DNA from: Candidatus Marinacidobacterales bacterium
GTDB taxonomy: Bacteria; Acidobacteriota; Vicinamibacteria; Marinacidobacterales; SMYC01
Length of the DNA stretch: 64,000 bases
Assembly: GCA_965250115.1 (NCBI GenBank)
Contig: CBDFNJ010000002.1
Span: 270,966-334,965, forward strand
Direction of reading: 5' to 3'
The translations under genes and the position numbers were made by a program. A model generated the notes under the pieces. The model was not told where the DNA came from. It saw only the letters and a list, made by a program, of their open reading frames with translations, and searched no databases. Below, in pieces: positions 1 to 64,000 of this stretch. Numbering within the stretch: position 1 is the stretch's first letter; each line of letters begins with the position of its first letter.

Positions 1-318
1 CGATTCACCGAGCTTCCAGCACAAGAGGACTTCGCGGCCCTCCCAAATCGTGGGGAAATCGATGAGACCAGACTCCAAGTCCTTGAGTTCGCAGCCTTCC
101 TGGCAGATCTCCTCGAGCGTCTCCCGAAACTCGGAGAGCGCCTCGATGTAGGCAGGCGCGACGGGTATACCTCCGCGAAGCGTGATCTCCTCGGAGGTTG
201 GGCTGGCGAAATCCCACATTTTGAGCTTCGTATAGACCGCGCGAAGCGATCTGAGCCTCCCGCTCAAAAAGGGAATGAGCTCGTTGGCTTCGTGAACGGT
301 GAAGCAACGTCTCTCCAT
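1..318 (-). CDS. DUF2203 family protein (3' end runs off the window). I re-framed this: the 5..355 ORF in the track is a different frame.
   Basis: My own translation of the reverse complement from the ATG at 318 gives MERRCFTVHEANELIPFLSGRLRSLRAVYTKLKMWDFASP...DFPTIWEGREVLLCWKLGE, open to position 1. The motifs (FTxxEAN..LP, W.GxEVxLCWK) match the DUF2203 family. Confidence 0.5.
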   Translation of the reverse strand, partial: MERRCFTVHEANELIPFLSGRLRSLRAVYTKLKMWDFASPTSEEITLRGGIPVAPAYIEALSEFRETLEEICQEGCELKDLESGLIDFPTIWEGREVLLCWKLGES

Positions 319-392
319 CGCGACTCAGTGTAGCCAAAATCACAGCGCCGAACAAATCGATGTGAAGCCCTGTGCTAGACTACGCTTGATCC

Positions 393-1409
393 GTGCCGGA
401 TGCTACGCCGCCCTCACTGCCGGCGCGGAGGGAGATCACTTTGAGACAGGTCAACCGTTGTCGTGCTTTATCTCCGCGCTGGATCGCAACTTCGCTCTTG
501 GCGCTGTCCCTCACGAGTCCAGCTCCCGCGGGCCTGGCCCAGGACCGCGAACAGGAGGAGCGCTTCCAGTTTCGCGCCACCGTCCAAGCCATCAACTTGA
601 GCGTCGTCGTTACGGACAAGAAAGGGCGGTTCATACCCGATTTGACCGAGGTCGACTTCGAAGTCCTGGAGGACGGAATACCGCAGGAAATCGGCTTTTT
701 CACGGCCGAGGTCACGCCCGTCACGCTGTTACTGCTTCTGGACGCATCGACCAGCGTGCGCCCGAGTGTCGACGGAATCAAGGAAGCCGCCTCGAACTTC
801 GTGGGCAAGTTGTGGGACGGCGATAAAGCGATCGTTGCCGATTTCAACGAGCGTATTCGCTTCAGCTCTCGTTTTTCCGGCGACGTGGATCGTCTGATAC
901 AGACGATCCAGTCTCTCTATCCCTCCGGTTGGACGGCGCTCTATGACGCCGTTCTTCTTTCCCTCGACAAAGTTTCCGAGGCCGAGGGACGCAAAGCGCT
1001 GCTGGTCTTTACCGACGGCGACGACTCGCGCTCGGCCGGGCAGGGAAGCGAGGCAAACTCCAAGCAGGCCATCGAGGGCGCGAAGTTCTCGGAGGTCACC
1101 ATCTATAGCGTCGGGTTCGAGGGCCGTCGCATGGCGGGAGCTAAGGGGGTGAACAAGGGATTCCTGAAGAAACTGTCCGAGGAGACGGGCGGTCGTTCGT
1201 TCTTTCCAGACGGTATCGGGGAGCTGAACAACGACTTCGATGCAATTCAAAACGAGCTCCACAGCCAGTATCGCCTCGCCTATGCCCCGAAGAATCTGGA
1301 ACCGAACGGCGAGTGGCGCGCAATCGACGTCCGAATCAAGAATCGGGACGATCTCGTCGTACGCACGAGAAAAGGGTACTACGCCTACACTCCCGCTCCG
1401 GCGATGTAG
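393..1409 (+). CDS. VWA-domain protein, VWFA-related acidobacterial-type; start codon uncertain, possibly a later in-frame start
   Basis: LLLLLDASTSVRP...ALYDAVLLSLDKV...ALLVFTDGDDSRS is a von Willebrand A MIDAS-type motif. The N-terminus has a hydrophobic signal-like segment. Confidence 0.8.
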   Translation: MPDATPPSLPARREITLRQVNRCRALSPRWIATSLLALSLTSPAPAGLAQDREQEERFQFRATVQAINLSVVVTDKKGRFIPDLTEVDFEVLEDGIPQEIGFFTAEVTPVTLLLLLDASTSVRPSVDGIKEAASNFVGKLWDGDKAIVADFNERIRFSSRFSGDVDRLIQTIQSLYPSGWTALYDAVLLSLDKVSEAEGRKALLVFTDGDDSRSAGQGSEANSKQAIEGAKFSEVTIYSVGFEGRRMAGAKGVNKGFLKKLSEETGGRSFFPDGIGELNNDFDAIQNELHSQYRLAYAPKNLEPNGEWRAIDVRIKNRDDLVVRTRKGYYAYTPAPAM

Positions 1410-1415
1410 ATCCGT

Positions 1416-2570
1416 TCAACGATAGGGTTTTTTCGAGTAGCGTCGGGCGAGCTCGTTGGTCGACTCGTCGACGTCGAGAGTGAGAGCGCGGCGGTAATCC
1501 CACTCTGCTGCCTTCCTCCTGCCGAGGGCGTCGGACGCCATACCCCGGCGCAAGAAAATCCGGGCCTTGATGTGGTCCGGTACCCATGGAGCTCCGAGCG
1601 CGCGGTCGAGCTCCATGCTTGCTCTTGCGAAGTCCTTTGCGAAGAGGTAGCTCTCGGCCAGCTTCAAGCGCAGCATCGAGGTCTCGATACGGTCGTAGTG
1701 GGGCAAACCCTCTGCCTGACTCGCGAGCATCGTCTCGAACACTCGCCGTGCCGCGCCGAAATCTCGCCTCAGCAGATGTACGCTACCGGTCTCGAAGGGC
1801 AGAAGTGGGTTCCTGGGGAATTCGGCTTCGAGCTCCCGGAGCGTGCCGAGAGCGTCTCGATAGCTCTTTTCCCGCTGATACATGACGTTCAAGGACAGTC
1901 GAGCCACCCAACGAGTGCGCCGGCCCTCCTCGACGGCGCGCTTCACGAGTTTCAACCCTTGGGTCTTCGAGCCGCGAATGCCGACGAGAAACCCCGCGAT
2001 GCGCAGCGTCTTCGGGAGAGTGGCCACCGTGTACTCGTAGATCCCGAGAAGGAGGTAAGCGTCCGCGTAGCTGGGATCGAGCTCGAGCAGTTGCAGGTGA
2101 AAGGTCTTGGCCCTCTTTCCAGCTCGATAGGAGCGATAGTAATTGTGTGCGATGACGGCATGGTAGGCGCTCAACAGTCCTTCCGCCGCACCCAGAAAGA
2201 AGAGCGCCTCGAGATGTTTCGGAGTCGCCGCCAAGAGCGCTTCGGACCGCGCGGTCGCCTCCCCGAGGAGTCGAAAGAACTCGCGCTCGAGCTCCGGTTT
2301 CGGCGGCGCTATTCTCTTTCTGGACCAGTAGTTGCCCGTGCGGAACGTGGTTCCCAGCATGCCGCCCCGTCGCGCAAACTCCTCCATCCACAGCGCGCTC
2401 GCTTTGTAGTAGGGGCCCGCGGGCGATTCGGGCGCTCGCCGGTCGAGCTCCGAAAAGATCCTTCGAGCCTCGGCGAACTCCAGATTGTAGAGGTGTGACC
2501 GCCCCTGCTCCTCGAGCGCGGTCGGGTTCACGCTTCCGATCGCCAGGAACAAAACGAGCGCGACGTTCAT
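1416..2570 (-). CDS. Secreted tetratricopeptide-like repeat protein
   Basis: Signal-peptide-like N-terminus MNVALVLFLAIGS. Helical-repeat composition rich in A, L, Y and R; 384 aa. Confidence 0.55.
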   Translation of the reverse strand: MNVALVLFLAIGSVNPTALEEQGRSHLYNLEFAEARRIFSELDRRAPESPAGPYYKASALWMEEFARRGGMLGTTFRTGNYWSRKRIAPPKPELEREFFRLLGEATARSEALLAATPKHLEALFFLGAAEGLLSAYHAVIAHNYYRSYRAGKRAKTFHLQLLELDPSYADAYLLLGIYEYTVATLPKTLRIAGFLVGIRGSKTQGLKLVKRAVEEGRRTRWVARLSLNVMYQREKSYRDALGTLRELEAEFPRNPLLPFETGSVHLLRRDFGAARRVFETMLASQAEGLPHYDRIETSMLRLKLAESYLFAKDFARASMELDRALGAPWVPDHIKARIFLRRGMASDALGRRKAAEWDYRRALTLDVDESTNELARRYSKKPYR

Positions 2571-2621
2571 CTACCCACTTCGACTGTAGCAAACATCGCC
2601 GCATGTTAGAATCATTGCCGC

Positions 2622-3182
2622 ATGGACGAGAAGCTCGAGACGAAGCTCGTCGCGCGGCGCTCGATCTATCGCGGCCGGATCGTCCACCTGGACGTGGACC
2701 GTGTCATCGAGCCCTCGGGTCAGGAAGTCGAGCGCGAGGTCATCCGTCATGGCGGTGCGGCGGTCCTGCTCGCGGTCACGAACGAAGGTCGGGTCGTGCT
2801 CGTTCGACAGTATCGCTACGCATCCGGTGAGCTCATGCTGGAAGTGCCAGCCGGTACCATCGAGCCGGGCGAATCGCCAGATGAGACCGCGAGGCGAGAG
2901 TTGGTCGAAGAGACGGGCTACTACCCCAATCGCCTGGAGAAGCTGACGGAATTCTTTCCCTCCCCCGGTATCTTGACTGAGCTGATGCATCTGTATCTCG
3001 CGACCGATCTCGACGAGCGTGAGGCTTCCCCGGACGACGACGAGAACCTCGAGCTCGTCGAGCTGTCCATCAACGACGCCCTGGCGCTCCAGGTCGGCAA
3101 AGACCTTCGGGACGCGAAGACGATTATCGCCCTCTCCTATCTCCGAACCCTTCCTGTTTTCGCGTCCTCCCGGAAGCCTTGA
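2622..3182 (+). CDS. NUDIX hydrolase (ADP-ribose pyrophosphatase-like)
   Basis: The NUDIX box GEx7REUxEExGU is present in EVPAGTIEPGESPDETARRELVEETGY. Confidence 0.85.
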   Translation: MDEKLETKLVARRSIYRGRIVHLDVDRVIEPSGQEVEREVIRHGGAAVLLAVTNEGRVVLVRQYRYASGELMLEVPAGTIEPGESPDETARRELVEETGYYPNRLEKLTEFFPSPGILTELMHLYLATDLDEREASPDDDENLELVELSINDALALQVGKDLRDAKTIIALSYLRTLPVFASSRKP

Positions 3183-5713
3183 AGAAATCGGTCTTCGCGG
3201 CGCTGGTCGTCGTCGGCCTCGCGCTCTCCCTTCTCCTTCGGTTTGGTGTGCGACTACCCTTGTTCGAGGGCGCCTTCAAGCTCGATAACCCTCGGCTTCT
3301 CGTCTCACTGCCCAGCTTTCTCCTCGTCGTCTTCGCCCTCGTCGCGGCATTCTCCATTGCGCTCCTTCTGTCGAGGGGGGCCAGCCTATGGGAGGCGTGT
3401 CTTTCCTTCGCACCCGCCAGTCTCGCGCTCGCGGTCTTCGTTCCCGGAGTCTTCAGCATCGCTCCCTTCACGGCGTCGTTCTCGGGGCGATTGCTCGATG
3501 TCCTGCTCGTGGCATGCCTCGTCGTGGCCGTGTGGCGGATTCTGGAGAAACGCCCTCTCTCCATTGCGCCAAGCGCTGGACTCGTGGCGATAGCAGCCTT
3601 TGGTCTCTACGTGTTGGTTGGATGGAAAATGGGGCACGACGTCGGCCTGTCCGGAGACGAGCCTCACTACCTTCTTGTCGTGGAGAGCCTTCTGCGCGAC
3701 GGCGATCTCGCCGTCGCCAACAACTACCGTGAGGAGCACTACGCGAGTTTCTACAGTGGCAAGATAGGACCCCACCTCGCGAGGGGAACACCCTATTCGG
3801 TACACGGCATCGGCCTTCCGCTCTTGCTCCTGCCGGGCTACGCACTCTTCGGCTTGACTGGAGTGCTCCTGACCGAAGCGCTGCTCTCGGCGCTCATCCT
3901 CCACGGAATCTTCAGAATCGTGAGGACGAGTCTAAAGAGCGCTGATGCCGGGCTCCTGGCGGTACTGGTCTTCGGCTGCACGGCGCCGGGGCTCTTTCTT
4001 TCTGTGTCGGCCTATCCAGAACTGCCGGCCACGCTCGTCGTCGTCCTCGTTGTCGCACGCCTCGTGAGAGCGGACCCCGAGGTCTCGTGGCGTGTGTTTG
4101 CCTGGGCCGGCCTCGTCGGCTCTCTGCCTTTCTTCCACATGAAGTTCGTCCCGCTCGCCCTGGTGCTCTGGGGCGCGATGGCTCACCGTTGGGGACGGAG
4201 GTGCGCCGTTCTGCTCGGAGCCGGAGTCCTCGTTTCAGCTCTGGCCCTTTTTGGCTTTTTCTACTCGACCTCGGGAAGCATCGATCCGACGGCGTCCTAC
4301 GGCCGCCAGAGGATCTTCTTCGATCGCATTCCGGTCGGTCTCCTCGGGTTGCTCTTCGATCAGGAGTTCGGGCTCTTGATCGCATCCCCGGTGTATCTTC
4401 TCGGACTTTGCGGGCTCGTCGCCCTTTCACGTCGTCACCCGTTTCTCGGGATCGTGACCACGGCTACGCTTGCGGCGGTGTCGCTTCCTGGAGCGGCCCA
4501 TCCACTCTGGTCCGGTGGAAACTCACCGCCGGCCCGGTTTCTGTTTCCGGCGCTTCCCCTGCTCGCGGTCGCCGCCGCGGCTTACGTCGCTACACCCGGT
4601 GCTCGCTTCGGTCTCGGCTCGTGGAGGCGCTCTCTGTTCGCTCTGAGCGTCGCTCTTGCGGGCGCGATGCTCGTCCTGCCTGGACAACCCTTGTATCTGA
4701 ACGCGCGCGATGGGACCGGACGCATTTGGGAAGCACTGTCGAGCTCCTGGGACGTGGCGGCTTATCTGCCTTCCGTCGTCCGAGGTGACCCGCGGTCGCT
4801 CGTGTGGTCGGCGGCGGCGGCGGGTTTCGTCGTTTTCGCCCTCGCCATGGATTGGCTTGGACGTCGATTCGTCGTCCCATCTTTCGTGACCTTCGTGCTC
4901 GCTCTGGCCTGGATACAGGATCTATCGGGAGTTCGGATCGAGCGGAACCTGGAAGGTCGATGGACCTCGTCGTTCCTGCTCGGAGCCGAGCACGCAAAAG
5001 GCTCCCGTTTCCTCGTATTGCCTGAGCGTGAGAGCCTGGGACTCGACGAAGTCCTCGAGCGCGTCACCCTGCCTATCGGGCCGAGGTCCCCCGACGGCGA
5101 CCCGAGTCATTGGTGGAGTCGTCGTTACCGCCTCCCTGCCGGAGAGCTCGAGATTGTCGGCGTATCGCCGGATGGTCTCGCGCTTTGTAACGGAGGCGGC
5201 TGTTTCGCAGAGAGCGAGACCAGATTTTTCTCGAGGGTTGGGTTGGCCCAGTTTCATCTGCGGGCGCGAGCGCTCCTTGGGCCCGTGCGAGTGAGGCTCG
5301 TTCGGCCTCTGCCGACGCTCGCCGAGGCTCTTCAGAGCCTTCGCTCTCCCAGTGGTGCGAGACTCCATGCCCTCGACGACGAAGTCTATCTCGATCCGAG
5401 CGGCTTCTGGGTCAAGGGTGCGTCGCGAGCTCGTTTCGTTCTTGAAACGCCGAATCGATGCGCGAAGGGTTGTGCCCTCCAGTTGGAAGGGGGGGGCATC
5501 GATAACTGGGTTACCGTCACGACCGAGTCGGGAAGCGATCGCCTTCGCCTTCGCGCCCGCGAAAAGAAAATCGTTCCGATCCGCCCAGAAACAGCGCTCA
5601 CCGGGCTCGAGCTCGCGAGCGAAGGGAGCTTCCGTCCGAGCGAGCTCGACAGGAGCTCCTTCGACCACCGAGCGCTCGGAGTGCTTGTGCGCCCTTTTGA
5701 CTTGAGCCGGTAG
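3179..5713 (+). CDS. Large polytopic membrane protein, possibly a GT-C-fold glycosyltransferase-like enzyme
   Basis: 844 aa with at least 12 predicted hydrophobic helices in the N-terminal 550 aa, followed by a soluble C-terminal domain. Loop motif GDEPHYLLVVESLLRDGDLAVANNY. The start overlaps the NUDIX stop (ATGA-type coupling). Confidence 0.55.
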   Translation: MKKSVFAALVVVGLALSLLLRFGVRLPLFEGAFKLDNPRLLVSLPSFLLVVFALVAAFSIALLLSRGASLWEACLSFAPASLALAVFVPGVFSIAPFTASFSGRLLDVLLVACLVVAVWRILEKRPLSIAPSAGLVAIAAFGLYVLVGWKMGHDVGLSGDEPHYLLVVESLLRDGDLAVANNYREEHYASFYSGKIGPHLARGTPYSVHGIGLPLLLLPGYALFGLTGVLLTEALLSALILHGIFRIVRTSLKSADAGLLAVLVFGCTAPGLFLSVSAYPELPATLVVVLVVARLVRADPEVSWRVFAWAGLVGSLPFFHMKFVPLALVLWGAMAHRWGRRCAVLLGAGVLVSALALFGFFYSTSGSIDPTASYGRQRIFFDRIPVGLLGLLFDQEFGLLIASPVYLLGLCGLVALSRRHPFLGIVTTATLAAVSLPGAAHPLWSGGNSPPARFLFPALPLLAVAAAAYVATPGARFGLGSWRRSLFALSVALAGAMLVLPGQPLYLNARDGTGRIWEALSSSWDVAAYLPSVVRGDPRSLVWSAAAAGFVVFALAMDWLGRRFVVPSFVTFVLALAWIQDLSGVRIERNLEGRWTSSFLLGAEHAKGSRFLVLPERESLGLDEVLERVTLPIGPRSPDGDPSHWWSRRYRLPAGELEIVGVSPDGLALCNGGGCFAESETRFFSRVGLAQFHLRARALLGPVRVRLVRPLPTLAEALQSLRSPSGARLHALDDEVYLDPSGFWVKGASRARFVLETPNRCAKGCALQLEGGGIDNWVTVTTESGSDRLRLRAREKKIVPIRPETALTGLELASEGSFRPSELDRSSFDHRALGVLVRPFDLSR

Positions 5714-5798
5714 GGTTCCGGATAATAGTCATATAGACAATCCGCGCCCGCAATTTGGATAGCGCCGGCTAACGTCACCTAAGGTAACTGAATTCTAC

Positions 5799-6638
5799 GT
5801 GTCGTCGAACAATCGTTTCTTCTCCGGTCCCTCGCCAAGGCTATTCGGCCATCGGGGCGCGAGTGCGAGTGCCCCCGAGAATACCCTCGAGTCATTTCGC
5901 CTCGCTTGCGAGCAAGGCGCGTCCTATATCGAGCTCGACGTGCATTTGAGCTCGGATGGTGAGGTCGTCGTGATTCACGACCACTCCGTATCGCGGACGA
6001 CCGGTCGCCGCGGCAGAGTCGAAAACATGACGCTCGGCGAGCTTCGGAAGCTCGACGCGGGTTACAAATTCACGGGAGACCACGGGCGGACATTTCCCTA
6101 TCGGGATAGAGGCATCACGATCTCGACCCTGGACGAAGTGCTCGAGGCCTTTCCCGACCTTGGGATCGTAATCGAGCTCAAACGCACCCGCGAGCAACTC
6201 GTCATGGCTATGGCTCAGAAACTCCGCGCGCAGGACGCCGAGGCTCGGGTCATCGTCGCGTCGCACGAGCACCGTCTGATTGCCGGGTTTCGCGAACAAG
6301 CGCCTTTGGTCGCGACCAGCTTCAGCAAGGACGAGGTACGCGATTTCATCGGGCGGGTGCGAAGTGGCTCGCTCCAGGGTTATCGACCGCCGGGTGTCGC
6401 GTTCCAGGTTCCCGAGTACAAGGGACTGAGGCGCGTCGTCTCGAAACCGGTGATCGATGCCGTGCACCGCTTCGACGTCGAAGTGCACGTTTGGACCGTG
6501 AACGAGCCCGTACACATTTCCCGCCTGCTCGATTGGGGCGTTGACGGCATCATGACCGACGATCCGGCCCGTGCAGTCAGAAACGTCGACGCCCTTCGGG
6601 GGCTCGTTCTAGCTCGAGATACCAGTCATGCGCTTTGA
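5799..6638 (+). CDS. Glycerophosphodiester phosphodiesterase (GDPD family)
   Basis: FGHRGASASAPENTLESFRLACEQGASYIELDVHLSSDGEVVVIHD is the canonical GDPD N-terminal motif. Confidence 0.85.
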   Translation: MSSNNRFFSGPSPRLFGHRGASASAPENTLESFRLACEQGASYIELDVHLSSDGEVVVIHDHSVSRTTGRRGRVENMTLGELRKLDAGYKFTGDHGRTFPYRDRGITISTLDEVLEAFPDLGIVIELKRTREQLVMAMAQKLRAQDAEARVIVASHEHRLIAGFREQAPLVATSFSKDEVRDFIGRVRSGSLQGYRPPGVAFQVPEYKGLRRVVSKPVIDAVHRFDVEVHVWTVNEPVHISRLLDWGVDGIMTDDPARAVRNVDALRGLVLARDTSHAL

Positions 6639-7188
6639 GCCTTTTCGTCGCCTTGCCGCCTTCCTCTTCTTGTTCGCATTGGGTCTCAGTGGAGCGTCCT
6701 GTAACAAGAATCCTGGCCCACAGGTGGGAGAGGCCGTGCCCGATTTCGAGCTTCCCGATTTGGACGGCCGTTTGAAACGACTGGCGGAGCTCCGTGGACA
6801 AGTCGTCGTCCTCAACTATTGGGCCACCTGGTGTCCTCCCTGCGTCGACGAGATGCCCTCTCTCGAGAAGCTCCACCAGGCGCTCGCCGACGAGGGACTG
6901 GCAGTAGTGGCGATCTCGGTGGATGAGCGCTTCAGCGATATCGCAGACTTCGTGAAGTCTTACGATCTGACCTTCACGATCCTTCATGACAACGGGCGAA
7001 AGGTCGCTCGCGCTTATAGAGCGTTCAAGTATCCGGAGACCTACATCATCGATCGGGACGGCCGCCTGAAATCCAAGGTTATCGGGCCTAGAGACTGGGT
7101 GGCGCCCACTGTCATTCGAGACCTCGTCGAGCTCCTCAAGCGAAACCGAGAGCCCGGTACGCAGGAGGAGCCCGAGAGGGAGAGCTGA
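6628..7188 (+). CDS. TlpA/ResA-like thiol:disulfide oxidoreductase (thioredoxin fold), secreted or lipoprotein
   Basis: WATWCPPC active site. N-terminal signal sequence ending LSGASC. Confidence 0.85.
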   Translation: MRFEPFRRLAAFLFLFALGLSGASCNKNPGPQVGEAVPDFELPDLDGRLKRLAELRGQVVVLNYWATWCPPCVDEMPSLEKLHQALADEGLAVVAISVDERFSDIADFVKSYDLTFTILHDNGRKVARAYRAFKYPETYIIDRDGRLKSKVIGPRDWVAPTVIRDLVELLKRNREPGTQEEPERES

Positions 7189-7205
7189 GCGAGGCTAGCC
7201 AGGTC

Positions 7206-7799
7206 ATGCACATCGGTCGACACATCGTTCAGAAGTTGGTGCTCGAGTTCGGTGAGCCCGAAGTCGAGCGATGGGATGTCGCTCTGACGAAACCCGAGCT
7301 GGACGTGGTGTTGAAACATCGGGGGCTCGGACGCGCCCATGACATTAGCCTGCTCATTTTGGACGGCGATCGCATCGCCGTGATTCGCAAGCCGGGCTAT
7401 CCCGAGGGCGGCTATCGAATTCCGTCCGGAGGTATCCATCCTGAGGAGTCCTTCGTTGACGGCGCGACCCGGGAAGCTCTGGAAGAGACCGGCCTCACGG
7501 TCAGGATCGAGGATTATCTCTTGCAGGTTCACGTGACGTTCAGCTGCGGCGACGAGAGCGCGAAATGGACCACGCACGTCATGTTGGCTCATCCCGTGGC
7601 TGGCCACCTCGAGCCCCTCGATACCGCGGAAATAGAAGGAGCCCGGTGGGTCGACTGGGTCGAGCTCACGGAGCGCCTCAACCCCGTGCTCGTGGGCGCT
7701 GAGGGCGGTGGCCTGAAGTACCGCGCACGGCTCCATCAGAGGCTTCGCGAGCTCGTTCACCAGATTAGCGGATCGAGTCGGGCCCCTTCGTCTTCTTGA
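7206..7799 (+). CDS. NUDIX hydrolase
   Basis: NUDIX box in GGIHPEESFVDGATREALEETGL. The stop overlaps the start of the next gene at 7796. Confidence 0.75.
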   Translation: MHIGRHIVQKLVLEFGEPEVERWDVALTKPELDVVLKHRGLGRAHDISLLILDGDRIAVIRKPGYPEGGYRIPSGGIHPEESFVDGATREALEETGLTVRIEDYLLQVHVTFSCGDESAKWTTHVMLAHPVAGHLEPLDTAEIEGARWVDWVELTERLNPVLVGAEGGGLKYRARLHQRLRELVHQISGSSRAPSSS

Positions 7800-9026
7800 G
7801 GCGGAAAGGCGAGGGGCTCGTCGAGGGCAAGATGTCGCCAGCTTCCGATCTTCGTCGCGCCGAGCGACTTCGTCGTTCCGGCAAGCTCGACAAGGCCATC
7901 GAGCTCGTACGCGGAGCGCTCGCGCAGGACGGCCTGGACTTCGAGGCGCGCCACAAGCTCGCCGAGTTCCTCTTGGAGTCGGGCAACAGGGACGGAGCGA
8001 TCTCGGAATACGTGAAGCTCCAGGAGTTTCTGACAGCCGAGGGCGACCTCCTCGGCGCCATCGCTTGTGGCCTCAAAGTCGTCGAGCTCGATCCCAAGTT
8101 CGACAATCCGCTCGCCTATGTAGCCAAAGTCAAAGTCGAGAGCCTGCGAGAAGAGCAAAAGCGCAAAGCCGCGGAGACCGTTCCCATTCGCCCCATCACG
8201 CCTCTCGACGACATCCCGCTACTGTCTGAACTGACGCCGGAGGAGCTCGCAAGTGTCGCCGGGACCATGCAACGGCACGAGTATCAGGACGGCGACGTCA
8301 TCTTTTCGGAGGGCGACGCGGGCTCCTCGCTCTATTTCGTGAACCGGGGGGCTCCTGGAGGTCAAGGCCGAAAGTAGCAAGCTCAGTGTGGTGAAGCAGG
8401 GTCAGTGCTTCGGCGAGTTCTCTTTCCTGACCGGCCAGCCGAGAACCGCGAGCGTACGCGCGATCGACGCCAGCGAGCTTCTCGAGCTCTCAGCGGCAGG
8501 CATGAGGGGCGCGGTCGAAAACCACCCCCGACTCAGGGACGTCCTCTTTTCGATGTATCGGGAGCGCGCCCTCGTCAACGTCTTGTCGCTCTCGCCTCTT
8601 TTTCAAGTGCTGCCCTCGAAGGATCGCGCGAGACTCGCGCCGCGGTTCAAACTCGTGACGTTAAGGCGGGGCGATGCGGTGTTCCAGGAAGGTGAGCAAG
8701 GTGGTGCCCTCTATCTGATCAAGGACGGTGCCATGGAGGTACGGGCCACCATCGATGGCTACTCCCTGCGTCTCGCGACGCTGACGAAGCATCAGTTCTT
8801 CGGGGAAGTCTCGTTTCTCACCGGTGTCCCGCGCACGGCGACCATCCACGCGCTGGAGGATTCGGAGCTGATGAAAATCGAGGAGGGCGAGCTGCGCGAG
8901 CTCCTCCGCCATCATCCTTACATGAAGGAGGTTCTGTCGCGGTATCACCTTGATCGGGTGACGGCGACGGCGGAGACGCTTAAAGCTTTTATGAAGAGCG
9001 ATCGGGTCGAGGGTATCGTCAGCTGA
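7796..9026 (+). CDS. Helical (TPR-like) N-domain plus two tandem cyclic-nucleotide-binding domains. The reading frame is broken at a G6 run (8346..8351), either a frameshift or a sequencing error. The track splits this gene into 7796..8377 and 8388..9026.
   Basis: The first cNMP domain begins DGDVIFSEGDAGSSLYFVNRG and then frame-shifts. Removing one G restores ...LLEVKAESSKLSVVKQGQCFGEFSFLTGQPRTASVRA. The second cNMP domain is intact (RGDAVFQEGEQGGALYLIKDGAMEV...FGEVSFLTGVPRTATIHA). Confidence 0.7.
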
Positions 9027-9053
9027 ACGAAGCCGATTTTTTCGGCACCACTG

Positions 9054-9284
9054 CTAGAGGTCGTCCTCGTCGACGTCGTCGCCCAGCATATCTTCCTCGA
9101 GGGGCTCGGGAAGCTCGTCCGGGGTGAACGCTTCCACGGCACCCACGTCCATTTCCTGAATCGCGATTGCGGCCGGCTTGCGCGACTTCGTTTGCACTTT
9201 AGGAGCAGCACCCTGCATGAGCTGACGGGCGCGCTGAGCGGCGATATTGACTCTCATGAACATTCCGGCATCGTCTACATCCAA
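9054..9284 (-). CDS. rpoZ: DNA-directed RNA polymerase subunit omega
   Basis: RVNIAAQRARQLMQGA...KPAAIAIQEM matches the RpoZ core (AAxRARQL ... IALxEI). Acidic C-terminal tail. Confidence 0.55.
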   Translation of the reverse strand: MDVDDAGMFMRVNIAAQRARQLMQGAAPKVQTKSRKPAAIAIQEMDVGAVEAFTPDELPEPLEEDMLGDDVDEDDL

Positions 9285-9466
9285 CGTGGGTTCCTCCTCG
9301 AATTAGAAAACTCCCAATTATAGCACGCCGAAGGGAGGTCCGACCGACCGAAGCAGTTGGTCCCTCGGAGAGACACTTTGTGGTATTGTGACCATCGAAG
9401 GCTGACCAATTCGAAGCTCGGCCTCGAGGAAGAGCGCTGAAACTGGCCGGTTTCGCGCGGGCTCCC

Positions 9467-9844
9467 TTGGAAAAGGGAGTCGGGGAGGATTTCATGCACT
9501 CGGAAGTAGGCCAGCGTATCCGTGGGCTGCGTCAGAAAAAGGGGATGCTCCAGGAGGAGCTGGCGCGTAAGGCCGGCTTGTCACCCTCGGCGCTCTCGAA
9601 CTTCGAACAGGGGCGCCGCCGGACGTCCCTCGACTGGCTCCGGAAGATAAGTCTGGCGCTCGGAGTTCAGATGTCGGATTTGATTCCGGAGAGCAGGACC
9701 AGAAAGCCGCTCGCCGAGTCGAAGGATGAGGAGAAACTCCTGAGCCACTGGCGGAAGATCGGCAATCCCGACCTTCAGGACCAGCTCTTGGAAGTCGTCG
9801 AGACCTCGGCGAGCGCGGGTGCCCGAGCCGCGAAGACTCGCTAG
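9467..9844 (+). CDS. XRE-family helix-turn-helix transcriptional regulator (likely true start at the ATG near 9494, MHSEVG...)
   Basis: VGQRIRGLRQKKGMLQEELARKAGLSPSALSNFEQGRR is an HTH_XRE signature. Confidence 0.75.
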   Translation: MEKGVGEDFMHSEVGQRIRGLRQKKGMLQEELARKAGLSPSALSNFEQGRRRTSLDWLRKISLALGVQMSDLIPESRTRKPLAESKDEEKLLSHWRKIGNPDLQDQLLEVVETSASAGARAAKTR

Positions 9845-9913
9845 TCGTTCGTAACGACCCCTCACCCACCGCGCTGCGAGCGGGCTGAAGGCTCCTCCCC
9901 AGAGGGGAGAGGG

Positions 9914-10129
9914 TTAGCTGGTAGTGGCCTCGGATAGACGGTTAGCTCTTCGGTAGGCCGTATAGGCTGCGACGAAGTGGCATATCGCCCCGAGCGCGCC
10001 ACCGGTGCCGATCCATAGACCGGGCGTCACGATGAGCCAGAACAGCGCCCGGAAGAACTCACCGTTGTAGATCTGCCCGACGCCAGGAATCAGGAAGCTC
10101 AGGACCGCGGCAAGGCCCGGATCCTTCAC
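9914..10129 (-). CDS. TM2 domain small membrane protein
   Basis: LSFLIPGVGQIYNGE is typical of the TM2 (PF05154) family; two hydrophobic helices. Confidence 0.7.
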   Translation of the reverse strand: MKDPGLAAVLSFLIPGVGQIYNGEFFRALFWLIVTPGLWIGTGGALGAICHFVAAYTAYRRANRLSEATTS

Positions 10130-10136
10130 CTGCGCC

Positions 10137-10859
10137 TCAGTTCAGAAAGCCGCGGGTGAATACTTCCGTCAGCTCGTGCGCGAGCTGTTCCTCGGTCAAA
10201 GCACCATCCACTTTGTACCACTGGTATATCCAATTGAGCGCGCCCAGCAAAAAGAACGTCGCCGCCGTCGGGTCTAGCTCCTTGCGCGCCTTCCCGTCCT
10301 TCTGCAGTTGCCTAAGCAACGTTCTCACGTAGTCGATGTACTTCTTCTTCCGCTGCAGGATCTTTTCGCGATAGACGCCGGTGAGTGCGGTCCGCTCGTG
10401 CAGGACGATCGTGACTTCTCTGGGCCGAGTGAGCACCATGTGGACGTGGAGGCGAATGAGCTCGTAGAGAAGCTCCTTGGGATCCTTCAGTTTCGCCAGC
10501 GGCTCGACGACCGTCTCGTCGAGGAGGTCCAATCCGTAGTCAGTAATCAAGTAGAGCAGGTGCTCCTTGCTTTCGACGAAGTAGTAGAGGCCTGCCTTCG
10601 TGATGCCGACCTCGTCCGCGATGTCGCTCATCGACGTCGAGTCGTAGCCCTTCACGCAGAACAAGTGGGCCGCTTTCGCGAGAATCTGATCGCGCCGGTC
10701 GTTCAGAGGTGGTCGTCCCGCCTTGCCGCTTTCCGCTTTCTTGTTGACCACCAGCTCTCCTCGTCCCGTGGATTCTGTCAGGCCGAGGCTTCCCAGGCAA
10801 ACCCCACCTGCGTTACCGGCGGCGCCGACGCCCGGCCGGCTGACAGAGATCCGGTCCAC
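10137..10859 (-). CDS. TetR/AcrR family transcriptional regulator (true start probably internal, about 10755, GTG)
   Basis: RRDQILAKAAHLFCVKGYDSTSMSDIADEVGITKAGLYYFVESKEHL is a TetR_N HTH. Confidence 0.8.
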   Translation of the reverse strand: MDRISVSRPGVGAAGNAGGVCLGSLGLTESTGRGELVVNKKAESGKAGRPPLNDRRDQILAKAAHLFCVKGYDSTSMSDIADEVGITKAGLYYFVESKEHLLYLITDYGLDLLDETVVEPLAKLKDPKELLYELIRLHVHMVLTRPREVTIVLHERTALTGVYREKILQRKKKYIDYVRTLLRQLQKDGKARKELDPTAATFFLLGALNWIYQWYKVDGALTEEQLAHELTEVFTRGFLN

Positions 10860-10880
10860 TGAATCGTGAGGCTATTAGTA

Positions 10881-11516
10881 CTACGAGGTAGCCTCGAAGA
10901 TTTCTTGCTCGAGAGCCCGGCGCCGCGCCTCGTCGAGACCGAGTGCCGACGCCAGGTTTTCGAGCCAGGCCTTTTCGAGTTCGGTTGTCTCGGAGTCCGC
11001 AAGAACCACAAGGGCACCGAATCGAAAGAGCATCTCCTTTTCGTCCGGGTCCGCGACGCCGGCGCCGAGCTCGTTCGGCGACGGCGGGAGCACCATGTCC
11101 TTGTGGATCTGCTTGATTTGACCCGGGGCGAGGCCCGATTCACCGAGGCGGTTCTCGATGAGTTTTTTCTCCTCCGCGTGCATCTCCCCGTCGGCGAGGG
11201 CGCCGGCTACCATCGTCCTCACGATCCCGAACAACAAAGCTCGAGGGACCTCGGGCTCGGCTGCGACGGCCCGGGGGATCGGCGGGGGAGGTGGCACCGT
11301 GGTTCCAGGAACGGGCGGTATCGGTGGCAATGGCGGCGGCACCTTCGGTGTCTGTGAAGACGACGTTCCCATCTTGTCGGCTGCGAGGGTTCCGGCAATA
11401 GCGGCGCCGCCGAGCAGCACGAGATTCTTTCCGCCGATCGCTCGCACGAAGGGGCGCGCGTTGAAGCCGGTGGAGCTCTTGATTAGATCCGAAACGAGGC
11501 GATCCAGAAAAGCCAT
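10881..11516 (-). CDS. DUF533/TerB-like (tellurite-resistance-like) protein
   Basis: Pro-rich linker, then C-terminal GALADGEMHAEEKKLIENRLGE...LVVLADSETTELEKAWLENLASALGLD, which is a TerB-like helical domain. Confidence 0.65.
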   Translation of the reverse strand: MAFLDRLVSDLIKSSTGFNARPFVRAIGGKNLVLLGGAAIAGTLAADKMGTSSSQTPKVPPPLPPIPPVPGTTVPPPPPIPRAVAAEPEVPRALLFGIVRTMVAGALADGEMHAEEKKLIENRLGESGLAPGQIKQIHKDMVLPPSPNELGAGVADPDEKEMLFRFGALVVLADSETTELEKAWLENLASALGLDEARRRALEQEIFEATS

Positions 11517-11591
11517 ATTGCGTTCTTCCTCAGGGTACGACTACGCTAGCAATCCACGTATCATACCGTCGAGGGACGAGCTCAGCGGTAC

Positions 11592-11777
11592 TCATTCGTT
11601 CGCGAGTCGGTAGTCAAAGCGCTCGACCTCGAAGTCGCGCATTTCGACGTGGAATTCGATGGGCTCACAGCAGTTCTGGCAGTCCTCGACGAAATGCTGC
11701 CGGCCGCGCTCGGTGCTGATGCTTACGGCGGAGTGCTGCAGGCATGCGGGACAACAAAACGTCACGACTTCTTCCAT
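11592..11777 (-). CDS. CPXCG-motif cysteine-rich small protein (start taken at the internal Met, MEEVV...)
   Basis: CCPACLQH ... CQNCCEPIEF; four-Cys arrangement typical of the CPXCG family. Confidence 0.55.
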   Translation of the reverse strand: MEEVVTFCCPACLQHSAVSISTERGRQHFVEDCQNCCEPIEFHVEMRDFEVERFDYRLANE

Positions 11778-12649
11778 TGATTCCGTTTCGGGAGAATAGA
11801 GGCAGTGAGACCACAATACAAGAGGGCCCCTTCGAGACGAGGCGCTCCTTGATCGTTCGCCTTGCCTACGATGTCACCGGCGAGGGCGAGCCTCTCTTGC
11901 TATTGCACGGCCTCGGGGCTCATCGCGGTAGTTGGGACGACGTCCTTGCTCGTCTCGCCACCGAGTACCGAGTCTACCGGGCCGACCTCAAGGGGTTCGG
12001 CAGCTCGCCGAAGCCTCTCGACGAGCGATACGCGCTTCTCGATCAAGTTGCCTGTGTGCGGGAGCTCATCGCCGAGCTCGACGTCGCGAGACTCGCTTTG
12101 ATCGGCCACTCGCTCGGCGGTGCGGTGAGCCTCGTTCTCGCTGCGCAGGAGCCTTCCCTCGTGTCCCGCCTCGTGCTCCTCGGCGCTCCCGCCTATGCCT
12201 CCGACATCCCTCTCGCCCTCCGGCTCGCTCGCCATCGTCCGATGCAGTGGTTGTTGAAAAAGGCCCCAGTGAGTTGGCTTTTGCCTTTCGTTCTCTATCG
12301 CGTCTACAGGAATTGGAGCGTGCTGACGCCGGAGCGTATTCGCTCGTACCGCGAGCCACTGGATTCCGCGGGCGCCCGTCACGCCGTTATCCAGACGGCA
12401 CTGCGGGCCTCTCGAGATGAAGTCGAGAAGCTATCCGAACAGCATAGAAAGGTGACGTCGCCGACCCTTCTCGTCTGGGGTGCTCGAGACAGCATCATTC
12501 CAGTCTCTACCGGGACGCGGCTGGCCGAGGAGCTCCCGAACGCGCGGCTGGTTGCGATCCCGCGCTGCGGACACGTACCGCAAGAGGAGCGGCCTGACGA
12601 CACCGCGGAGGCGATCCTCTCGTTCCTGTCCGGGACTCAGAAGCTGTAA
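11744..12649 (+). CDS. Alpha/beta hydrolase (start uncertain; a TTG near 11848 is possible)
   Basis: LLLLHGLGAHRGSWDDV ... LIGHSLGGAVSL nucleophile elbow (GHSLGG); C-terminal His motif CGHVPQEE. Confidence 0.8.
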   Translation: MRDNKTSRLLPLIPFRENRGSETTIQEGPFETRRSLIVRLAYDVTGEGEPLLLLHGLGAHRGSWDDVLARLATEYRVYRADLKGFGSSPKPLDERYALLDQVACVRELIAELDVARLALIGHSLGGAVSLVLAAQEPSLVSRLVLLGAPAYASDIPLALRLARHRPMQWLLKKAPVSWLLPFVLYRVYRNWSVLTPERIRSYREPLDSAGARHAVIQTALRASRDEVEKLSEQHRKVTSPTLLVWGARDSIIPVSTGTRLAEELPNARLVAIPRCGHVPQEERPDDTAEAILSFLSGTQKL

Positions 12650-12683
12650 TTCTCATGTATGATCTCCGTGAGAGCGTCCAAGC

Positions 12684-13541
12684 ATGACCTCCACCGCTCG
12701 CTGGACGCGCATGCGAACCGGGCTGGTGAAGCTCGGGTTGTTGGCCATTCTCGGCGGAGGCTTTTCCGCGGCGATCGCGCAATACGGCGGCGGCTGGCGG
12801 AACCGCGTGGCACCCAGGTTCGCCGAGCCGAACGCCCCATCGAACGGCTCTTTCACGTTCTGCCGCATCCTTTACGAGAGCGTGCGGGATGAGGCTTCCG
12901 GCTCCGGCTGGAGCACGGACTATCCGTATTCAGATATCAATTTCATGACGCGGTTTTCGCAGCTGACCAAAGCCGAGATCCGCCGCGATGGGGACGGGAT
13001 GCCGGAGCACGTCGTGGTGACGCTCCTGGGCGATACGATCTACGACTATCCGTTCGTCTTCATGTCAGACGTCGGTACCGTCGGGTTCACTCCGATCGAA
13101 GTCGAGCGGCTCCGTGATTATCTCTCGAAAGGCGGCATCCTTTACGTGGACGACTTCTGGGGAGAAGCCGCGTGGGAGCATTGGAAGCACCAAATCGGGA
13201 TAGTCCTTCCACACGATGATTACCCCATTGTCGACATCCCTTCGGATCACACGATCTTTCGCACCTTCTTTACCATCCGTGAAATCCCTCAGATCCCCTC
13301 CATCCGCCACTGGCGGCGCTCGGGACGAAGAAGCACGTCAGAGAGAGGACGTGAGACTGCGGCGCCTCATTTCCGAGGCATCTTCGACGCGAACGGGCGT
13401 TTGATGGTCATCATGACGCACAATACCGACATCGCCGATGGATGGGAGCGGGAGGCGTATTGGGACGAATACTTCTATCGTTTTTCGGTGAAGGCCTATC
13501 CGGTCGGCGTCAACATTGCGATCTATGCGATGACCCACTGA
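12684..13541 (+). CDS. DUF4159 domain protein
   Basis: Signal peptide, then FTFCRILYESVRDEASGSGWSTDYPYSDINFM, matching the DUF4159 N-terminal signature. Confidence 0.7.
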   Translation: MTSTARWTRMRTGLVKLGLLAILGGGFSAAIAQYGGGWRNRVAPRFAEPNAPSNGSFTFCRILYESVRDEASGSGWSTDYPYSDINFMTRFSQLTKAEIRRDGDGMPEHVVVTLLGDTIYDYPFVFMSDVGTVGFTPIEVERLRDYLSKGGILYVDDFWGEAAWEHWKHQIGIVLPHDDYPIVDIPSDHTIFRTFFTIREIPQIPSIRHWRRSGRRSTSERGRETAAPHFRGIFDANGRLMVIMTHNTDIADGWEREAYWDEYFYRFSVKAYPVGVNIAIYAMTH

Positions 13542-13550
13542 CCTTCGAAC

Positions 13551-14456
13551 CTATTGGCGCGAAGTTCCCGAGAAGAGAACGTGGCTCGGTAGCTTGCGTT
13601 CGAGGAAGCGCTCCATGCTTCGAGAAGCTTCCATGATGGGCTCGAGGTCGATGCCGGTCTCGATACCCATCTCCTCACACATGTTCACGAGATCCTCGGT
13701 CGGGATGTTGCCGGTCGCGGTCGTGATGACCGGGCAACCGCCGAGTCCGCCGATGGCGGCGTCGAAGGTGTCGATGCCCTCTTGCATGCCGGCAAGCACG
13801 TTCGCGAGACCGAGACCGCGCGTGTTGTGGATGTGAAGAGAGAGGACGACGTTCGGGTCGAGAGACGCGCGTAGCTGCGCGATGAGCCGCTCGACCTGTG
13901 CCGGGTTCGCGAGCCCCACGGTATCGGCGATCGCGATCTCACGGACGCCCATCGTCTGAAACGTCTTGGCGAGCTCGAGGACGCGGGATTCGGGAATCGT
14001 CCCTTCGAAGGGGCAGCCGAAAGCGACGCCGATCGCGACCTCCACGGGAATCTCGGCTTCCGCCGCAACACCCACGATGGCTTCGCAGGCGGCGACGGAG
14101 TCCGCGACCGCCATCCGCACGTTTCTTTGATTGTAGGTCTCACTCGCGCAGACGACGAGTCGCATCGCGTCGACCCGGGACGCGAGCGCGCGCTTCGCGC
14201 CTTTCTCGTTGGGGATGAGCGCCGTATAGGCGATCCCGGGCGCACGCTCGATCCGGGCCATCACATCGGAGGCGTCCGCCATCTGGGGCACGGCTTTCGG
14301 GCTCACGAAGGACGTCGTCTCGATCTTGCGAACACCGCTTCGCGAGACCGCGTCGATCACAGCTATCTTGAGCTCCGTTGGAATGAAGGCCTGCTCCATC
14401 TGAAAGCCGTCGCGGGGTCCGACTTCGACGACATGGATCCTGGAGGGGACGTTCAT
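13551..14456 (-). CDS. Hydroxymethylglutaryl-CoA lyase
   Basis: VEVGPRDGFQME ... ETTSFVSPKAVPQMAD ... HIHNTRGLGLANVLAGMQEG, the HMGL-like TIM-barrel motifs. Confidence 0.85.
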   Translation of the reverse strand: MNVPSRIHVVEVGPRDGFQMEQAFIPTELKIAVIDAVSRSGVRKIETTSFVSPKAVPQMADASDVMARIERAPGIAYTALIPNEKGAKRALASRVDAMRLVVCASETYNQRNVRMAVADSVAACEAIVGVAAEAEIPVEVAIGVAFGCPFEGTIPESRVLELAKTFQTMGVREIAIADTVGLANPAQVERLIAQLRASLDPNVVLSLHIHNTRGLGLANVLAGMQEGIDTFDAAIGGLGGCPVITTATGNIPTEDLVNMCEEMGIETGIDLEPIMEASRSMERFLERKLPSHVLFSGTSRQ

Positions 14457-14478
14457 CGACCCATGTTAGCATTCCGCC

Positions 14479-15687
14479 GTGAAGGAACAACGGTCCGGTC
14501 CGCTGAGCGGTCTGCGGGTTCTCGAGATGGGGCAGCTCCTCGCGGGACCTTTCGCCTCGGCCTTCCTGGCGTGGTTCGGGGCGGAGGTCATCAAAGTAGA
14601 GCCTCCCGGAACTGGCGATCCACTTCGCTACTGGCGGCGCTTGCACGAGGGTACCTCGCTCTGGTGGACCATCATGGGCCGCAACAAGAAGAGCGTCACT
14701 CTGAATCTCAGGACGGCGAAAGGTCAGGACTTGGCTCGGCGTCTCGCGAGCCGCGCCGATGCCGTCATCGAGAATTTCAAGCCTGGAACATTGGAGAAGT
14801 GGGGCCTTGGCTACGAGGAACTGAAGAAGGACAACCCGGGCCTCGTTCTCGTCCGCGTGTCGGGCTGGGGGCAAACGGGTCCAATGAGCGCGAAGCCCGG
14901 ATATGCCTCGGTCGCGGAGGGCGTCGGCGGCATGCGCTACGTCACCGGCTATCCCGAGCAGCCTCCGGTTCGGGCCAACCTTAGCCTGGGGGACACGATT
15001 GCCGGACTCGACGCCGCGCTCGGTCTTCTGACCGCGCTCTACAACCGGGACCACGAGGGGAAGGGACGCGGCCAAGTCGTGGACGTCGCCATCTACGAGG
15101 CGGTGTTCAACATGATGGAGAGCGCGCTCCCCGAATACGATCTGAAAGGCGAGATTCGCGAGCCGCAGGGCTCGAAGTTGAGCGGCATCGTTCCCTCCAA
15201 TACCTACCGCTGCGGCGACGGGCGCCACATCATTATCGGCGGTAACGGTGACAGCATCTTCAAGCGTCTGATGACGGCGGCGGGGCGTGAGGATTTGGCG
15301 AACGACGAGCGACTAGCTCACAACGACGGGCGCGTGCTTCACGAAAAGACGATCGATGACGCGATCGCGGCCTGGACGGCGGCGCAGACTTTCGAGGAGA
15401 CCCTCGTGGCGCTCGAAGCCGCCCAGGTGCCCGCCGGTCCCATCTACAGCATCGAGGACATCGCCAAGGACCCACACTATCAAGCACGCGGCATGTTCGA
15501 GGAAGCGACATTGTCCGACGGGACGAAAGTGAAGCTCCCGACTCTCGCGCCCAAGCTCGACGAAACTCCCGGCGGCACCCGCTGGATCGGACCCAAGCTC
15601 GGCGCACACAACGAGGAGATCTATACGGATCTCTTGGGCCTGAGTCCCGAGGAGCTCGCGGCGCTACGCGATGAAGGGATCGTCTGA
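14479..15687 (+). CDS. CoA transferase family III (CaiB/BaiF/Frc-like)
   Basis: LSGLRVLEMGQLLAGPFASAFLAWFGAEVIKVEPP is the canonical family III N-terminus. Confidence 0.85.
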   Translation: MKEQRSGPLSGLRVLEMGQLLAGPFASAFLAWFGAEVIKVEPPGTGDPLRYWRRLHEGTSLWWTIMGRNKKSVTLNLRTAKGQDLARRLASRADAVIENFKPGTLEKWGLGYEELKKDNPGLVLVRVSGWGQTGPMSAKPGYASVAEGVGGMRYVTGYPEQPPVRANLSLGDTIAGLDAALGLLTALYNRDHEGKGRGQVVDVAIYEAVFNMMESALPEYDLKGEIREPQGSKLSGIVPSNTYRCGDGRHIIIGGNGDSIFKRLMTAAGREDLANDERLAHNDGRVLHEKTIDDAIAAWTAAQTFEETLVALEAAQVPAGPIYSIEDIAKDPHYQARGMFEEATLSDGTKVKLPTLAPKLDETPGGTRWIGPKLGAHNEEIYTDLLGLSPEELAALRDEGIV

Positions 15688-15710
15688 GCTCTCGTGATGA
15701 TACAGGGCCA

Positions 15711-16274
15711 CTAGGTGGCGGGAAACCCAGGGTCGGTCTTGATGCGCTCGATCTGCCTCGCGTGACGTCGCTCGTGCCAGCCGGTCACGAGAACCCATTG
15801 GTAGGTATTGAAGTTGCCGAAGAGCGGATGCCGATAGGTCAGGCCGGAAAGGTCGAACGCTGACAAGGCTTCGAAGCTCGTCAAGAGAGCCAGCCGGGAC
15901 GCCTGGAGCCGCGGGAGTGCTTCCGCTGTGGCGAGCTCCGACTTTGGCATGACGATCTCGGGAGCCTCAGCCTTGCCACCGTCGGCTCTTGCCACCGCAC
16001 GATCGATCGAATCGATCACAGAACCGTTGGGATCGGGATCCGGCGGTGGAGACAGCTCTTGCGCCTTTCGGAGCATGCGCGCCAAGAGTTTGACGCAAGC
16101 CTCCTCCGTCAGCACGAGATGATGGAGGACATCTTCGATGGACCAGGTACCCGGCGCCGGCCGGTAGGACAGTTGAGCACTCCCGAGACCTTCGAGAGCG
16201 CCGAGAAGCTCGCGCCTTGCAATCGCGATGCGCGCCGCGATCTCTTCGGTTTTCGGTGACCTTAGTTTCGGCAT
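15711..16274 (-). CDS. DinB/DUF664-like four-helix-bundle protein (start taken at the internal Met, MPKLRS...)
   Basis: ELLGALEGL...WSIEDVLHHL...HERRHARQI, a DinB_2-like metal-binding His pattern. Confidence 0.6.
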   Translation of the reverse strand: MPKLRSPKTEEIAARIAIARRELLGALEGLGSAQLSYRPAPGTWSIEDVLHHLVLTEEACVKLLARMLRKAQELSPPPDPDPNGSVIDSIDRAVARADGGKAEAPEIVMPKSELATAEALPRLQASRLALLTSFEALSAFDLSGLTYRHPLFGNFNTYQWVLVTGWHERRHARQIERIKTDPGFPAT

Positions 16275-16329
16275 TGTGAGCGCCCCGGAGATCGGAACTA
16301 TACTAGGTCCCTTTTCGGAGGTACCAGTG

Positions 16330-17571
16330 ATGCTAACGACGAAAGCACTTATCGCTACCACCGCCTTCGCTATAGCAGTTGGACTGAGCTTGTCGGCAGC
16401 CGTCGCACAGCAGTCGGAGCCGGATGACGACGTGAGGACTCTCGTCAGCCGTTTGGATCTCGACCACTACAAGGCGACGCTCAAAGGCCTGACGCAATTC
16501 GGCGATCGCCAGCAGGGCACGAAACGCAATCGCGACGCCGTCGATTGGATCGAAGCACGGTTGAAAGCCTTTGGTTGCACGACCACCGAGCGTCTCGACT
16601 ACGTGTTCGACCCACCTCCCCGGGAGCGCCGCAGGCGGCCCCAAGGGGAGTTGAACCCATCGGGTGGAACCCCGACCGGCGGGCGAATTGGCCGTAATGG
16701 TTCGGGCCCAGGAGGAGCCTCCATCTACGGTTACCGAGCGCGAACCGGCGGGAGCACCGATCCGATGGTGCAACCGGACGAGGTGCTGCGCGAGCTGAAC
16801 CGTGAGCCCGCGACGAACGGTCCGCGCCAGGAGGTGTATTGCACGAAGATCGGAACGACGCATCCCGATGAGATGTACATCCTCGGGGGCCACATGGACG
16901 GCCACGGCAGGGGTGAGGCGGCGAATGACGATGGCTCGGGGACGGCGCTCATCATGGAGCTCGCGCGCGTCTTCAACGCGCCGGACGTCGTGACGGAGCG
17001 TTCGATCCGTTTCGCCCTGTGGAACAACGAGGAAACGGGCCTCAATGGCGCCCAAGCCTACGTCGAGCAGCGCGGAGAGCTGCAGGGGAAGGAGGATCCC
17101 CCCGGCTCGGGCCGGTACCCGGAGCCGAGATGGTTGGGCATGATCCAGCACGACATGATGCTCTTCGACCACGGCGCTCCGAGAGCCGACGGCACCGTGA
17201 GCCGCGATCAGCGGCCGGAGGCGGACGTAAACATCGAGTTTCAGTCGACGGCGGACTTGGCGGATGAGGCCCGGGATCTCGCGTTCTTCTTCAAGGCGGC
17301 GAACGACGCCTACGCGACCGACTATCCCGCGACGGTCGGACCGCACATGACGGCCACGGATTCCACGTCGTTCATGAACTTCGTGCCTTCGATCAGTCTG
17401 CGTGAGAGCGAGCGCGGCGCCCAGATCCAGGCGGGTTGGGATCCTCACTGGCACCAGCCGACGGATCTCTATTCCACCTTTTCCGATGACGATTTTCGCC
17501 TCGGCTTGAATGCCGGGCAGACGACGCTCGCGGCTATCGCGCAGCTCGCGGGCGCGAAGATCTCCCGCTGA
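16330..17571 (+). CDS. M28 family peptidase, secreted
   Basis: Signal peptide MLTTKALIATTAFAIAVGLSLSAAVAQ. ILGGHMDGHGRGEAANDDGSGTALIMELARVF ... FALWNNEETGLNGAQAYV matches the M28 Zn ligands. Confidence 0.8.
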   Translation: MLTTKALIATTAFAIAVGLSLSAAVAQQSEPDDDVRTLVSRLDLDHYKATLKGLTQFGDRQQGTKRNRDAVDWIEARLKAFGCTTTERLDYVFDPPPRERRRRPQGELNPSGGTPTGGRIGRNGSGPGGASIYGYRARTGGSTDPMVQPDEVLRELNREPATNGPRQEVYCTKIGTTHPDEMYILGGHMDGHGRGEAANDDGSGTALIMELARVFNAPDVVTERSIRFALWNNEETGLNGAQAYVEQRGELQGKEDPPGSGRYPEPRWLGMIQHDMMLFDHGAPRADGTVSRDQRPEADVNIEFQSTADLADEARDLAFFFKAANDAYATDYPATVGPHMTATDSTSFMNFVPSISLRESERGAQIQAGWDPHWHQPTDLYSTFSDDDFRLGLNAGQTTLAAIAQLAGAKISR

Positions 17572-17587
17572 CCTTCAACCTCCGCCC

Positions 17588-18571
17588 TCACGAGCGCGTC
17601 AAGTGCTTCACGATCTTCTGACCGTGAAAGCGCCCGTTCTCGATGAAGATCTTGTTGGTCTGCCGGCCCGCCACGATCCCGCCGGCGAGGTAAATGCCGG
17701 AGACGTTCGTCTCGCAAGTCTCAGGATCGACCTCGGGCTTGCCGCTCCCACGATCGATTCGGATCCCCATCGAGTCCAGAAACCCGTAGTCCGGCTGGTA
17801 GCCGGTGAGCGCGAGCACGGCGTCGTTCGCGATATTGAATCGTTTGCCCTTGCGCTTCAAACGGAGCTTGTCCGGAAGAATCTCTTCGACCTCGGTCTCG
17901 AGATAGGCGGGGATCTCTTTCCGCTCGATGCGATTGAGGATATCCGGTCGAACCCAGTACTTGATGTGGGTCGAGAGCTCCTGGCTGCGGTGGATCAGCG
18001 TCACCTCGACGCCGGAGCGATAGAGCTCGAGCGCCGTTTCGGCCGCGGAGTTGGCGCCGCCGATGACGGCCGTCCTCAGGCCGTAGTAAGGATGCGGCTC
18101 CGTGAAGTAGTGCGAGACCTTCGGGAGATCCTCACCGGGAACCCCGAGAAGGTTCGGGTTGTCGTAGTAACCCGTCGCGACGACGAGCTTTTTCGCCGTA
18201 ATGGCTTCGGGCTCTCCGACTTGCCCCCGCTGGTAGGAGCTCTTCAGCTCGAAGTGGCCATTTACGGCCCGCGCTTGCTCGACACGCTCGTAGAGCCGAG
18301 TCTGGAGGCGGAAGTGCTCCGTCACGAGCCGGTAGTACTTGAGAGCTTCCAGCCGGTTTGGTTTTTCCCGGGAGCATACGAGAGGGAGTTCCCCGATCTC
18401 GAGAAGGCCCGGTGTCGTAAAGAACACCATATTGACGGGAAACCGTCGTATGGCGTCGACGAGAGAGCCCTTCTCGATGATGATGTAGGAGAGTCCGTTG
18501 CGGGTACATTCGATGGCGGTCGCGAGCCCGCTCGGTCCTCCTCCAATAATGGCGACGTCGAAATCCGGCAT
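17588..18571 (-). CDS. YpdA-family-like FAD/NAD(P)-binding oxidoreductase, a thioredoxin-reductase-like putative bacillithiol-disulfide reductase
   Basis: DVAIIGGGPSGLATA Rossmann motif and a second GGANSAAE motif; about 325 aa; overall similarity to YpdA-type proteins. Confidence 0.65.
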   Translation of the reverse strand: MPDFDVAIIGGGPSGLATAIECTRNGLSYIIIEKGSLVDAIRRFPVNMVFFTTPGLLEIGELPLVCSREKPNRLEALKYYRLVTEHFRLQTRLYERVEQARAVNGHFELKSSYQRGQVGEPEAITAKKLVVATGYYDNPNLLGVPGEDLPKVSHYFTEPHPYYGLRTAVIGGANSAAETALELYRSGVEVTLIHRSQELSTHIKYWVRPDILNRIERKEIPAYLETEVEEILPDKLRLKRKGKRFNIANDAVLALTGYQPDYGFLDSMGIRIDRGSGKPEVDPETCETNVSGIYLAGGIVAGRQTNKIFIENGRFHGQKIVKHLTRS

Positions 18572-18575
18572 GGGA

Positions 18576-19664
18576 TCAGGGGATCTTCTCGACGCGGACT
18601 CGCCGAAGGGCGACCCGTGCCAGAGGCGTTTCTCCGTCGATTGGCACGGCCTCGATCGCTTGAACGACGTTCATGCCGTCGACGACGTGGCCGAAGACCG
18701 TATAGTTATTATCGAGCGACGAGGCGATCCCCGTCACGATGAAGAAGGACGTATCGGCGCTCGCGGGGTCATCTCCGTGTGCCATGGAAAGAATCCCCGG
18801 AACGTGGAGGGTCGAGTTGAACTCGGGCTCGAGGCTCGTAACGTACTTCATGACGCGGTCCGGCACGGGCTCACTCCGCGTATCGAGCCAGCCAGTCTGG
18901 ATCACGAAACCCGGAACGATGCGGTGAAACGAAACACCATCGTAGGCACCGATCTGAGCGAGCCGCAAGAAATTTCGTACGTGGTTCGGGGCTCGGTCAG
19001 GGAACAGTTCGAGGGTGATGTCGCCGAATGAGCTCTCGAGAACCGCTCGGTAAGTCGAGATCTCCTCCACCGATTCCGTCGAGAACGGCGGAATCTCCGG
19101 TGGCGGGCGATCGCGCAAGGTGATGTCGAGGATCTCGACGCGCTCGAGCGCCTTGCCGTTCTCGTCTGCCGGAATCTCCGAGATCTTCCGCACCACCCGC
19201 ATTCCCTCGACGACGCGGGCGAATACCGTGTACTGTCCGTCGAGGGACGCCTGCTTGGTGACGACGACGAAAAACTGAGACCCGGCGCTGTCCGGCCGGC
19301 CCGGGATCTGTACGGCCGAAACCGCCCCCGCCGCATGCTTCTCGTCGTTGAGCTCTCTCGCGAGCAGGCCCAGCCCGCTGGTTCCGTAGTCTTGCCGAGC
19401 GTCGGGATCCTTCGTCTTGGGATCGCCACCCTGGATGATGCCGTACTTGATCACGCGGTGGAACGACGTATGGTCGTAGGCGTCCTCTTCGACCATCTTG
19501 ATGAAATAGCCGACGTGGTTCGGCGCTTTCTCAGGCAGGAGATCGAGCACGATCTCGCCCACCGTGGTCTCGAGGTGTGCGCGTTTCTGCATCTCCTCGA
19601 GAGCCTTGGGCGTCTCGAAAAGGCCTTGCGAGACGGAGAGCGCAAAGATGACTACGAGCTTCAT
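18576..19664 (-). CDS. Peptidyl-prolyl cis-trans isomerase with two tandem cyclophilin-type domains, secreted
   Basis: I re-framed this. The track's 938-aa ORF is a high-GC read-through; the real gene starts at MKLVVIFALSVSQG (ATG 19664, GGAGGA ribosome-binding site). Cyclophilin motifs FHRVI..G.IQGGD and FHRIVPGFVIQTG appear twice. Confidence 0.85.
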   Translation of the reverse strand: MKLVVIFALSVSQGLFETPKALEEMQKRAHLETTVGEIVLDLLPEKAPNHVGYFIKMVEEDAYDHTSFHRVIKYGIIQGGDPKTKDPDARQDYGTSGLGLLARELNDEKHAAGAVSAVQIPGRPDSAGSQFFVVVTKQASLDGQYTVFARVVEGMRVVRKISEIPADENGKALERVEILDITLRDRPPPEIPPFSTESVEEISTYRAVLESSFGDITLELFPDRAPNHVRNFLRLAQIGAYDGVSFHRIVPGFVIQTGWLDTRSEPVPDRVMKYVTSLEPEFNSTLHVPGILSMAHGDDPASADTSFFIVTGIASSLDNNYTVFGHVVDGMNVVQAIEAVPIDGETPLARVALRRVRVEKIP

Positions 19665-19733
19665 GACTCCTCCCGAAACGGTATTATATAAGAAGCCCTC
19701 CAGACGCCCTTCTCGGGAAAACAAGGAGATTCG

Positions 19734-22427
19734 TTGAGCAAGAAGCAGAACGGGACTGTCCCACGCATCGATTTCGGGACCTACCAATTGCCGAACGGCC
19801 TGAGAATCATTCTCCACGAGGACCACAAGCTGCCCGTCGCTCACGTGAACCTTTGGTATCACGTGGGCTCGAAGAACGAAGACGCTGGCAAGACGGGATT
19901 CGCCCACCTTTTCGAGCACATGATGTTCGAGGGCTCCCGGAACGTGAAGGGCGAGTACGTGTCCTTGATGGAGCGTGCGGGAGCGAATATCTCTCAGGGT
20001 GGGATCAATGGCACGACGAACTTCGACCGCACAAACTACTTCGAGACGGTGCCTTCCGGATCGCTCGAGCTGGTGCTCTGGGCCGAATCGGACCGCATGG
20101 GCTACCTCCTCGACGCCGTCAACCAGGAGAACTTCGATAACCAGCGGGACGTCGTCAAGAACGAGCGTCGCCAGAGCATGGACAACGTACCCTACGGAAC
20201 GGCGATCGAGGTCGTCTTCCAGAACCTCTTTCCCAAAGGGCATCCCTACTCCTGGCACATCATCGGGAGCATGGAGCATCTGGAGAACGCTACGCTCGAG
20301 GACGTCCACGCTTTCTTCCGCCGTTTCTACGTACCGAACAATTGCGTGCTCACCGTGGCCGGCGACTTCGATCCGGACGAGGCGAAGAGCCTCATCGAGC
20401 ACTACTTCGCGCCGCTGAAACCGGGGCCGCCACTCGCGAGACCGGAGCGCCATGAGATCTCTCTTTCGACGAATCGGCGCATCACCGTTCGCGACCGCGT
20501 GCCTCAAGAGCGGCTCTACATGGCCTGGCCCGGGGTCGCCTTCTTCGAGCCGGACGACGCCGCGCTCGACCTCGTCACCAACATTCTCACCGACGGGAAG
20601 AACTCGAGGCTCTACAAACGTCTCGTCTACGACGAACAGGTCGCTTCCGACGTCAGCGCGTTCAACTACAGCCTCGAGATCGCGGGCCTCGTAGGAATCG
20701 TCGCGACGGCAAGGCCCGAGGTCCCCCTCGTACGGGTCGAGGAGCTCCTCGACGAGGAGATTCGTCGCCTCGCGAAAGAGGGCCCGACCGAAGAAGAGAT
20801 CGAGCGCATCAAAGCGGGCCAGGAGTATGACTTTCTTTCGGGGCTCGAGCGTATCGGTGGCTTCGGTGGCAAGGCCGACCGCCTCGCTATGTATCAGACA
20901 TTTCTCGGCTCGCCCGATCGCTTTCGGGATGACTACGAGCGCTACCAGAGTCTGAAGGCAAAGGATCTGCGCCGCGCGGCCAAGCACTTCTTGGTGCAGC
21001 CCCGGCTCACCGTCTCCTTCGTGCCCGAGTTGTCTCGCGTCGAAGCGCGAGAAGAGCCCGATCGCTCGACCGCGCCCGCGCTCAAGCCGAGTCGTCATTT
21101 TCGGGTTCCGGAAGTGAAGACTGTCACCTTGGGAAACGGTCTGAAGCTCCACGTCGTCGAGCGGCACGATATTCCCAAAGTGGCGACGGTCCTCATGGTG
21201 AAAGTGGGTGCGACCGCGGAGCCTTACGAGAGAAGCGGTCTCGCGGCGATGACGGCGGAGATGCTCGAGGAGGGCACCGCGACGAGGACATCGCTCCAGA
21301 TCGAGGCCGAGCTCGATCGGATGGGCAGCCACCTCTCTACCGGGGGGAGCCGCGAGTGGAGCGCGGTATCGCTCGACTCGTTGAAGCGTCACTTGCCCGA
21401 GTCATTGGAGCTGATGTCGGACGTGCTGCTTCATCCGAGCTTTCCAGGGGAAGAGCTCGAGCGGCTCCGCAAACAGAGGCTGGACGCGATCCTTCAAGAT
21501 CGCGTGAGCTCGGGCTCTATCGCGGGCAAGGCGGTCCGGAAGTCGCTGTTTGGCGCCCGCCACCCCTACGGTTGGCCTATCGGGGGGAATGAATCCTCCA
21601 TTCGCGACATGAAGCGGGCCGAGCTCGAGCAGTTCTACTTCCGGCACTTCGCACCCGAGAACAGCGCGCTCATCATGGTGGGCGACATCGACCTGGCCGA
21701 AGCGGAGAATGCGGTGGAGCGGGTCCTGGGGCACTGGTCGGTCGACTCGTTCGGAAGCGTCGAGGTGCCTCCCGTGTCACCTCCGTCGCGTGCGACTTGT
21801 TTCGTGGACCGACCGGGCGCGGCGCAATCGGAGCTTCGCCTGGCGATGCCCGCGCCGCCGCGCAGAACGGAGGACTATATCGTCCTCGAGGTCCTGAACA
21901 ACGTCCTCGGCGGTGGCTTCTCTGGAAGGCTGAATTTGAATCTCCGCGAAGACAAGGGCTATACTTACGGAGCCTTCTCCTCGATCCGATACGGAAATCT
22001 CTTCGGGTTGTTCCTGGGCTCGACGCCGGTCGAGAGCTCGGTAACCAAACCGGCGCTGACGGAGCTTATCGGCGAGTTCGAGGCACTGCACTCCTGGAGC
22101 CGTCCGGTAACCGACGACGAGCTCGCGCACGCGAAGGAGAGTCTAGTGCGAGGCTTCGCCCAACGCTTCGAGACCATGTCCCAGGTCGCTTCCGAGATCG
22201 CCGAGCTCGAAGGCTCCGGCCTCTCGGTGGAGGAGCTCGAGCGGTATGCGGACGTCGTCGAGGCGGTGACGCAGGCCGAGCTGAAGAGAGCTGCGGAGCG
22301 CTACCTCGACACTTCGAAGGCGGTCATCATCGTCGTTGGGGATGGCGAGAAGGTTGCCGAGCAGGTCGCCTCAATCGGCTTCGGTCCGCTGAAGAAGCTC
22401 GACGCGGACGGCGAGCTGGTTACCTAA
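19734..22427 (+). CDS. M16 (pitrilysin/insulinase) family zinc peptidase, both halves in one polypeptide
   Basis: HVGSKNEDAGKTGFAHLFEHMMFEGS, an inverted HxxEH zinc motif; 897 aa. Confidence 0.9.
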   Translation: MSKKQNGTVPRIDFGTYQLPNGLRIILHEDHKLPVAHVNLWYHVGSKNEDAGKTGFAHLFEHMMFEGSRNVKGEYVSLMERAGANISQGGINGTTNFDRTNYFETVPSGSLELVLWAESDRMGYLLDAVNQENFDNQRDVVKNERRQSMDNVPYGTAIEVVFQNLFPKGHPYSWHIIGSMEHLENATLEDVHAFFRRFYVPNNCVLTVAGDFDPDEAKSLIEHYFAPLKPGPPLARPERHEISLSTNRRITVRDRVPQERLYMAWPGVAFFEPDDAALDLVTNILTDGKNSRLYKRLVYDEQVASDVSAFNYSLEIAGLVGIVATARPEVPLVRVEELLDEEIRRLAKEGPTEEEIERIKAGQEYDFLSGLERIGGFGGKADRLAMYQTFLGSPDRFRDDYERYQSLKAKDLRRAAKHFLVQPRLTVSFVPELSRVEAREEPDRSTAPALKPSRHFRVPEVKTVTLGNGLKLHVVERHDIPKVATVLMVKVGATAEPYERSGLAAMTAEMLEEGTATRTSLQIEAELDRMGSHLSTGGSREWSAVSLDSLKRHLPESLELMSDVLLHPSFPGEELERLRKQRLDAILQDRVSSGSIAGKAVRKSLFGARHPYGWPIGGNESSIRDMKRAELEQFYFRHFAPENSALIMVGDIDLAEAENAVERVLGHWSVDSFGSVEVPPVSPPSRATCFVDRPGAAQSELRLAMPAPPRRTEDYIVLEVLNNVLGGGFSGRLNLNLREDKGYTYGAFSSIRYGNLFGLFLGSTPVESSVTKPALTELIGEFEALHSWSRPVTDDELAHAKESLVRGFAQRFETMSQVASEIAELEGSGLSVEELERYADVVEAVTQAELKRAAERYLDTSKAVIIVVGDGEKVAEQVASIGFGPLKKLDADGELVT

Positions 22428-22523
22428 TAGCCGACTCTGCTTTCCGGGATTCGCATCGAAGAACCGCCCTGCACCGGGGGTTCGCTCGTTCATATAGAAG
22501 ACTCGAAGGCGCGATCCTATAAG

Positions 22524-23405
22524 ATGATGCGCTTGAAACACCAAAACCTGTCGGCTCGCGCGCTCGGGCTCGCTCTTGGCCTCTCCGCATTCTGGGGCGG
22601 CAATCCCGTCGCCGTCAAGGTCGGGCTGATGGACGCGCCGCCCCTCAGACTCGGGTGGATGCGCTTCGTGCTCGGCGCAGTCGTCGTGCTTGCTTTTGCG
22701 CGTTTCCGAGGTGAATCGCTGCGCGTCGAGAAGCACGAGAGGAAAACGCTTCTCGGACTCGGTACGCTCTTTGCGGCTCAGCTCGCGCTTCTGAACCTCG
22801 GTCAAGACCGCACATCATCGGGTCACGCCGCCGTGATCCTGAGCGCTTATCCTCTTTGGACCGCCCTCTTCGCCCACTTTTTCGTTCCCGGAGATCGGCT
22901 CACGGCTAGGCGAGGCCTTGGTGCTCTCGTCGCCTATGCAGGTGTGATCGTGGTGTTCAGCGCTAGCGTACGGGGCAGCGGATCCGTGCGCGGCGATCTG
23001 CTGCTCGCGATCTCGTGCGTTTTGCTCGGTGCACGGCAGATCGTACTTTCGCGCTCCGCGCAACGGATTCCGATCGTCAAGCTCCTCCTCGCGCAGGCGG
23101 GAGTGGGTACCGTTAGCTTCATCGTCGCGAGCGTTCTCTTGGAGACCGAACCCACGAATTGGGCCCCACGGCTTTCGATCGCCCTCCTCTATCAGGGCGT
23201 TCTCATCGCCGGCGTTGCTTTTCTTCTGCAGACGTGGCTTCTGAAGCACTATCCGCCGTCACGCGTGACGAACGTCTATCTCACGCAGCCCGTGATCGGC
23301 GTGTTGTTGAGTTGGGCGATTCTGAGAGAGCAGGTTGGACCGGAGCTCTACTTCGGTGCCATCCTCGTCGTAGCCGGCTCGTTTCTCGTTCAGCGACGGG
23401 CTTGA
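22524..23405 (+). CDS. EamA/DMT family transporter
   Basis: Ten hydrophobic helices; duplicated EamA-like halves. Confidence 0.8.
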   Translation: MMRLKHQNLSARALGLALGLSAFWGGNPVAVKVGLMDAPPLRLGWMRFVLGAVVVLAFARFRGESLRVEKHERKTLLGLGTLFAAQLALLNLGQDRTSSGHAAVILSAYPLWTALFAHFFVPGDRLTARRGLGALVAYAGVIVVFSASVRGSGSVRGDLLLAISCVLLGARQIVLSRSAQRIPIVKLLLAQAGVGTVSFIVASVLLETEPTNWAPRLSIALLYQGVLIAGVAFLLQTWLLKHYPPSRVTNVYLTQPVIGVLLSWAILREQVGPELYFGAILVVAGSFLVQRRA

Positions 23406-23408
23406 ATC

Positions 23409-24125
23409 TCAGCCGTAACTGACTATTCCGAGATAGAGCGTGTTCAGCGCGATGGTGAAGAGAACGCCGAATACGCGTCCGAAGAAGACCCATGCGACGA
23501 CGATGCCCATCATGGCAAACCCTCCTTGATGGAACATCTCCATGAACCTGCGAGCTCCGTTCTCAGACATGAAGATGGTGACACCGGCATTGCCATCGAG
23601 CGGTGGGACCGGCAGCAGATTGAACGTGCCCAGGATGAAGTTGAGCATGAAGAGAACGCTCAAGACCGTCGCGACGAGAGAGCCGATGCCTCCCGCGCTC
23701 ACCGCCTCGGTCACGTGCGTGAAGCTCACCGTCTCCGGGGGCTGAAAGAAATCCACGCCGAGGCCGATGCGAATCCCGAGCGCGGCGATGAGCATCAAGG
23801 AGAAGTTTGCCGCCGGACCCGCCACGGCCATCCTCGCCGCCCGGTGCGGATGCTCGTAGGCCCAACGTGGATTGTAAGGAGCGCTCGCCCAGCCCATCAT
23901 CCAGCCTCCCATGAGGTAGGACAGAATCGGAACGACGACCATGCCGAAGGGCTCCCGCTGAATATGCGGTATCGGGTTGAGCGTGATTTGACCGCTAGCG
24001 GTCGGGTCCCCGCCGAGTTTGGCGACGAGAGCATGGGCACCCTCGTGGCACGTCGTGGAAAACAGAAACACGACGAACCAAATCAGCCCGAGAGTAATGG
24101 TGTCGATTGAGACGTCTGGCATCAT
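23409..24125 (-). CDS. M50/site-2-protease-like membrane metalloprotease (start taken at MMPDVS...; the track start at 24146 would run into the palindromic element)
   Basis: CHEGAHAL, an HExxH motif inside a transmembrane segment; polytopic. Confidence 0.7.
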   Translation of the reverse strand: MMPDVSIDTITLGLIWFVVFLFSTTCHEGAHALVAKLGGDPTASGQITLNPIPHIQREPFGMVVVPILSYLMGGWMMGWASAPYNPRWAYEHPHRAARMAVAGPAANFSLMLIAALGIRIGLGVDFFQPPETVSFTHVTEAVSAGGIGSLVATVLSVLFMLNFILGTFNLLPVPPLDGNAGVTIFMSENGARRFMEMFHQGGFAMMGIVVAWVFFGRVFGVLFTIALNTLYLGIVSYG

Positions 24126-24128
24126 CCT

Positions 24129-24199
24129 GGGGTCAGTCCTGAACAACTTGACTTGGGTAGAAAAGTAACGCCAAAGTCAAGTTGTTCAGGGCTGACCCC
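24129..24199. repeat. Palindromic intergenic element, copy 1 of 3: 26-bp stems with one mismatch and a 19-nt loop
   Basis: GGGGTCAGTCCTGAACAACTTGACTT [gggtagaaaagtaacgcca] AAGTCAAGTTGTTCAGGGCTGACCCC; near-identical copies at 36186 and 56502. Confidence 0.9.
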
Positions 24200-24448
24200 G
24201 TATATATCATACCGACCATCATTGGAAGGCTCCGCGACGGACTGAGGCCGGGAAGGCGGTTTGCCCAGCAGAAGTGCGTGTAATACAATGCATATGGCTA
24301 ACGCCTTCGTGCGACATGCTTTGCGAGCGTCGTCCTCGTGGAAGGCACAAAAACCAGCCGGTTCCGAGGGATTGCTCGTTTGGGTCGACCGTTACATGAG
24401 CGGGAAATCGTAAGAAGTCAGAAAGCCCTGATTCGAGGAAGGTGACCA

Positions 24449-24721
24449 TTGGCAAATCGTAGTCGACAGACGTTCATCAAACGTCAAAAAGAGCGGGCCC
24501 GCCAGGAAAAAGCCCGCATCAAGTCCGAAAAGCGTTCTCAGCGCAACTCGGAGAAAGTCAAACCGGAAGGGTACGGAGAGGATCCGGATATCGCTGGTAT
24601 GGTACCGGGACCACAGCTTCAGGCCTGGGAAATGATGGACGTACTGACTGACGACGAGATACTCGCTCTCGAACAGGAAGCGGAAGAAGCTGCCAAGAAG
24701 GCAGCCAAAGAAGCCGAGTAA
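24449..24721 (+). CDS. Small, highly charged hypothetical protein
   Basis: 90-aa ORF with a K/R/E-rich N-terminus and an acidic C-terminus. No recognisable family; coding status uncertain. Confidence 0.4.
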   Translation: MANRSRQTFIKRQKERARQEKARIKSEKRSQRNSEKVKPEGYGEDPDIAGMVPGPQLQAWEMMDVLTDDEILALEQEAEEAAKKAAKEAE

Positions 24722-24736
24722 GGCGCTCGTCTCCTC

Positions 24737-25333
24737 TCAGGAACCCTCGTCGATCCGCACATGAACGGTCCGGATGACGACCGGATTTTTCATGCCTCCC
24801 ATCTTCATCGTGAGCGTCATAATCATCGTCTGACCCTCGGGCGACAGATCGTACTTACGTTGCATCTTGCAGCGCTCCATCTTCTCTTCGATGTGAATCG
24901 CACTGCCGCTCATCTCCGCGACCGTCTCTAGCTCGGCGCCGTTCGGCAGCTGTCTCTTGTGCTTCTCGCCATCGAGGTAGAAGATCTCCACCCGCTCGCC
25001 GGTGTCGACCCGGAACTCGTTGCCCTCGAGCTCCGCATCCAACGATTCCGGTATGCGGCCCATCTGAGGTTGACGTCCACGCTCTCCGCGTTGGCCTCCG
25101 CCGCCTCCGCCGCCTCCTCCTGGGGGCATTCCGCCGCCTCCGCCCCCGGGTTGCATCCCACCGCCCCGGCCTCCCCGCTGCTCGCGCATCTGCTGCATGG
25201 CGGCCTCCATTTTTTCTTCAGCGTCATCGCTCCGTTCGGGATCGCGCTCCCAGCTACCCGCGAGCGTCGGAGTTTGCTGGGCCCAGCTCGGCGCGGTGAA
25301 AAGAAGGGCAGTCATGAGGGTCGTTCGAATCAT
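24737..25333 (-). CDS. Secreted Gly-rich hypothetical protein
   Basis: Signal peptide MIRTTLMTALLFTAPSWAQQ, then a poly-Gly low-complexity segment. Confidence 0.5.
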   Translation of the reverse strand: MIRTTLMTALLFTAPSWAQQTPTLAGSWERDPERSDDAEEKMEAAMQQMREQRGGRGGGMQPGGGGGGMPPGGGGGGGGGQRGERGRQPQMGRIPESLDAELEGNEFRVDTGERVEIFYLDGEKHKRQLPNGAELETVAEMSGSAIHIEEKMERCKMQRKYDLSPEGQTMIMTLTMKMGGMKNPVVIRTVHVRIDEGS

Positions 25334-25453
25334 TGCGTCCTCCGCGGTGGTTGTCTCAGAACTCTAGCGCAAGAAAATTCGGGATGCCGCACTGCCCGGT
25401 TGGTAAGAACCTCTCGGTGGGTTGATGCAGTGCGGCATCCTTGTCGCCGCGAC

Positions 25454-25963
25454 TCAAAGGGAATCGGGGTTTTGGTTTCGGTGGCGCTCGCGTCTTTCTT
25501 CCATTTGCTGCCGGCGCTGTTCCATCTTGGCTTTGCGCGCGGCTTTCGCTTCCGCGAGCGTTTGTCGTTGTTCGTCCGTCAAGACGTCTTCGATCCTCTG
25601 CTGTATCTGCTTCCGCTCGATGGCGGCCGCTGCCTCGGCTTCACCGAGTTGAAACGCGAGATTCTGGATCTCGCCGTCGTCCGCGAGGGTTTCGACGGCA
25701 TCGTTGAGCGCCTTGCGGCTCTCTGCGACACGCTTCATGTTTCCCGTCGCGCGCATCTCCTCGAAGATCGCACGCACATCGTCGCGCTGCGCGTCCGAGA
25801 GGTCGAGGCCCCTTAGCGCTCGCATGTCGCCGCCCCGGCCCCCAGGGCCTCTGTGACCGCGACCTTCACCCGGCTGCGCCAGGCCCAGGCAGGGCAGCGC
25901 GAACAGGCTACCGACGACAGCGATCCAGACTAACTTCTGACCAACGTTTTTCTTTTGCATCAT
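25454..25963 (-). CDS. Spy/CpxP-family periplasmic stress protein (start at the internal MMQKK)
   Basis: Signal peptide plus two LTxxQ-type motifs (LSDAQRDDVRAIFEE, LTDEQRQTLAE). Divergent from the histidine kinase / response regulator pair. Confidence 0.65.
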   Translation of the reverse strand: MMQKKNVGQKLVWIAVVGSLFALPCLGLAQPGEGRGHRGPGGRGGDMRALRGLDLSDAQRDDVRAIFEEMRATGNMKRVAESRKALNDAVETLADDGEIQNLAFQLGEAEAAAAIERKQIQQRIEDVLTDEQRQTLAEAKAARKAKMEQRRQQMEERRERHRNQNPDSL

Positions 25964-26077
25964 CTTCCTTCTCCCTGGCTCCACATCCGGCCTTTCACGG
26001 TTCAATACTAGCGAATCGCGAGCCCCGAGTTATCAAGTTGGTGAAAAGGATTTGTTAAGGATGTAAAAGCTCAGGAG

Positions 26078-27839
26078 ATGGACCCCGCGGCTGTTCTAGA
26101 ATGGGGCATGGGAAGCTTCAAGAGGTTGAGGGCCTACATTTTGCCCCTCGGCCTCCTCGCGCTCCTGAGTATTCTGGCTTCGCTCCAGTACCGCTGGACG
26201 GGCCAGATCAGCGCCGCGGAGAGGGAGCGCGTGCAGGCGAGTCTGCGATCCTCGACGTTCCGTTTTATCGAGAGACGTGAACGAGGAGCTCATCGGTCTG
26301 CTCCGCACTTTCCATGTGGAGAGCGAACGGGATCTCGGCGCGAACTTGTCCGCGCGACTGGATCGATGGCGCGCAGAGTCGGGCTATCCCGATCTCGCGC
26401 ATCATATCTACGTCCTTCGCCTTGACGAGGGTGGGGCCGCCTTGCTCGAGCTTCAAGGTAGTGAGCTTCGTTCGATGACGTGGCCGGACGAGCTCTCGAA
26501 GCTACGCGCTCAGATCGAGTCCGTCGAAGGCCATGCCGCGGATGGGCCCAGGCGGCACCCGGCCTTCCTGCCGGTGCTCCTGGACGAACCTCCAGGTCTC
26601 GGTGTTCCCATCGGGTCACCAAGAGACGGTTGGTCCCGGGCGGCTCCTCGATACGTCCTCGTCCTGTTACGTGAAGACGTTCTGCGAGAGGACTGGTTCC
26701 CCGAGCTCGAGGCCCGGCACTTCGGCCCCGAGTTCGACGTCGTCGTCCTCAATCGAGACGGTGGGATCGTCTTCGCGTCATCCGGGGTCGAGGCGTCTGA
26801 GTTGGTTGCTTCGGCAGACGCCGAAGCGCCGCTGTTCTCGCCTCGTGGCTTCCTAGGGGAGGTGCCTTCCGGAGACGACCCAGCGTCCCGGCGCCGGCGA
26901 GCGGGATCGCGGGAGCGGCGGCGGCCCCCCGCGGGATTTCGTGGGTCCTTTCGAGACACTGGACGGGAGCTCATGGAAGGCCGATGGCGCCTGTTCGTCC
27001 GACACGGAGCCGGCTCCCTCGATGCGGCGGTCGCAACAGCACGGTACCGGAATCTAGCGGTGAGCTTTGCGGTGATGGGGCTCCTCGCGGCGAGTGTCGT
27101 TCTCGCCAGCATTTCTTCACGGAGGGCGCCGGAGCTCACCGCGCGCAAGATGGAGTTCGTCGCCGGCGTGTCGCACGAGCTGCGAACGCCCGTCGCCGTC
27201 ATTCGCTCGGCGGGGCAGAACTTGGCGGATGGTTCCGTCTCCGAGCCATTGCGGGTCGCGCACTATGGGCGCGTCATCGAGTCGGAGGGGCGGCGACTCG
27301 AGGATCTTCTCGAGCAAGTACTAGAGCTTGCCGGGATCCAGTCGCTCAAGCGGCGTTACCAGTCGGGCTCCGTCTCCGCTCGCGAGATTGTGAGCCAGGC
27401 GATCTCGGACTGCGAAAGCGTAGCGCATGACAGGGGCGTAGAGGTGGCCGTCGAAACGGGCGAGGCGGACCTGCGCGTTCGCGGCGATCGGGAAGCTCTC
27501 AGGCGAGCGATCGCCAACCTGGTGAGCAACGCGATCAAGCACGGCGGACAAGCGGACGGCGTGGAAGTGCACGTCTCGAGTCGACCGGAGCATCGCGTCG
27601 CGATTCAGGTCGTGGACCACGGCCCCGGCATTCCCGGCCAGGAGCGCGAACATCTGTTCGAGGCCTTCTATCGGGGAAGCAGAGCTCAGGACGACCAAGT
27701 TGCCGGGAGCGGCCTCGGTCTCAGTCTCGTCGATCACATCGTACGCGAGCACGGTGGCACCATCGAAGTGCAATCGAGCCCCGGCGCGGGCGCGAGCTTC
27801 ACTCTCGTGCTGCCCGCTGCCGCGGAGCATGCGACGTGA
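26078..27839 (+). CDS. Sensor histidine kinase (TM1, periplasmic domain, TM2, HisKA, HATPase_c). The N-terminus containing TM1 is in a different frame from the body (shift near 26265..26280). The track lists 26078..26425 and 26277..27839.
   Basis: HisKA H-box MEFVAGVSHELRTP; N/G1/G2 boxes (NLVSNAIKHG, VDHGPGIP, GSGLGLSLV). The upstream frame gives MGSFKRLRAYILPLGLLALLSILASLQY, which is TM1. Confidence 0.7.
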
Positions 27840-28528
27840 CCGCGGCTCGACGCATCCTCCTCGTCGAGGACGAGCCCGGGCTCGTGATGACCTTGACGGA
27901 TCGATTGAAGAGTGAAGGTTACCGGGTCGAAGCGGCGCGGGAAGGGGACGGGGCGCTCGAGATGGCGACGGCCGAGCCCTTCGATGTCATTCTGCTCGAC
28001 GTCATGTTGCCGGGGCGAAGCGGCTTCGACGTTTGTCGTGAGCTCCGAGCCCGTGGTGTCGACACGCCGATTCTATTCCTCACCGCACGAGGCGAGATCG
28101 CCGACAAAGTCGTGGGACTGAAGCTCGGCGCGGACGACTACCTCACTAAACCGTTCGACATGATGGAGCTCATGGCTCGTGTCGAGGCTCTTCTGCGTCG
28201 AAAACCGCTGCCTAAGAGATCTGGACCGGATCGCTATAGCTTCGGCGACGTCGTTGTAAACTTTCGCAAGGTGGAAGTCCTTCGTGGAGGCGAGCCAATC
28301 GAATTGTCCGCCTTGGAGTTCAAGCTCCTTCGATACTTCATCGAAAATCGCGAGGCGACCCTGAGTCGCGACGAGCTGCTGAGTCGTGTTTGGGGCTACG
28401 ACCAGATGCCCTACTCGCGAACCGTGGACGTGCACGTGTCCGAACTCCGGCAGAAGATCGAGCCCAAGCCCTCCCGTCCAGAGTACATCGTGACGGTCCA
28501 TCGACTCGGATACAAGTTTCTGGGCTGA
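27836..28528 (+). CDS. OmpR/PhoB-family response regulator
   Basis: ILLVEDEP ... DVILLDVMLPGRSGFDVCRELR receiver domain, plus a C-terminal winged helix (YIVTVHRLGYKF). The start overlaps the histidine kinase stop. Confidence 0.9.
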   Translation: MTAARRILLVEDEPGLVMTLTDRLKSEGYRVEAAREGDGALEMATAEPFDVILLDVMLPGRSGFDVCRELRARGVDTPILFLTARGEIADKVVGLKLGADDYLTKPFDMMELMARVEALLRRKPLPKRSGPDRYSFGDVVVNFRKVEVLRGGEPIELSALEFKLLRYFIENREATLSRDELLSRVWGYDQMPYSRTVDVHVSELRQKIEPKPSRPEYIVTVHRLGYKFLG

Positions 28529-28548
28529 CCCCAGGCATCGTCGCCAAT

Positions 28549-30000
28549 CTAATTTCCTAAGTTTCCACCGAGAACGGCGCGGCCCGGGCTAACGCCTTCC
28601 ACCAGCTCCCCATCCCTGAGAACGAACGTCCCGTCGACGAGCACGTGGATTATCCCTTGCGAGGGGGTGTCTCCTTTCGTGTAGGTCGACAGATCGAGGA
28701 CCGTGGCGGGATCGAAGATCGCGAGGTCGGCGTCGGCGCCTACTTGGACCCGGCCTTTTTTTCTCATGGCCGGAGCTGCGCCTTCGACCCTCTGCGCCGG
28801 AAGGATCGTCATCTTGCCAATCGCATCCATCAGGCCCAGCGCCTGGCGCTCGCGCACGTAGCGGCCGAGCACGCGCGCATAGGTGCCGGCGCCCCGCGGG
28901 TGAGCGGGTCCATAGAGGAAGGGGATGCCGTCGCTCGCAACGATGACGTCCGGCTGTGCTGTAATCCATTCGTTGGTCGTTTCGTTGCGCCCGTGGATGA
29001 TGACCCACCCGCCTTCGGCACGGTACTTCGTGAACGTCTCCGTCGTGAGCCGCTCGCCCGTCAGCGGCCATTGGAGCCTTTGATACTCCGCATCCGTGAG
29101 GTCTTGCCAAGAGTCGAAGAGGGCCGATTGGATGAGGGTCGAGCCGGCGGTATACGGGTAGGCTTCCGTCGTGACGTCGAGCCCCCGCTCGCGCGCCCCG
29201 CGGATCATCCACAATGTGACCTTCACAAGCTCGTCGGAGCTGCTGTTGAGGTGGACGATGTGCGCCGCGACGCCGGTGGACGCTGCGTTCGAGAGGACTT
29301 CTTGAAACGCGCCCAACGTTCCGCCGGAGTTTTCTCCGCGGACGTGAATGTAAATAGGAACGCCGCGCTCGGCGGCGAGCTCGAACATTTGAAGGATCTC
29401 GATACGCGAGGCGCCCGGGGTGTAGGTCAAGCCGAATCCGATCCCGAGCGCACCTTCGTCCAATCCTGCGGCCAGCATCACGCGGAGCTGTCGGCTCTCG
29501 TCGTCCGTGGCCTCCTTGTAAGCGTGTTGGCCATCGTTGAGCTTCGACTGCTCGTCCGGTGGAAGCGTCGGGAGATGCTTGAGAGCGACGCCGTCCATGA
29601 GCTTGGCGCGCGCAGGCCAATGCCCCACGGTCGCGCCATAGTGGATGAGAGCACCTTCGCGCGAAGCGAGCCAGTCGCCCATCGGATAAACGCCGACTTC
29701 CATCTCGAGCGCCGTCGTGACCCCGTCGGCAGCTTGAAGGCGATTGCTGACCGGGTCCTGGCCGTGGGCGTGGAGATCGATGAATCCCGGCGCCACGACG
29801 AGCCCCGCGGCATCGATGACTTCGCGGCCCTCGAGCGGCGATTCGGAGATGGTGGTGATCGTGCCGTCCGCAATACCGACGTTTCGAACTGCGTCGAGCC
29901 CCGTCTCCGGATCCATCAGGCGTCCACCCTCGATGACGACGTCGAGCTCCTGGGCGGTCGTGAGCGACGCTAGAAACAGAGCGATGATCCACTTGGTCAT
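28549..30000 (-). CDS. N-acyl-D-amino-acid deacylase (D-aminoacylase) family amidohydrolase, secreted
   Basis: Signal peptide [28 protein letters not shown] metal-binding motif; 483 aa. Start re-set to Met8 of the track ORF. Confidence 0.8.
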
Positions 30001-30229
30001 GGAGTCGAAGGATAGGAGCAAACCCGGGCGAGTGCAACGTCATTCGCGGCGGAACCTACGACGCCGAGCGACTTATGTTCGGCTCGGACTGGCCGGTCTG
30101 CACACTGGCAGCGCCCTATGCCGAAGTGTTATTACTCGTCGAGGAGTGGGTGAAGGCTTTTCACCGAAGAGCAATCGGCCATCCTCGGCGACAACGGCGC
30201 CCGTTTCTACGGGCTTCGCGAGTAAAACC

Positions 30230-31420
30230 ATGAAGAAACTGATCATCGTCGCGGGTCTCTTCGCCCTTGCCTGCGAGCACGAGGACGAAGTTGTGAGCTT
30301 CGGAGACGACGTTTCTTTCTTGCGGCAGTACACGGACGTGGTCGTCCTTTCCGACGGTGAATCCCAGCTGGCGGTGGTGCCGCTCTACCAGGGCCGGGTG
30401 ATGACGAGCACCGCTGGCGGTCCCGACGGTGCGAGCTACGGCTGGATCCACCGGAAAGCCATCGCCTCCAGCGACCGGCAGCCGCACATCGACGTGTTCG
30501 GTGGAGAAGATCGCTTCTGGCTCGGCCCGGAGGGCGGGCAGTTCTCCATCTTCTTCGCACGCGGCGACCCCTTCGATCTGGAGCACTGGCAAGTGCCGGA
30601 GCCCATCGACTGGGGCGGTTGGGAACTCGCCAGCCAGGCCGAGGGCGAAGCTCGCTTCACAAAAGGGATGACCCTCGTCAACTACTCGGGGACCCGGTTG
30701 CAGCTCGGTGTGGAGCGATCCGTGCGGCTTCTGAGCCGGCCCGAGGGTCTCGATCTGGACGCGATACACGACAGCCGATTCGTCGCCTTCGAATCGATCA
30801 ATACGATCACCAACACCGGACCGGACCCATGGACGAAGGAGTCCGGGCTTCTCTCGGTGTGGATTCTCGGCATGTTCAACCCGTCTCCCGAAACGACCGT
30901 CGTGATTCCGTTCCGGCCAGGATCGGAGGCTTCGCTCGGGTCCATCGTCAACGACGCCTATTTTGGCATGGTTCCTGCCGAGCGCCTGGTCGTGCGGGAT
31001 GACGCGCTCTTCTTCCGGGGAGATGGTCTCTACCGGAGCAAGATCGGCATCGCCCCCGCCCGGGCACGACCCGTGATGGGGAGCTACGACGAGAGCCGAC
31101 GCCTTCTCACCCTGGTGCATTACACGTTGCCGGACAATGCGACTGACTACGTCAACTCCATGTGGGGGATTCAGGACGAGCCCTACCGGGGCGATGCGGT
31201 GAACAGCTACAACGATGGGCCGCCGGAGCCTGGTGCGCCGCCCCTTGGACCGTTTTACGAGCTCGAGTCCTCCTCTCCGGCGGCCGCGCTCGAGCCGGGA
31301 GGAAGACTCACCCACGTCCACCGAACGGTCCACATCGAAGGGCCGGAGGACGAGCTTGACGCCGTGGCCCGGACGGCGCTCGGCGTCGCACTCGAGGCGA
31401 TCAAGGCCGCCTTTCCATAG
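30230..31420 (+). CDS. Hypothetical lipoprotein (start re-set; the track's 558-aa ORF has a spurious N-terminal extension)
   Basis: [15 protein letters not shown] signal plus Cys. No family recognised. Confidence 0.55.
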
Positions 31421-31432
31421 AGAGAGGGTGCG

Positions 31433-32449
31433 GTGGAGCCATTCGAGCGCGTTGAGATCGGACAGACGGGGCTCACCGTTCCCCGGCTCGGACTGGGCGG
31501 CGCCCCGCTCGGTGGCCTCTACGAGAGCGTTCCCGAGGAAGAGGCGCGCAACGCTGTGGACACCGCCTATCGTGCCGGGATTCGCTTCTACGACACGTCA
31601 CCCTACTACGGTCATGGACGATGTGAGGAGCGTTTCGGTCGCTATCTGGCAAGCCACCCCCGCGGGGATTACGTCCTGTCCAGCAAGGTGGGACGTGTGC
31701 TAATCCCCTGTGATCGCGTCTCCATCGAGGATAATCAGTTTCGCGACGCCACCGGGTACAACCCGGTATTCGATTTCACCCGGGACGGCGTCATGCGCTC
31801 GTTCGAGAGCAGCCTGGAACGGCTGCGGGTCGATCGTCTCGACATCGTGCACATCCACGACCCGGACGCTCACTACGAGCAGGCCCTCCTGGAAGCCTAT
31901 CAGGCGGTGGCGAGGCTGAAGGAGCAAGGACGGGTCCGGGCCGTCGGCGTCGGCATGAACCAATGGGAAGCCCTTCGCGACTTTGCCCGGGATGCAGATT
32001 TCGACTGCCTCCTGGTGGCCGGGCGATACACGCTTCTGGATCAAAGCGCGCTGGCCGAGCTCATGCCGCTCTGCTCGGAGCGAGGAGTGAGTGTCATTAT
32101 CGGTGGACCCTACAACAGCGGGATCCTCGCCACCGGGAGTCAGCGCCGCACCCACTTCGACTACGAGCCCGCCGCCGCGGACATGCTCGAGAAGACACAA
32201 CGCCTGGAAGCCGTCTGCGCCCGGCACGGAGTACCTCTCAAGGCGGCGGCGCTTCAGTTCCCGTTCGGCCACCCAGCCGTTGTTGCCGTCATACCTGGGG
32301 CTCGAAGTGCATCCGAGGTCGAAGAGAACGTCGCGATGATGTCCCACCCCATCCCGACCGATCTATGGAGGGAGCTTCAGGGAGAGGGACTGTTGGCTGC
32401 CGACACTCCGTTGCCCTGGTGGGTCGAATCATCCGATCCGCATTCGTGA
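31433..32449 (+). CDS. Aldo/keto reductase
   Basis: LGLGGAPLGG ... FYDTSPYYGHGRCEERFG ... IHDPD, with the AKR catalytic tetrad context. Confidence 0.85.
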   Translation: MEPFERVEIGQTGLTVPRLGLGGAPLGGLYESVPEEEARNAVDTAYRAGIRFYDTSPYYGHGRCEERFGRYLASHPRGDYVLSSKVGRVLIPCDRVSIEDNQFRDATGYNPVFDFTRDGVMRSFESSLERLRVDRLDIVHIHDPDAHYEQALLEAYQAVARLKEQGRVRAVGVGMNQWEALRDFARDADFDCLLVAGRYTLLDQSALAELMPLCSERGVSVIIGGPYNSGILATGSQRRTHFDYEPAAADMLEKTQRLEAVCARHGVPLKAAALQFPFGHPAVVAVIPGARSASEVEENVAMMSHPIPTDLWRELQGEGLLAADTPLPWWVESSDPHS

Positions 32450-32542
32450 TCCAACTCACCAACCTTTGTGTGGCGAATTCGTAGTTTGTCGCATAAATCG
32501 GCGGATATAGGTTTCTGGGCTGACCGTAGGCGTCAACGCCAA

Positions 32543-33863
32543 TCAGGGGCGATGGATGGCTCTCCAGATCCGGCCTGTCACGGAGTCGGACACGTAGAGC
32601 GAACCGTCGGGTCCCTCGGCTACGCCCGTGGGGCGGAAGCGCGCGTCTCTCGGGCTCTCGAGCACGTCGGCGCCCGTGAACCCGTCAGCAAAGACCTCCC
32701 ACTCGCCCGAGGGGGCGCCGTCGTTCATGGGAACGAAAACGATGTTGTAGCCTCCCTGCGGTAGCGGGGCACGATTCCATGACCCGTGGAAGGCGATGAA
32801 GGCGCCGCCGCGATAGCGCTCGGGAAACTGGTCGCCGTCATAGAAAATGAGATCGTTGGGACCCCAGTGTCCAGGGAAAGTGGCGAGCGGCTCTGGAGCC
32901 AATGTCACAGTCGCCCAACTTTTTCCCGTCGCCCCCGTACTCGGGTGCGAGGATCTTCTGTCCCTGCGCGTCGTCGTAGCAATAGGGCCACATGAAGTCG
33001 GCGCCATCCTCGAGCTTCAAGAGCTCCTCGGCCGGATTCTCTGCGTTGTACTCTGCGTCGAAGTGTTCGGGCCAGAGCGTCTCGAGCTGATCGCGCCAGT
33101 GCTGCACGACGTAGACGGCCTTCGAAGTCTCGTGCCAGGCGATCGCCACCGAGTTTCTGATGCCGTTCGAATAGCGATAGCCGTCGTCCTTCTGGGTCTG
33201 GCCCGCTCGATTCGTCTCGAAACGCCAGATCGAAGCCTGCCATTCCCTCTGTGGGCAGGGGTTCTGACCCGGTGAGCCCTTCGTGCGTACCTCCTGCTGG
33301 CAGGCGTTGGACGGTGCGCCGACGTTCACGAAGAGATGGCCCTGATCGTTGAAGGCAAATGGCTTCACCGCGTGTGTGCTCTGTTCGGGAAAGCCGTCGA
33401 TGAACGTCTCGAGCTCACCTTCGGGCACGAGCGCGCCCGGGGTCATCTCGTAACGAAGAATCGAGCTATTGGTCCCGAAATACAGGTAGCCGTCGTGAAT
33501 TTCGATGGCGGTTCCGTAGTGATCCCCGAATTGCTCGCGGACGTCGGCGCGGCCGTCACCGTCGGTGTCGCGCAGCGCCACCACGCCCCCCGCTCCCTCC
33601 GACGAGCGAAGCGCCACGTAGATGTCCCCGTTGTCGTGGACCCAGAGGTGCCGCGCCCGACCGATCTCGTCGGCCACGACGATGGCGCAAAAACCGTTGG
33701 GCAGGGCGATACCGCCGTTGTCCGGATCGCAGCTCAGCGATACCACATCGGCGTGGTTCTCGGTTGTTTCCGCGGATTCTGGTGCATCCGGTCCGGAATG
33801 CTCGGACGCACAGGCGCCGAGGAACAGGACCAGGAAGACGATAGCGAGGCGGCGGTGTAACAT
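32543..33863 (-). CDS. PQQ-dependent sugar (sorbosone/glucose-type) dehydrogenase lipoprotein. The reading frame shifts near 32900..32912; the track lists 32838..34034 and 32543..33007.
   Basis: Lipobox FLGAC. ...YGGDGKKLGDCD then a frame switch to TLAPEPLATFPGHWGPNDLIFYDGDQFPERYRGGAFIAFHGSWNRAP, the soluble quinoprotein dehydrogenase C-terminal motifs. Confidence 0.7.
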
Positions 33864-34032
33864 GAAGCATCTCCTTGATTTCGGGTCATTGATACCGCGC
33901 TCGGGTCGGGCCGTCAACGTCGAAAGAGTCGAATTCGAGCCGTCAAAAAGTTCGCCTCGAGGTCTGCTATGCTCCAAGCGTGACGGAGCTCGCGGGCTCG
34001 TGAGCGCGGGTCTCGAATTAAGGAGAGACGAC

Positions 34033-34320
34033 ATGTCCGCATATCTTATCGTTCGCGTTCAGATCACAAATCCGGATGCCTATGCGGCCTACAAGAAGCT
34101 CGCGGCTCCCGCCATCGAGCAATACGGCGGCCGCTACCTCGCCCGCGGTGGACGTACCGTCACACTGGAAGGGCCGGAGGAGCGGGGACGCATCGTGGTC
34201 GTCGAGTTTCCGAGCGTCGAGCAAGCTCAAACGTTCTACCGCTCGCCCGAGTATCAGAAGGCCATCGAGGTGCGCACGGGGGCTGCAAACGGACAGTTCG
34301 TCGTCGTCGAAGGCGCCTAG
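34033..34320 (+). CDS. DUF1330 domain protein
   Basis: MSAYLIVRVQITNPDAYAAYKK... 95 aa; AGGAGA ribosome-binding site 8 nt upstream. Confidence 0.65.
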   Translation: MSAYLIVRVQITNPDAYAAYKKLAAPAIEQYGGRYLARGGRTVTLEGPEERGRIVVVEFPSVEQAQTFYRSPEYQKAIEVRTGAANGQFVVVEGA

Positions 34321-34337
34321 CGAATGGCCGTCGAGCC

Positions 34338-34910
34338 ATGATGGGTCGCAAGGGTGTCGCGGTCCTCACCCTTTTTCTCGCTGTCATCCTGGTCGCGCTC
34401 TACCTCCACGGGGCGAATCTGGAGGAACGGGCTTATTCGGATAAGCTCGAAGACTACGAGAAGGGGGAGTCCGTATACGCGAACGTCGCGCGCAAGAGCG
34501 GCGGCGATCAACTGTTTCTGGAACCTGACTGCCAGACCGTCGATTTCCTCTTGTTCACGTCGCCGGGCTCAGAAGAGACCAATCAGGTAATTTGGACCTG
34601 CGCCCAGAATCGAACCGCGACTACCGTCACGACGACGGCAGAAGCCATGCTGATGATCGGGGCCGGCGAGCTTCCCGATGCGACTGAATCCTTGGGGTTC
34701 GTGGCCCTGGGCCAGCTAGGCGACTCCGCGCTCGAGCTCTCTGCCGAGAAATGCGAGGGCTACGCGGCTCTCTTTCGAAAGCTCAGCCCCGATCCGGATG
34801 CGATACCGCCCGCTCCTACGATCCGGCCCCGCTGCGAGCCCTCCGGCTCGACTGTTCGATTGCATCTCGACATGACTACACTTCCGCCGCTGCGAGTGCT
34901 GCGCCGATGA
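34338..34910 (+). CDS. Hypothetical membrane-anchored protein (coding status uncertain; the 3' end overlaps ppgK on the opposite strand)
   Basis: One N-terminal transmembrane segment ([17 protein letters not shown]); no family recognised. Confidence 0.35.
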
Positions 34911-35610
34911 TCCCGGCCCGATTGCGTAGCTCGGCGGGAACGATCTCGCAGGGCACGGACAGATATCGGCTGAACTTCTCGAACTTCTTGCTCGCGCCGC
35001 CTCCGACGATGACTAGCTCGGGCCAGAAGTAGGCGTGCATGCGATTCAGGTAGACGTTCACCCGCCGGCCCCACTCCTTCCAGCTCAAGTCCTTTTCGAC
35101 GCGCACTTTCTCCGAGGCCCAACGCTCCGCCTCGCGACCGTCGAGCTCGAGGTGGCCGAGCTCAGTGTTCGGCACGAGCTTCCCGTCGACGAAGAGAGCC
35201 GTTCCGATGCCGGTTCCGAAGGCGAGCATCAAGACGACGCCGCTTCGGCCTCTTCCAGCGCCGAAGCGCATTTCGGCGAGGCCCGCCGCGTCGGCGTCGT
35301 TCACCATCGTGAAGGAGCACCCGGTAGATTTCTCGAAGATCTCGGCCGCGGGCGCGCCGATCCACTTCTTCGAGACGTTGGCCGCCGTGCGTACGACGCC
35401 CGAGTCGACGATCCCCGGAAATCCACAACCCACAGGACCTTTCCAATCGAAGTGTCGTACGATCCCGACGACTACCGAGGCGACCGACTCCGGGGTCGAG
35501 GGACTGGGAGTCGAAATGCGTTGACGCTCGGCGACGAGATCACCTTTACTCATATCGACCGGAGCTCCCTTGATTCCGGTCCCACCGATGTCGATCCCCA
35601 GGACTTTCAC
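34876..35610 (-). CDS. ppgK: ROK-family polyphosphate glucokinase
   Basis: [19 protein letters not shown] ... ROK signature with CGFPGIVD; about 244 aa. Confidence 0.75.
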
Positions 35611-35620
35611 GTATGACGGA

Positions 35621-36121
35621 TTAAATCACGGGTAGTGCTCCCATCACCAGAATCGAGAGCGTCCGAGACCTGGGCCCGTCGAGCTCCACGAGAAACAGCC
35701 GCTGCCACTCCCCGAGCTCTGCGACGCCTTCGGAAATATTCAACGTCTCGGAGGCGCCGAGCAGGAGCGCTCGAGCGTGGGCGTCGCCGTTCGGCTTCTC
35801 GTCCGGAGCCATCCGCTGGAAGCGCCGTGCGTCGAGGTCGTTGTGCCGATAGGCGTCGTCGCGGGGCGCCCAGGACTCCAGACGATCCTCGAAGTCCCGC
35901 ATCAGAAGGTCCTCGTTCTCGTTGAGAACGACGGCGGTGGTGGTGTGTTTGGTGTGAACGTTGACGACGCCGTAGGCGACGCCAGAGCGCCGCACCCGCT
36001 CCCGGACGAGCTCGGTGATGTCGATGAACTGAACCCGTTGTCGAGTCACGAGATCGACGCGATCGTGACAGAGCTTGAGGTCCGCTTCGGTTCTTTCGTG
36101 CGTGAACTGTGGAAGTCTCAT
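35621..36121 (-). CDS. yjbQ: YjbQ/UPF0047 family protein (secondary thiamine-phosphate synthase family)
   Basis: [21 protein letters not shown] is conserved in the YjbQ family. Confidence 0.75.
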
Positions 36122-36185
36122 GCGGACCAGACTACCGATCCCCGCCCGCTCTGAAATGAGGGAAATGTGAGGGTGCCCTGAGATT

Positions 36186-36256
36186 GGGGTCAGTCCTGAG
36201 CAACTTGACTCGGGTAGAAAAGTAACACCCGAGTCAAGTTGTTCAGGACTGACCCC
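36186..36256. repeat. Palindromic intergenic element, copy 2 of 3: 30-bp stems with one mismatch and an 11-nt loop
   Basis: GGGGTCAGTCCTGAGCAACTTGACTCGGGT [agaaaagtaac] ACCCGAGTCAAGTTGTTCAGGACTGACCCC. Confidence 0.9.
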
Positions 36257-36266
36257 CGCCGCGCTT

Positions 36267-37124
36267 CTAGAAGCTCACCACCAATGCGACGGAGAAAAAC
36301 GTGTCCAACTCGTCCGCAGGAACGGGCACGAGTATATCGAGCGTGTTCCCTGGCGGAAACTCCAAGGGCGCCTCGATGAAGGACGGCTGGTTGTCGAATA
36401 GAAACTGAAGACTTACTTTGAGCGCCAAGCGCGCGTTCATCGCCACGGCGAGCGCAGTCAAGGAATCGAGCCGGAAGTCAGCGGTCTCATTCAGGTTCTC
36501 GTCCGCGATCGTTACATTGGTCAGAGTCGTATTCCCCGTAAGCTTTCTCATGAAGTCCGAGGAGAGTCGCATGCCGGCGAAGGTCTCGACCTCCGCGACC
36601 GTTCCCTCCTCTCGAGTGACACTGAGACCGTAGTCGGTGCGCCACCGGGTCGAGTCGACGTCGTACCAGATGTTACCGACGCCACCCGCGCCAAAAGTTC
36701 GATTGCGGATGCCCGCGAACTCGTTGCGGCTCCAGCCCCCCGTGCCGTAGAGGAAGAATCGGTCGGTCAGGTTCCGATCGTATTTCCCTCGCGCGAGGTA
36801 GTTCTCGGCCGTGACGTCCTTGACGACGCTCTTTTGAACCTCGAAGTCGTCGCGTGACGATCCGACCGGCGTCCTCGTGATGACACCGGTCTCGGTTCGG
36901 AGCCCGGCAACCTCGATCAGAAGTCTCGCATTGTCCCAGTCATGTGAAAGATCGTTGCGGAAGCCGAAGGTGCTCGTCTGTGAGTTGCCAGAGGTAAGAA
37001 CGAGGGATAGCTCGGCCTTGTCCGCCCAACCGAGCTTCTTCTCTTCTTTGTCTTGGGCGACGGCCGCCGTCGAAGCCAGGCTGCCGCAGAAGAGCACCAT
37101 GACCGAAAAGGCACGTAGTTTCAT
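36267..37124 (-). CDS. DUF481 outer-membrane beta-barrel protein
   Basis: Signal peptide; alternating beta-strand pattern; C-terminal ...ALVVSF aromatic terminus. Confidence 0.7.
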   Translation of the reverse strand: MKLRAFSVMVLFCGSLASTAAVAQDKEEKKLGWADKAELSLVLTSGNSQTSTFGFRNDLSHDWDNARLLIEVAGLRTETGVITRTPVGSSRDDFEVQKSVVKDVTAENYLARGKYDRNLTDRFFLYGTGGWSRNEFAGIRNRTFGAGGVGNIWYDVDSTRWRTDYGLSVTREEGTVAEVETFAGMRLSSDFMRKLTGNTTLTNVTIADENLNETADFRLDSLTALAVAMNARLALKVSLQFLFDNQPSFIEAPLEFPPGNTLDILVPVPADELDTFFSVALVVSF

Positions 37125-37191
37125 TCAAAAGTCTCCAGAAGGGGTCCCGCAAGAAGTTGTGTCGGGCCGTTAGTTTACGGGCAAAGGCGCG

Positions 37192-38553
37192 CTATTCACC
37201 ACCGTTTTGCGCGGTCCGCGTCCGATGGCGTCCGGTGAGCCCCCACACCAGGCCGACGCCGAACAGGAAGCCCTCGAAGCCACTGATGACCCCACGCGTC
37301 CAAATCCCTGGGTGACTTTCGCCGAGGAGGCGGGCAAGAGGCTCGAGCCGAACCTGCGATCCGGGGAAGCTATGTGCCATGAGGTCAATGCTCATGGCGC
37401 CCAGGTGATGGCCCGTCACGGCAAGAAGCAGACAGGCCAACGCGCCTACAAGACCGGCCGCGGCCGCCGCAGCGAGGCGAGCCCAACCGCGCGGCGTCGC
37501 CATGCCGCCCTGGCTCAGAGGGGTTCCCAGAGCGTATCCCGCTCCCATCGCCGCACCGATCACCAGTCCCTCGAAGCCGCCCGCGACGGGCGACAAATCG
37601 CGTCCGAACAACCCCTCCACCGTGAAACGTCCGACAAAATGAGCCAACCCTCCCACGAGCCCGCCACCCATCGCCCCAAGGGTCACGAGTGCCACGCCTC
37701 TGTAGGAGCGGACGAGCGCCTTGGCCCAAGCGAGTCCCCCTCCCACACCGAAAGCACCGAGCGCTCCCACGACGAGACCGACGAGCGGAAGCGCAACCAG
37801 AACGCTCGAAGTGGCGGTCGCGCCCGGTCCCCCCATGAGCACGAGCCCGCCGAGAAACCCGCCCACGAGTCCGCTCGCCGCCCCCCCGAGGGTCGCGCCG
37901 ATCCAGCGGCGCCGGACGAGTCCGCTGCTGTCTCGAGTGCGCAGCCCGACGAGCGCCCGAATCGCTCCCACAGAAGTCAGGGAGGCGGGCCCGACCTCGG
38001 CCAGGCTCCACCGAACATCTCTAACGATGGCGCGAGCCACCGGGTGGCCTTCGAGACGCCGCAATGCTTCCTCGCCACCGAGACGGAGCACCGTCTCGGC
38101 CGCTTCCCGCAACTCCTCCTCCTCTTCCTCCGTCGCCGGCATCTCCGCTCCGAGGAGACGCGAGACCGCCTGCTCGAGCTCCCCGTTCTCCGCCCCGAGC
38201 TCATCGGGCTCCTCGATGACGTCGGTATAGACGAAACGGTAGCCGTGACGCGAAACGGTACGAATGAAACGAGGTTCCTTCGCCCGATCGCCGAGACTCT
38301 TTCGCAGAATCCGGACCGCTTGCGTCAGAGCCCCATCGGTTACGATGACGTCGCTCCAAACGAAGTCGAAGATCTCGTCTTTGGACACGGCCTCGCTTCT
38401 CCGCGCGACGAGCAAGAGGAGCAGGTCGAAGTATCTCGGAATGAGCGGGACTTCCTTGTCGCCGCGCAGCAGCAGGCGTCTCGAGGGCGATAGCGTGAAC
38501 GGGCCGAAGCGGAAGCGTGGCAGCCTCACGAAAGCTCCAGAATACTCAGGCAC
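37192..38553 (-). CDS. CadC/ToxR-like winged-helix (OmpR/PhoB-type DNA-binding) regulator fused to a Gly-rich multi-transmembrane domain
   Basis: N-terminal FGPFTLSPSRRLLLRGDKEVPLIPRYFDLLLLLVARRSEAVSKDEIFDFVW...VSRHGYRFV (trans_reg_C). The C-terminal half has at least 6 Gly-zipper-rich hydrophobic segments. Confidence 0.65.
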   Translation of the reverse strand: MPEYSGAFVRLPRFRFGPFTLSPSRRLLLRGDKEVPLIPRYFDLLLLLVARRSEAVSKDEIFDFVWSDVIVTDGALTQAVRILRKSLGDRAKEPRFIRTVSRHGYRFVYTDVIEEPDELGAENGELEQAVSRLLGAEMPATEEEEEELREAAETVLRLGGEEALRRLEGHPVARAIVRDVRWSLAEVGPASLTSVGAIRALVGLRTRDSSGLVRRRWIGATLGGAASGLVGGFLGGLVLMGGPGATATSSVLVALPLVGLVVGALGAFGVGGGLAWAKALVRSYRGVALVTLGAMGGGLVGGLAHFVGRFTVEGLFGRDLSPVAGGFEGLVIGAAMGAGYALGTPLSQGGMATPRGWARLAAAAAAGLVGALACLLLAVTGHHLGAMSIDLMAHSFPGSQVRLEPLARLLGESHPGIWTRGVISGFEGFLFGVGLVWGLTGRHRTRTAQNGGE

Positions 38554-39332
38554 GCGATGAGGAGATCTTGACGCTCCGCGTGAACGACGGTGGAAAGTCG
38601 CAACGGCTGATCGGCTCGTCGCGTACGGAGTCCAGCGATGCCCTCCGGAAGCAATCGTCCTTGAAGCCCTTCGACCGCTTCAGCGACGACGCGCGCGGGC
38701 GAGCGTCGCTGGGCTTCCTCCAGGCGTGGCCAGCTCTCGAAGAAGCGTTCCAGATACTCTTCGACGAACCGGATCTCGCTCTCGCCGATCAGCGCAAACA
38801 GACGCGCCACACTGCGCTCGAACTGCTCGAAAGCGCGATAGGGAAGCTCGCGACCGACGTTCCGCTCGAATGTGATTAGCGCGCGCTCCATGGAGGCGAC
38901 TTTCAGCGGAACGAGCCAAGCTTCTCGAACGGCTTTGAGCTTGAGCTCTCGGGGGTAACCTTCGCCAGGCTCAGTCAGCGGCGGCTCCCCCAAAGGCTCC
39001 CCGGTGAGGAAGGTATGACGCTCGAGATCGTCGGCGATGTCCGATAAATAGTCCGCCGCTCGATAGTATCGGTTCGTGAGGGTGACGGCGACCACGCCTT
39101 CGGCTAGTCGCTTGAGCTCGCTCGTCTCCGACAGGTTGCCAATGGCGAAGAGGCGATCGACTTGAGAACGAAAGCTGCCCGCGTCAGAGAACGTCTGATT
39201 CCGCGCCGGACTCGAGCCGGTGTGACGTTCGAAGTGCAGGAGGCTCTCCGCGATCTCACGCTCATGGAGCTTCTTGCGTAGGGCGGCGGTGAGCTTCGAG
39301 ATCAAGCCCATAGGGCTTCTATGATCGCACAA
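38526..39332 (-). CDS. Hypothetical protein, co-directional with and immediately upstream of the CadC-like gene (28-nt overlap)
   Basis: 268 aa, helical, no family recognised; probable start at the internal MGLISKL. Confidence 0.45.
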   Translation of the reverse strand: MCDHRSPMGLISKLTAALRKKLHEREIAESLLHFERHTGSSPARNQTFSDAGSFRSQVDRLFAIGNLSETSELKRLAEGVVAVTLTNRYYRAADYLSDIADDLERHTFLTGEPLGEPPLTEPGEGYPRELKLKAVREAWLVPLKVASMERALITFERNVGRELPYRAFEQFERSVARLFALIGESEIRFVEEYLERFFESWPRLEEAQRRSPARVVAEAVEGLQGRLLPEGIAGLRTRRADQPLRLSTVVHAERQDLLIACLSILELS

Positions 39333-39358
39333 GACGCGGTTCTGACTCCCCTCCCGCC

Positions 39359-39386
39359 AAAAAAAGGCCCCGGCAGAAGCCGGGGC
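39359..39386 (-). terminator. Rho-independent terminator downstream of the BON gene
   Basis: On the minus strand: GCCCCGGC-TTCT-GCCGGGGCC hairpin followed by T7. Confidence 0.75.
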
Positions 39387-39416
39387 GGCATTCGTAGGAG
39401 TCAGCTTGTCAGAGCT

Positions 39417-40115
39417 CTAGTCGCCGACGCGCAGGCGGTTCTCGACGGAGAAGACGCCGAAGGTCGATCGGGCGATGTGCTCGGCTTTTCGCTTCTCGAC
39501 CTTGCTTTGCACCGCGCCGGTGAGGGCGACGTGGCCCCGCTCGACGATGATGTGAATCGGCGGGTTTGCCCTGAAAGCGAGCGACCGGAAAACGGAATCG
39601 CCGTAGATCCGATAGGCGAGCGTCGAGCGAAGTCTCTGGTCCTCGATGCTCGTCGGAAGCGCCGCGATCTCGTTCGTCACGCTCTGTACCCCCATGACCT
39701 TCGAGGCCCGTGTCACGATCGCGTCCGACTTGAACGGCATCGTTACCCGGCCCATAAGGACCACATGACCCTTGTTGACGGACAAATTGACGTCGTCGTA
39801 GACCGTGAAGAAAGAGTAACGCCGCACGGTCTTGGCGACCTCTTCCGCGACCTTCTCGTCGCTCTCGCCGAAGGCGATCTCGAGGTTGTCTTCCACGGCC
39901 GACACTCCATCGACGTCCATAGCGCGCGCGATGGCCTCGCTCTTGGCCCAGACGCTCGGCACTTTCCCGAATAGCCAGGGGCCGTTGTCCCGCGTGACGT
40001 CACTGATCTTGTCGGCGACCTTGGTCTGAAGATCGGCGTCTCGCTCCGCGTCGGCGAAAGCTACCAGAGGTAGACAGGTCAGAATAAGAATGATCAAAAA
40101 AAATCTTGCTTTCAT
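39417..40115 (-). CDS. BON-domain (OsmY-like) periplasmic protein
   Basis: Signal peptide MKARFFLIILILTCLPLVAFA; three BON-like repeats (..V.V.NG.V.L.G.V). Confidence 0.8.
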   Translation of the reverse strand: MKARFFLIILILTCLPLVAFADAERDADLQTKVADKISDVTRDNGPWLFGKVPSVWAKSEAIARAMDVDGVSAVEDNLEIAFGESDEKVAEEVAKTVRRYSFFTVYDDVNLSVNKGHVVLMGRVTMPFKSDAIVTRASKVMGVQSVTNEIAALPTSIEDQRLRSTLAYRIYGDSVFRSLAFRANPPIHIIVERGHVALTGAVQSKVEKRKAEHIARSTFGVFSVENRLRVGD

Positions 40116-40256
40116 CGTAGTCCTCCTTTAGGGCTCGCTCCTAGAAAGAGCAAGGTCGATGCCAATGGAGTCGATATAGGATAAGTGGTGTGCCGTTCGA
40201 GTTTTAGCGTTGTTGGGCCGGAGTACCGACCGGTCGGACGCTGTCCTCGGTCGAGG

Positions 40257-41837
40257 TCACAGTGGCTCGACGTCGTACAACTCGAGACCAGGAGCTTTTT
40301 CGAGGGCGTAGTTGAGGTTCCACTCGGAGTCGGTGAGCACGACGGGTTGTCCGTTTCGATCTTCGAGGACGCCGTAGCCGTGCGTCGAGCGAAGCCACTC
40401 GAGCGCCTCGGGCTTGCCGCCGACCCAGCGGGCCCGCGTGAAGCGCACCTTTTCGAAGTGCGCGTTCACGTTGTACTCGTTTCGGAGCCGCTCCTTGAGC
40501 ACTTCGAATTGAAGCATGCCGACCGCGCCGAGATAAGGGTTCTGTCGACCGTGGCCGGGAGTGAAAAACAGCTGGATAACGCCCTCTTGCGCGAGCTGCT
40601 CGAGACCCGAGTCGAGCGCCTTGCGCTTTAGCGGGTCCGCGAGGCGAAGCTGGCCGAAGTGCTCCGGCGCGAAGCGGGGAATACCGGCGAATCTGAGAAC
40701 TCCGTCTGCGGCTAGAGTGTCACCCACGCGGAGCTTCCCCGTGTTGTAGATGCCGACGATGTCCCCAGGCCAGGCCTCTTCAACGAGCGAGCGCTCCTGG
40801 GCGAGGAAGCTGTGGGGCTTCGAAAGCCGCAGCACCTCTCCGGAGTGACCGATGACCGCGTCCATGCCCCGCTGGAACTTTCCGCTGACGACCCGCAGGA
40901 AAGCGATGCCGTCTCGGTGGCGTGGGTTCATGTTCGCCTGGATCTTGAAGACGAAGCCGGTGAATCGCTCGCTCTCCGGGTCGATCATCTCGCCGTCCTC
41001 GGTTTTTCTGGGGCCGGGCCCGGCCGCGTGGTCGGCCAGGTAGCGAAGGAGCTCCTCGACGCCGAAATTGTTCATCGCTGAGCCCCAGAACAGTGGGCTG
41101 ACCTCGCCAGAGAGAAACCGTGCGTGGTCGAACTTGTCGCCGACGTGCTCGATGAGCTCGAGCTCCTCATGTATGTGCTCGAAGGTCGCCTTGCCCAGCA
41201 GGGCTTCCGCCTCGTTCCACGGCATCCGCTCGGCCTTCACGATCTCACTCCCACGACGGTCGCCCTCGTAGAGGAGGACGTCACGGGTCCGCAGGTCCAC
41301 GACGCCCTTGAAGCCACCCGCCATACCCAGCGGCCAGTTGAGCGGCGCGACTTCGAGATCGAGTGTTTCACGAACTTGGTCGACGAGCTCGAGAGGGTCT
41401 AGGCCGTGACGATCGAGCTTGTTCATGAAGGTGACGACGGGGAGCTGCCTCATGCGGCAGACCTCGAACAGCTTGCGCGTTCGTGTCTCGACTCCCCTCG
41501 CGTGGTCCATGAGCATCACCGCGGAATCGACCGCCGCTAACGTCCGGAACGTATCCTCGGAGAAGTCGGCGTGACCGGGAGTGTCGACGAGGTTGAGCGC
41601 CCTGCTCATGTAGTCGAACTGCAGAACGGAGGATGTGACGGAAATGCCGCGCTCCTGTTCGATCTTCATCCAGTCGGAAATCGTTTTTCGCGACTCGCGC
41701 TTGGCCTTCACCGACCCCGCCAGGTGGATTGCTTTGGCATAGAGGAGGACCTTCTCCGTGAGTGTCGTCTTGCCGGCGTCGGGGTGAGAGATGATGGCGA
41801 AAGTCCGTCGCCGCCGTATTTCGTCTTGGAACTTCAT
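40257..41837 (-). CDS. prfC: Peptide chain release factor 3
   Basis: RTFAIISHPDAGKTTLTEKVLL ... DTPGHADF GTPase motifs; 526 aa. Confidence 0.9.
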   Translation of the reverse strand: MKFQDEIRRRRTFAIISHPDAGKTTLTEKVLLYAKAIHLAGSVKAKRESRKTISDWMKIEQERGISVTSSVLQFDYMSRALNLVDTPGHADFSEDTFRTLAAVDSAVMLMDHARGVETRTRKLFEVCRMRQLPVVTFMNKLDRHGLDPLELVDQVRETLDLEVAPLNWPLGMAGGFKGVVDLRTRDVLLYEGDRRGSEIVKAERMPWNEAEALLGKATFEHIHEELELIEHVGDKFDHARFLSGEVSPLFWGSAMNNFGVEELLRYLADHAAGPGPRKTEDGEMIDPESERFTGFVFKIQANMNPRHRDGIAFLRVVSGKFQRGMDAVIGHSGEVLRLSKPHSFLAQERSLVEEAWPGDIVGIYNTGKLRVGDTLAADGVLRFAGIPRFAPEHFGQLRLADPLKRKALDSGLEQLAQEGVIQLFFTPGHGRQNPYLGAVGMLQFEVLKERLRNEYNVNAHFEKVRFTRARWVGGKPEALEWLRSTHGYGVLEDRNGQPVVLTDSEWNLNYALEKAPGLELYDVEPL

Positions 41838-41859
41838 GATTCGGTGGGCCGGCTCGACG

Positions 41860-42585
41860 TCAGACGCGTCGCGCCGAACAGAGAATGGAGATGCCGAAAG
41901 GAAGGCTCGTTCGATCGATGGCGTGCCGCTCGAAAGAGAAGAGTTTCTCGAGGACCGCCTCGATGGAGCCGGGCAGCCTCATGTCGAAGTCGCTCTTCCC
42001 GGCCTCGGCGTCCGCTGGAAAGACTCGCCGAAAGAGGCGAACGGCGGCGATGGGCGGAAAGAGCAACTTGTTGAAGTAGGTCGCATAGTCGATCTCGAAG
42101 CCGGAGCCCCGCACGAGCCCCTTGAGGGGACCCTTTCGGTAGCGGCGTTTGTGGTGGCTCACTTCGTCCTGGAGTCCAAAGAGAAACTGGAATGCCGGCA
42201 CGGTGACGAGGAGCCTGCCCATGGGGCGCAGCACGCGATGGAGCTCTTCGAGCACCCGCGTATCCGCGTCGATGTGCTCGAGCACGTCGAAGATAAAAAC
42301 TGCGTCGAAGGTCCCGTTCTTGAACGGGAGCGCGGTCGCGTCGGCCTGGGCGGGGAGAGAGATCTCGCGGCAACGCGGATCGATTGGAGCGAGGTCGATG
42401 GCGACCAGGCGTGCACGCCGGGACAGCATCTCGGCTTCTTTGGTGAAGCCAACACCCACCGTCAGAGCAAGTTTGGAATCGCCGGCAAAGCGTTCGACGG
42501 CCGTTTCGAGAATCTCGCGTCTGGCCTTGTACCACCAGTGCTCGCCCTCGAGGTGAGCCATGGCGTCGCGGAATTCTTGCTTCAT
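41860..42585 (-). CDS. Class I SAM-dependent methyltransferase
   Basis: Methyltransf_11/25-like motif block (VAIDLAP...FDAVFIFDVLEHI). Confidence 0.75.
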   Translation of the reverse strand: MKQEFRDAMAHLEGEHWWYKARREILETAVERFAGDSKLALTVGVGFTKEAEMLSRRARLVAIDLAPIDPRCREISLPAQADATALPFKNGTFDAVFIFDVLEHIDADTRVLEELHRVLRPMGRLLVTVPAFQFLFGLQDEVSHHKRRYRKGPLKGLVRGSGFEIDYATYFNKLLFPPIAAVRLFRRVFPADAEAGKSDFDMRLPGSIEAVLEKLFSFERHAIDRTSLPFGISILCSARRV

Positions 42586-42708
42586 CGTCGTAAGTGCAAA
42601 CGCTGAAGTATAGCGCGCCTGCGACTAGGCAAAAAGAGAGCGGGACGCCTCGTCGCTTGGGTTGGGGGGCGGGCGTCCCGCTCGGCAAGCGCCAGGAGAG
42701 AACTTGGC

Positions 42709-44547
42709 CTACATGCTCGGGAGCTCCAGATTGAGCTTGACCTTCTTGCCTCCGCTCTCGAGCACGGTGATGGGATGACTGCCATCGACGCGCAGCGAGC
42801 GTCTCGCTTCGTCGAGGGAGTAGTTATTTGCGGGTTTTCCATCGAGCTCGACGATAATCTGACCTCGTTTGAGGCCGGCGAAATAGGCGGGGGAGTTCGA
42901 CTTGACCTCATGCACTCGGAACCGCTCTGTGGTCTGCGGGTCGGCAGTGATGCTCAAACCGCTGCGGAAACGTCTCTCGAGGTCTTTCTTGTCGGCGGAA
43001 TGGGCGAGAGCTTCCTTTAGCTCGATCTTGCGACCCTCGACCATCTCGGCGAGGACGTCGTTGAGAAGCTGCATGCCCCCGGCCCGATTTGTCTGGATGA
43101 TGCTGGGAATCTGCACCGTCTTGGCTTCTCGGACGAGGTTCGCGATCGCGTGGTTCACCACCATGATCTCCAGAGCAGCGACGCGACCACCTTCTTTCCT
43201 CTTCACCAGCGTCTGAGTGATGACACCGCGAAGGACGTCTGACAATACGCTTCGGATCTGTGCCTGTTCGTTGGCCGGAAACTGATCGACGATGCGATCG
43301 ACGGTAGAGACGGCGGAGTTGGTGTGCAAGGTCGCGAAGACGAGGTGGCCGGTATTGGCCGTCTCCAGCGCCAATGAGATCGTCTCGAGGTCCCGCATCT
43401 CGCCGACGAGTACGATGTCGGGGTCTTCCCGCAAGGCTGACTTCGGGCCGCGGGCGAAGCTCTTGGTATGTCCGCCGATCTCACGCTGGTTTACGAGGCA
43501 CTGGTCGCTTCGGTGCAGGAACTCGATCGGATCTTCGAGCGTGATGATGTGGCTCTTGCGGGTCTTATTGATGTAGTCGACCATCGAGGCGAGGGTCGTC
43601 GACTTTCCGCAGCCGGTCGGTCCGGTCAGGAGAACCAGACCTTTCGGAATCTCGCAGAGCTGCTTGACGACTTCCGGCAGGCCAAGCTGCTCGATGGTCA
43701 GAATCTGCGACGGGATCTGCCGAAACGCGGCGCCGACTCCGTTGTGATCCCGATACATGTTCACGCGAAACCGGGCCACTTCGGGAACCATATAGGCGAA
43801 GTCCGCGTCGCTCGTATTCACGAACTCGTCGCGATGCCGTTCGGTGAGGACGGGCTTTATGAGCTCGAAAACCTGTTGAGTCCCGAGCACGGGTCCATCC
43901 GTCACCTCTTGCATGTCGCCGTTGATGCGCCAGCGGGGCCTGTGATGCGCGCACAAGTGCAAGTCCGATGCACCTTCTGCGACCATTTGTTTCAGCAGCT
44001 CGTCGAGCTCCGGCGAGCGCGGCTTGTCCTTTTCGGCCTCGGCGAGACCCTGGGGAATTGCGTGAAGTCCGGAGTGCGTCTGCATCACGTCGTTGAAGAA
44101 GGGCAGATCAGTACGAACGGTATTGAGCTCCATGCTAGGGACGTGCTGTCGGACGGCGCTCACGACGCTCGTCGAGGGGTCATCGACCACTCCAAGCGTC
44201 AGAACGTTGCCGTCGACCTCGAGCGGCAGGACACGATGTCGCTGGCAGAATTCTTTGGGCAGGAGCCGGAGAACCTCCGCTTCGGGCGAGCCCTTGCGCA
44301 TGTCGTACTGGGGAAGCGGGATTTGAACCGAGACTTCGTCCAGCCGGTGTGCGAGCCCCTGGGAAAGACCGAGGCCGAACTTCGGGATCTTCTGGAACAT
44401 CGTGTCGAAACCCTTGGAGCTGAATTTGAGGGCGGTGAGGTCGGTAAGCGCCACGACCGAGGCGGTGCGCTTTTTTCCGAGAAGAAGGTGCCTTGGTGCA
44501 CAACTCCGATAGAGGCCGATAGCTCGCTTGGCCCCGACTCCCATCAT
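42709..44547 (-). CDS. PilT/GspE-family secretion/twitching ATPase with a C-terminal PDZ domain; only the last part of an N-terminal cNMP-binding domain remains (5' end apparently truncated by the IS5 insertion)
   Basis: Walker A LLTGPTGCGKSTT; Asp/His boxes; PilT-type GEMRD. C-terminal NSPAYFAGLKRGQIIVELDG (PDZ). The N-terminus begins mid-domain (TASVVALTDLTALKF, the end of a cNMP-binding fold). Confidence 0.75.
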   Translation of the reverse strand: MMGVGAKRAIGLYRSCAPRHLLLGKKRTASVVALTDLTALKFSSKGFDTMFQKIPKFGLGLSQGLAHRLDEVSVQIPLPQYDMRKGSPEAEVLRLLPKEFCQRHRVLPLEVDGNVLTLGVVDDPSTSVVSAVRQHVPSMELNTVRTDLPFFNDVMQTHSGLHAIPQGLAEAEKDKPRSPELDELLKQMVAEGASDLHLCAHHRPRWRINGDMQEVTDGPVLGTQQVFELIKPVLTERHRDEFVNTSDADFAYMVPEVARFRVNMYRDHNGVGAAFRQIPSQILTIEQLGLPEVVKQLCEIPKGLVLLTGPTGCGKSTTLASMVDYINKTRKSHIITLEDPIEFLHRSDQCLVNQREIGGHTKSFARGPKSALREDPDIVLVGEMRDLETISLALETANTGHLVFATLHTNSAVSTVDRIVDQFPANEQAQIRSVLSDVLRGVITQTLVKRKEGGRVAALEIMVVNHAIANLVREAKTVQIPSIIQTNRAGGMQLLNDVLAEMVEGRKIELKEALAHSADKKDLERRFRSGLSITADPQTTERFRVHEVKSNSPAYFAGLKRGQIIVELDGKPANNYSLDEARRSLRVDGSHPITVLESGGKKVKLNLELPSM

Positions 44548-45509
44548 CCGATCATCTCGCTATCAGGCATCCCGAGCGCCGTCATGGTGTTCAGAATCTT
44601 GCACCCGATCCTTGCCTCGACTCTCTGTGCCGCCAACCCTCTCGCTCGCATCGCTGAGCCCACGATAGCCTTGTAGCGATGGAACGTTGTCTCGACTTTG
44701 CTCCGGTTGCTGTAGCCCGATTCTGTGTGCCACTTTCGTTTGCCGAGCCGAGCTTGTGCTGCAATGTTGCGATTGCGCTGTCGGCTGCTCGCCGGCCCCG
44801 ATGCGAGCTGGGCGCCCTTGCGCGGCGGTATCAGCACCCTCGGCGAGCGATGAGCGCTGTGATTCTCGATCGCCTCATAGACGCCGCTGGCGTCGTATGC
44901 GGTGTCAGCTCTGGCCGATGAGATGGGACTGTCGATCTGTGCGACAAGCGATGCAACCCGCGATGAATCGCGGGCTCTTTTGCTCGTCAGCTCGCCGGCG
45001 ACGACTTCGCCACTCTGCTCGTCGACACACAGATGGAGCTTGCGATAGTCCCTGCTCTTTGGTGCTCTGCGCAGCTGGCCGGCGTGGACAGCGAGACCGC
45101 TGCTGTCGATCAAGGTGTGCAACGGCGTCTTCTGCTTGTCTTGGTAGAAGGGGACCTTACCCAGCTTCGCCTTGCGCCTCGAAATCGTGGTGTGATCGGG
45201 CACATCATTGTCTAGCTTCATCAGAGCGAACAACGATCGCAGCAATCCCTCGCTCTGCCTAGATGACAGATGAAACACCATGCCCAGGGTGACAGCCGTC
45301 TCGATGGCGTGGTTCGAGTACTTGCGTTGACGGCCCGGTTTCCTCCTCCTCGGCCGGGGCGCGTCCCAGTTCACAAGCTTGCCGGCGGTGAGCGAGATCC
45401 AGACGGTCAGGCTCCCACGGTTGCGTAGACCCGCCTCATATTCACGCCAATTCCTCACGCGATAGGCCTTCTTCACATACTTCCGCTGAGTGCGTTTGAA
45501 AATGCTCAT
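44544..45509 (-). CDS. IS5-family DDE transposase
   Basis: YRVRNWREYEAGLRNRGSLTVWI N-terminal signature; DDE core; 321 aa. Element boundaries not resolved. Confidence 0.85.
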   Translation of the reverse strand: MSIFKRTQRKYVKKAYRVRNWREYEAGLRNRGSLTVWISLTAGKLVNWDAPRPRRRKPGRQRKYSNHAIETAVTLGMVFHLSSRQSEGLLRSLFALMKLDNDVPDHTTISRRKAKLGKVPFYQDKQKTPLHTLIDSSGLAVHAGQLRRAPKSRDYRKLHLCVDEQSGEVVAGELTSKRARDSSRVASLVAQIDSPISSARADTAYDASGVYEAIENHSAHRSPRVLIPPRKGAQLASGPASSRQRNRNIAAQARLGKRKWHTESGYSNRSKVETTFHRYKAIVGSAMRARGLAAQRVEARIGCKILNTMTALGMPDSEMIG

Positions 45510-45562
45510 GGGGAACCTCGAATCCGTGAGTACAGGACAATTGTGGACCGAGATCGCGAGTT

Positions 45563-46771
45563 GTGCACCAAGGCAACGTTGAGCTGGAAGTCTACGAGCT
45601 GTTGGAGCAGGTCGACAATCTAAGACAGCGAGCCAAGGTGCAGGCGGCGATCATCGGGTTACTCGTGCGTGTGTTGGGGTTCCGCGGGGGAAAACTCGAC
45701 GGCGATCGCCTTCCGGATGGTGAGACCAAGTCGGCGGTGCTCCGGGCGATCGCGTCGGCGACTGGTGTTCTGTCGTTAAGCACCGTGCTCAGAATCGTGG
45801 GCGTCTCGACGGCGCGTTATCACGCGTGGAGGCGCAAGGAAGACGGCTGCGGACTCGACGATCAACCGAGCTGTCCGAAGTCCTTCCCCAGCCAGCTCAC
45901 GCGCGACGAAGTCTCCACGATGAGAGATTTCGTCGAGTCCGAGAGCTATCGCCACATCGCCGTCCAGAACTTAGCGCTTTACGCGCAGCGGCTTGGCAAG
46001 CTCTTCGCCTCGGCAAGTACGTGGTACAAGATGATCCGCAGGCGCGGGTGGAAACGTCCTCGAAGGCGGGTGCATCCGGCGAAGCCCAAGACAGGCCTCA
46101 GGGCGACACGCCCCAACGAGTACTGGCAAATCGACGCGACCGTGATCCGGCTGACGACCGGCATCCGAATCTATCTGCAGGCGGTCATCGATAATTTCAG
46201 CCGAAGAATTCTTGCCTGGCGGGTGAGCGACACGCTGCGCTCGGCAACCACCCGGGAGCTCCTCATCGAGGCGTCAAAGGGCCTTCCGGACGACTCAGCG
46301 ACCGCGAACGTACTTGTCGTCACCGACGGCGGTTCGGAGAACTTTGGCGAGGTCGACCAGCTGCTCCTGGATTCAAGTTCTCTGCATCGTGTGCTCGCGC
46401 AGATCGACATCATCTCCTCGAACTCCTTGATCGAGGCGTTCTGGCGACAATTGAAACACGCGTGGCTCTTCCTGAACACCCTCGACAGTGCGGCGGCGGT
46501 GCGGCGTCTCGTCGCGTTCTACGTGCGTGAGCACAATGAAAAGATCCCGCGCACCGTTCTCGGAGGTCGTACGCCGGATGAGGTGTACTTCGGCCGCGAG
46601 GAGAATGTGCCGGATCGGCTCTCCGAGCAACGCAAGACAGCGCAGCGGGTCAGGAGCGCGGCAAATCGAGCAGCGAACTGCCATCGCTGCGAATCCTCAC
46701 GCGCTGGCCCTGCTGTCCGGAGTGCCGCCAGGCCAGGGGCTCGTCGAAAACCTACTCGGAAATCTGCATGA
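45563..46771 (+). CDS. rve (integrase-core) DDE transposase, IS481/IS3-like; the C-terminal tail is probably read-through
   Basis: WQIDATVIRLTTG...YLQAVIDNFSRRILAWRV (DD) ... EAFWRQLK...HNEKIPRTVLGGRTPDEV (rve C-terminus). Confidence 0.75.
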   Translation: MHQGNVELEVYELLEQVDNLRQRAKVQAAIIGLLVRVLGFRGGKLDGDRLPDGETKSAVLRAIASATGVLSLSTVLRIVGVSTARYHAWRRKEDGCGLDDQPSCPKSFPSQLTRDEVSTMRDFVESESYRHIAVQNLALYAQRLGKLFASASTWYKMIRRRGWKRPRRRVHPAKPKTGLRATRPNEYWQIDATVIRLTTGIRIYLQAVIDNFSRRILAWRVSDTLRSATTRELLIEASKGLPDDSATANVLVVTDGGSENFGEVDQLLLDSSSLHRVLAQIDIISSNSLIEAFWRQLKHAWLFLNTLDSAAAVRRLVAFYVREHNEKIPRTVLGGRTPDEVYFGREENVPDRLSEQRKTAQRVRSAANRAANCHRCESSRAGPAVRSAARPGARRKPTRKSA

Positions 46772-47094
46772 TGTTTGTGTGAGCAGCACAGCTACCAGGG
46801 TGTTGACGCAGAGGCGTCCTGCGACATCTTGGAAAAGCAATGGTTTTGTGAGTGCGAGCCCAGTCGCGAGTACTGCACGACTCCGATCTCGTACGACACG
46901 TCAAGCTTAACGAACGACCTAAGAGAGCCGTAGATGCTTGGCGGGCTGGAAGGGACGGGAGAAGTTGAGAGGGAGTCAAGAAACGAAACACGTTCCCGCA
47001 CACTTCCCGCACGATCTGCCCCGATACGGGCCACTACTCAAGAAGCCAGCAGCTCTCTTGACGGCGTAACTCTTTTGGATGGGAAATTTGGAAA

Positions 47095-47171
<77 letters not shown>

Positions 47172-47231
47172 TCAATGCAGGCGACGTATTATCGGTCTAA
47201 CGTGTGTGGATGTCAAGATTTGGGGAAATTG

Positions 47232-48479
47232 CTAGCCGAGCTCGCGCTCTAGGAAGTCGGTGATGGCGCTCGCGATACCGGGTTTGCCGATAAGCTGCTC
47301 GGAGACGCCGGCTTTCGAGACGATGTAGGCGGTTTGCTCGCCGTTTGGGCCGGTCTCTTCGCCCCGGTTCGCGACGACGGCGAGGTGGCCCTTCGCGACG
47401 CGGCGCTTGGCGATCTCGATGAGCTCGTCGTGGTCGATGTTCTCGTTGTACTTGAAGGAGACCATGGGCAGTTTGGCGTACTTGTTGCGGACAAGGTCGA
47501 TGACTTTCTCGGTCGGGGCGAGCTCGATGCTCTTGAGCGCGCCGCCCGCGGGGATCTTGCCTTCGGCTACCTCTTTCGGCTTGTAGTCGGCGACGGCGGC
47601 GGAGAAGATGCCGGCGGTGAACTCGCGCGCACCGACTACGCTCATCACGGCGTCCCGATACTCCTCGAAGCTGCGAATCCTGGCGCAGGGAATGTAGTCG
47701 GGGGGCGTGAGCCCGGTCTCGCCGAGGATGAGATGGACTTTGGCGCCGCGAAGCGTTAGCTCGTCGGCGATTTCTGTCCCGAGCCGACCGGTGAAGCGAT
47801 TGGTGATGCGGCGTACATTGTCGACGAGGGTCGGCGTGGGGCCGCCAGTCACGAGCAGCGATCGTCCCTTGAGCGGGGACGTACTGAGGGCCGCGCAGAC
47901 CTCGGCGACGAGCGTGCTCGTCTCGGGAATGTTGTGCTTTCCGTAGTCCTCTCGGGGCGGGATAATCCTCAGGCCCATTCCGTCGAGCTTTTGCAGTGAG
48001 GCGGTCAGGATGGAGTTGTGCATGTCGCCGTGCATAGTCGGTGCGACGAGCACGCTTGTCTCGCCTCGTTCCATGCGGCGGATAGCGGTCGCGAGCGTCG
48101 AGGTCAGCATGCCGTCCGCGATCCCCAGTGCAACCTTATTAATAGTGTTGTAGGTGGCGGGAGCGACGAGATAACCGTCGAAACGATTGGCGTCGCTCAA
48201 ATGCTCGGCGGCGGGCGTCAAACGGGTGACGACGGGGTTGGCCGTGGACCACTCGAGCGAATCTTCGGTGGTATAGCGAAGCGCTTCCTTGGAACAGAAC
48301 GCGACGACGTCGGCACCTTGTTTGCGGAGGGCACGAGCGATGAAAGGGGCCTTGATCGCGGCGATACCGCCCGTGACCATGAGCGCGACGCGCTTGCCTT
48401 CGAGATGACGGCCCTGGTGGCGCACGTCGTGGTCGCCCATGCCGGAGGCGGGCGGCGGTGAGAAATCCCAAGCTTTCAT
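47232..48479 (-). CDS. coaBC: Bifunctional phosphopantothenoylcysteine decarboxylase / phosphopantothenate-cysteine ligase
   Basis: VTGGIAAIKAPFIARAL flavoprotein motif, plus LLVTGGPT...RFTGRLG of the CoaB half. Confidence 0.9.
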   Translation of the reverse strand: MKAWDFSPPPASGMGDHDVRHQGRHLEGKRVALMVTGGIAAIKAPFIARALRKQGADVVAFCSKEALRYTTEDSLEWSTANPVVTRLTPAAEHLSDANRFDGYLVAPATYNTINKVALGIADGMLTSTLATAIRRMERGETSVLVAPTMHGDMHNSILTASLQKLDGMGLRIIPPREDYGKHNIPETSTLVAEVCAALSTSPLKGRSLLVTGGPTPTLVDNVRRITNRFTGRLGTEIADELTLRGAKVHLILGETGLTPPDYIPCARIRSFEEYRDAVMSVVGAREFTAGIFSAAVADYKPKEVAEGKIPAGGALKSIELAPTEKVIDLVRNKYAKLPMVSFKYNENIDHDELIEIAKRRVAKGHLAVVANRGEETGPNGEQTAYIVSKAGVSEQLIGKPGIASAITDFLERELG

Positions 48480-48509
48480 CGAGCGCTGGCCTCCGTTCGG
48501 GGGAACAAC

Positions 48510-49476
48510 TCAGCCGATGCGGTCGACGTCCGTTCGAGGCGGCTCGTCCGGCTCGCTCGGTCGATAAATCTCCGATGCGAGATGCTCGAGTTTCTTAGCG
48601 TCCTCATCGGTGTCGGCCACGAAGGCAACGCCTACATGATACCTCGCATCCTCGCTGCTGGCCTCTTCGAGCCGGACAACTCGGCCTCTCAAGAAGACGT
48701 TCTGGTGCTCCTGAGGAAGGTGGATGTCGATTTCGAGCTCGGTTCCCACGTTGAAGGGGATCTGGCTCTCCACGAGCGCACCGTTCCTCGAGAGATTACG
48801 GGCCTGGCTTCGTAGCTCGCGGCGTTCGTCTTGCCGGTGCTCCCGGAAGACGAGAACATTTCTCGCATCGAGGCGCGGCGATCGGCGTTTCTCCTCGGCG
48901 TGAAGCGTGATCTTGTTCTTGCCCTCGTGCCTCGATCTATAGAGCGCCAGGTCTGCCATGCGCACGAGTCCTTCCGCGGAGTTCGAGTCGGCGGGATAGA
49001 GGGCGATGCCTCCGCTCACCGATAGCGAGACGTGTGCGTTAGCGACGAGCTCGCTTGAGCTCCCGCCTCAGGCTGACGTCGAAGAACTGGCGATTGTAGA
49101 GGCTCGTCAGCCCGTCGGTGATGGCGCTTCTCTCGGTCTTGAGATAGGTGGCCATTTCGATGAGCTTCGGATTGCGAAGCTCTGGCTTCGAGGTCTGGAA
49201 ATAGTCGAGCGCGGCGAGCTGTAACGTCGCCTCTCGTCCCAGCTTGGACGTCAGCGCCTCGCGGTGTTTCAGGATCGCTCGAAAGTGCCCACGAGCGACG
49301 GGCTCCCGGTACTCGAGCTGGGTGAGCAGGCGGACGAGCGCAGCGAAAGAGATCGTGTCGGAGCCCAAGAGCTCATCCAGATCCGCCCCAGGAGAGTTGC
49401 CCGCTTTTTCGAGCAGCCGTACCAAATGCTGCCGGGTATCCCCCCGCGTCGGCAGCGATGACATAAGCGCCTCCAA
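48510..49476 (-). pseudogene. N-domain–GGDEF–PilZ protein lacking the GGDEF catalytic core. The two ORFs (49039..49476 and 48510..49019) are in different frames and about 100 residues of the domain are missing.
   Basis: The upstream ORF ends at the GGDEF N-terminus (ITDGLTSLYNRQFFDVSLRRELKRARR*). The downstream ORF begins at the GGDEF C-terminus (SGGIALYPADS...MADLALYRSRHEGKNKI), followed by PilZ (RRSPRLDARNVLVF...GRVVRLEE). Confidence 0.6.
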
Positions 49477-49596
49477 ACAAAGCTAAAAATAGAATAAATC
49501 CAACTAGTTACAGAGGTTGGGGCGCCTGACGATCGTTGGACCGAGTCGAACACCAAGCACGCCGTACTAGCAGAGGAGGCCCTCCGCTTCAAATAG

Positions 49597-50046
49597 CTAG
49601 TCGCTCTCGATGAGAAGCTCGATCAGGCTCACGTGGAAGAGCTCTTTCTGCCCGGCGAGCTGCAGAAACCAGACGATCGGAACGAGGCAGACCACGTGGA
49701 AGACGCCAATCATGACGAAGAGCGGCGTCACAGTCAGCGGCACATCGGAAGCGTTGGCGAGATACAAGATGACCGAGCCTATGTAGGTCCCGAGGATCAG
49801 ATAGCCGTATATGAGGGCGGCCAGCCGGCCGAGCTTGGCGAAGTGCCAAATCAGGTAGGCGAGAACGAGATAAATAATAAGGTCGACGGCGAGCTCCCAA
49901 ATCGAGTGATCGGCGAGAGGGCTGAGCCGAATCGCCGCATCCCACTCCCGGTACTTCTTGATGGACTCGAGAAATCCTGCGAGTACGAAATATAGCGTCA
50001 CCAGATAGATCACCAGAGGGCGCTCGACGATTGGACCGATTGGCAT
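49597..50046 (-). CDS. Hypothetical polytopic membrane protein (start re-set to MPIGPIV; the track ORF extends upstream)
   Basis: 149 aa with four hydrophobic helices; AT-rich promoter-like region immediately upstream (50047..50110). Confidence 0.5.
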   Translation of the reverse strand: MPIGPIVERPLVIYLVTLYFVLAGFLESIKKYREWDAAIRLSPLADHSIWELAVDLIIYLVLAYLIWHFAKLGRLAALIYGYLILGTYIGSVILYLANASDVPLTVTPLFVMIGVFHVVCLVPIVWFLQLAGQKELFHVSLIELLIESD

Positions 50047-50113
50047 GGGTATGTTCCTATCATTATAGGATATAATTTCCGTACTGGTCATCCCTGAGAT
50101 ATCATCGGTTGGA

Positions 50114-51485
50114 GTGAGTTTGCTCTTGACCCCCTGGAGTCTTGCCCTGGTCTTCGCGGCGGGGACGCGCGTCCTCGTGATGCCGTTCGAGAACCTCTCG
50201 GACGATGCGTGCACGATTGGAAGGGAAGTGCCTTCGAGGAGGCAATCTCGTCCCATCTCGAGGCGGCGGGCCATGAGGTCGTGGACGTTCAGACGCGCAA
50301 CCGCCATCTCGTCAATCAAGGTTTCGATCCAGCGCAGCCCGTGACGCGGGCGACCGCCATCTCGTCAATCAAGGTTTCGATCCAGCGCAGCCCGTGACGC
50401 GGGCGACCGCCATCGTGCTCGCGCGAGACCTCCGGGCGGGTCGGCTCGTTGTCGGCAGCTTTCAGTCGAGTGAGGATCGGCTCCAAGCCACGGCGCGCGT
50501 CGTCGATCTGTCGGAAGGGGTAACGATTGGAGTCGTCGAGGACTTCGCGAAACGCGATGAGCTCACGAGCCTCGCCAATCAGATCGCGAAGAACATATTC
50601 CGACTCGAGCGGGACCGGGTGCCCACGGGATTCGACGAGAGCGTCGAGAGGCGCGCGAAGCTCGCGCCGGCCGCTCTCGAGGCGAGCGCCCACGCGCGTC
50701 TGAGCATCGAGCGAGACGAGCAGCGAGAACACCTCGAACAAGCCGTTGCTATCGAGCCTCGTTACCTCGAAGCCCGTGTCATGTTGGGAAGCCTCTTGCT
50801 CGAGGAGGGCAAGGCGAGGGAAGCGATCGACGTGCTCGTTGCAGCAAGAGACGGTGGTGGGAGTGACGCGAAAGCGTACTTCGGTCTCGGTGTCGCCTAC
50901 CTTTCCGTCGGTGAGCCCACGGCAGCTTACGAGATCTTTCAGAATTTGACCGAGCTCGATGACAAAAGAGCCGCAGCCCACAACAATCTCGGCGTGGCCG
51001 CCATGCGGTTGGGCTTGCTGGATGAATCCATCAAGGCCTTCGAGTGCGCCGTCGAGCGCGGCGGCGTTGGAGCGAGCTACTTTTTCAACCTGGGCTTCGC
51101 GTCGTGGCGGGCAGGCAAGGGTGCTCGGGCGCTCGAGCTCTTCGAAAAAGTGGCGGAGGCGCGTCCTTTGGACGGTGAAGCTTACTTCATGCTCGCGGCG
51201 GCGGCGGCGTCCCAGGCGGAGCCCGAAAAAGCAGAAACGATGCACGCCACATCCTTGCTGCTCTCTCCCAACCTGGCCGATGTGGATGCCGCGACGGTCG
51301 AGGGGTGGGAGCGCGTGGTTTTCGCGGAGGAGGAGAGTCGCGATATCGACTCGGTGGTAGCGCTCGAGGAGGACGTCGCCGCTTTGGTGGAGATTCTCGA
51401 TGCTCGCGAGTACCGCGCGACGGGCCGACTCGATGACGCGGTCTTGTTGCTTCAAAAGAGGGTCTACGCGGATTCGTGTGGGTAA
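50114..51485 (+). pseudogene. TolB_N-like domain + TPR-repeat protein, disrupted three ways: a frameshift near 50204..50216, a 53-bp tandem duplication at 50301..50406, and interruption of the 3' end by the ISL3-type element. The C-terminal remainder is at about 53460..53731.
   Basis: Frame 1: signal peptide plus VLVMPFENLSDDA. Frame 2: WKGSAFEEAISSHLEAAGHEVVD. Frame 3: ...IVLARDLRAGRLVVGSFQSSEDRLQATARVVDLSEGVTIG, then the TPR repeats. Downstream of the IS the frame continues ...ELADVLQEAGELDRAATELAIVLWNEP.... Confidence 0.6.
50301..50406. repeat. 53-bp perfect tandem duplication (2 units) inside the TolB_N/TPR gene
   Basis: ccgccatctcgtcaatcaaggtttcgatccagcgcagcccgtgacgcgggcga appears twice; 53 is not a multiple of 3. 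Confidence 0.9.
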
Positions 51486-52018
51486 GTTCTGACGGAAAAA
51501 CAGTGTAACTCATTGTGTGGAAAAGGTATCGAGTACTTCATCAGGTGCTGAAAAGTGGTCCATTTTTAGGATAGGCTAACCGAGTGAAAAATTCCCAGTC
51601 GATCCGCTCGCTGTTTGCGCTGCCAGGTTTCGTGGTGTGCCGGATTGAAGGGTCTATTCGGTGACCGATACGCCCGCGTCATCCAGCTCAAGAGGCGAAA
51701 AAAACAGCTGTGTGCTCTTACTGTGGGCAACGATGCCGGGGGCGCTATGACAAGCAAGTGTGCCGGGTCCGCGACCTGTCGTTGGCAGGCTGGCGGATCT
51801 ATCTGGAATACGAGCGTTGGCGCGTCAACTGTCCTGGGTGCGGCGGTTTGCATGTAGAACACCTGGACTGGCTGGCGAACAACTCGCGCTACACCTAGCG
51901 TTTTGCGACGCATGTGGGCAAGCTGTGCCGGACAAGGCGGTGGCCGAGATGGAACGTCTGACCCTGCCCGGGTTTTGTGGACACCAACCGAGGCGCGACA
52001 ATGCGCCTGGAGGCGTCC

Positions 52019-52315
52019 ATGGGAAAGCGACGACGAAGGAAGTTCACGGGGGAGTTCAAGAAGGAAGCGGTCCGGCTGTTCAAAGCGGGCGAGCGCAGCA
52101 TCGGCCAGGTCGCTAAGGAACTGGACCTGACGGAATCAGCCCTTCGAAACTGGGTGAAACAATACGAGGTTGATCACGGTGAAGGTCCACGCGAGGCTCT
52201 GACGACGGCGGAACGTGATGAGCTCCGTTCGCTGCGACGTCGAGTACGCACGTTGGAGCAAGAGCGAGAAATATTAAAAAAGGCGGCGGCCTTCTTCGCG
52301 AAGGAAAGCGAATGA
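52019..52315 (+). CDS. IS3-family transposase OrfA (HTH plus leucine zipper)
   Basis: MGKRRRRKFTGEFKKEAVRLFKAGERSIGQVAKELDLTESALRNWVKQY... Confidence 0.85.
   Translation: MGKRRRRKFTGEFKKEAVRLFKAGERSIGQVAKELDLTESALRNWVKQYEVDHGEGPREALTTAERDELRSLRRRVRTLEQEREILKKAAAFFAKESE
52272..52278 (+). promoter_or_regulatory. Programmed -1 ribosomal frameshift heptamer A_AAA_AAG joining orfA and orfB
   Basis: tt A AAA AAG gc in the orfA frame. The -1 frame continues KKGGGLLREGKRMRFKFIHAER..., which is OrfB. Confidence 0.7.
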
Positions 52316-53167
52316 GATTCAAGTTCATTCACGCGGAGCGGGCCAACTATCCGGTGCGGGTGATGTGCCGAGTCCTGAGGGTATCGACCAGAGGCTACTA
52401 CGCTCAGATGAAGCGCGCGCCCAGCAGGCGACAGTGTGAGGATGGGAAGCTGAAGCTGCGCATCCAAGCGATCCACGCCCATAGCCGTGGTACCTACGGC
52501 AGGGAGCGTGTACGTCGCCAGCTTGACGGGGAGAACGTCGAGGTGGGCAAGCAGCGAGTGGCACGGCTGATGCGTGAGATGGGCCTGCAGGGCCTGCCCA
52601 GCAAGCGTTTTCGCCGCACGACCGACAGCAAGCACGATCGCCCTATCGCGCCCAACGTGCTCGGCCGGCACTTCGAAGCCGAACGAGCGAACCAGTTCTG
52701 GGTGACGGACATAACCTTCATCCGGACTTGGGAAGGCTGGCTCTACTTGGCGGTCATCCTCGATCTGTTCTCGCGTCGTGTCGTCGGCTGGGCGATGCAG
52801 TCCCACCTGCGCGCAGAGCTTGCTCTCGAGGCGCTTCACATGGCCTTGGGGCGCCATCTGCCTGGAAGTGGCTTGGTGCATCATTCAGACCGTGGTACTC
52901 AATACGCGGCTGCGTCTTACCAGGCCGTGCTCGATGAGCCGCAAGGGTAATTGCTGGGACAACGCCGTGAGCGAAAGCTTCTTCGGTACGCTCAAGACCG
53001 AGCTCGTCAACCGGCGGAGCTGGCCAACCCGGCGGAGCGCCAAAGACGCCGTCGCCAGCTACATCGAAGGCTTCTACAACCCGCATCGACTTCACTCGTC
53101 GCTCGGCTACGTGAGCCCGATGCTGTTCGAGCAATTACACGCTCTTAAATCTGCTGATGCGAGATGA
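52312..53167 (+). pseudogene. IS3-family transposase OrfB (rve DDE core) with an internal frame break near 52927..52950
   Basis: ...HSDRGTQYAAASYQAVLDEPQG* in one frame and CSMSRKGNCWDNAVSESFFGTLKTE... in another. The 13-nt stretch gtgctcgatgagc is read in both frames, consistent with a deletion between short direct repeats. Confidence 0.7.
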
Positions 53168-53765
53168 TCAACCCGTCCACTTTTCCCGGGCAAGGTCACC
53201 TGGACTGGCTGGCGAACAACTCGCGCTACACCTAGCGTTTTGCGACGCATGTGGGCAAGCTGTGCCGGACAAGGCGGTGGCCGAGATGGAACGTCTGCGC
53301 CTCCTAGTTGAAGGGGTCAACAACAAAATCCGTGTGCTGCAACGACGCGCCTACGGCTATCGCGACGAGGAATATCTCAAGCTGAAGATCGTGGCGGCAT
53401 TCCTTCCGCCATTACCCAGAAATGCCGTCTTCAACCCACACGAATCCGCGTAGACCCTCAAAAGAGTCTGTATCGGGATCCGAGCGCGAATGAGCTCAGG
53501 CGAGAGCTTGCGGATGTGCTCCAGGAGGCGGGGGAGCTCGACCGGGCGGCCACCGAGCTTGCCATCGTCTTGTGGAACGAGCCGACGTGTGATGCCCACG
53601 TGGAACTGGCTCAGATCTTCGTCGAGCTGGACGAGCCGGGCAGAGCTCGTGAGCAAATCGAGATGGCGCTCGCGCCCGATCACGGCGGGGCTTTGTTGCT
53701 TAGCGACGCCTTACCGGTCGCGGTGCCGTAGTAGCACTTCCGCCCTTTCCATGTCTTGAGCTAGG

Positions 53766-54353
53766 ATGGCGGTCATGAGGGGCTTTCGTTGGCTCGGTTC
53801 GCTCGCGCTGGTTTTGCTGGGCGCCGGGCTCCTTTTTGCCGAGGGCTCGCTGGAAGCCAAACTCGGCGAGCTCAGGGAGCGCTATGAAAAGGGCTCCGAG
53901 ACCCCGAAGGACTTCGCGATCGAGGAGACGGAAGCCAATGGCTTTCTCCGTGGCTCGCGGGAGCTTCCCAAAGGTGTCGAAAACCCGTGGATCCGGTTCG
54001 AGGAGAACGTGGCCATCGTCGGCGCGATGGTCGACCTCGATCAGCTTCGCGGCGAGCTCCCGGATTCAATGGTCTTCCAGCTTCTTTCGGGTCGGGTGCC
54101 CGTCGAGGTGACGACCCGCGTGTCGGGCACCCAGGGCGAGGGACAGCTCGAGCTCGAGCGCGTGCTGATGTCCGGGATCGAGCTCCCGACGAGCCTCATC
54201 GAATCGCTCGCGAGCAAACATGATACGAGCGCGTTTCTGCCACCCGGGTTCCGTCTCGGCGCGCCCTTCGCTCTGCCCTACGATCTCGAGAGCATTCGCT
54301 GTCAGCCCGGTTCGGTGCTCGTTCGGCAGCGCGCCACCTCCCCCGACGAGTAG
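53766..54353 (+). CDS. Hypothetical secreted protein
   Basis: Signal-peptide-like N-terminus (WLGSLALVLLGAGLLFA); 195 aa; no family recognised. Confidence 0.45.
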   Translation: MAVMRGFRWLGSLALVLLGAGLLFAEGSLEAKLGELRERYEKGSETPKDFAIEETEANGFLRGSRELPKGVENPWIRFEENVAIVGAMVDLDQLRGELPDSMVFQLLSGRVPVEVTTRVSGTQGEGQLELERVLMSGIELPTSLIESLASKHDTSAFLPPGFRLGAPFALPYDLESIRCQPGSVLVRQRATSPDE

Positions 54354-54389
54354 AATCCCAGGGTAGCCGGCATCGGCTCACCCGAGGAC

Positions 54390-56492
54390 ATGCTCGATAT
54401 CACGACGCCAATCCAATACGTCAAGGGTGTCGGCCCGCGCAAAGCGGCCGCGCTCGAAAAGATGGGGATCACGACGGTCTACGACCTCTTGCTCTATCTT
54501 CCGTTTCGCTACGAGGACCGGAGCCTCAGGGCGAAGGTGGCGGAGATCGAGCCGGGTCAGGAGGCGACGGTCGATGTGAAGGTCGTATCGTTGCGCGTTC
54601 GCAAGACACGGCGGGCCAACTTCAAGGTCGTGGAGCTTCTCGCCAAAGACGAGACGGGTCAGCTCAAGGCGGTCTGGTTCAACCAGGAATACTTGAAGGA
54701 CACGTTGCTTCCCGGAAAACAGGTTCTGTTGTTCGGAAAGTTCGAGCGGACGGGATTCGGACTGCTGCCCGAAGTCAAGAGCCCGCACTACGAGCTCGTG
54801 GAAGAGGGTCAAGAGGAGACGACTCATGCCGGACGCATCGTGCCCGTCTACGAACGTATTGGTGCGGTCAGCCCCAAGATTCTGAGGCGGGTGATTCATT
54901 TTCTAGTTGTGGGGATGCCGCGGAACGTACCGGAGGTGCTTCCGCAAACGGTTTGTGAGAGCCGCGGGCTTCCGTCGAGAGAGGATGCCCTGACTCGCGT
55001 GCACTTTCCAGCGGAGGACGAGCCCCTCGAGCACTACAATACCTTCCGCGCTCCCGCCCAGAAGAGACTCATCTTCGAGGAGTTCTTCGTCTTCTTTCTG
55101 GCGGTCGAGCTGCGGCGGGCCGCGGACACCCAGCTGCGCAAGCAGCGTCCGTTCCCGGTGGACGATCGCATTCGGGAGATCGTGCGCAAGATCCTGCCGT
55201 TTCGGTTGACGGAGGCGCAGCGGGACGTCTCGAAGACGATCGCCGACGAGCTCGGAAGCGATGTGCCGATGCGGCGTCTCGTGCAGGGCGACGTCGGATC
55301 GGGGAAAACCATCGTGGCGGTGCTTTCCGCGGTGATCGTCATGGAGCATGGCGCGCAAGCGGCCTTCATGGTTCCGACGGAGCTTCTGGCCGAGCAGCAC
55401 TTTGCCAACGTGCGTCGGCTCGTCGAACCGGCCGGGTATCGAGTCGCGCTTCTCAGCTCCAAGCTCAAGAAGGGGGAGCGCGAGGAGCTGAGAGAGGCGA
55501 TCGCGCGGGGCGAGGTGGACTTGGCGGTCGGGACGCACGCTCTCGTGCAAGAAGGTGTCACGTTCAAGGAGCTCGGGTTGGCGATCATCGACGAGCAGCA
55601 TCGGTTCGGAGTGCTGCAAAGAGCCGAGCTCAGGGAGAAGGGTGTTAGGTGCGATCTTCTCGTGATGACGGCGACGCCGATCCCTCGTAGCCTCATGATG
55701 GCGATCCATGGGGATCTCGACCACTCGGAGATTTCCGAGCTCCCGCCGGGGCGGCAGCCGATCCGGACCCTTCGATGCGATGAAGGGGAGCTCAAGAGCG
55801 TCTTTCGAACGATGGAGCAGGAGATCGCGCAAGGCCATCAGGTTTACTTCGTTTGCCCGCTCGTCGAGGAGTCGGAGAAGATGGACGTCAAGGCGGCCGT
55901 CGCCCGATTCGATTCGCTCGCGAAGGGCGCGTTCAAGCACCGGCGGGTGGCGCTCGTGCACGGGCGGATGCCGTCCGGCGATCGTGAGGAGGTCATGGAG
56001 GCTTTCGGCGAGGGGAGGGTGGACGTGCTCGTGGCCACGACCGTCGTCGAGGTCGGGGTAGACGTCCCAAACGCCACCGTCATGGTGATAGAGCACGCGG
56101 AGCGGTTCGGCCTTTCGCAACTGCACCAGCTAAGGGGACGGGTCGGACGCGGCTCGGCGCCGTCCACGACCGTGCTGGTCACGTATCCGCCGCTGACTCC
56201 GGAGGCGGAGATGCGACTCGGCGCGATGGTCGAGACGCAGGACGGCTTCGTCATTGCCGAGCGGGATCTCGCGATCCGCGGGCCCGGCGACTACTTCGGC
56301 ACCCGGCAGTCTGGCGCTCCGCTCTTCCGCATTGCCGACATCCTGCGCGATCGGGAGATCCGCGACGACGCCAAAGCTGAAGCAAAGCGCTTCATCGCTT
56401 CGCCCGAGCGCGACACCCCGGACGGAAAACTCCTCTTGCATCACGCCATCGAGCTTTGGGGCGAGCGCTTCGGCCTCGCCGCCGCAGGCTGA
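54390..56492 (+). CDS. recG: ATP-dependent DNA helicase RecG
   Basis: Wedge/OB N-domain; helicase motifs GDVGSGKT, DEQHRFG, MTATPIPRS; 700 aa. Confidence 0.9.
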   Translation: MLDITTPIQYVKGVGPRKAAALEKMGITTVYDLLLYLPFRYEDRSLRAKVAEIEPGQEATVDVKVVSLRVRKTRRANFKVVELLAKDETGQLKAVWFNQEYLKDTLLPGKQVLLFGKFERTGFGLLPEVKSPHYELVEEGQEETTHAGRIVPVYERIGAVSPKILRRVIHFLVVGMPRNVPEVLPQTVCESRGLPSREDALTRVHFPAEDEPLEHYNTFRAPAQKRLIFEEFFVFFLAVELRRAADTQLRKQRPFPVDDRIREIVRKILPFRLTEAQRDVSKTIADELGSDVPMRRLVQGDVGSGKTIVAVLSAVIVMEHGAQAAFMVPTELLAEQHFANVRRLVEPAGYRVALLSSKLKKGEREELREAIARGEVDLAVGTHALVQEGVTFKELGLAIIDEQHRFGVLQRAELREKGVRCDLLVMTATPIPRSLMMAIHGDLDHSEISELPPGRQPIRTLRCDEGELKSVFRTMEQEIAQGHQVYFVCPLVEESEKMDVKAAVARFDSLAKGAFKHRRVALVHGRMPSGDREEVMEAFGEGRVDVLVATTVVEVGVDVPNATVMVIEHAERFGLSQLHQLRGRVGRGSAPSTTVLVTYPPLTPEAEMRLGAMVETQDGFVIAERDLAIRGPGDYFGTRQSGAPLFRIADILRDREIRDDAKAEAKRFIASPERDTPDGKLLLHHAIELWGERFGLAAAG

Positions 56493-56501
56493 TGGGGAAT
56501 T

Positions 56502-56607
56502 GGGGTCAGTCCTGAACAACTTGACTTCTTTTCGTAAGTGATTGTGAAGTAAAGTGTTGCAAGTGTGTAACTTGCCAGAAGAAGTCAAGTTGTTCAGGAC
56601 TGACCCC
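56502..56607. repeat. Palindromic intergenic element, copy 3 of 3: 29-bp perfect stems with a 48-nt loop
   Basis: GGGGTCAGTCCTGAACAACTTGACTTCTT [48 nt] AAGAAGTCAAGTTGTTCAGGACTGACCCC. Confidence 0.9.
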
Positions 56608-56645
56608 GAATGAGGATTGGGGGCGCGAATGAGGATTGGGGGCGG
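56608..56645. repeat. 19-bp tandem duplication (GAATGAGGATTGGGGGCGc / ...GCGg) spanning the rsmD start
   Basis: Two adjacent copies, each containing an ATG (56610 and 56629). Only the second is in frame with the rsmD body. Confidence 0.85.
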
Positions 56646-57183
56646 GGAGTTTCGAGGGCGGGTGCTGAAGGGGCCGCCGGGGCTAAAGACGCGGCCCACG
56701 AGCGCGCGGCTCAAGAAGAGCCTGTTCGATGTTCTCTCGAGCCGGCTCGCGGGTGCGCGCGTGCTCGACCTCTACGCGGGGGTAGGGGCTCTCGGCCTCG
56801 AAGCTTTGTCGCGCGGAGCGACGTCGGTGGTCTTCGTCGAGCGGCGTCGGCAAGCCGCGGCGGCGATTCGCGACAACGTCGAGGCCTTTGGGCTCACGGA
56901 GCGAGCGTCGCTCGTGGGGAAAGACGTCTGGTCCGCGCTTTCCCGCCTCGCGGCGGACCTCGAGCGCTTCGATATCATCTTCGCGGACCCGCCCTATCGC
57001 TCCTCCGAGCCCGAGAAGCTTCTGCGTTTTCTCGGCGAGGAAGCCCTCCTCGCGTCCGACGGCATCGTCGTCATCGAGCACTACCACAAGAACGAGCTCG
57101 ATGCCGGCTACGGCCGGCTCGAGCGCTCGCGTGAGCTCAAAGCGGGTGAGAGCCGGCTGACTTTCTACGCTCCCACGTGCTAG
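56629..57183 (+). CDS. rsmD: 16S rRNA (guanine966-N2)-methyltransferase
   Basis: MRIGGGEFRGRVLKGP... ; DLYAGVGALGLEALSRGA (motif I); IIFADPPY (D/NPPY motif). Confidence 0.8.
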   Translation: MRIGGGEFRGRVLKGPPGLKTRPTSARLKKSLFDVLSSRLAGARVLDLYAGVGALGLEALSRGATSVVFVERRRQAAAAIRDNVEAFGLTERASLVGKDVWSALSRLAADLERFDIIFADPPYRSSEPEKLLRFLGEEALLASDGIVVIEHYHKNELDAGYGRLERSRELKAGESRLTFYAPTC

Positions 57184-57194
57184 GCTGAGCCACC

Positions 57195-57701
57195 ATGCCA
57201 CCCCGTCGCGTCGCCATCTACCCGGGCTCTTTCGATCCCCTGACTATGGGGCACGTCGACATCATCGCGCGCGGCAGTGCCCTTTTCGATGGCATCATCG
57301 TCGGCGTGTTGCACAACGTCGACAAGAAGGCCATGTTCACGGTTGACGAACGACTGACGATGATCCGGGAGACGTTCCGCGAGCGAGAAAACGTCGAGGC
57401 CGATGCCTTCAGCGGCCTCTTGGTGGACTACGCCAAGAGCTGCAAAGCTTCAACAATCGTGCGCGGAATTCGAGCGATCTCGGACTTCGAGTATGAATTT
57501 CAAATGGCCTTGATGAACCGGCGCCTCGCTCCGGACATCGAAACGGTTTTCATGATGCCCGCGGAAGAGTATTCCTACGTGAGCTCGCGCCTCGTGAAGG
57601 AAGTCGCGACTCTCGGGGGCAACATCACCGGGCTAGTGCCCAAGGGGGTCGAAGCGCTACTCCTCGAGAAGCTTCCGGAGTCCGGTAGATCGCGGAAGTG
57701 A
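57195..57701 (+). CDS. coaD: Phosphopantetheine adenylyltransferase
   Basis: VAIYPGSFDPLTMGHVDII, the (H/T)xGH nucleotidyltransferase motif; 168 aa. Confidence 0.9.
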   Translation: MPPRRVAIYPGSFDPLTMGHVDIIARGSALFDGIIVGVLHNVDKKAMFTVDERLTMIRETFRERENVEADAFSGLLVDYAKSCKASTIVRGIRAISDFEYEFQMALMNRRLAPDIETVFMMPAEEYSYVSSRLVKEVATLGGNITGLVPKGVEALLLEKLPESGRSRK

Positions 57702-58903
57702 CAAAAACCATGGGGCGACGGCTCGCCCGTCGCGTCGAGCAGATTCAGCCATCACCCACCATGGCCGTGATGGCGGAAGCGATGCGGCTCCGTGCCGCCG
57801 GAGAGGACGTCGTCGACTTCTCCGCGGGCCAGCCCGACTTTCCGACGCCCGAGCACATCAAAGAGGCCGGCCGGCGTGCAATCGCGGATAACTTCACCCG
57901 TTACACGGCGAATTCCGGCACCCCTGAGCTGCGACAGGCCATCGCCGATCGCTATCGAGAGGACTACGGCCTCGAGTTCGAGAGCTCGGGTATCATTGTG
58001 ACGGGAGGCGGCAAACACGCGCTCCTCAACCTCATGCTCGCCATCGTCGAGGCGGGGGACGAGGTGGTTATTCCCACTCCCTATTGGGCGACCTTCGCGG
58101 AGCAGGTACGGCTCGCGGGCGGGGATCCCATCCTCGTCGCAACCTCCGAGAACGAGGGCTTCGCCGTGACCGCTCGATCCATGGTTCCCGCGCTCTCCGA
58201 GCGAACTCGAATCCTCCTCCTCAACGTTCCCGCAAATCCAACTGGGGCCATGGCCACCGGCGACGAGATTCTTGCGCTCGCCGACCTCGTGAAGGATCGA
58301 GACCTATTTCTGCTCTGGGACGACACCTACGCGCGCCTCTTGTTCCAACCGGCGCCGGCGCGACAGCTGCGGCAGGTGCAAGAGGCTCTTCACGATCGCT
58401 TCATCATCGCCGGAACGGCCTCGAAGGCCTACGCGATGACGGGTTGGCGCATCGGTTGGGCAATGGGCTCGAGAGAGCTCATCGACGCCTGCGCGACGCT
58501 CCAAAGCCAGATGACGTCGAATGCCAGCTCTATCTCGCAAAAGGCGGCGCTCGCCGCGCTCAGCTCGGACCAGAGCGCCCTCGCCGAGATGGTGGCGGAG
58601 TATCGGTGGCGTGCGCGTCGCTTGCGTGAGGGGCTGCTCGAGATTCCCGGCCTTCGCTGCACTGAGCCTGGCGGTGGTTTCTACCTGTTTCCGAACGTCT
58701 CCGCCTACCTGTCCGATGCGGGTACCGCCACCGATCTCGCGGGCGAGTTGCTCGAGAGCGAACGCGTGGCCGTCGTGCCGGGCCTGGCGTTCGGCCTCGA
58801 CGGTCATCTCCGCGTCAGTTTCGCGGCGTCGCGCGAGCATATCGAGGAGGGCATCCGCCGCCTCCAGCGTTTCTTCTCTTCAAGAGCTTCGACGGAAGCA
58901 TAG
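57698..58903 (+). CDS. PLP-dependent class I/II aminotransferase (aspartate/aromatic type)
   Basis: NSGTPELRQAIADRY ... GTASKAYAMTGWRIGWAMG, with the SKxxxMxGxRxG Lys motif. Confidence 0.85.
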   Translation: MTKTMGRRLARRVEQIQPSPTMAVMAEAMRLRAAGEDVVDFSAGQPDFPTPEHIKEAGRRAIADNFTRYTANSGTPELRQAIADRYREDYGLEFESSGIIVTGGGKHALLNLMLAIVEAGDEVVIPTPYWATFAEQVRLAGGDPILVATSENEGFAVTARSMVPALSERTRILLLNVPANPTGAMATGDEILALADLVKDRDLFLLWDDTYARLLFQPAPARQLRQVQEALHDRFIIAGTASKAYAMTGWRIGWAMGSRELIDACATLQSQMTSNASSISQKAALAALSSDQSALAEMVAEYRWRARRLREGLLEIPGLRCTEPGGGFYLFPNVSAYLSDAGTATDLAGELLESERVAVVPGLAFGLDGHLRVSFAASREHIEEGIRRLQRFFSSRASTEA

Positions 58904-59391
58904 TGGAACGACTCTCGGCAGTTCTCGTCAACCTTCAGAATCCCCGCGAGAAGTTCTGGGGGATGCTCATGTCCGTCCAGGCGAATGGTCTCACCGTATG
59001 CGGTATCGACCTCAATTCCTTCGAAGACTGGTCTCGTTCCGTCGCCCGCGGGGAGACCGAGATGGGGCTTTCCACGGTTTTCTTCCCCATCCACCGGGTC
59101 GAGCGCGTGAACAAGGACGAGACGATCGGTGGCGCCCGATCGCTCGCCGACGTCTTCGAGTCGCGCACCGGGACGGACATCTGGACGCACCTCGGCATCA
59201 AGCCAGGCCTTCCTTCCGCTGAGCCTCAGGCGGCGGAGCGCTCGAGCGGAGAGTGGATGACGCTCGCTCAAGCGGAGCGCGACTACATCGAGCGCGTTCT
59301 AGAGGATTGTGAGTGGGACCGAACTGCCGCCGCGCGGATTCTGGGTATCTCCGAGGAGCATCTGGCCGAGAGGATCGACCCTGCCGGATGA
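58903..59391 (+). CDS. Small protein with a C-terminal Fis-type HTH and an uncharacterised N-terminal domain
   Basis: The C-terminus TLAQAERDYIERVLEDCEWDRTAAARILGISEEHL matches the HTH_8/Fis signature. Confidence 0.5.
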   Translation: MERLSAVLVNLQNPREKFWGMLMSVQANGLTVCGIDLNSFEDWSRSVARGETEMGLSTVFFPIHRVERVNKDETIGGARSLADVFESRTGTDIWTHLGIKPGLPSAEPQAAERSSGEWMTLAQAERDYIERVLEDCEWDRTAAARILGISEEHLAERIDPAG

Positions 59392-59510
59392 GCCAGCAAG
59401 CCGCTATATCTAGCGTTCGACCTGCTCTCTGACCACAACATCTTGACTCCGACTCTCCCCGAGTGCTATCGTCTGGGGCTTCTAAGACGATTTCGAGGAG
59501 GAAAACCAGC

Positions 59511-60612
59511 ATGTTCCATCGGGGGTCCGTAGGTGCTTGTCTGCTCGTTTGCTTCGCCTGGGGAGCTTCCGTTTCGGCGCAAGGGGTCTATTTCCCGGGT
59601 GCCGGAGCTGCGAATCGGTCCATGGGGGGCGTTCGGGAGCAATCGCAGCGACAGCGGCCTCGCCGCCGCGCCCGCCTTCGGGGTCGTGAGCCGACCGGAA
59701 AACTCGAGCTATACCTACGGCCTCGGTATCTACTCGGTGGTCGGTCGTAGCATCGACTTCCCGGGCAGCGAGTTCAACCCGGTCTTGAAGCCTTGGGATC
59801 CGCCCAACTCGTTCGGCTTCGGCCCGGTCTCGTCCCGCCTCTCCGGTCTTCGCATCGACCCGATGATGTCGAAGCAGATCTCGGAGAATCTTGCCGTCGG
59901 TATTGGCGGACAAGTGAGCCAGCTCTCGCTGAGCGTCGACCCCGCTTTCTTCGCGGAGCGCAACGGGAACGGGTTGTTTCCGCCCGCGACGCAGGGCCGG
60001 TCCTACTGGGGCGGTGGCTTTCAAGCCGGTATCTACTTCACGCCCAACGACCTCTGGAACTTCGGTGCATCCTATAAGAGTCCTCAGTGGTTTGAGTCCT
60101 TCGACTACAACTCGAAAGACGAGATCGGCAATGCTCGAAGCCTCTCCATCGAGCTCGAATTTCCCTCTGTGCTCTCGCTCGGTACGGCCTACAAAGGGCT
60201 CGAAGATACGATCGTCGCCTTCGACCTTCGCTACTTCGCCTACGCCAACACGAAGCTCTTCGGGGACGAGCCCGGCGAAGGCGGACTCGGGTGGGGCAAC
60301 GTGTGGGCGATGGCCATCGGTGCTGAGCGCAGCGTGTCAGAAATGATCAAAGTGCAAGGCGGATTCACAATGAACGGGAATCCGATTCCCAACGCCGCGA
60401 CCCTCATAAACATTCAGCTTCCCGCGATCAACAAGTTCGCGATCTCAGGCGGCGTCGCGGTCGCTCTCACCGACGATGTCGATATCGTCGGGAGCACGGT
60501 CTACGGGCTGCGCCACACGAACACCGGATCGATCCTCGAGATCCCGGGTACGACCATCGAGCTCATACAGGACCTCTGGACGTTCAGCCTCGGGTTCAAC
60601 TTCAAACTCTAG
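59511..60612 (+). CDS. FadL/OmpP1/TodX-family outer-membrane transport protein. The reading frame is broken at a G6 run (59624..59629); the track gives 59463..59750 and 59533..60612.
   Basis: GAGGAG ribosome-binding site and ATG at 59511. Signal peptide MFHRGSVGACLLVCFAWGASVSAQ, then GVYFPGAGAANRSMGG and a frame switch to AFGSNRSDSGLAAAPAFG. Ends ...WTFSLGFNFKL, a beta-barrel terminus. Confidence 0.7.
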
Positions 60613-60752
60613 CAGGGTTGGCGCAGGCTCCAAGTGGTTGCTACACTAGTCTGTTTTGTGGCCTCGTGCCGACGTCTGGCCCACCACGCGACACCACATC
60701 CCGTCCCGCCGGCCATCGGTGCGGCGGCACTGATTGACTGAGCAGGAGAATC

Positions 60753-62147
60753 ATGAGCACCAGCCCCACCAGGCCGCCCGAGGGCGGCCGTATCGAAATC
60801 GAGAACGGCAAACTCAAAGTTCCCAATGACCCCGTCATTCCCTTTATCGAGGGTGACGGTACCGGCCGCGACATCTGGCGCGCGAGCCAGCGCGTCTTCG
60901 ACGCCGCTGTCGAGAAAGCCTACGGCGGCAAGCGCAAACTCCACTGGTACGAGGTCCTTGCGGGAGAGAAGGCCTTCAATGCAACGGGTAATTGGCTTCC
61001 CGAAGAAACGCTGAAAGCGTTCCGGGACTACTTCGTCGGTATCAAAGGCCCTCTCACGACGCCGGTGGGCGGCGGGATCCGCTCGCTGAACGTCGCGCTT
61101 CGTCAGGAGCTCGACCTCTATGTGTGCCTGCGACCGGTGAAGTATTACCCGGGTGTGCCGAGCCCCGTGAAGAAGCCCGAGGACGTCGACATGGTCATCT
61201 TCCGAGAGAACACGGAAGATATCTACGCGGGCATCGAGTATCTCTCCGAGTCGGAGGAGTCGGAGAAACTCATCGGCTTCCTCCAGAAGGAGATGGGCGT
61301 CAAGAAAATCCGTTTCCCCAAGACCAGTGGGATCGGCATCAAGCCGATCAGCAGAGAGGGAACGGAGCGACTCGTGCGCGCCGCCATCCATTATGCTCTC
61401 GAGAAGGAGCGCAAGAGCCTGACGCTCGTCCACAAGGGCAACATCATGAAGTTCACCGAGGGCGCCTTCCGCGACTGGGGCTACGCTCTTGCGGCGAGGG
61501 AGTTCCGCGCGGAGACCGTCAGCGAGCGCGAGAGCTGGATCCTCGGCAATCGCGAAGACAATCCCGATGTCTCCATCGAGGACAACGCCCGGGCGGTCGA
61601 GCCCGGTTACGACCTCATGGTCGAGGACCGCCAGGCCGAGGTGAGAGCGGAGGTCGAAGCCTGCATGAAGCAGCTCTGGGACAGCCACGGCAGCGGCCAA
61701 TGGAAGAAGAAGCTTCTCGTCAAGGACACCATCGCCGACATCACGCTCCAGCAAGTGCTGACCCGCGCTTCGAGCTTCGACGTCATCGCGACGATGAACC
61801 TCAACGGGGACTACCTGTCCGACGCCCTCGCCGCTCAGATCGGCGGCATTGGAATCGCTCCCGGCGGAAACATCAACTACGTCACCGGTCACGCGATCTT
61901 CGAGGCGACTCACGGCACCGCGCCCAAGTACGCCGACAAGGACATGGTCAATCCGGGCTCCGTGATCCTCTCCGGTCTGCTCATGTTTCAGTACATGAAG
62001 TGGAACGAGGCGGCGGAGCTGATCGAGTCGAGCCTCGAGAAAGCCATTTCGCAGAAACGCGTAACCTATGATTTTCATCGCCTGATGGAGGGCGCGACGA
62101 AGCTCAAGACATCCGAGTTCGCCAAGGCGATGATCGAGAATATGTAA
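60753..62147 (+). CDS. icd: NADP-dependent isocitrate dehydrogenase
   Basis: [27 protein letters not shown]...[18 protein letters not shown] aligns with the E. coli Icd N-terminus. Confidence 0.9.
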
Positions 62148-62157
62148 GGAGAAGGCC

Positions 62158-63087
62158 ATGGCTAGAAACAAGGTCACGGTCGTCGGCGCCGGCAACGTGG
62201 GTGCGACGGCAGCGCAACGCATCGCCGACGCTGAGCTTGCTGATGTCGTAATGATCGACATCGTCGAAGGCATTCCCCAGGGCAAGGGTCTCGACATGCT
62301 TGAGGCTTGTCCGATCAGCGGCTCGGACGTCCGCATTCAGGGTACGAACGAGTACCGGGACACCGCTGGGTCGGACATCGTCGTGATCACGGCCGGGCTT
62401 CCTCGGAAGTCCGGCATGAGCCGCGACGACCTGCTCCAGAAGAACTACCAGATCGTCAAGAGTGTCACGGAGGAAGTCGCGAAACATTCACCGGATTCGA
62501 TTCTCATCGTGGTTTCGAATCCTCTGGATGCGATGGTCCAAACGTCCTACAAGGTCAGCGGCTTTCCGAAGAGTCGCGTGATGGGAATGGCCGGCGTTCT
62601 GGATTCGGCTCGGATGCGAACCTTCGTCGCGATGGAGCTCGATGTTTCCGTCGACAACGTCCACGCCTTCGTGCTGGGTGGACACGGCGACGACATGGTT
62701 CCGCTGCCGCGCTACTCCACAGTTTCGGGTATTCCGCTGCCCGACTTGCTCTCCCAGGAACGCATCGACGCGATCGTGGATAGAACGCGGAAGGGCGGCG
62801 GCGAGATCGTGAGCCATCTGAAGACAGGCTCCGCCTATTACGCACCCTCAGCCGCGATCGTGGAGATGGTCGACGCGATCCTCAAAGACAAGAAGAAGAT
62901 TCTTCCGGTGGCTGCCTACCTCGAGGGTGAGTACGGTATCAATGGGCTCTACATGGGCGTTCCGGCCAAGCTTGGTGCGAAGGGTGTCGAGGACATCATC
63001 GAGATTGCTCTGACCAACGAGGAGCGGACTGCTCTCCAGAAATCGGCCGGCTCGGTTCAGGAACTCGTGGGCAAGATCGGTGTTTGA
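62158..63087 (+). CDS. mdh: Malate dehydrogenase (LDH-like type)
   Basis: [13 protein letters not shown] ... [16 protein letters not shown] ... GGHGDDMVP. Confidence 0.9.
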
Positions 63088-63099
63088 GGCAGCTCATCT

Positions 63100-64000
63100 A
63101 TGAACGTTCACGAGTATCAAGCCAAGGCCCTCCTTGCCCGCTTTGGCGTGCCCGTGCCACGCGGGGTCAAGGCCGAGAGCCTCGAGGAGGCGGCCACCGC
63201 CGCCGCCGAGCTCGGCTATCCCGTGGTCGTCAAGGCGCAAGTCCATGCGGGTGGCCGCGGCAAGGCGGGGGGCGTCAAGCTGGCCAAGAGCGAATCGGAG
63301 CTCCGGGATGTCGCGGACCAAATCCTGGGCATGACGCTCGTCACGCCGCAGACGGGAGCCGAAGGCAAGCTCGTAAGGAAGCTCCTCGTCGAAGAGGGCG
63401 TCAGTATCGAGAGGGAGCTCTACATCAGCTTCCTCGTCGATCGCGCTATCGGTTGGCCGGTCTGTATCGCGAGCAGCGCCGGCGGGATGGAGATCGAGCA
63501 AGTCGCCGAAGAGACTCCGGAGCAGATCCTGAGGGCCGAGATCGATCCCGCGATCGGTTTGAGGTCCTACCAGGCGCGCGAGCTCGCTTACGGACTCGGA
63601 CTGGAAGGCGAGGTGCACAAGAAGGCGGTCAGGTTCCTGATGGGGCTCTATGCCGCCTTTCGAGGGCTCGATGCCTCTCAAGTCGAGATCAATCCCTGCC
63701 TGATCACGAAGGAGGGTGACGTTCTTGCGCTCGATGCGAAAGTCAATCTCGACGACAACGCGCTGTTTCGCCACAAAGACCTCGTCGAGCTCCGTGATAG
63801 CGACGAGGAATCACCTCTCGAAGTCGAGGCCTCGCATCACGGTCTCAACTACATCAAGCTCGACGGCAGCGTCGGATGTATGGTGAACGGCGCGGGTCTT
63901 GCCATGGCGACGATGGACATCATCAAACTCGCGGGCGGCGCGCCTGCGAACTTTCTCGACGTGGGTGGAGGCGCGAGCCCTGACCAGATCAAGAACGCGT
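63100..64000 (+). CDS. sucC: Succinate-CoA ligase (ADP-forming) beta subunit; 3' end runs off the window. Not in the ORF track because it has no stop within the window.
   Basis: I translated from the ATG at 63100: [22 protein letters not shown]...[23 protein letters not shown]..., which aligns with the E. coli SucC N-terminus. Confidence 0.9.

Follow-up and report, generated by a model that had tools for sequence, protein, structure and literature searches.

Probable ongoing decay of signalling and envelope genes beside active mobile elements in an uncultured marine-type acidobacterium

The window, a 64-kb stretch of DNA from an uncultured Vicinamibacteria (Ca. Marinacidobacterales), a marine-type acidobacterium, carries many disrupted genes. 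Do they reflect real pseudogenisation or an indel-rich assembly? All 11 items listed in an earlier note were present in the sequence, several in corrected form. About 10 of roughly 62 genes were disrupted in the window, and about 5 over the same interval in the sister clade S2. We consider it probable (roughly 85%) that in this population genes for signalling and the envelope are undergoing real, ongoing inactivation, that mobile elements are active, and that the lesions are not assembly errors.

The window was compared with seven independent metagenome contigs of the same species, 99.5–99.8% identical to it, and with outgroup genomes about 90–95% identical. The same-species contigs represent seven different samples, had two contig-naming styles and formed the clades S1 and S2. 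The S1 comparison covers the window stretches outside 21.5–42.5 kb. For each lesion, the comparison shows that it exists, what kind of change it is, its polarity and which lineages carry it.

Lesions shared with the sister contigs

Lesions common to the window and its sisters were found in a histidine kinase, a PQQ dehydrogenase, an Amidohydro_2 gene, an ATPase gene with its IS5 element and, for the window and S1, a TPR-cNMP gene. These would be the older lesions, fixed or common in the species.

The TPR-cNMP gene (7832..9026, + strand) was frameshifted by a G5-to-G6 change at 8346–8351. With one G taken out, it encodes a 397-aa protein with TPR and two cNMP_binding domains, for which more than 100 full-length homologues of 397–400 aa were found. 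G6 was seen in the S1 contigs L008 and L009, and a 216-aa gene call was present on three contigs. An S2 contig of the same deposit series read G5 and had an intact 397-aa gene. The S1 copy had taken a second hit, the T at 8145 being absent.

The sensor histidine kinase gene (26108..27839, + strand) had an additional A at 26267 (TTTT-A-TCG), splitting the N-terminal transmembrane segment from the remainder. This insertion was read as such in both the window and S2; for S1 the 520-aa gene calls suggest it too. Outgroup genes were intact, with stop-to-stop frames of 579–598 codons and a closest called protein of 587 aa. Starting at an internal GTG, a truncated kinase of 520 aa might still be made.

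In the PQQ-dependent sugar dehydrogenase gene (TrAA12/GSDH-like; 32543..33863, − strand), a +1 event within ATTGGCT (about 32894–32900) lay outside any long homopolymer. The ORF stopped at 341 aa, versus about 440 aa in homologues. The repaired protein of 439 aa aligned from end to end with a homologue of 447 aa, and S2 was in the identical state. The frame breaks that the earlier note had reported in these three genes were thus all found.

The 3' remnant of an Amidohydro_2 gene, previously placed at 30157..30226, was indeed present, yet longer (30048..30225, + strand). It matched profile positions 236–289 of 289 (E 2.6e-11), with an internal frameshift near 30155, and was identical in S2.

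The cNMP-MshEN-T2SSE-PDZ ATPase gene (42709..44488, − strand), already described as truncated, was cut at its 5' end within the cNMP domain by an IS5-family element, in the window, S1 and S2. This 1087-bp element (44489..45575, − strand) encodes a DDE_Tnp_1 transposase of 321 aa, has perfectly matching inverted repeats of 18 bp (TGCCTTGGTGCACAACTC) and occupies this site in all lineages. A second IS (45576..46925, + strand; 402-aa rve/rve_3 transposase) was also common to window, S1 and S2. The S2 synteny ended at its right end.

Lesions on the window's own branch

Window-only events were structural, with microhomology at the junctions; the exception was a 1-bp deletion at 50209. Structural events of this size are not single-base consensus errors, which argues for real mutation.

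The GGDEF-PilZ gene (48510..49476, − strand) had lost 265 bp between TAGCGACG repeats, not the 300 bp first estimated for this internal deletion. The surviving repeat copy lies at 49040–49047, and about positions 29–119 of the GGDEF profile were lost. The protein is 406 aa long in S1, S2 and the outgroup. The FadL/Toluene_X outer-membrane transporter gene (59511..60612, + strand) was broken, as claimed, though by the loss of 148 bp between GGGGGCG repeats (junction 59625–59635) and not by a 1-bp event. The deletion causes a frameshift; sister proteins have 416 aa.

The TolB_N/FlgO-TPR lipoprotein-like gene (50120..53737, + strand), which encodes 519–521 aa in all sisters, had several window-only lesions. 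The listed frame break was present, with a −1 C at 50209. Further downstream were a 53-bp tandem duplication (within 50300–50414, also delimited as 50300–50405) bounded by an ACCGCCAYC near-repeat, a mobile-element insertion of ~2 kb (51458–53459) and, beyond the earlier list, a 6-bp deletion at 53674. The inserted element, likewise a new observation, is ISL3-derived and non-autonomous (51458..53459, unstranded), with 26-bp perfect inverted repeats and an 8–9-bp target duplication, and contains a fragment of Zn_ribbon_ISL3 and the tail of DDE_Tnp_ISL3. S1 carried a 666-bp copy elsewhere (window site 8985–8993). Nested inside the window copy was an IS3-family element (51966..53196, + strand), flanked by a 106-bp direct repeat. 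Its orfA spans 51977–52315; orfB begins near 52222, inside the overlap, which also holds an A6 run (52276–52281). The frameshift noted before in orfB came from the loss of 23 bp at 52927, between 12-bp repeats. The proposal of active IS elements is supported by the comparison with independent assemblies.

A perfect 19-bp tandem duplication (56607..56644, unstranded) lay in the intergenic recG–rsmD spacer and adjoined a hairpin repeat element; no bounding repeat was found at this duplication. Both duplications were present as listed earlier, their copies being 100% identical.

Two deletions were additional to the list. In a 190-aa fusion ORF (34338..34910, + strand), a 714-bp in-frame deletion with GAC microhomology (junction 34529/34530) fused a 99-aa and a 269-aa gene, which S2 has as two genes; its polarity comes from gene logic only. 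In the ATPase gene a further 80 bp were gone, abutting the IS5 end exactly (44488), which placed the ORF in frame with an ATG overlapping the transposase stop codon. The truncated ATPase might likewise still be made.

Sister lesions were also found where the window is intact: S1 lacked the T at 8145 and carried an inserted MITE, and S2 had a 19-bp deletion between GAAACGGTA repeats (window 38242) that broke the IRTVSRHGYRF motif of a winged-helix (Trans_reg_C) membrane regulator gene (37192..38553, − strand; intact in the window). One S1 contig had a broken hydrolase. Decay is population-wide. Several genes were hit repeatedly (TolB_N/FlgO-TPR 4–5 times, the ATPase gene twice, the S1 cNMP gene twice). 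The nonsynonymous:synonymous ratio was 42:21 in disrupted versus 89:70 in intact genes, which is the expected direction, not significant (p 0.17).

The recent lesions bear the signature of replication slippage, in the sense of microhomology-mediated recombination at 3–12-bp direct repeats, with deletions of 6, 23, 148, 265 and 714 bp and two tandem duplications, of 19 and 53 bp, whose copies match perfectly. Transposition adds the ISL3-derived element with its IS3 and the 80-bp deletion at the IS5 end. Purifying selection would clear such events from housekeeping genes, and lesions would persist only in unneeded genes (second-messenger signalling, sensing, envelope, transport) and spacers. Between 46.9 and 64 kb, all window-only events (8/8) fell in three dispensable genes or spacer. 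Dispensable DNA makes up ~1/3 of this region by a rough gene-length tally, with the set chosen post hoc, giving about 1e-4 if events were random. The earlier view of decay in sensory and envelope accessory genes holds for sensory and envelope. The word accessory does not fit the TPR-cNMP and GGDEF-PilZ proteins, both of which are conserved in related Acidobacteriota; those hits that were named are Vicinamibacteria.

Mutation rate, function and assembly quality

The window lineage has a significant excess of structural mutation in 44–60 kb, and relaxed selection by itself does not fully account for this excess and its clustering. From 46.9 to 64 kb, its branch had 8 structural events per 19 SNPs, versus 1 per 63 SNPs on the S1 and S2 branches combined (Fisher p 1.9e-4), a comparison that rests on small counts. 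Nine of the ten window-only events lay within 15 of 62 kb, adjoining four mobile elements (p 2.5e-5). The lesions could be real and the excess due to an elevated mutational process, not to relaxed selection only. Candidates are IS-induced breaks in the 44–60-kb neighbourhood that are mended by error-prone or microhomology-mediated repair, and a defect, present throughout the lineage, in functions that keep slippage between short repeats in check. The deletion ending exactly at an IS, the 5–12-bp repeats at almost all junctions and the duplication gained even by neutral spacer are in line with this. We nevertheless hold it unlikely, since at least one event is guaranteed per pseudogene (an ascertainment bias), avoidance of essential genes implies that selection clearly shapes the observed events, and S2 shows the same slippage signature in its 19-bp deletion.

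The broken genes are probably non-functional. Some could instead be functional variants or switches: the G5/G6 tract of the TPR-cNMP gene might be a phase-variable ON/OFF switch, for instance, and the IS-fused ATPase and the N-terminally truncated kinase might be expressed as neofunctional proteins. Both tract lengths do occur within one species, the 80-bp deletion brings the ATPase ORF into frame with an ATG, and the 714-bp deletion is in frame. This reading appears improbable: for a contingency tract, G5/G6 has few repeats, the second hit in the S1 cNMP gene is independent, the kinase lacks its first transmembrane segment, and conserved cores are lost from the GGDEF, FadL and TPR genes.

With respect to assembly quality, the window had 26 homopolymer runs of at least six bases, and only one of them, the G6 at 8346, caused a break. 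The other 25 were in frame or matched the sisters. An intergenic A7/A8 run (39359–39366), which varies among assemblies, was the sole such run with a length difference lacking corroboration by a third assembly. This A7 versus A8 difference near 39366 and the −C at 50209 were the single-base, window-only differences without independent corroboration. Short, apparently low-coverage sister contigs (L004/L093 and L006) showed scattered 1-bp indels breaking icd, sucC and others, and thus the 1-bp error type is present in this data family.

The earlier note had allowed for homopolymer error at two G6-run breaks; this did not hold, the FadL G6 being a deletion junction and the cNMP G6 recurring in S1. 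Its core genes (recG, prfC, coaBC, coaD, icd, mdh, sucC and the M16 peptidase) were intact, with full-length Pfam matches and lengths equal to the sister contigs, and none of the housekeeping genes in the window was struck by a lesion. Real pseudogenisation, which it had favoured, gains from the comparison with sister genomes that it had proposed: independent assemblies reproduced the shared lesions base for base, and window and S2 differed by one indel in 19,026 bp.

Despite the +1 in a G run, it is highly improbable that a noisy long-read (e.g., nanopore-only) assembly produced most of the lesions as consensus errors, given this low indel rate, the agreement of the homopolymer runs, G6 in three S1 contigs of two naming styles beside G5 in S2, kinase and PQQ insertions that are not homopolymer extensions, window-only lesions of 6–2002 bp with repeat-bounded junctions or transposon termini and target duplications, and the unhit housekeeping genes.

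Likeness to known systems

Long-read frameshift artefacts resemble the window in the one +1 break in a G run and the 1-bp indels of the short sister contigs. Unlike them, the window lesions are mostly structural, repeat- or transposon-bounded, absent from core genes and, where shared, reproduced in independent assemblies.

The mobile elements fit known families: IS5 by the DDE_Tnp_1 transposase and 18-bp inverted repeats; ISL3 and its MITE-like derivatives by the Zn_ribbon_ISL3 fragment, DDE_Tnp_ISL3 tail, 26-bp inverted repeats and 8–9-bp target duplication; and IS3 by the overlapping frames orfA (HTH_Tnp_1) and orfB (HTH_21/rve), which share an A6 run in their overlap. The IS3 copy differs in being defective (23-bp deletion) and in its 106-bp flanking repeat, which far exceeds a normal IS3 target duplication.

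Replication slippage or microhomology-mediated events between short direct repeats can delete or tandemly duplicate DNA independently of RecA. The window deletions of 6–265 bp, bounded by 5–12-bp direct repeats, look alike at the sequence level, whereas the density of events on the window branch is unusually high (8 per 19 SNPs in 15 kb).

Real gene decay of the kind that we favour is an already known, ordinary phenomenon, here unusually concentrated in one strain. Its cause would be relaxed selection, through a change of niche or lifestyle or a population bottleneck. Pseudogene build-up with IS proliferation under recently relaxed selection is known from Mycobacterium leprae, Shigella, Burkholderia mallei and Sodalis glossinidius. 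The window shares with them many disrupted non-housekeeping genes beside intact core genes, strain-specific IS insertions, an IS-adjacent deletion, IS-linked synteny breaks and multi-hit genes. It differs in belonging to an uncultured Vicinamibacteria with a multi-megabase genome, known here from 64 kb only, and in lesions that are polymorphic among strains only 0.2–0.3% apart, which indicates that the process is very recent.

Sister strains and intact genes

We scanned ~60 stop-to-stop ORFs against Pfam and compared them with the gene calls of the sister contigs. Gene calling by GC3 and codon usage was dropped, ORF length and codon bias being unreliable in the window. At 62% G + C, composition-based calling was too ambiguous because antisense shadow ORFs scored well. 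The homologous locus was taken from other public assemblies via exact-protein matches and one scan of species-representative genomes, and loci were compared by BLAST or MAFFT.

The nearest named genomes were MAGs of Candidatus Marinacidobacterales (Acidobacteriota, Vicinamibacteria); a literature search on this order name found nothing. The same locus was present in seven other assemblies, with 99.5–99.8% identity to the window. Same-species metagenome contigs formed two tight clades: (i) S1, with ERZ25071127 contig_13, ERZ25069191 ctg586607 and ERZ25068966 ctg564925; and (ii) S2, with ERZ25067256 contig_13/14, ERZ25072667 and the Logan assembly of ERR13605531. The window, S1 and S2 were each ~0.2–0.3% apart, and S1 sequence did not cover window 21.5–42.5 kb. 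A contig from ERZ26694833 was a further, noisier comparator. The outgroups were the MAG L010, with 95% identity across window 17.4–28.5 kb, and two further genomes with ~90%.

The core genes recG, prfC, coaBC, coaD, icd, mdh, sucC and the M16 peptidase, considered intact in an earlier note made from the sequence alone, all had full-length domain matches and the lengths seen in the sister contigs. Truncation of a ROK gene (244 aa, with a partial Pfam match) was rejected: its C-terminus was complete and its length equal in the S2 contigs, and we judged it intact. An 844-aa ORF (3179–5713), situated in DNA of strong negative AT skew (−0.26) and without a Pfam match, was intact and of equal length in S1 and S2. 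A glycine-rich secreted protein (24737–25333) showed in-frame changes in the length of GGC-rich repeats at 25094–25154, relative to S2 and an outgroup. The only Rfam match in the window was a tRNA.

Disrupted genes

All lesions listed in the earlier note exist in the sequence, some in corrected form. The frame breaks in the cNMP, histidine kinase and PQQ dehydrogenase genes were confirmed and located, and each was shared with a sister clade. In the cNMP gene the break lay at a G6 run (8346–8351). Removing one G restored a 397-aa protein with TPR and two cNMP_binding domains, which had >100 full-length homologues of 397–400 aa at 100% coverage. G6 was also present in the S1 contigs L008 and L009, and a 216-aa gene call was found on three contigs, in two naming styles. 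In S2, which belongs to the same deposit series, the run was G5 and the 397-aa gene intact. With respect to phase variation, the species has both a G5 and a G6 allele, but in a short tract, and the S1 gene has a second inactivating lesion. An additional T at 8145 was rejected as a window lesion: this T is ancestral and was lost in S1, inside the gene already broken there.

The sensor histidine kinase gene was frameshifted by an extra A at 26267 (TTTT-A-TCG), found also in S2. It read through in three outgroup genomes (stop-to-stop frames of 579–598 codons; closest called protein 587 aa), and S1 contigs carried 520-aa calls. The PQQ-type sugar dehydrogenase stopped at 341 aa, its homologues having ~430–450 aa. 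We placed a +1 within ATTGGCT (~32894–32900), because the repaired protein (439 aa) aligned with a 447-aa homologue through to the C-terminus. A break in an A5 or G5 run was rejected, the same alignment putting it further downstream. The amidohydrolase 3′ remnant proved real, but longer than first described: it spanned 30048–30225, had an internal frameshift and matched the last 54 positions of Amidohydro_2 (E 2.6e-11). The dehydrogenase break and the remnant were in an identical state in S2.

The remnant is part of a 4-kb block, together with an amidohydrolase, a DUF6786 and an aldo-keto reductase gene. The block lies between 43-bp direct repeats (84%) at 28507–28549 and 32502–32544, the repeat being the 3′ end of a response-regulator gene. 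It was absent from three outgroup genomes, in which the regulator gene continues directly into the sequence past the second repeat.

The ATPase gene (cNMP-MshEN-T2SSE-PDZ) was truncated, as noted before: it started at position 30 of 89 of the cNMP profile, at the inverted repeat of an IS5-family element. This truncation was found in S1 and S2, and the 5′ half of the gene was not found beyond the IS pair (46760–47100). The window also had an 80-bp deletion in this gene, flush with the IS5 end, which the earlier note had missed. Through this deletion, the truncated ORF (612 aa) shares its frame with an ATG at 44544–44547 that overlaps the transposase stop codon (ATGA). This overlap means that the remnant could be translated through coupling to the IS5 transposase.

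Other lesions were likewise found in the window only. The FadL gene was broken, but not by a simple frame break at its G6 run: two GGGGGCG repeats bounded a 148-bp deletion with the G6 as its junction, and this deletion cut the FadL profile match to positions 91–375 of 421 (sisters’ protein 416 aa). The GGDEF-PilZ gene, whose intact length in relatives is 406 aa, did have an internal deletion, of 265 bp and not 300 bp, between TAGCGACG repeats; GGDEF profile positions 1–28 and 120–161 of 161 were left. The TolB_N/FlgO-TPR gene (519–521 aa in the sisters) was broken as well, by four or five lesions instead of the single frame break proposed: a −1 C at 50209, a 53-bp tandem duplication (50300–50414) bounded by ACCGCCAYC, a 2-kb insertion (51458–53459) and a 6-bp deletion at 53674 between GCTCG repeats. 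The last was new to our analysis, as was a 714-bp in-frame deletion at 34529, with GAC as junction repeat, which joined two hypothetical genes. The 53-bp duplication and a 19-bp one (56607–56644) were both confirmed by TRF as perfect copies.

The sister strains had lesions of their own. In S2 (L005, L006 and L007), a 19-bp deletion between GAAACGGTA repeats at window 38242 disrupted IRTVSRHGYRF, the winged-helix motif in a membrane regulator with a Trans_reg_C domain. The window copy (453 aa) translates with the motif intact, and a duplication in the window was thus rejected. Judged by its sequence, this gene is a predicted sister-strain pseudogene in S2. In one S1 contig, L009 (ERZ25068966 ctg564925), private indels at 9194–9254 and 14595–14641 (window 12263–12289 and 7543–7585) split an alpha/beta hydrolase gene and altered a NUDIX gene; these are either strain lesions or assembly errors.

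Mobile and repeat elements

The IS5-family element (1087 bp) had perfect 18-bp inverted repeats (44489–44506 and 45558–45575) and a 321-aa transposase with DDE_Tnp_1_5 and DDE_Tnp_1 domains. The insertion in the TPR gene (51458–53459) was a non-autonomous, MITE-like derivative of ISL3, with perfect 26-bp inverted repeats, an 8–9-bp target duplication and a strain-dependent site. Its transposase was incomplete: apart from the Zn-ribbon, just the final 28 positions of the DDE_Tnp_ISL3 profile were left. S1 had a 666-bp copy of it in the rpoZ-cNMP spacer (L008/L009 12533–13193; window 8985–8993), a site empty in the window and S2. The window’s only copy being in the TPR gene, the element has therefore moved recently.

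Nested in the ISL3 derivative was an IS3-family element (51966–53196, 1231 bp), of which another Marinacidobacterales genome had a copy with 92% identity. Its orfA matched HTH_Tnp_1, and orfB matched HTH_21 and rve, plus rve_3/rve_2 in a shifted frame. The two overlapped at 52222–52315, with an A6 at 52276–52281. The frameshift reported for orfB was there: relative to the 92%-identical copy, a 23-bp deletion between 12-bp repeats (GTGCTCGATGAG) had broken the gene. On each side of the IS3 was one copy of a 106-bp segment of the host element, in direct orientation (98%; 51860–51965 and 53197–53302), far exceeding the target duplication of the IS3 family. The 666-bp S1 copy contained the 106-bp segment once.

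Near-perfect intergenic hairpin repeats, with ends GGGGTCAGTCCTGA...TCAGGACTGACCCC, were found at 24129–24199, 36186–36256 and 56502–56607. The second had a 30-bp stem (−65.8 kcal/mol, z −10.6), and the 19-bp duplication adjoins the third. The end motif gave 7 matches vs 0.5 expected, and the family was without an Rfam match. They probably represent terminators, or else elements resembling REPs or MITEs.

Synteny with S2 and ERZ26694833 ended at the right edge of an rve-type IS (~46918–46930; L005 1–3107, L092 1–1540, L093 1–1333 of these comparator contigs). At this break the coaBC side was on another contig, or beside an ISAZ013-type transposase, which suggests an IS-mediated rearrangement between strains.

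Mutation or error, and probable relaxed selection

The earlier note had considered two G6-run breaks as possible homopolymer errors. This was not borne out, the one in FadL being a deletion junction and the one in the cNMP gene recurring in S1 contigs. Only one of the 26 homopolymer runs of at least 6 was a break, and a single indel, the cNMP G6, separated the window from S2 over 19,026 bp. Two homopolymer-length differences were found, this G5/G6 at 8346 and an A7 in the window vs A8 in three S2 assemblies at 39359–39365, in intergenic DNA upstream of a hypothetical gene of 261 aa; among the 26 runs, the latter alone varied in length without corroboration by a third assembly. Indels were thus neither concentrated in homopolymers nor spread regardless of gene importance, every lesion lying in a dispensable gene or in spacer DNA. 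All eight window-only events in 46.9–64 kb fell within three dispensable genes or spacer; the probability of this under random placement is ~1e-4, with dispensable DNA taken as ~1/3 from a rough gene-length tally and the set chosen after the data were seen.

Almost all window-only lesions were structural, mostly with short junction repeats; in other cases the ends were transposon termini, accompanied by a target duplication. The sole exception was the single-base deletion at 50209, read in the window assembly alone. Each window-only lesion is known from one assembly of this strain. Comparison with sister genomes, one of the checks proposed in the earlier note, reproduced the shared lesions and favoured real mutation. 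Five lines of evidence from the sequences indicate that the lesions are most probably mutations and not errors: because older lesions recur in independent assemblies, because the window is nearly indel-free against S2, because window-only lesions are of this structural type, because housekeeping genes are spared, and because S1 and S2 carry their own lesions, showing decay in both directions. For the histidine kinase, TPR-cNMP, GGDEF-PilZ, FadL, TPR and PQQ dehydrogenase genes, close relatives had an intact full-length orthologue, and a frame-disrupting or domain-removing lesion was located at a defined position.

Second-messenger signaling and sensing are over-represented among the disrupted genes, with two cNMP-domain proteins, the GGDEF-PilZ cyclase, the MshEN-domain ATPase and the sensor kinase. 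MshEN is a c-di-GMP receptor domain. Envelope and transport genes (FlgO/TolB_N-TPR protein, FadL) were also hit. The proposed decay of sensory and envelope genes alongside active IS elements is upheld, but “accessory” understates the loss, because several of the lost genes are conserved across related Acidobacteria (the named matches being Vicinamibacteria). Several lesions in one gene are suggestive of relaxed constraint. The N:S ratio was 42:21 in disrupted genes vs 89:70 in intact genes; the difference pointed the expected way without reaching significance (p 0.17). In both sets the ratio was high, as very recent divergence would predict.

Within 46.9–64 kb, the 15,043 bp for which S1 and S2 were both available carried, on the window branch, 19 SNPs and 8 structural events private to it, vs 15 and 0 for S1, and 48 and ~1 for S2 (Fisher p 1.9e-4 for the imbalance on the window branch). 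Nine of the ten window-only events lay within 44.4–59.7 kb, beside four mobile elements (binomial p 2.5e-5). Relaxed selection accounts for the persistence of such events, and may not account for their rate on this branch. A more specific scenario, which we regard as rather unlikely, is a recent burst of slippage-type structural mutation and transposition in the window strain, with 8–9 events vs ~19 substitutions in ~15 kb beside IS. It would stem from IS-triggered local break repair or a lineage-specific loss of slippage suppression, and would be dismantling a Vicinamibacteria-conserved cNMP/c-di-GMP signaling and envelope module in early niche restriction.

The lesions are best read as pseudogenisation that is recent and still in progress, under relaxed selection and with active IS and MITE elements. 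The broken genes have presumably lost their function, and the cause may be a niche shift, a bottleneck or local mutagenesis. In annotation, they should be labeled as pseudogenes and not “fixed” as though sequencing had gone wrong; frameshifts counted in metagenome genomes from long reads are not necessarily artefacts. Strains of this species just 0.2–0.3% apart already differ in dead signaling and envelope genes, and mobile elements moved recently. Those affected include a conserved TPR-cNMP regulator, a GGDEF-PilZ cyclase, an MshEN-type ATPase, a sensor kinase and a FadL porin. The pattern is typical of recently relaxed selection, and therefore provides a natural time series in which early gene decay can be followed. 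The excess of repeat-mediated deletions and duplications on the window branch is now testable genome-wide.

The window fits the known syndrome of IS activity with pseudogene build-up, and its junctions match slippage between short repeats, likewise a familiar mechanism. The kind of system is not new; what is new is the instance, in an uncultured Vicinamibacteria species, with strain-level lesion polymorphism and a branch-specific excess.

Follow-up and report, generated by a model that had tools for sequence, protein, structure and literature searches.

The ATPase gene in the window (the whole 64,000-nucleotide stretch of Candidatus Marinacidobacterales DNA analyzed here) is, as we conclude with reasonable confidence, the 3' part of a four-domain motor gene that was truncated by an IS5-family insertion sequence and is now likely a pseudogene, whereas the intact family to which it belongs is probably gated by a cyclic mononucleotide (cNMP). 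The domain order of the gene behind the ORF is cNMP-N1-PilT-PDZ, and the positions of the domains, motifs and upstream elements are collected in Table 1.

Table 1. The ATPase gene remnant and the elements upstream of it, in window positions; aa numbers refer to the window protein.
Feature	Position	Strand	Remarks
ORF	42709..44547	(-)	612 aa: 20 IS-derived codons joined in frame to the gene's 3' 592 codons
Authentic gene remnant	42709..44487	(-)	residues 96-687 of full-length orthologues; begins LLLGKKRTASV (orthologue alignment A1)
C-terminal PDZ domain	42763..42975	(-)	PDZ_6 and PDZ profiles; DegP PDZ1; AF2 pattern
PilT-type ATPase core (N2 + CTD)	42982..44007	(-)	TIGR01420, 456 bits
AIANLVRE	43126..43149	(-)	window version of AIRNLIRE, CTD
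His box TGHLVFATLHTN	43318..43353	(-)	aa 399-410
Walker B DPDIVLVGEMRD	43390..43425	(-)	aa 375-386
Codon 368, Pro (Leu in relatives)	43444..43446	(-)	ATPase core, FARG-L-KSAL
Asp box LEDPIEF	43519..43539	(-)	present in window protein
Walker A GPTGCGKST	43597..43623	(-)	aa 309-317
N1-type subdomain (MshEN C-terminal, alpha/beta; GspE/PilB)	44149..44313	(-)	Pfam MshEN 3.9e-9; no c-di-GMP motif
Hinge/lid helices after cNMP remnant	continue to ~44330	(-)	orthologue alignment
cNMP-binding domain remnant	44389..44487	(-)	second half of phosphate-binding cassette and last strands
RTASV of cNMP remnant	44455..44469	(-)	orthologue alignment
IS5-family insertion sequence, 1087 bp	44489..45575	(-)	perfect 18-nt terminal inverted repeats TGCCTTGGTGCACAACTC
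IS5 transposase ORF	44544..45509	(-)	NF033579, 238.7 bits against 140
IS3/IS481-like transposase gene	45576..46771	(+)	5' end cut by the IS5 element
tRNA-Met (CAT)	47095..47171	(-)	present upstream neighbor of the remnant; not ancestral context

The core of the window protein matched Pfam T2SSE (aa 171-462, E = 1.7e-47) and, over model positions 2-343 of 343, the NCBIfam model TIGR01420 for PilT/PilU (aa 181-522, 456.3 bits against a cut-off of 319.1). The first-pass annotation, made from the letters alone, had recognized a PilT-type core by its Walker A, Walker B and His box motifs, and these are all present. Its wider label of a PilT/GspE-family ATPase is correct as to PilT; an identity as GspE or PilB was rejected, since TIGR02533 (151.8 against 630 bits) and TIGR02538 (160.4 against 676 bits) scored far under their cut-offs. 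N-terminal to the core, Pfam MshEN (PF05157) matched aa 79-133 (E = 3.9e-9, 36.8 bits against 23.1) over profile positions 4-58 of 90 only, and the same region aligns to residues 75-137 of the PilB N-terminal domain 7lko and to PilF GSPII. What had been described as a GSPII_E-like N-domain is thereby present, in the form of the C-terminal alpha/beta subdomain of N1/MshEN only.

The proposed C-terminal PDZ domain was borne out by the domain search, with matches to PDZ_6 (aa 545-595, E = 9.6e-8, 32.1 bits against a cut-off of 27) and PDZ (aa 525-587, E = 3.1e-5, 24.7 bits against 23.2); the string quoted for it earlier falls within aa 542-570. This domain also matches DegP PDZ1 (2.3e-6) as well as the PDZ domains of an RseP homologue and CtpA, and the loop preceding beta-B reads R-F-R-V, which is conserved and fits the x-Phi-x-Phi pattern. 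At the other end of the protein, Pfam cNMP_binding (PF00027) matched aa 20-53 with E = 0.019 (15.3 bits against 27.5). As the score is below the cut-off and the match covers profile positions 55-88 of 89 only, we interpret it as a true remnant, the last third of the domain. The complete beta-barrel with its G-E...R-[TS]-A cassette is absent from the window copy, in which the GE half is deleted, and the ORF opens with 20 residues (MMGVGAKRAIGLYRSCAPRH) that are encoded by the terminus of the IS5 element instead of the gene.

The 5' truncation, which had been suspected from the sequence, is real. A related locus that is 96.2% identical in DNA (L007) has an intact 687-aa gene, and its blastn match with the window begins at window position 44488; upstream of its own position 8285 the DNA differs and has no match in the window. 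The ancestral DNA upstream of the window copy is thus replaced. The IS5 inverted repeats, at 44489-44506 and 45558-45575, lie exactly at the gene junction, and the window has no further copy of the repeat beyond these two, against 0.01 expected. One flank of the element is another IS, an IS3/IS481-like gene with a right boundary between 46772 and 47094 (NF033516 116.9 bits, under the cut-off of 160, model positions 64-368; rve 2e-11). The same IS5 junction was found in three independent ENA assemblies (L001-L003), on 470-850 kb contigs that come from separate ENA analyses and also share the context upstream of it, and each of these keeps 80 bp more of the gene. In the window genome the element adjoins the ATPase gene at codon 96 and elsewhere in the lineage at codon 67, a difference explained by an extra adjacent 80-bp deletion in the window genome.

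Lost from the window copy are the promoter, the start codon, 95 codons, the beta-barrel of the cyclic nucleotide-binding (CNB) domain and the Gly-Glu half of the phosphate-binding cassette (PBC). Since the IS5 cut and the 80-bp deletion removed the barrel and the GE half, the window copy cannot sense cNMP. The missing 5' part, of 284 bp, is not located elsewhere in the window: tblastn with the N-termini of two orthologues (P0002 and P0001) matched only the retained part and an unrelated cNMP gene at ~8.4-8.9 kb. The cNMP domains that had been reported for the gene at 7796..9026 were also recovered (E = 4e-30 for ORF 8388..9026), and this gene is split into two ORFs in the window. Compared with near-identical assemblies, the window further shows a split cNMP/TPR gene, a 255-bp deletion in a GGDEF-PilZ gene and a 2-kb IS3 insertion.

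Full-length orthologues are known in more than 120 clusters of ~687 aa with 56-89% identity, from Vicinamibacteria/Acidobacteriota MAGs, and among the best 120 clusters all full-length entries list four Pfam domains, including PF00027. In the full-length protein P0002 the cNMP_binding match is whole (aa 43-128, E = 1.6e-17, 63.6 bits), in agreement with the earlier proposal that such a domain preceded the truncation. The gene occurs in 24 GTDB species representatives, almost all of them Acidobacteriota/Vicinamibacteria; complete genomes in which it is intact include CBDFHB010000002.1 (5.87 Mb) and OZ253507.1 (10.2 Mb). Wider relatives of ~610 aa, named from Myxococcota-type MAGs, are without PDZ. 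Among 181 sampled members the PDZ forms fall into a single clade, with one Fitch change, and the PDZ was probably acquired once, in the Vicinamibacteria clade. Compared with locus L004 there are 210 synonymous and 65 non-synonymous codon differences in 593 codons, which points to purifying selection. Across the 181 members, conservation is at least 90% for the PBC motif GE..LLL...R[TS]A[ST]V and likewise for Walker A, Asp box, Walker B and His box.

The AF2 model of P0002 has a mean pLDDT of 82.9 and drops below 50 only in segment 235-248, which separates N1 from the core; residues 606-684 show the PDZ beta/alpha pattern with block-mean pLDDT of 80-90. The family is large, conserved and lineage-specific, and it is already present in public databases under the automatic annotation 'PilT/PilU family type 4a pilus ATPase'. 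The architecture is therefore not unusual in the sense of rare, as the first reading had it, although it is right that it differs from canonical PilT, PilB and GspE. In the searchable literature, which includes few subscription-journal papers so that absence is not proof, we found no description of the cNMP-N1-PilT-PDZ architecture.

In its core the family is close to PilT of P. aeruginosa (3JVU/3JVV) and PilT4 of Geobacter metallireducens (6OJX), with 48-54% identity and TM 0.87-0.91 in Foldseek (P0002 against P. aeruginosa PilT 3jvu, E = 4e-111); it shares the four ATPase motifs and scores above the TIGR01420 cut-off. With the whole model, the top 50 Foldseek hits were PilT/GspE-type chains only, and the accessory domains were assessed by sequence searches. 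Canonical PilT, however, has ~345-370 aa and consists of N2 and CTD only, whereas the ~687-aa members of the family exceed this two-domain layout (~345-400 aa) by ~250 N-terminal residues (CNB and N1 subdomain) and ~80 C-terminal residues (PDZ). Moreover, P. aeruginosa PilT depends on an AIRNLIRE motif for its function, and the family version of this motif is A[IV]ANLIRE, with the Arg at position 3 changed to Ala throughout, and pil genes are absent nearby in the loci read. PilU, an accessory retraction ATPase and paralogue of PilT, contacts PilT through its C-terminus (bioRxiv 10.1101/2025.10.30.685630), and this element for motor-to-motor contact is a precedent for tails or add-ons in motor coordination. 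The family is nevertheless 38% identical to P. aeruginosa PilU as compared to 51-54% to PilT, and PilU has neither the PDZ nor the CNB domain that the family has.

A second-messenger receptor fused N-terminally to a T2SSE-superfamily motor is also the arrangement of MshE (V. cholerae) and PilB (M. xanthus, C. perfringens), extension ATPases that are under c-di-GMP control via MshEN (PMC11656802), and the C-terminal subdomain of N1/MshEN is common to both. The messenger pocket of the family, in contrast, is a CNB (cAMP/cGMP) and not the four-helix c-di-GMP site of MshEN, and its motor is PilT-type (retraction) where theirs is PilB-type (extension). Binding of c-di-GMP by MshEN involves two 24-residue RLGxx(L/V/I)(L/V/I)xxG(L/V/I)(L/V/I)... 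motifs (PMC11656802), and a regular expression for the core of this motif was found in 0 of 195 family sequences. A c-di-GMP-binding MshEN was ruled out on this basis; what precedes the N1 subdomain is the CNB C-helix.

The likeness to the N1E domain of GspE/EpsE lies in the middle of the protein, in the alpha-beta-beta-alpha-beta-alpha order and the N1-type signature 'LP.E....H.VLPL...GN.L.LG..DP', and Foldseek aligns 474 model columns to GspE-GspL chains. The N1 subdomain of GspE binds the cytoplasmic domain of GspL (PDB 4PHT); the family, on the other hand, has no adjacent gene for a GspL/PilM-like partner, and the rest of its protein is PilT-like, not GspE-like. Among CNB regulators (PKA-R, PKG, Epac, CRP, MloK1/HCN), the CNB domain of the family matches PKA-R and PKG at ~1e-16 and has the conserved PBC residues Gly-Glu ... 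Arg-Thr/Ser-Ala, but here a PilT-type hexameric ATPase serves as the output module. For type IV pili, the searchable papers give cAMP control as transcriptional, via Vfr/CRP (PMC11656802), and describe no fused cAMP sensor.

The complete cNMP domain of intact orthologues and the conserved cassette residues make a cNMP-regulated PilT-type motor reasonable for the family, which, as judged from its domains, likely functions as a retraction-type ATPase under direct control of cAMP or cGMP. The cNMP-gated motor of the first-pass annotation can thus be kept for the family, where the cassette residues are conserved in at least 90% of the 181 members, but not for the window copy with its lost sensor. 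A mechanism can be sketched from the domain order, the conserved ligand residues and the known CNB domains of PKA, Epac, CRP and HCN. Binding of cAMP or cGMP to the N-terminal CNB would move its C-terminal hinge/lid helices, which appear to run directly into the N1-type subdomain, followed by a presumably flexible linker of ~15-25 residues and then PilT N2. As a result, an inhibitory contact on the hexamer would be relieved or established, or the motor would dock differently on its platform. Through the N1 subdomain the motor probably attaches to a PilM/GspL-like or PilC-like protein, and the PDZ probably grips a partner by its C-terminal tail. By its sequence the RTASV cassette resembles the HCN (cAMP) and PKG/CNG (cGMP) types alike, and it does not discriminate between the two ligands. 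The complete proposal, that the intact CNB-N1-PilT family (with or without PDZ) is a retraction-type motor switched by direct cAMP/cGMP binding, in which the PDZ of the Vicinamibacteria clade captures the C-terminal tail of a second protein (a further motor ATPase, for example, or a platform or alignment protein), is one that we put forward tentatively.

The gene neighborhood gives no support to the pilus, secretion or competence link that had been suggested for the window gene. No pil, gsp, tad or cyclase genes were found within 8-10 kb in 11 loci for which gene content was read (window/L001-3, L004, L006, L007, L031, L032 and the P0340 locus). ORF clustering across ~26 loci, a coarse screen in which the crude ORF caller sometimes took antisense ORFs in high-GC DNA, revealed no family-wide shared neighbor; synteny is clade-local only, with a PrsW-like protease upstream and methyltransferase-RF3-BON downstream. 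Possibly, then, the family is no pilus motor but a PilT-fold ATPase in another cNMP-controlled process, working without a PilC-type platform and with new partners supplied by the PDZ and N1 domains. The orphan gene fits this idea, and so does the family-wide replacement of the AIRNLIRE Arg. Functional diversification is also suggested by the varied long PilT-core proteins, many of which exist in a representative library of 1.84 billion proteins (of ten scanned, five are cNMP-N1-PilT, three have tandem cores and two have unannotated N-terminal extensions). We nevertheless regard a non-pilus role as unlikely, since its members are 48-54% identical to established retraction ATPases and it scores well over the TIGR01420 cut-off. 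In well-studied bacteria pilT and pilU are often unlinked from other pil operons, and orphan status is therefore weak evidence against a role in pili.

For the window copy itself, a recently made pseudogene is the most likely status. Within the gene, the window differs from L001-L003 by three non-synonymous and no synonymous changes, a count that is tiny and in which some differences could be sequencing errors, since the assemblies look long-read derived and other window genes show frame breaks. One of the changes replaces Leu with Pro at codon 368, a position that is Leu in L001-L003 and in 60 of 60 sequences of the family alignment A4. Any translation of the ORF would start at an ATG overlapping the stop codon of the transposase gene (ATGA) and would yield a sensor-less PilT-like ATPase.

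We see a small chance that such a product is still functional, constitutively active or constitutively inactive, and kept by the lineage, with the transposase gene driving its expression by read-through or translational coupling. The in-frame ATG at the transposase stop would suit this, all ATPase motifs and the PDZ are intact, and loss of an autoinhibitory CNB domain is established to activate some CNB-regulated proteins (Epac, PKG). The remnant frame, open over 592 native codons in four assemblies (window and L001-L003), may be compatible with a functional truncated protein as well, though it says little here, as these strains differ by only ~0.3-0.4% in DNA and an open frame is expected even without selection. 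Against function stand the three differences, all non-synonymous and one of them the Pro for an A4-invariant Leu in the ATPase core, and the makeshift starts, which differ between the window (ATG) and its sister assemblies (TTG), together with the further 80 bp lost. In addition, a sigma-70-type scan, which may not suit Acidobacteriota, found no promoter-like site upstream of the ORF on the minus strand, a result that weighs little in either direction. A false truncation, produced by chimeric assembly at a repeated copy of the IS while the real genome has the gene intact, is very improbable: the other lesions in the window are compatible with error-prone long-read assembly, but the same junction and upstream context recur in three other independently assembled contigs, and perfect inverted repeats sit exactly at the junction.

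The window copy illustrates how IS activity has recently led to gene loss in an IS-rich genome and is, by accident, a natural sensor-deleted allele, but it matters less than the family. A PDZ on a cytoplasmic motor ATPase is unusual and offers a handle for partner finding by peptide pull-down. If the proposed function is true, the family would be a cyclic-mononucleotide counterpart of the c-di-GMP control of MshE/PilB, and neither a fused cNMP sensor nor a PDZ would have been described on a type IV filament motor before it. With sensor and PilT-type motor fused, cyclic mononucleotides would be expected to act on pilus dynamics directly and fast, at the post-translational level. The host groups, Acidobacteriota/Vicinamibacteria and Myxococcota-type MAG lineages, are common in soil and little studied, and piliation or surface behavior of these soil lineages would then respond post-translationally to cNMP.

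The minus-strand ORF at 42709..44547 encodes a 612-aa protein whose match to the PilT/PilU model spans the whole model. As the protein scored far under every cut-off of the PilB, GspE, DotB, TraJ and ComGA equivalog models, the core is PilT-type, not GspE or PilB. Domain scans and a motif check confirmed every element observed in the first-pass annotation: the core was PilT-type, the quoted motifs were in place, both C-terminal PDZ matches exceeded their cut-offs, and the proposed cNMP-binding (CNB) remnant at the N-terminus corresponded to a sub-threshold match limited to profile positions 55-88 of 89. The N-domain, described as GSPII_E-like, matched MshEN. A functional MshEN is defined by a c-di-GMP-binding motif of two 24-residue RLGxxLLxxGLL... 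repeats (PMC11656802). A regex for the core of this motif matched none of 195 family sequences, and the region is therefore the C-terminal alpha/beta subdomain of N1/MshEN only, which narrows the original description. This subdomain is the GspL-contacting part in GspE. The messenger pocket of the family protein is predicted to be the CNB domain.

Features of the window, its ATPase remnant and intact relatives
Feature	Position	Strand	Evidence	Remark
T2SSE (Pfam)	window protein, aa 171-462		E = 1.7e-47; 162.3 bits, cut-off 24.9
TIGR01420 (NCBIfam, PilT/PilU family)	window protein, aa 181-522		E = 6.7e-137; 456.3 bits, cut-off 319.1
MshEN (Pfam)	window protein, aa 79-133		E = 3.9e-9; 36.8 bits, cut-off 23.1
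PDZ_6 (Pfam)	window protein, aa 545-595		E = 9.6e-8; 32.1 bits, cut-off 27
PDZ (Pfam)	window protein, aa 525-587		E = 3.1e-5; 24.7 bits, cut-off 23.2
cNMP_binding (Pfam)	window protein, aa 20-53		E = 0.019; 15.3 bits, cut-off 27.5	sub-threshold
cNMP_binding	P0002, aa 43-128		E = 1.6e-17
MshEN	P0002, aa 153-212
T2SSE	P0002, aa 247-551
PDZ_6	P0002, aa 620-670
IS5-family transposase gene	44544..45509	-	NF033579, 238.7 bits, cut-off 140	directly upstream of remnant
IS5-family element, 1087 bp	inverted repeats 44489-44506 and 45558-45575		perfect 18-nt repeats
IS3/IS481-like transposase gene	45563..46771	+		5' end cut by far end of IS5 element
tRNA-Met (CAT)	47095..47171			about 320 bp beyond IS3/IS481-like gene
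PrsW-family protease gene	L007, 6940..7668	-		missing from window
TPR-cNMP gene	7796..9026	+	two cNMP_binding domains, E = 4e-30	split into ORFs 7796..8377 and 8388..9026
GGDEF-PilZ gene	48510..49476	-		about 255 bp missing at around 49040-49050
Window-specific insertion	51461..53457			about 2 kb; holds IS3-family element
IS3-family orfA	51977..52315		HTH_Tnp_1
IS3-family orfB	52312..52950		HTH_21 and rve

A search of 5.8 billion proteins gave at least 120 clusters with identities of 56-89%; their full-length members almost all measure 683-717 aa. Each of these lists a PDZ family along with PF00027 (cNMP_binding) and PF00437 (T2SSE), and PF05157 (MshEN) is listed by nearly all; the N-terminal cNMP domain, which the first-pass annotation had proposed to look for in full-length orthologues, was thus recovered intact. 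Named sources are Vicinamibacteria/Acidobacteriota MAGs, and the names, where given, do not go beyond 'PilT/PilU family type 4a pilus ATPase' or 'twitching motility protein PilT'. In comparisons with solved structures, P0002, the closest intact match (89% identity), matched P. aeruginosa PilT in its core (4e-111) and PKA-R and PKG in its CNB domain (about 1e-16). Its mid-domain matched the PilB N-terminal domain 7lko, residues 75-137, and the GSPII domain of Thermus PilF, and its tail matched DegP PDZ1 (2.3e-6) as well as PDZ domains of an RseP homologue and CtpA. The AlphaFold2 model of P0002, made from a 60-sequence alignment, had a mean pLDDT of 82.9 and a PilT-like fold; Foldseek placed the core on PilT4/PilT structures (target-normalised TM 0.87-0.91, 48-54% identity), whereas identity to PilU was 38%. 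The only segment with pLDDT below 50, residues 235-248, is the flexible linker joining the N1-type subdomain to the PilT N2 domain.

Residue conservation was read in two sets, one of 60 sequences with a PDZ domain and one of 181 family members. In both sets the ligand-contacting phosphate-binding cassette of the CNB domain, G-E-x-G-L-L-L-x-x-x-R-[TS]-A-[ST]-V, was at least 90% conserved, and so were the intact catalytic motifs (Walker A, Asp box, Walker B and His box, each). The AIRNLIRE motif of PilT reads A[IV]ANLIRE in the family, with the Arg consistently replaced. The RTASV cassette resembles cAMP-type and cGMP-type cassettes alike and does not by itself call specificity.

The order CNB, N1, PilT core also occurs without the PDZ domain. 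Among 1.84 billion cluster representatives, searched exhaustively with HMMER, many proteins of about 590-650 aa aligned in one stretch to P0002 residues 12-602, and Pfam confirmed CNB, N1 and PilT without PDZ for five of them; the examples with names are from Archangium, Myxococcales and 'Deltaproteobacteria' MAGs. In a neighbour-joining tree built from the region that 181 full-length members share, the 120 PDZ-tailed proteins formed one pure clade with one Fitch change. The PDZ domain has a single origin in this tree, which fits one gain or one loss. Among GTDB species representatives, exact matching of two family-specific peptide patterns gave 24 loci, a lower bound, 23 of them in Acidobacteriota/Vicinamibacteria. 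Of the ten long representatives scanned, these five included, three were tandem-core proteins (two T2SSE cores per chain, 740-1020 aa) and two carried N-terminal extensions of 330-460 residues matching no Pfam family (P0136, P0140, P0148, P0166 and P0168 together), and added domains on PilT cores are therefore not unique to this family. A literature search found no description of the present domain combination.

No pil, gsp, tad or nucleotide-cyclase genes lay within 8-10 kb in the 11 loci read for gene content (window/L001-3, L004, L006, L007, L031 and L032, the last two Myxococcota-type, and the P0340 locus), and when crude ORF calls were clustered over about 26 loci, some of them GTDB-derived, no family-wide shared neighbour emerged. 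The pilT and pilU genes are themselves often orphans. The ATPase gene is likewise an orphan, and its surroundings therefore do not reveal the partner machine. At the P0340 locus (Myxococcales MAG, ENA ERZ1305449) the ATPase lacks PDZ, and the gene directly upstream is divergent and encodes a separate cNMP_binding protein of 381 aa, adjoined by a Ser/Thr kinase, a PP2C phosphatase and a two-component pair.

The window copy lost its sensor to the IS5-family element. Native sequence starts at LLLGKKRTASV (window residue 21, residue 96 in the orthologue alignment), and residues 1-20 are foreign. The lost 5' part was not found elsewhere in the 64-kb window. The same IS5/IS3 arrangement is present in L001-L003, three ENA contigs (470-850 kb) that were assembled independently and match the window at about 99.6% identity. 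They retain a further 80 bp of the gene, and P0001, their 624-aa product, begins at orthologue residue 67; the G-E half of the cassette went from the window with the 80-bp loss. By comparison, L007, a contig of 5.87 Mb from a 'Candidatus Marinacidobacterales' MAG, has an intact 687-aa ATPase gene. Between window positions 44488 and 36258 it shows 96.2% identity; its upstream DNA (divergent PrsW-like protease, VanZ-like protein, fatty-acid desaturase) is not matched anywhere in the window. This places the breakpoint within the ATPase gene and makes today's upstream context (tRNA-Met, coaBC beyond the IS3/IS481-like gene, GGDEF-PilZ) secondary. The PrsW-family intramembrane protease is a conserved divergent upstream neighbour of intact ATPase genes in seven related, Vicinamibacteria-type loci (L007, L006, L010, L011, L012, L014 and L017).

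Against L004, the 593 retained codons show 210 synonymous and 65 non-synonymous differences, a sign that the family has been under strong purifying selection in the past. Against L001-L003 all three differences in the gene are non-synonymous, a tiny number that may include long-read errors; roughly, this has a probability of about 1% if dN/dS is about 0.1 and is unremarkable under neutrality. One is codon 368 (43444..43446) in FARG-L-KSALREDPD, just N-terminal of Walker B, which is Pro in the window and Leu in all 60 alignment sequences. The makeshift start codons also differ (TTG in L001-L003, an ATG overlapping the transposase stop in the window), and a scan of the coding strand upstream of the remnant found no sigma-70-like promoter. 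Most likely the window copy is a young pseudogene; the main alternative is a sensor-less protein translated by coupling to the transposase.

Other lesions were seen in the window. The TPR-cNMP gene, in which the first-pass annotation had noted cNMP-binding domains, carries TPR repeats followed by two such domains, and its split is either an assembly-error frame break or a real lesion. The GGDEF-PilZ gene, called as two ORFs, has largely lost its GGDEF domain; the L001/L002 counterpart is intact (406 aa). The window-specific insertion breaks a TPR-repeat gene whose L001/L002 counterpart is one ORF of 519 aa. Along with the copies of IS5 and IS3/IS481-like elements at 44.5-46.8 kb, it shows that the genome is IS-active.

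The proposed reading as a cNMP-regulated motor is reasonable for the family and not for the window copy, whose sensor was lost to the IS5 insertion and further deletion. [quoted passage not shown] The PDZ domain may clamp the C-terminus of a partner, for which the PilU C-terminus contacts required for PilT-PilU coordination (bioRxiv 10.1101/2025.10.30.685630) offer a precedent. The family, which is already common in databases but filed there under a generic name, would be an uncharacterised motor ATPase of the type IV filament superfamily with a predicted second-messenger sensor.

Follow-up and report, generated by a model that had tools for sequence, protein, structure and literature searches.

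A 97-bp direct duplication around an IS3-family element nested in an ISL3-family deletion derivative of a Candidatus Marinacidobacterales bacterium

Introduction

An arrangement in which a single IS sits at the centre of a duplication (Dup-IS-Dup) was described for IS481 in P. fluorescens, with a 60-kb duplication and no target duplication (Ngan et al. 2024, PMC11708052), and unflanked IS1 amplifications with a median of about 26 kb were validated by long reads (Yelin & Kishony 2026, PMC13423834). As defined from these two studies, one IS joins two ancestral positions, the interval lies as a direct duplication on both sides, and there is neither an IS at the outer borders nor a normal target duplication. 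Recombination between the two copies of the interval can revert such a structure without a scar. Both precedents are selected amplifications. Long flanking direct repeats are also found in the IS1634/IS1549 group, which generates variable target duplications of tens to hundreds of base pairs as a rule.

Here we analyse a 64,000-nucleotide stretch of a Candidatus Marinacidobacterales bacterium (GCA_965250115.1 CBDFNJ010000002.1:270966-334965), hereafter the window, in which positions are counted from the first letter and features lie on the plus strand unless given otherwise. A preliminary description had proposed that an ISL3-family derivative interrupts a TPR-repeat gene and itself carries an IS3-family element, around which a repeat of ~100 bp replaces the usual duplication of 3-4 bp. 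This nested layout stood up to comparison with related loci, and the small Dup-IS-Dup at its centre is the subject of the present analysis.

Results

The outer element (51460..53457) is a 661-bp ISL3-family deletion derivative grown to 1998 bp by a 1240-bp IS3 copy and a 97-bp duplication. Once collapsed, it is 661 bp long and shares 99.0-99.4% identity with the 661-bp copies L071, L078, L081 and L083. Its ends form a perfect inverted repeat (IR) of 26 nt (arms 51458-51483 and 53434-53459); comparison with about 45 other copies revealed that the IR proper is 24 nt, GGGTCTACGCGGATTCGTGTGGGT, to which shuffled sequence gave 0 chance matches. The left IR (51460..51483) contains the end of the truncated TPR ORF, and the right IR (53434..53457, minus strand) matches it perfectly. 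Immediately outside lie two copies of the 8-bp target duplication TCAAAAGA (51452..51459 and 53458..53465, no strand assigned), which is single at the empty site of the related locus L080; 37 of the 45 other listed ISL3-family copies also have an 8-bp duplication. The initial estimate of 8-9 bp thus holds at 8 bp, the ninth base and an apparent 1-nt offset being the first G of the IR.

The ISL3 transposase survives only as fragments, on which Pfam and alignment agree with the preliminary reading. The N-terminal zinc-ribbon remnant (51710..51898), located by alignment with full-length copies, matches Zn_ribbon_ISL3 with E=4.3e-4 and 21.1 bits, below the curated 25.5 cut-off, and ends at an in-frame TAG (51896-51898) that is CAG in full-length copies. 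The C-terminal remnant (53286..53453) is a 55-aa ORF, MERLRLLVEGVNNK..., with a DDE_Tnp_ISL3 match of 29.2 bits, above the cut-off of 23. Alignment of full-length and derivative copies places the internal deletion junction at 53298..53304, where full-length positions from about 515 to 1229 are absent. The interior has lost about 713 bp plus 10 and 2 bp (1384 to 661 bp; ~0.72 kb), rather than ~1 kb as first estimated. With ~713 bp of the DDE core gone, the in-frame TAG and frameshifts, the outer element is not autonomous.

The full-length relatives (1384 bp, ~96% DNA identity) encode a 406-aa transposase that scores 321 bits on NF033550 (cut-off 180), which bears out the assignment of the outer IRs to the ISL3 type. 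In keeping with that family, the outer element has 24-bp IRs starting with GG, an AT-rich target duplication of 8 bp and, through its remnants and the full-length copies, the zinc-ribbon, HTH and DDE domains of the transposase (Zn_ribbon_ISL3, HTH_Tnp_ISL3 and DDE_Tnp_ISL3); like the MITE-like deletion derivatives of the family, it retains both ends without the catalytic core and is one of a large number of copies. Compared to ISL3 transposases on sequenced plasmids, the full-length transposase is at most ~40% identical, and the parent is therefore an unnamed IS.

Derivative subfamilies of 661 and 671 bp are very abundant in Candidatus Marinacidobacterales assemblies, with at least 20 copies of 661-673 bp bearing 8-bp duplications at different sites, and the exact 55-aa C-terminal product has entries in 371 index blocks of the collection. 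The earlier suggestion of a multi-copy, MITE-like family proved correct, at sizes close to the predicted 657 bp. The copies resemble MITEs in having both ends, target duplications, no functional transposase and many dispersed near-identical members, but are larger than typical MITEs and still contain recognisable coding remnants. The deletion junction and the TAG are common to the outer element and the 671-bp copies. Moreover, the GAACGTCTG-CGCCTCCTA-GTTGAAGG junction is common to the full-length copies of 1384 bp and the derivatives of 671/661 bp, and all of these contain one copy of the 97-bp segment and no IS3, which means that the derivative is older than the IS3 insertion.

The interrupted TPR-repeat gene is a pseudogene in its 5' part (50114..51459), identified by Pfam TPR matches and by tblastn with the intact 521-aa ortholog P0001, which revealed two frame switches. 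Two lesions were found: 1 bp is missing near 50207, and a stretch of 53 bp is tandemly duplicated at 50300-50405 (53-bp unit in TRF, 2.2 copies, 100% identity), bounded by a 9-bp repeat. Neither is present in L080, a syntenic relative with a DNA identity of about 95-97%. The gene is thus already decayed aside from the ISL3-derivative insertion. The truncated ORF 50394..51485 stops inside the left IR, which, as anticipated, supplies its last codons and stop; its 363-aa product is on record as P0059, with the C-terminus ...QKRVYADSCG and, apart from M for V at the GTG start, the same sequence. The 3' part (53466..53731), also recovered by tblastn with P0001, comes into frame with the 5' part when the element and one duplication copy are removed, and the reconstructed product has 97% identity to P0001 over 100% coverage. 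In L080 the empty site reads ...TTGCTTCAAAAGAGTCTGTATCGG..., with an uninterrupted TPR gene and a single TCAAAAGA, confirming that the frame continues at the predicted junction ...LLLQK|SLYRDPSANELRREL....

To the left and to the right of the outer element, the flanks are syntenic with L080. This synteny and the intact 8-bp duplication exclude a reciprocal single crossover between IS3 copies at different loci, and likewise a simple recombination of one derivative copy with another at a different locus, one of the origins considered in the preliminary description.

The inner element (51959..53198) is a 1240-bp variant of an IS3-family element with TG...CA ends. Its 24-bp imperfect IRs, IRL (51959-51982, TGACCCTGCCCGGGTTTTGTGGAC) and IRR (53175-53198, TGACCTTGCCCGGGAAAAGTGGAC), form a pattern that occurs in the window only at 51959 and 53198, with 0 expected by chance; together with the Pfam domains HTH_Tnp_1, HTH_21, rve and rve_3 they uphold the limits proposed earlier, and the sister copies have the same ends. 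The copy is 99.7% identical to L069/L072 and 92% to L033. orfA (52019..52315, 98 aa) is intact, with an HTH_Tnp_1 match of 55.7 bits, and identical copies of its protein occur on at least 27 contigs. orfB (52312..53167), delimited by Pfam and sister-copy alignment, starts at 52312 in the -1 frame relative to orfA, and a -1 frameshift heptamer, A AAA AAG, can be read at 52276-52282 within orfA. The rve DDE domain is frame-broken: a 23-bp deletion lies at a 12-bp repeat, GTGCTCGATGAG (52927-52938), the first frame covers 52312-52950, and the frame shifts before the catalytic-E region, which continues in another frame up to 53167. The inner copy is itself defective, and owing to this deletion it cannot make its own transposase. 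Against NF033516 (cut-off 160), an intact OrfB from a sister copy reaches 347 bits.

The element resembles the IS3 family in its TG...CA ends, imperfect IRs of ~24 bp, and an orfA (HTH_Tnp_1) that overlaps orfB (HTH_21 and rve) in 0/-1 frames with the A6G heptamer upstream, although its OrfB reaches no more than 53.5% identity with IS3 transposases carried on plasmids. The duplication departs from the 3-5 bp usual for the family, making this an atypical insertion of a family member. The sister copies are 1236-1263 bp long with 3-bp duplications, compared to the 23-bp orfB deletion and 97-bp duplication of the inner copy. At eight independent sites, one of them within a full-length ISL3 copy, the sister duplications are GAC, ACT, ACT, CTT, GTT, GGT, GTT and GTC. 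No 3-bp target duplication is present at the inner IS3, which is flanked by GTC on the left, resembling a normal target, and by a mismatched CCT on the right. As all eight complete sister insertions have 3-bp duplications and the transposase is of the IS3 type, an IS with regularly long duplications, like those of the IS1634/IS1549 group, was rejected, and the 97-bp duplication is an exception rather than a property of the element.

The perfect direct repeat around the IS3 copy is 101 bp (51860-51960 and 53197-53297, offset 1337), and comprises 97 bp of target sequence plus 2+2 bp that coincide with the IS tips, since the target has CA just before and TG just after the block. The duplicated ISL3 segment occupies 51862..51958 (copy 1) and 53199..53295 (copy 2). 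The preliminary description was right that the repeat is perfect and direct, but its 99 bp correspond neither to the 101 bp of perfect match nor to the 97 bp net, and its two intervals were 2 nt out of register with each other. The copies are identical and both contain the subfamily's 10-bp deletion (51925/51926 in copy 1). This identity does not prove a duplication in situ, because the 661-bp copies L071, L078 and L081 are also identical over the segment. In ~0.75 Mb of IS-rich related loci, a direct repeat abutting a complete IS was found only here. The layout is that of a Dup-IS-Dup, with two ancestral positions linked by one IS, a direct copy of the interval on either side of it, and neither an outer IS nor a normal duplication.

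An assembly artefact, in which the second 97-bp copy or the placement of IS3 would be a consensus or graph error, is unlikely. Both elements are high-copy repeats in such genomes, the metagenome assembly is repeat-rich, and the same junctions were found in no second assembly. Against this, P0059 matches the window ORF 50394..51485 and was recorded on a 4.12-Mb contig, and the multi-Mb contigs of related assemblies traverse dozens of identical IS copies, as long reads do. Both repeats and IS3 together span ~1.4 kb, which fits within single long reads. In addition, both junctions match the IS termini to the base, and the outer element, with its perfect 8-bp duplication, is intact in all other respects.

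Discussion

The best explanation of the locus, which we hold tentatively at somewhat under an even chance, is a series of three successive events, none of them adaptive. We propose that full-length ISL3 copies mobilised the 661-bp derivative in trans; it entered the TPR gene with the usual 8-bp duplication. An IS3 copy, which moves by copy-out/paste-in and normally makes 3-bp duplications, then entered the derivative in the same orientation. The left IS3 end is joined after ...GGAACGTC and the right end before CCTGGACTGG..., 97 bp upstream in the target; with the ends joined 97 bp apart, the IS has the 97-bp stretch on either side. After excision, the 3'-OH at each IS3 end might have attacked a target position of its own, the two positions lying 97 bp from each other, whether in a single looped duplex or in a pair of sister duplexes behind a replication fork; repair synthesis would then have copied the interval twice. 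Attack at the base of a cruciform was rejected, as no hairpin potential was found for the 97-bp segment (z = +0.65).

Such an aberrant paste-in in a single event is, we infer, the most likely origin of the 97-bp duplication, and aberrant transposition is the best candidate of the three origins in the preliminary description. It is plausible, though somewhat less likely than not, that an IS3-family transposase can complete integration with the two IS ends 97 bp apart and produce, in one event, a scarlessly reversible micro Dup-IS-Dup. In layout, the locus is a counterpart, at 97 bp, of the "IS at the centre of a duplication" known for IS481 and IS1 at kilobase scale. As in those systems, a single IS joins two ancestral positions, the interval is direct on both sides, outer-border ISs and a normal target duplication are absent, and recombination between the copies can revert without a scar. 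The differences are the IS family and the size, 97 bp here against about 26 kb as the median for IS1 and 60 kb for IS481, and that the present case is natural, presumably neutral and inside another IS rather than a selected amplification. Several points weigh on the other side. This is a single example, and the sister IS3 copies have no long duplication; the precedents come from IS1 and IS481, with amplicons two to three orders of magnitude longer and an unsettled mechanism. We know of no demonstration of an IS3-family transpososome with target sites 97 bp apart. Strand transfer also leaves two coincidences unexplained, namely the CA/TG outside the block (~1/256) and the position of the left IS3 junction, 3-9 bp away from where the derivative has its internal deletion junction.

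The serious rival to an aberrant paste-in is a two-step origin via homologous recombination, possible but less probable. In a gene-conversion variant, IS3 would first have inserted normally (3-bp GTC) at the block's downstream end in this derivative, and a second IS3 in the same orientation would have inserted normally (CCT) at the upstream block end in another derivative copy; a conversion tract from inside IS3 to the 155-bp right arm would then have copied the donor's right junction here. In a circle variant, an IS3 circle with the 97-bp block between its ends, produced by a copy-out in which the attacking end met the DNA 97 nt, not 3 nt, outside the other end, would have integrated by RecA within the block of an empty derivative. 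Homology is available, since IS3 and the derivative are both multi-copy and near-identical, and IS3 repeatedly lies in or beside ISL3: inside a full-length copy (L070/L077), 13 bp off a derivative end (L071), abutting a derivative (L072), 101 bp off an ISL3 copy (L078), and in P0096, which is on the same 4.12-Mb contig as P0059. One orthologous site has a 1263-bp IS3 in L076 and a 1240-bp IS3 in L069, which could be gene conversion, and GTC, on the left, is a triplet of the kind typically targeted. However, this route needs two or three rare events, including another insertion in the same orientation within 97 bp, in a family of ~0.1% of the genome, and a conversion bounded by just 155 bp of homology. 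Neither predicted precursor junction occurs among 14 IS3 and about 45 ISL3 loci, including the upstream-end precursor ...GTAGAACACCT|TGACCC...GGTCA|CCTGGACTGG, and the protein across the IS3/block junction was found nowhere else. A single reciprocal crossover is excluded, and recombination also leaves the CA/TG coincidence unexplained.

This coincidence is what a transposase-independent capture would address, in which an excised linear IS3 or a copied IS3 template would have been joined, through microhomology-mediated end joining or a template switch at the 2-nt TG and CA, to DNA that was broken or stalled, the duplication being the 101-bp overlap of two chromosomal ends. Linear IS3-family forms are short-lived intermediates (IS3/IS911), which speaks against a capture. 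The target CA before and TG after the block match the IS tips with a chance of ~1/256, but 2-base microhomology is weak and was spotted after the fact, and both junctions coincide precisely with the IS3 ends on which the transposase acts. The 53-bp tandem duplication in the TPR gene, bounded by a 9-bp repeat, indicates that slippage-type events occur in the lineage, and IS insertion into pre-existing breaks has been proposed (PMC11708052). Taken together, we regard a capture as improbable, and aberrant paste-in is still the preferred origin.

For the most part the locus is ordinary: one IS is nested in another within a decaying gene, in an uncultured acidobacterium laden with ISs. As a non-autonomous element, the 661/671-bp ISL3 derivative has been very successful in Candidatus Marinacidobacterales, and annotation of these genomes should allow for it and for its 55-aa pseudo-ORF. 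The 97-bp duplication is a natural and very small case of an "IS at the centre of a duplication", the mechanism of which is debated, and the inner IS3 insertion could be lost without a scar via recombination between its flanking copies. If the transposase did complete integration in one event with the IS3 ends 97 bp apart, unflanked IS-joined duplications would extend to a new IS family and to the sub-100-bp scale. Models of distant-locus recombination or successive replicative transposition would fit less easily there, which would favour the capture of two target sites by a single transpososome. Were the duplication the product of a single event, it would argue that separate target sites are open to the two ends of one transpososome.

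Architecture of the nested structure

The outer element proper, as delimited by comparison with other copies, spans 51460..53457 (1998 bp) and is flanked by the 8-bp direct repeat TCAAAAGA at 51452-51459 and 53458-53465. Repeat search of the window placed the arms of a perfect inverted repeat at 51458-51483 and 53434-53459. Within the 64-kb window the 24-nt terminal pattern GGGTCTACGCGGATTCGTGTGGGT has just two matches, at 51460 (+) and 53457 (-), where 0 are expected by chance. The nested structure at 51452-53466 thus stands as the preliminary description gave it, apart from small corrections: the flanking repeat, proposed to be 8-9 bp, is 8 bp, and its ninth base and the “1-nt offset” are the first G of the inverted repeat.

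The assignment of this element to the ISL3 family was borne out by the full-length transposase (406 aa), which scores 321 bits on NCBIfam NF033550 and is at most ~40% identical to the closest ISL3 transposases on plasmids. In the window, the remnants match Pfam Zn_ribbon_ISL3 weakly and DDE_Tnp_ISL3 above the cut-off. Full-length elements are 1384 bp long, and one genome holds more than 20 copies at ~99% identity. The deletion derivatives of 671 bp lack positions ~515-1229 of the full-length element, and a 661-bp subfamily has further deletions of 10 bp and 2 bp. Without the inner element and one copy of the 97-bp block that lies on both its sides, the window copy is 661 bp long, with only 4-7 substitutions separating it from each of the four other copies of that length, and it retains both the CAG-to-TAG change and the family deletion junction. 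Perfect 8-bp AT-rich target duplications flank 37 of the 45 other copies (among the copies listed).

A scan of species-representative genomes found the 23-nt inverted repeat in at least 57 loci, which among the matches listed are mostly Candidatus Marinacidobacterales MAGs with a few Gammaproteobacteria and Gemmatimonadales. The search for further copies, proposed earlier, thus revealed an abundant 661-/671-bp MITE-like family; the 55-aa C-terminal remnant ORF turns up, with exactly the same sequence, in 371 indexed blocks of a public collection, which makes the derivative a very successful element of this kind. One derivative copy (locus L041, 6776-7279, minus strand) has an in-frame internal deletion and no TAG, leaving a 167-aa ORF in which the ISL3 zinc ribbon/HTH is joined to the C-terminal tail; its product could be a truncated DNA-binding protein with a regulatory or inhibitory role. 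The Gammaproteobacteria (Granulosicoccus, Nitrococcus, Thiohalobacterales and Ectothiorhodospiraceae) and Gemmatimonadales MAGs with the exact 23-nt repeat (loci L004, L005, L007, L029, L035, L038, L042, L043 and L049) have element bodies only 71-80% identical to the full-length copy where alignable. The ISL3 ends are thus conserved between phyla.

The inner IS3-family element

The inner element begins with TGACCCTGCCCGGGTTTTGTGGAC at 51959; its right end, read from the opposite strand, is TGACCTTGCCCGGGAAAAGTGGAC at 53198. Neither end sequence recurs in the window. Its orfA (52019-52315, HTH_Tnp_1) overlaps orfB, which runs from 52312 in the -1 frame (HTH_21 and rve), and the heptamer A AAA AAG occupies 52276-52282. 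The intact OrfB of a sister copy reaches 347 bits against NF033516 (IS3 family) and shares at most 53.5% identity with plasmid-borne homologs. Fourteen loci with identical OrfA were recovered, and another locus, L033, carries a 92%-identical IS3 copy; a scan of metagenomes with the IS3 inverted-repeat pattern yielded short contigs carrying only distant IS3 relatives. Both the outer and inner elements are unnamed members of the well-known ISL3 and IS3 families.

Sister IS3 copies occur in three lengths: 1263 bp, 1240 bp and 1236 bp, the last with 27 bp deleted in frame. The 1240-bp form, to which the window copy belongs, carries a 23-bp deletion between two 12-bp repeats GTGCTCGATGAG that shifts the frame before the catalytic glutamate; the window copy is defective. 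At one orthologous site with identical flanks and an ACT duplication, different assemblies hold the 1240-bp form (L069, 198-1437) or the 1263-bp form (L076, 5959-7221), and the former shares two SNPs with a copy at another locus, L072; this difference in length has arisen either by repeated slippage at the 12-bp repeats or by gene conversion from one IS copy to another. Loci L066 / L067 contain two inverted IS3 copies (5941-7202 and 9829-11090) with identical flanking sequence on both sides, bracketing a ~2.6-kb segment with a protein kinase gene that is fused to IS5-type fragments; the arrangement is either an inverted duplication or composite-like. In L070 (5789-7674) and L077 (5789-8488), this IS3 element is nested in a full-length ISL3 copy at ~1215-1220, in opposite orientation and with a normal 3-bp duplication; this type of junction recurs in several assemblies, and the database protein P0096 places one on a 4.12-Mb contig that also encodes the TPR protein P0059.

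A 97-bp duplication flanks the inner element

The inner element is bracketed by a perfect direct repeat of 101 bp (51860-51960 = 53197-53297, offset 1337). As each repeat copy takes two bases at one end from the TG or CA tip of the element, the net duplicated target is 97 bp (51862-51958 = 53199-53295). The long repeat reported earlier in place of a short target duplication is thus real, but its extent of about 99 bp becomes 101 bp perfect and 97 bp net. Microhomology-guided capture of IS3, suggested because a CA/TG coincidence extends the repeat from 97 to 101 bp, seems improbable to us. The junctions read GGAACGTC/TGACCCTG from the block end to the left tip and CAAGGTCA/CCTGGACT from the right tip to the block start.

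All complete sister insertions of this IS3, one of them within a full-length ISL3 copy, show 3-bp target duplications (GAC, ACT, ACT, CTT, GTT, GGT, GTT and GTC), whereas the window copy has GTC to its left and CCT to its right. Two further ISs that sit in ISL3 copies also show short overlaps at the insertion point, 9 bp for an IS256-type element in L017 and 2 bp for another IS3-family element in L056. No second direct repeat abutting a complete IS was found in the window and all fetched loci (~0.75 Mb). The 97-bp duplication is the only unusual feature of the nested structure. At locus L023 (5352-6644), a full-length ISL3 has an 87-bp internal deletion (positions 415-501) inside the segment duplicated in the window; as its end points differ, this deletion is not the reciprocal product.

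The interrupted TPR gene and its empty site

Joining 50394-51459 to 53466-53731 yields a single open frame, 97% identical over its full length to the intact 521-aa TPR protein P0001. At the P0001 locus (L080, on a 5.87-Mb contig), synteny with the window extends to both flanks at ~95-97% DNA identity and the site is empty, ...TTGCTTCAAAAGAGTCTGTATCGG..., with one TCAAAAGA only; as anticipated, the TPR frame of this relative runs across the site. The closer relatives P0058 and P0062 likewise have an intact TPR protein. With both flanks syntenic to L080 and the 8-bp duplication intact, the idea that one reciprocal crossover joined IS3 copies from two separate loci was rejected.

The 363-aa insertion-fused protein P0059 equals the truncated ORF of the window (50394..51485), with M for V at the GTG start, and includes the tail ...QKRVYADSCG encoded by the inverted repeat. 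As it lies on a 4.12-Mb contig, a public assembly with the insertion has long-read-level contiguity; we regard misassembly of the repeats as very improbable.

Independently of the insertion, the TPR gene was already decaying: relative to L080 it has lost 1 bp near 50207 and gained a perfect tandem duplication of 53 bp at 50300-50405 (50300-50352 and 50353-50405), bounded by the 9-bp repeat ACCGCCATC. A 6-bp in-frame deletion lies near its 3′ end. The TPR ortholog P0060 (361 aa, 7.3-Mb contig) is truncated elsewhere (...KAETM/CLGA), which suggests a second, independent disruption of the gene.

Origin of the duplication

Descent of the derivative family from the window copy by recombination is unlikely, because the 661-/671-bp copies in several genomes have their own SNPs and no IS3. 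From these comparisons we take it as settled that a derivative with one 97-bp segment is ancestral, which ties the duplication to IS3. Insertion of IS3 at the junction of a pre-existing tandem duplication was rejected: slippage at the GAAC repeats predicts GGAAC/ACCTGG, which differs from the IS flanks, and insertion would have added a 3-bp duplication that is absent here.

Our preferred origin, held at somewhat less than even confidence, is a single aberrant paste-in, in which the two IS ends would attack the target at positions separated by 97 bp, either within one looped duplex or on two sister duplexes, and repair synthesis would then duplicate the interval. A cruciform or hairpin bringing the sites together was discarded, as the 97-bp segment has no hairpin potential (z = +0.65). 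The main rival, which we hold less likely, is a two-step route: after a normal insertion at GTC, a second derivative copy with IS3 at the upstream end of the block would act as donor in gene conversion, or RecA would integrate an IS3 circle that carried the block. Homology is available and IS3 and ISL3 are frequently associated, which makes this route feasible; however, it requires several rare events, and the precursor junctions expected of normal insertions, CAAGGTCA/GTCTGCGCC at the downstream site and GTAGAACACCT/TGACCCTG at the upstream site, were not seen among the loci examined. The 98-aa junction ORF as protein query returned only ordinary derivative ORFs, none covering the IS3 tip. 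Look-ups by exact protein sequence matched no record for this ORF, the 212-aa OrfB fragment, P0059, P0096, RecG or a neighbouring 195-aa protein. SNP patterns among IS3 copies gave no clear recombinant signature. We favour the single event over the two-step route by parsimony.

Structural precedents have been published at larger scale: an IS481 copy lies at the centre of a 60-kb duplication with no target duplication (PMC11708052), and “unflanked” IS1 amplifications were validated by long reads (PMC13423834). The window case shares their architecture but belongs to another IS family, and its duplication is smaller by 2-3 orders of magnitude. Our literature search found no report of long target duplications in the IS3 family.

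In IS-rich genomes, nested ISs, decaying genes and deletion derivatives mobilised in trans are commonplace. Beyond these, we tentatively propose that an IS3-family transpososome may capture two target sites in a single event, which would give rise to a scarlessly reversible insertion.
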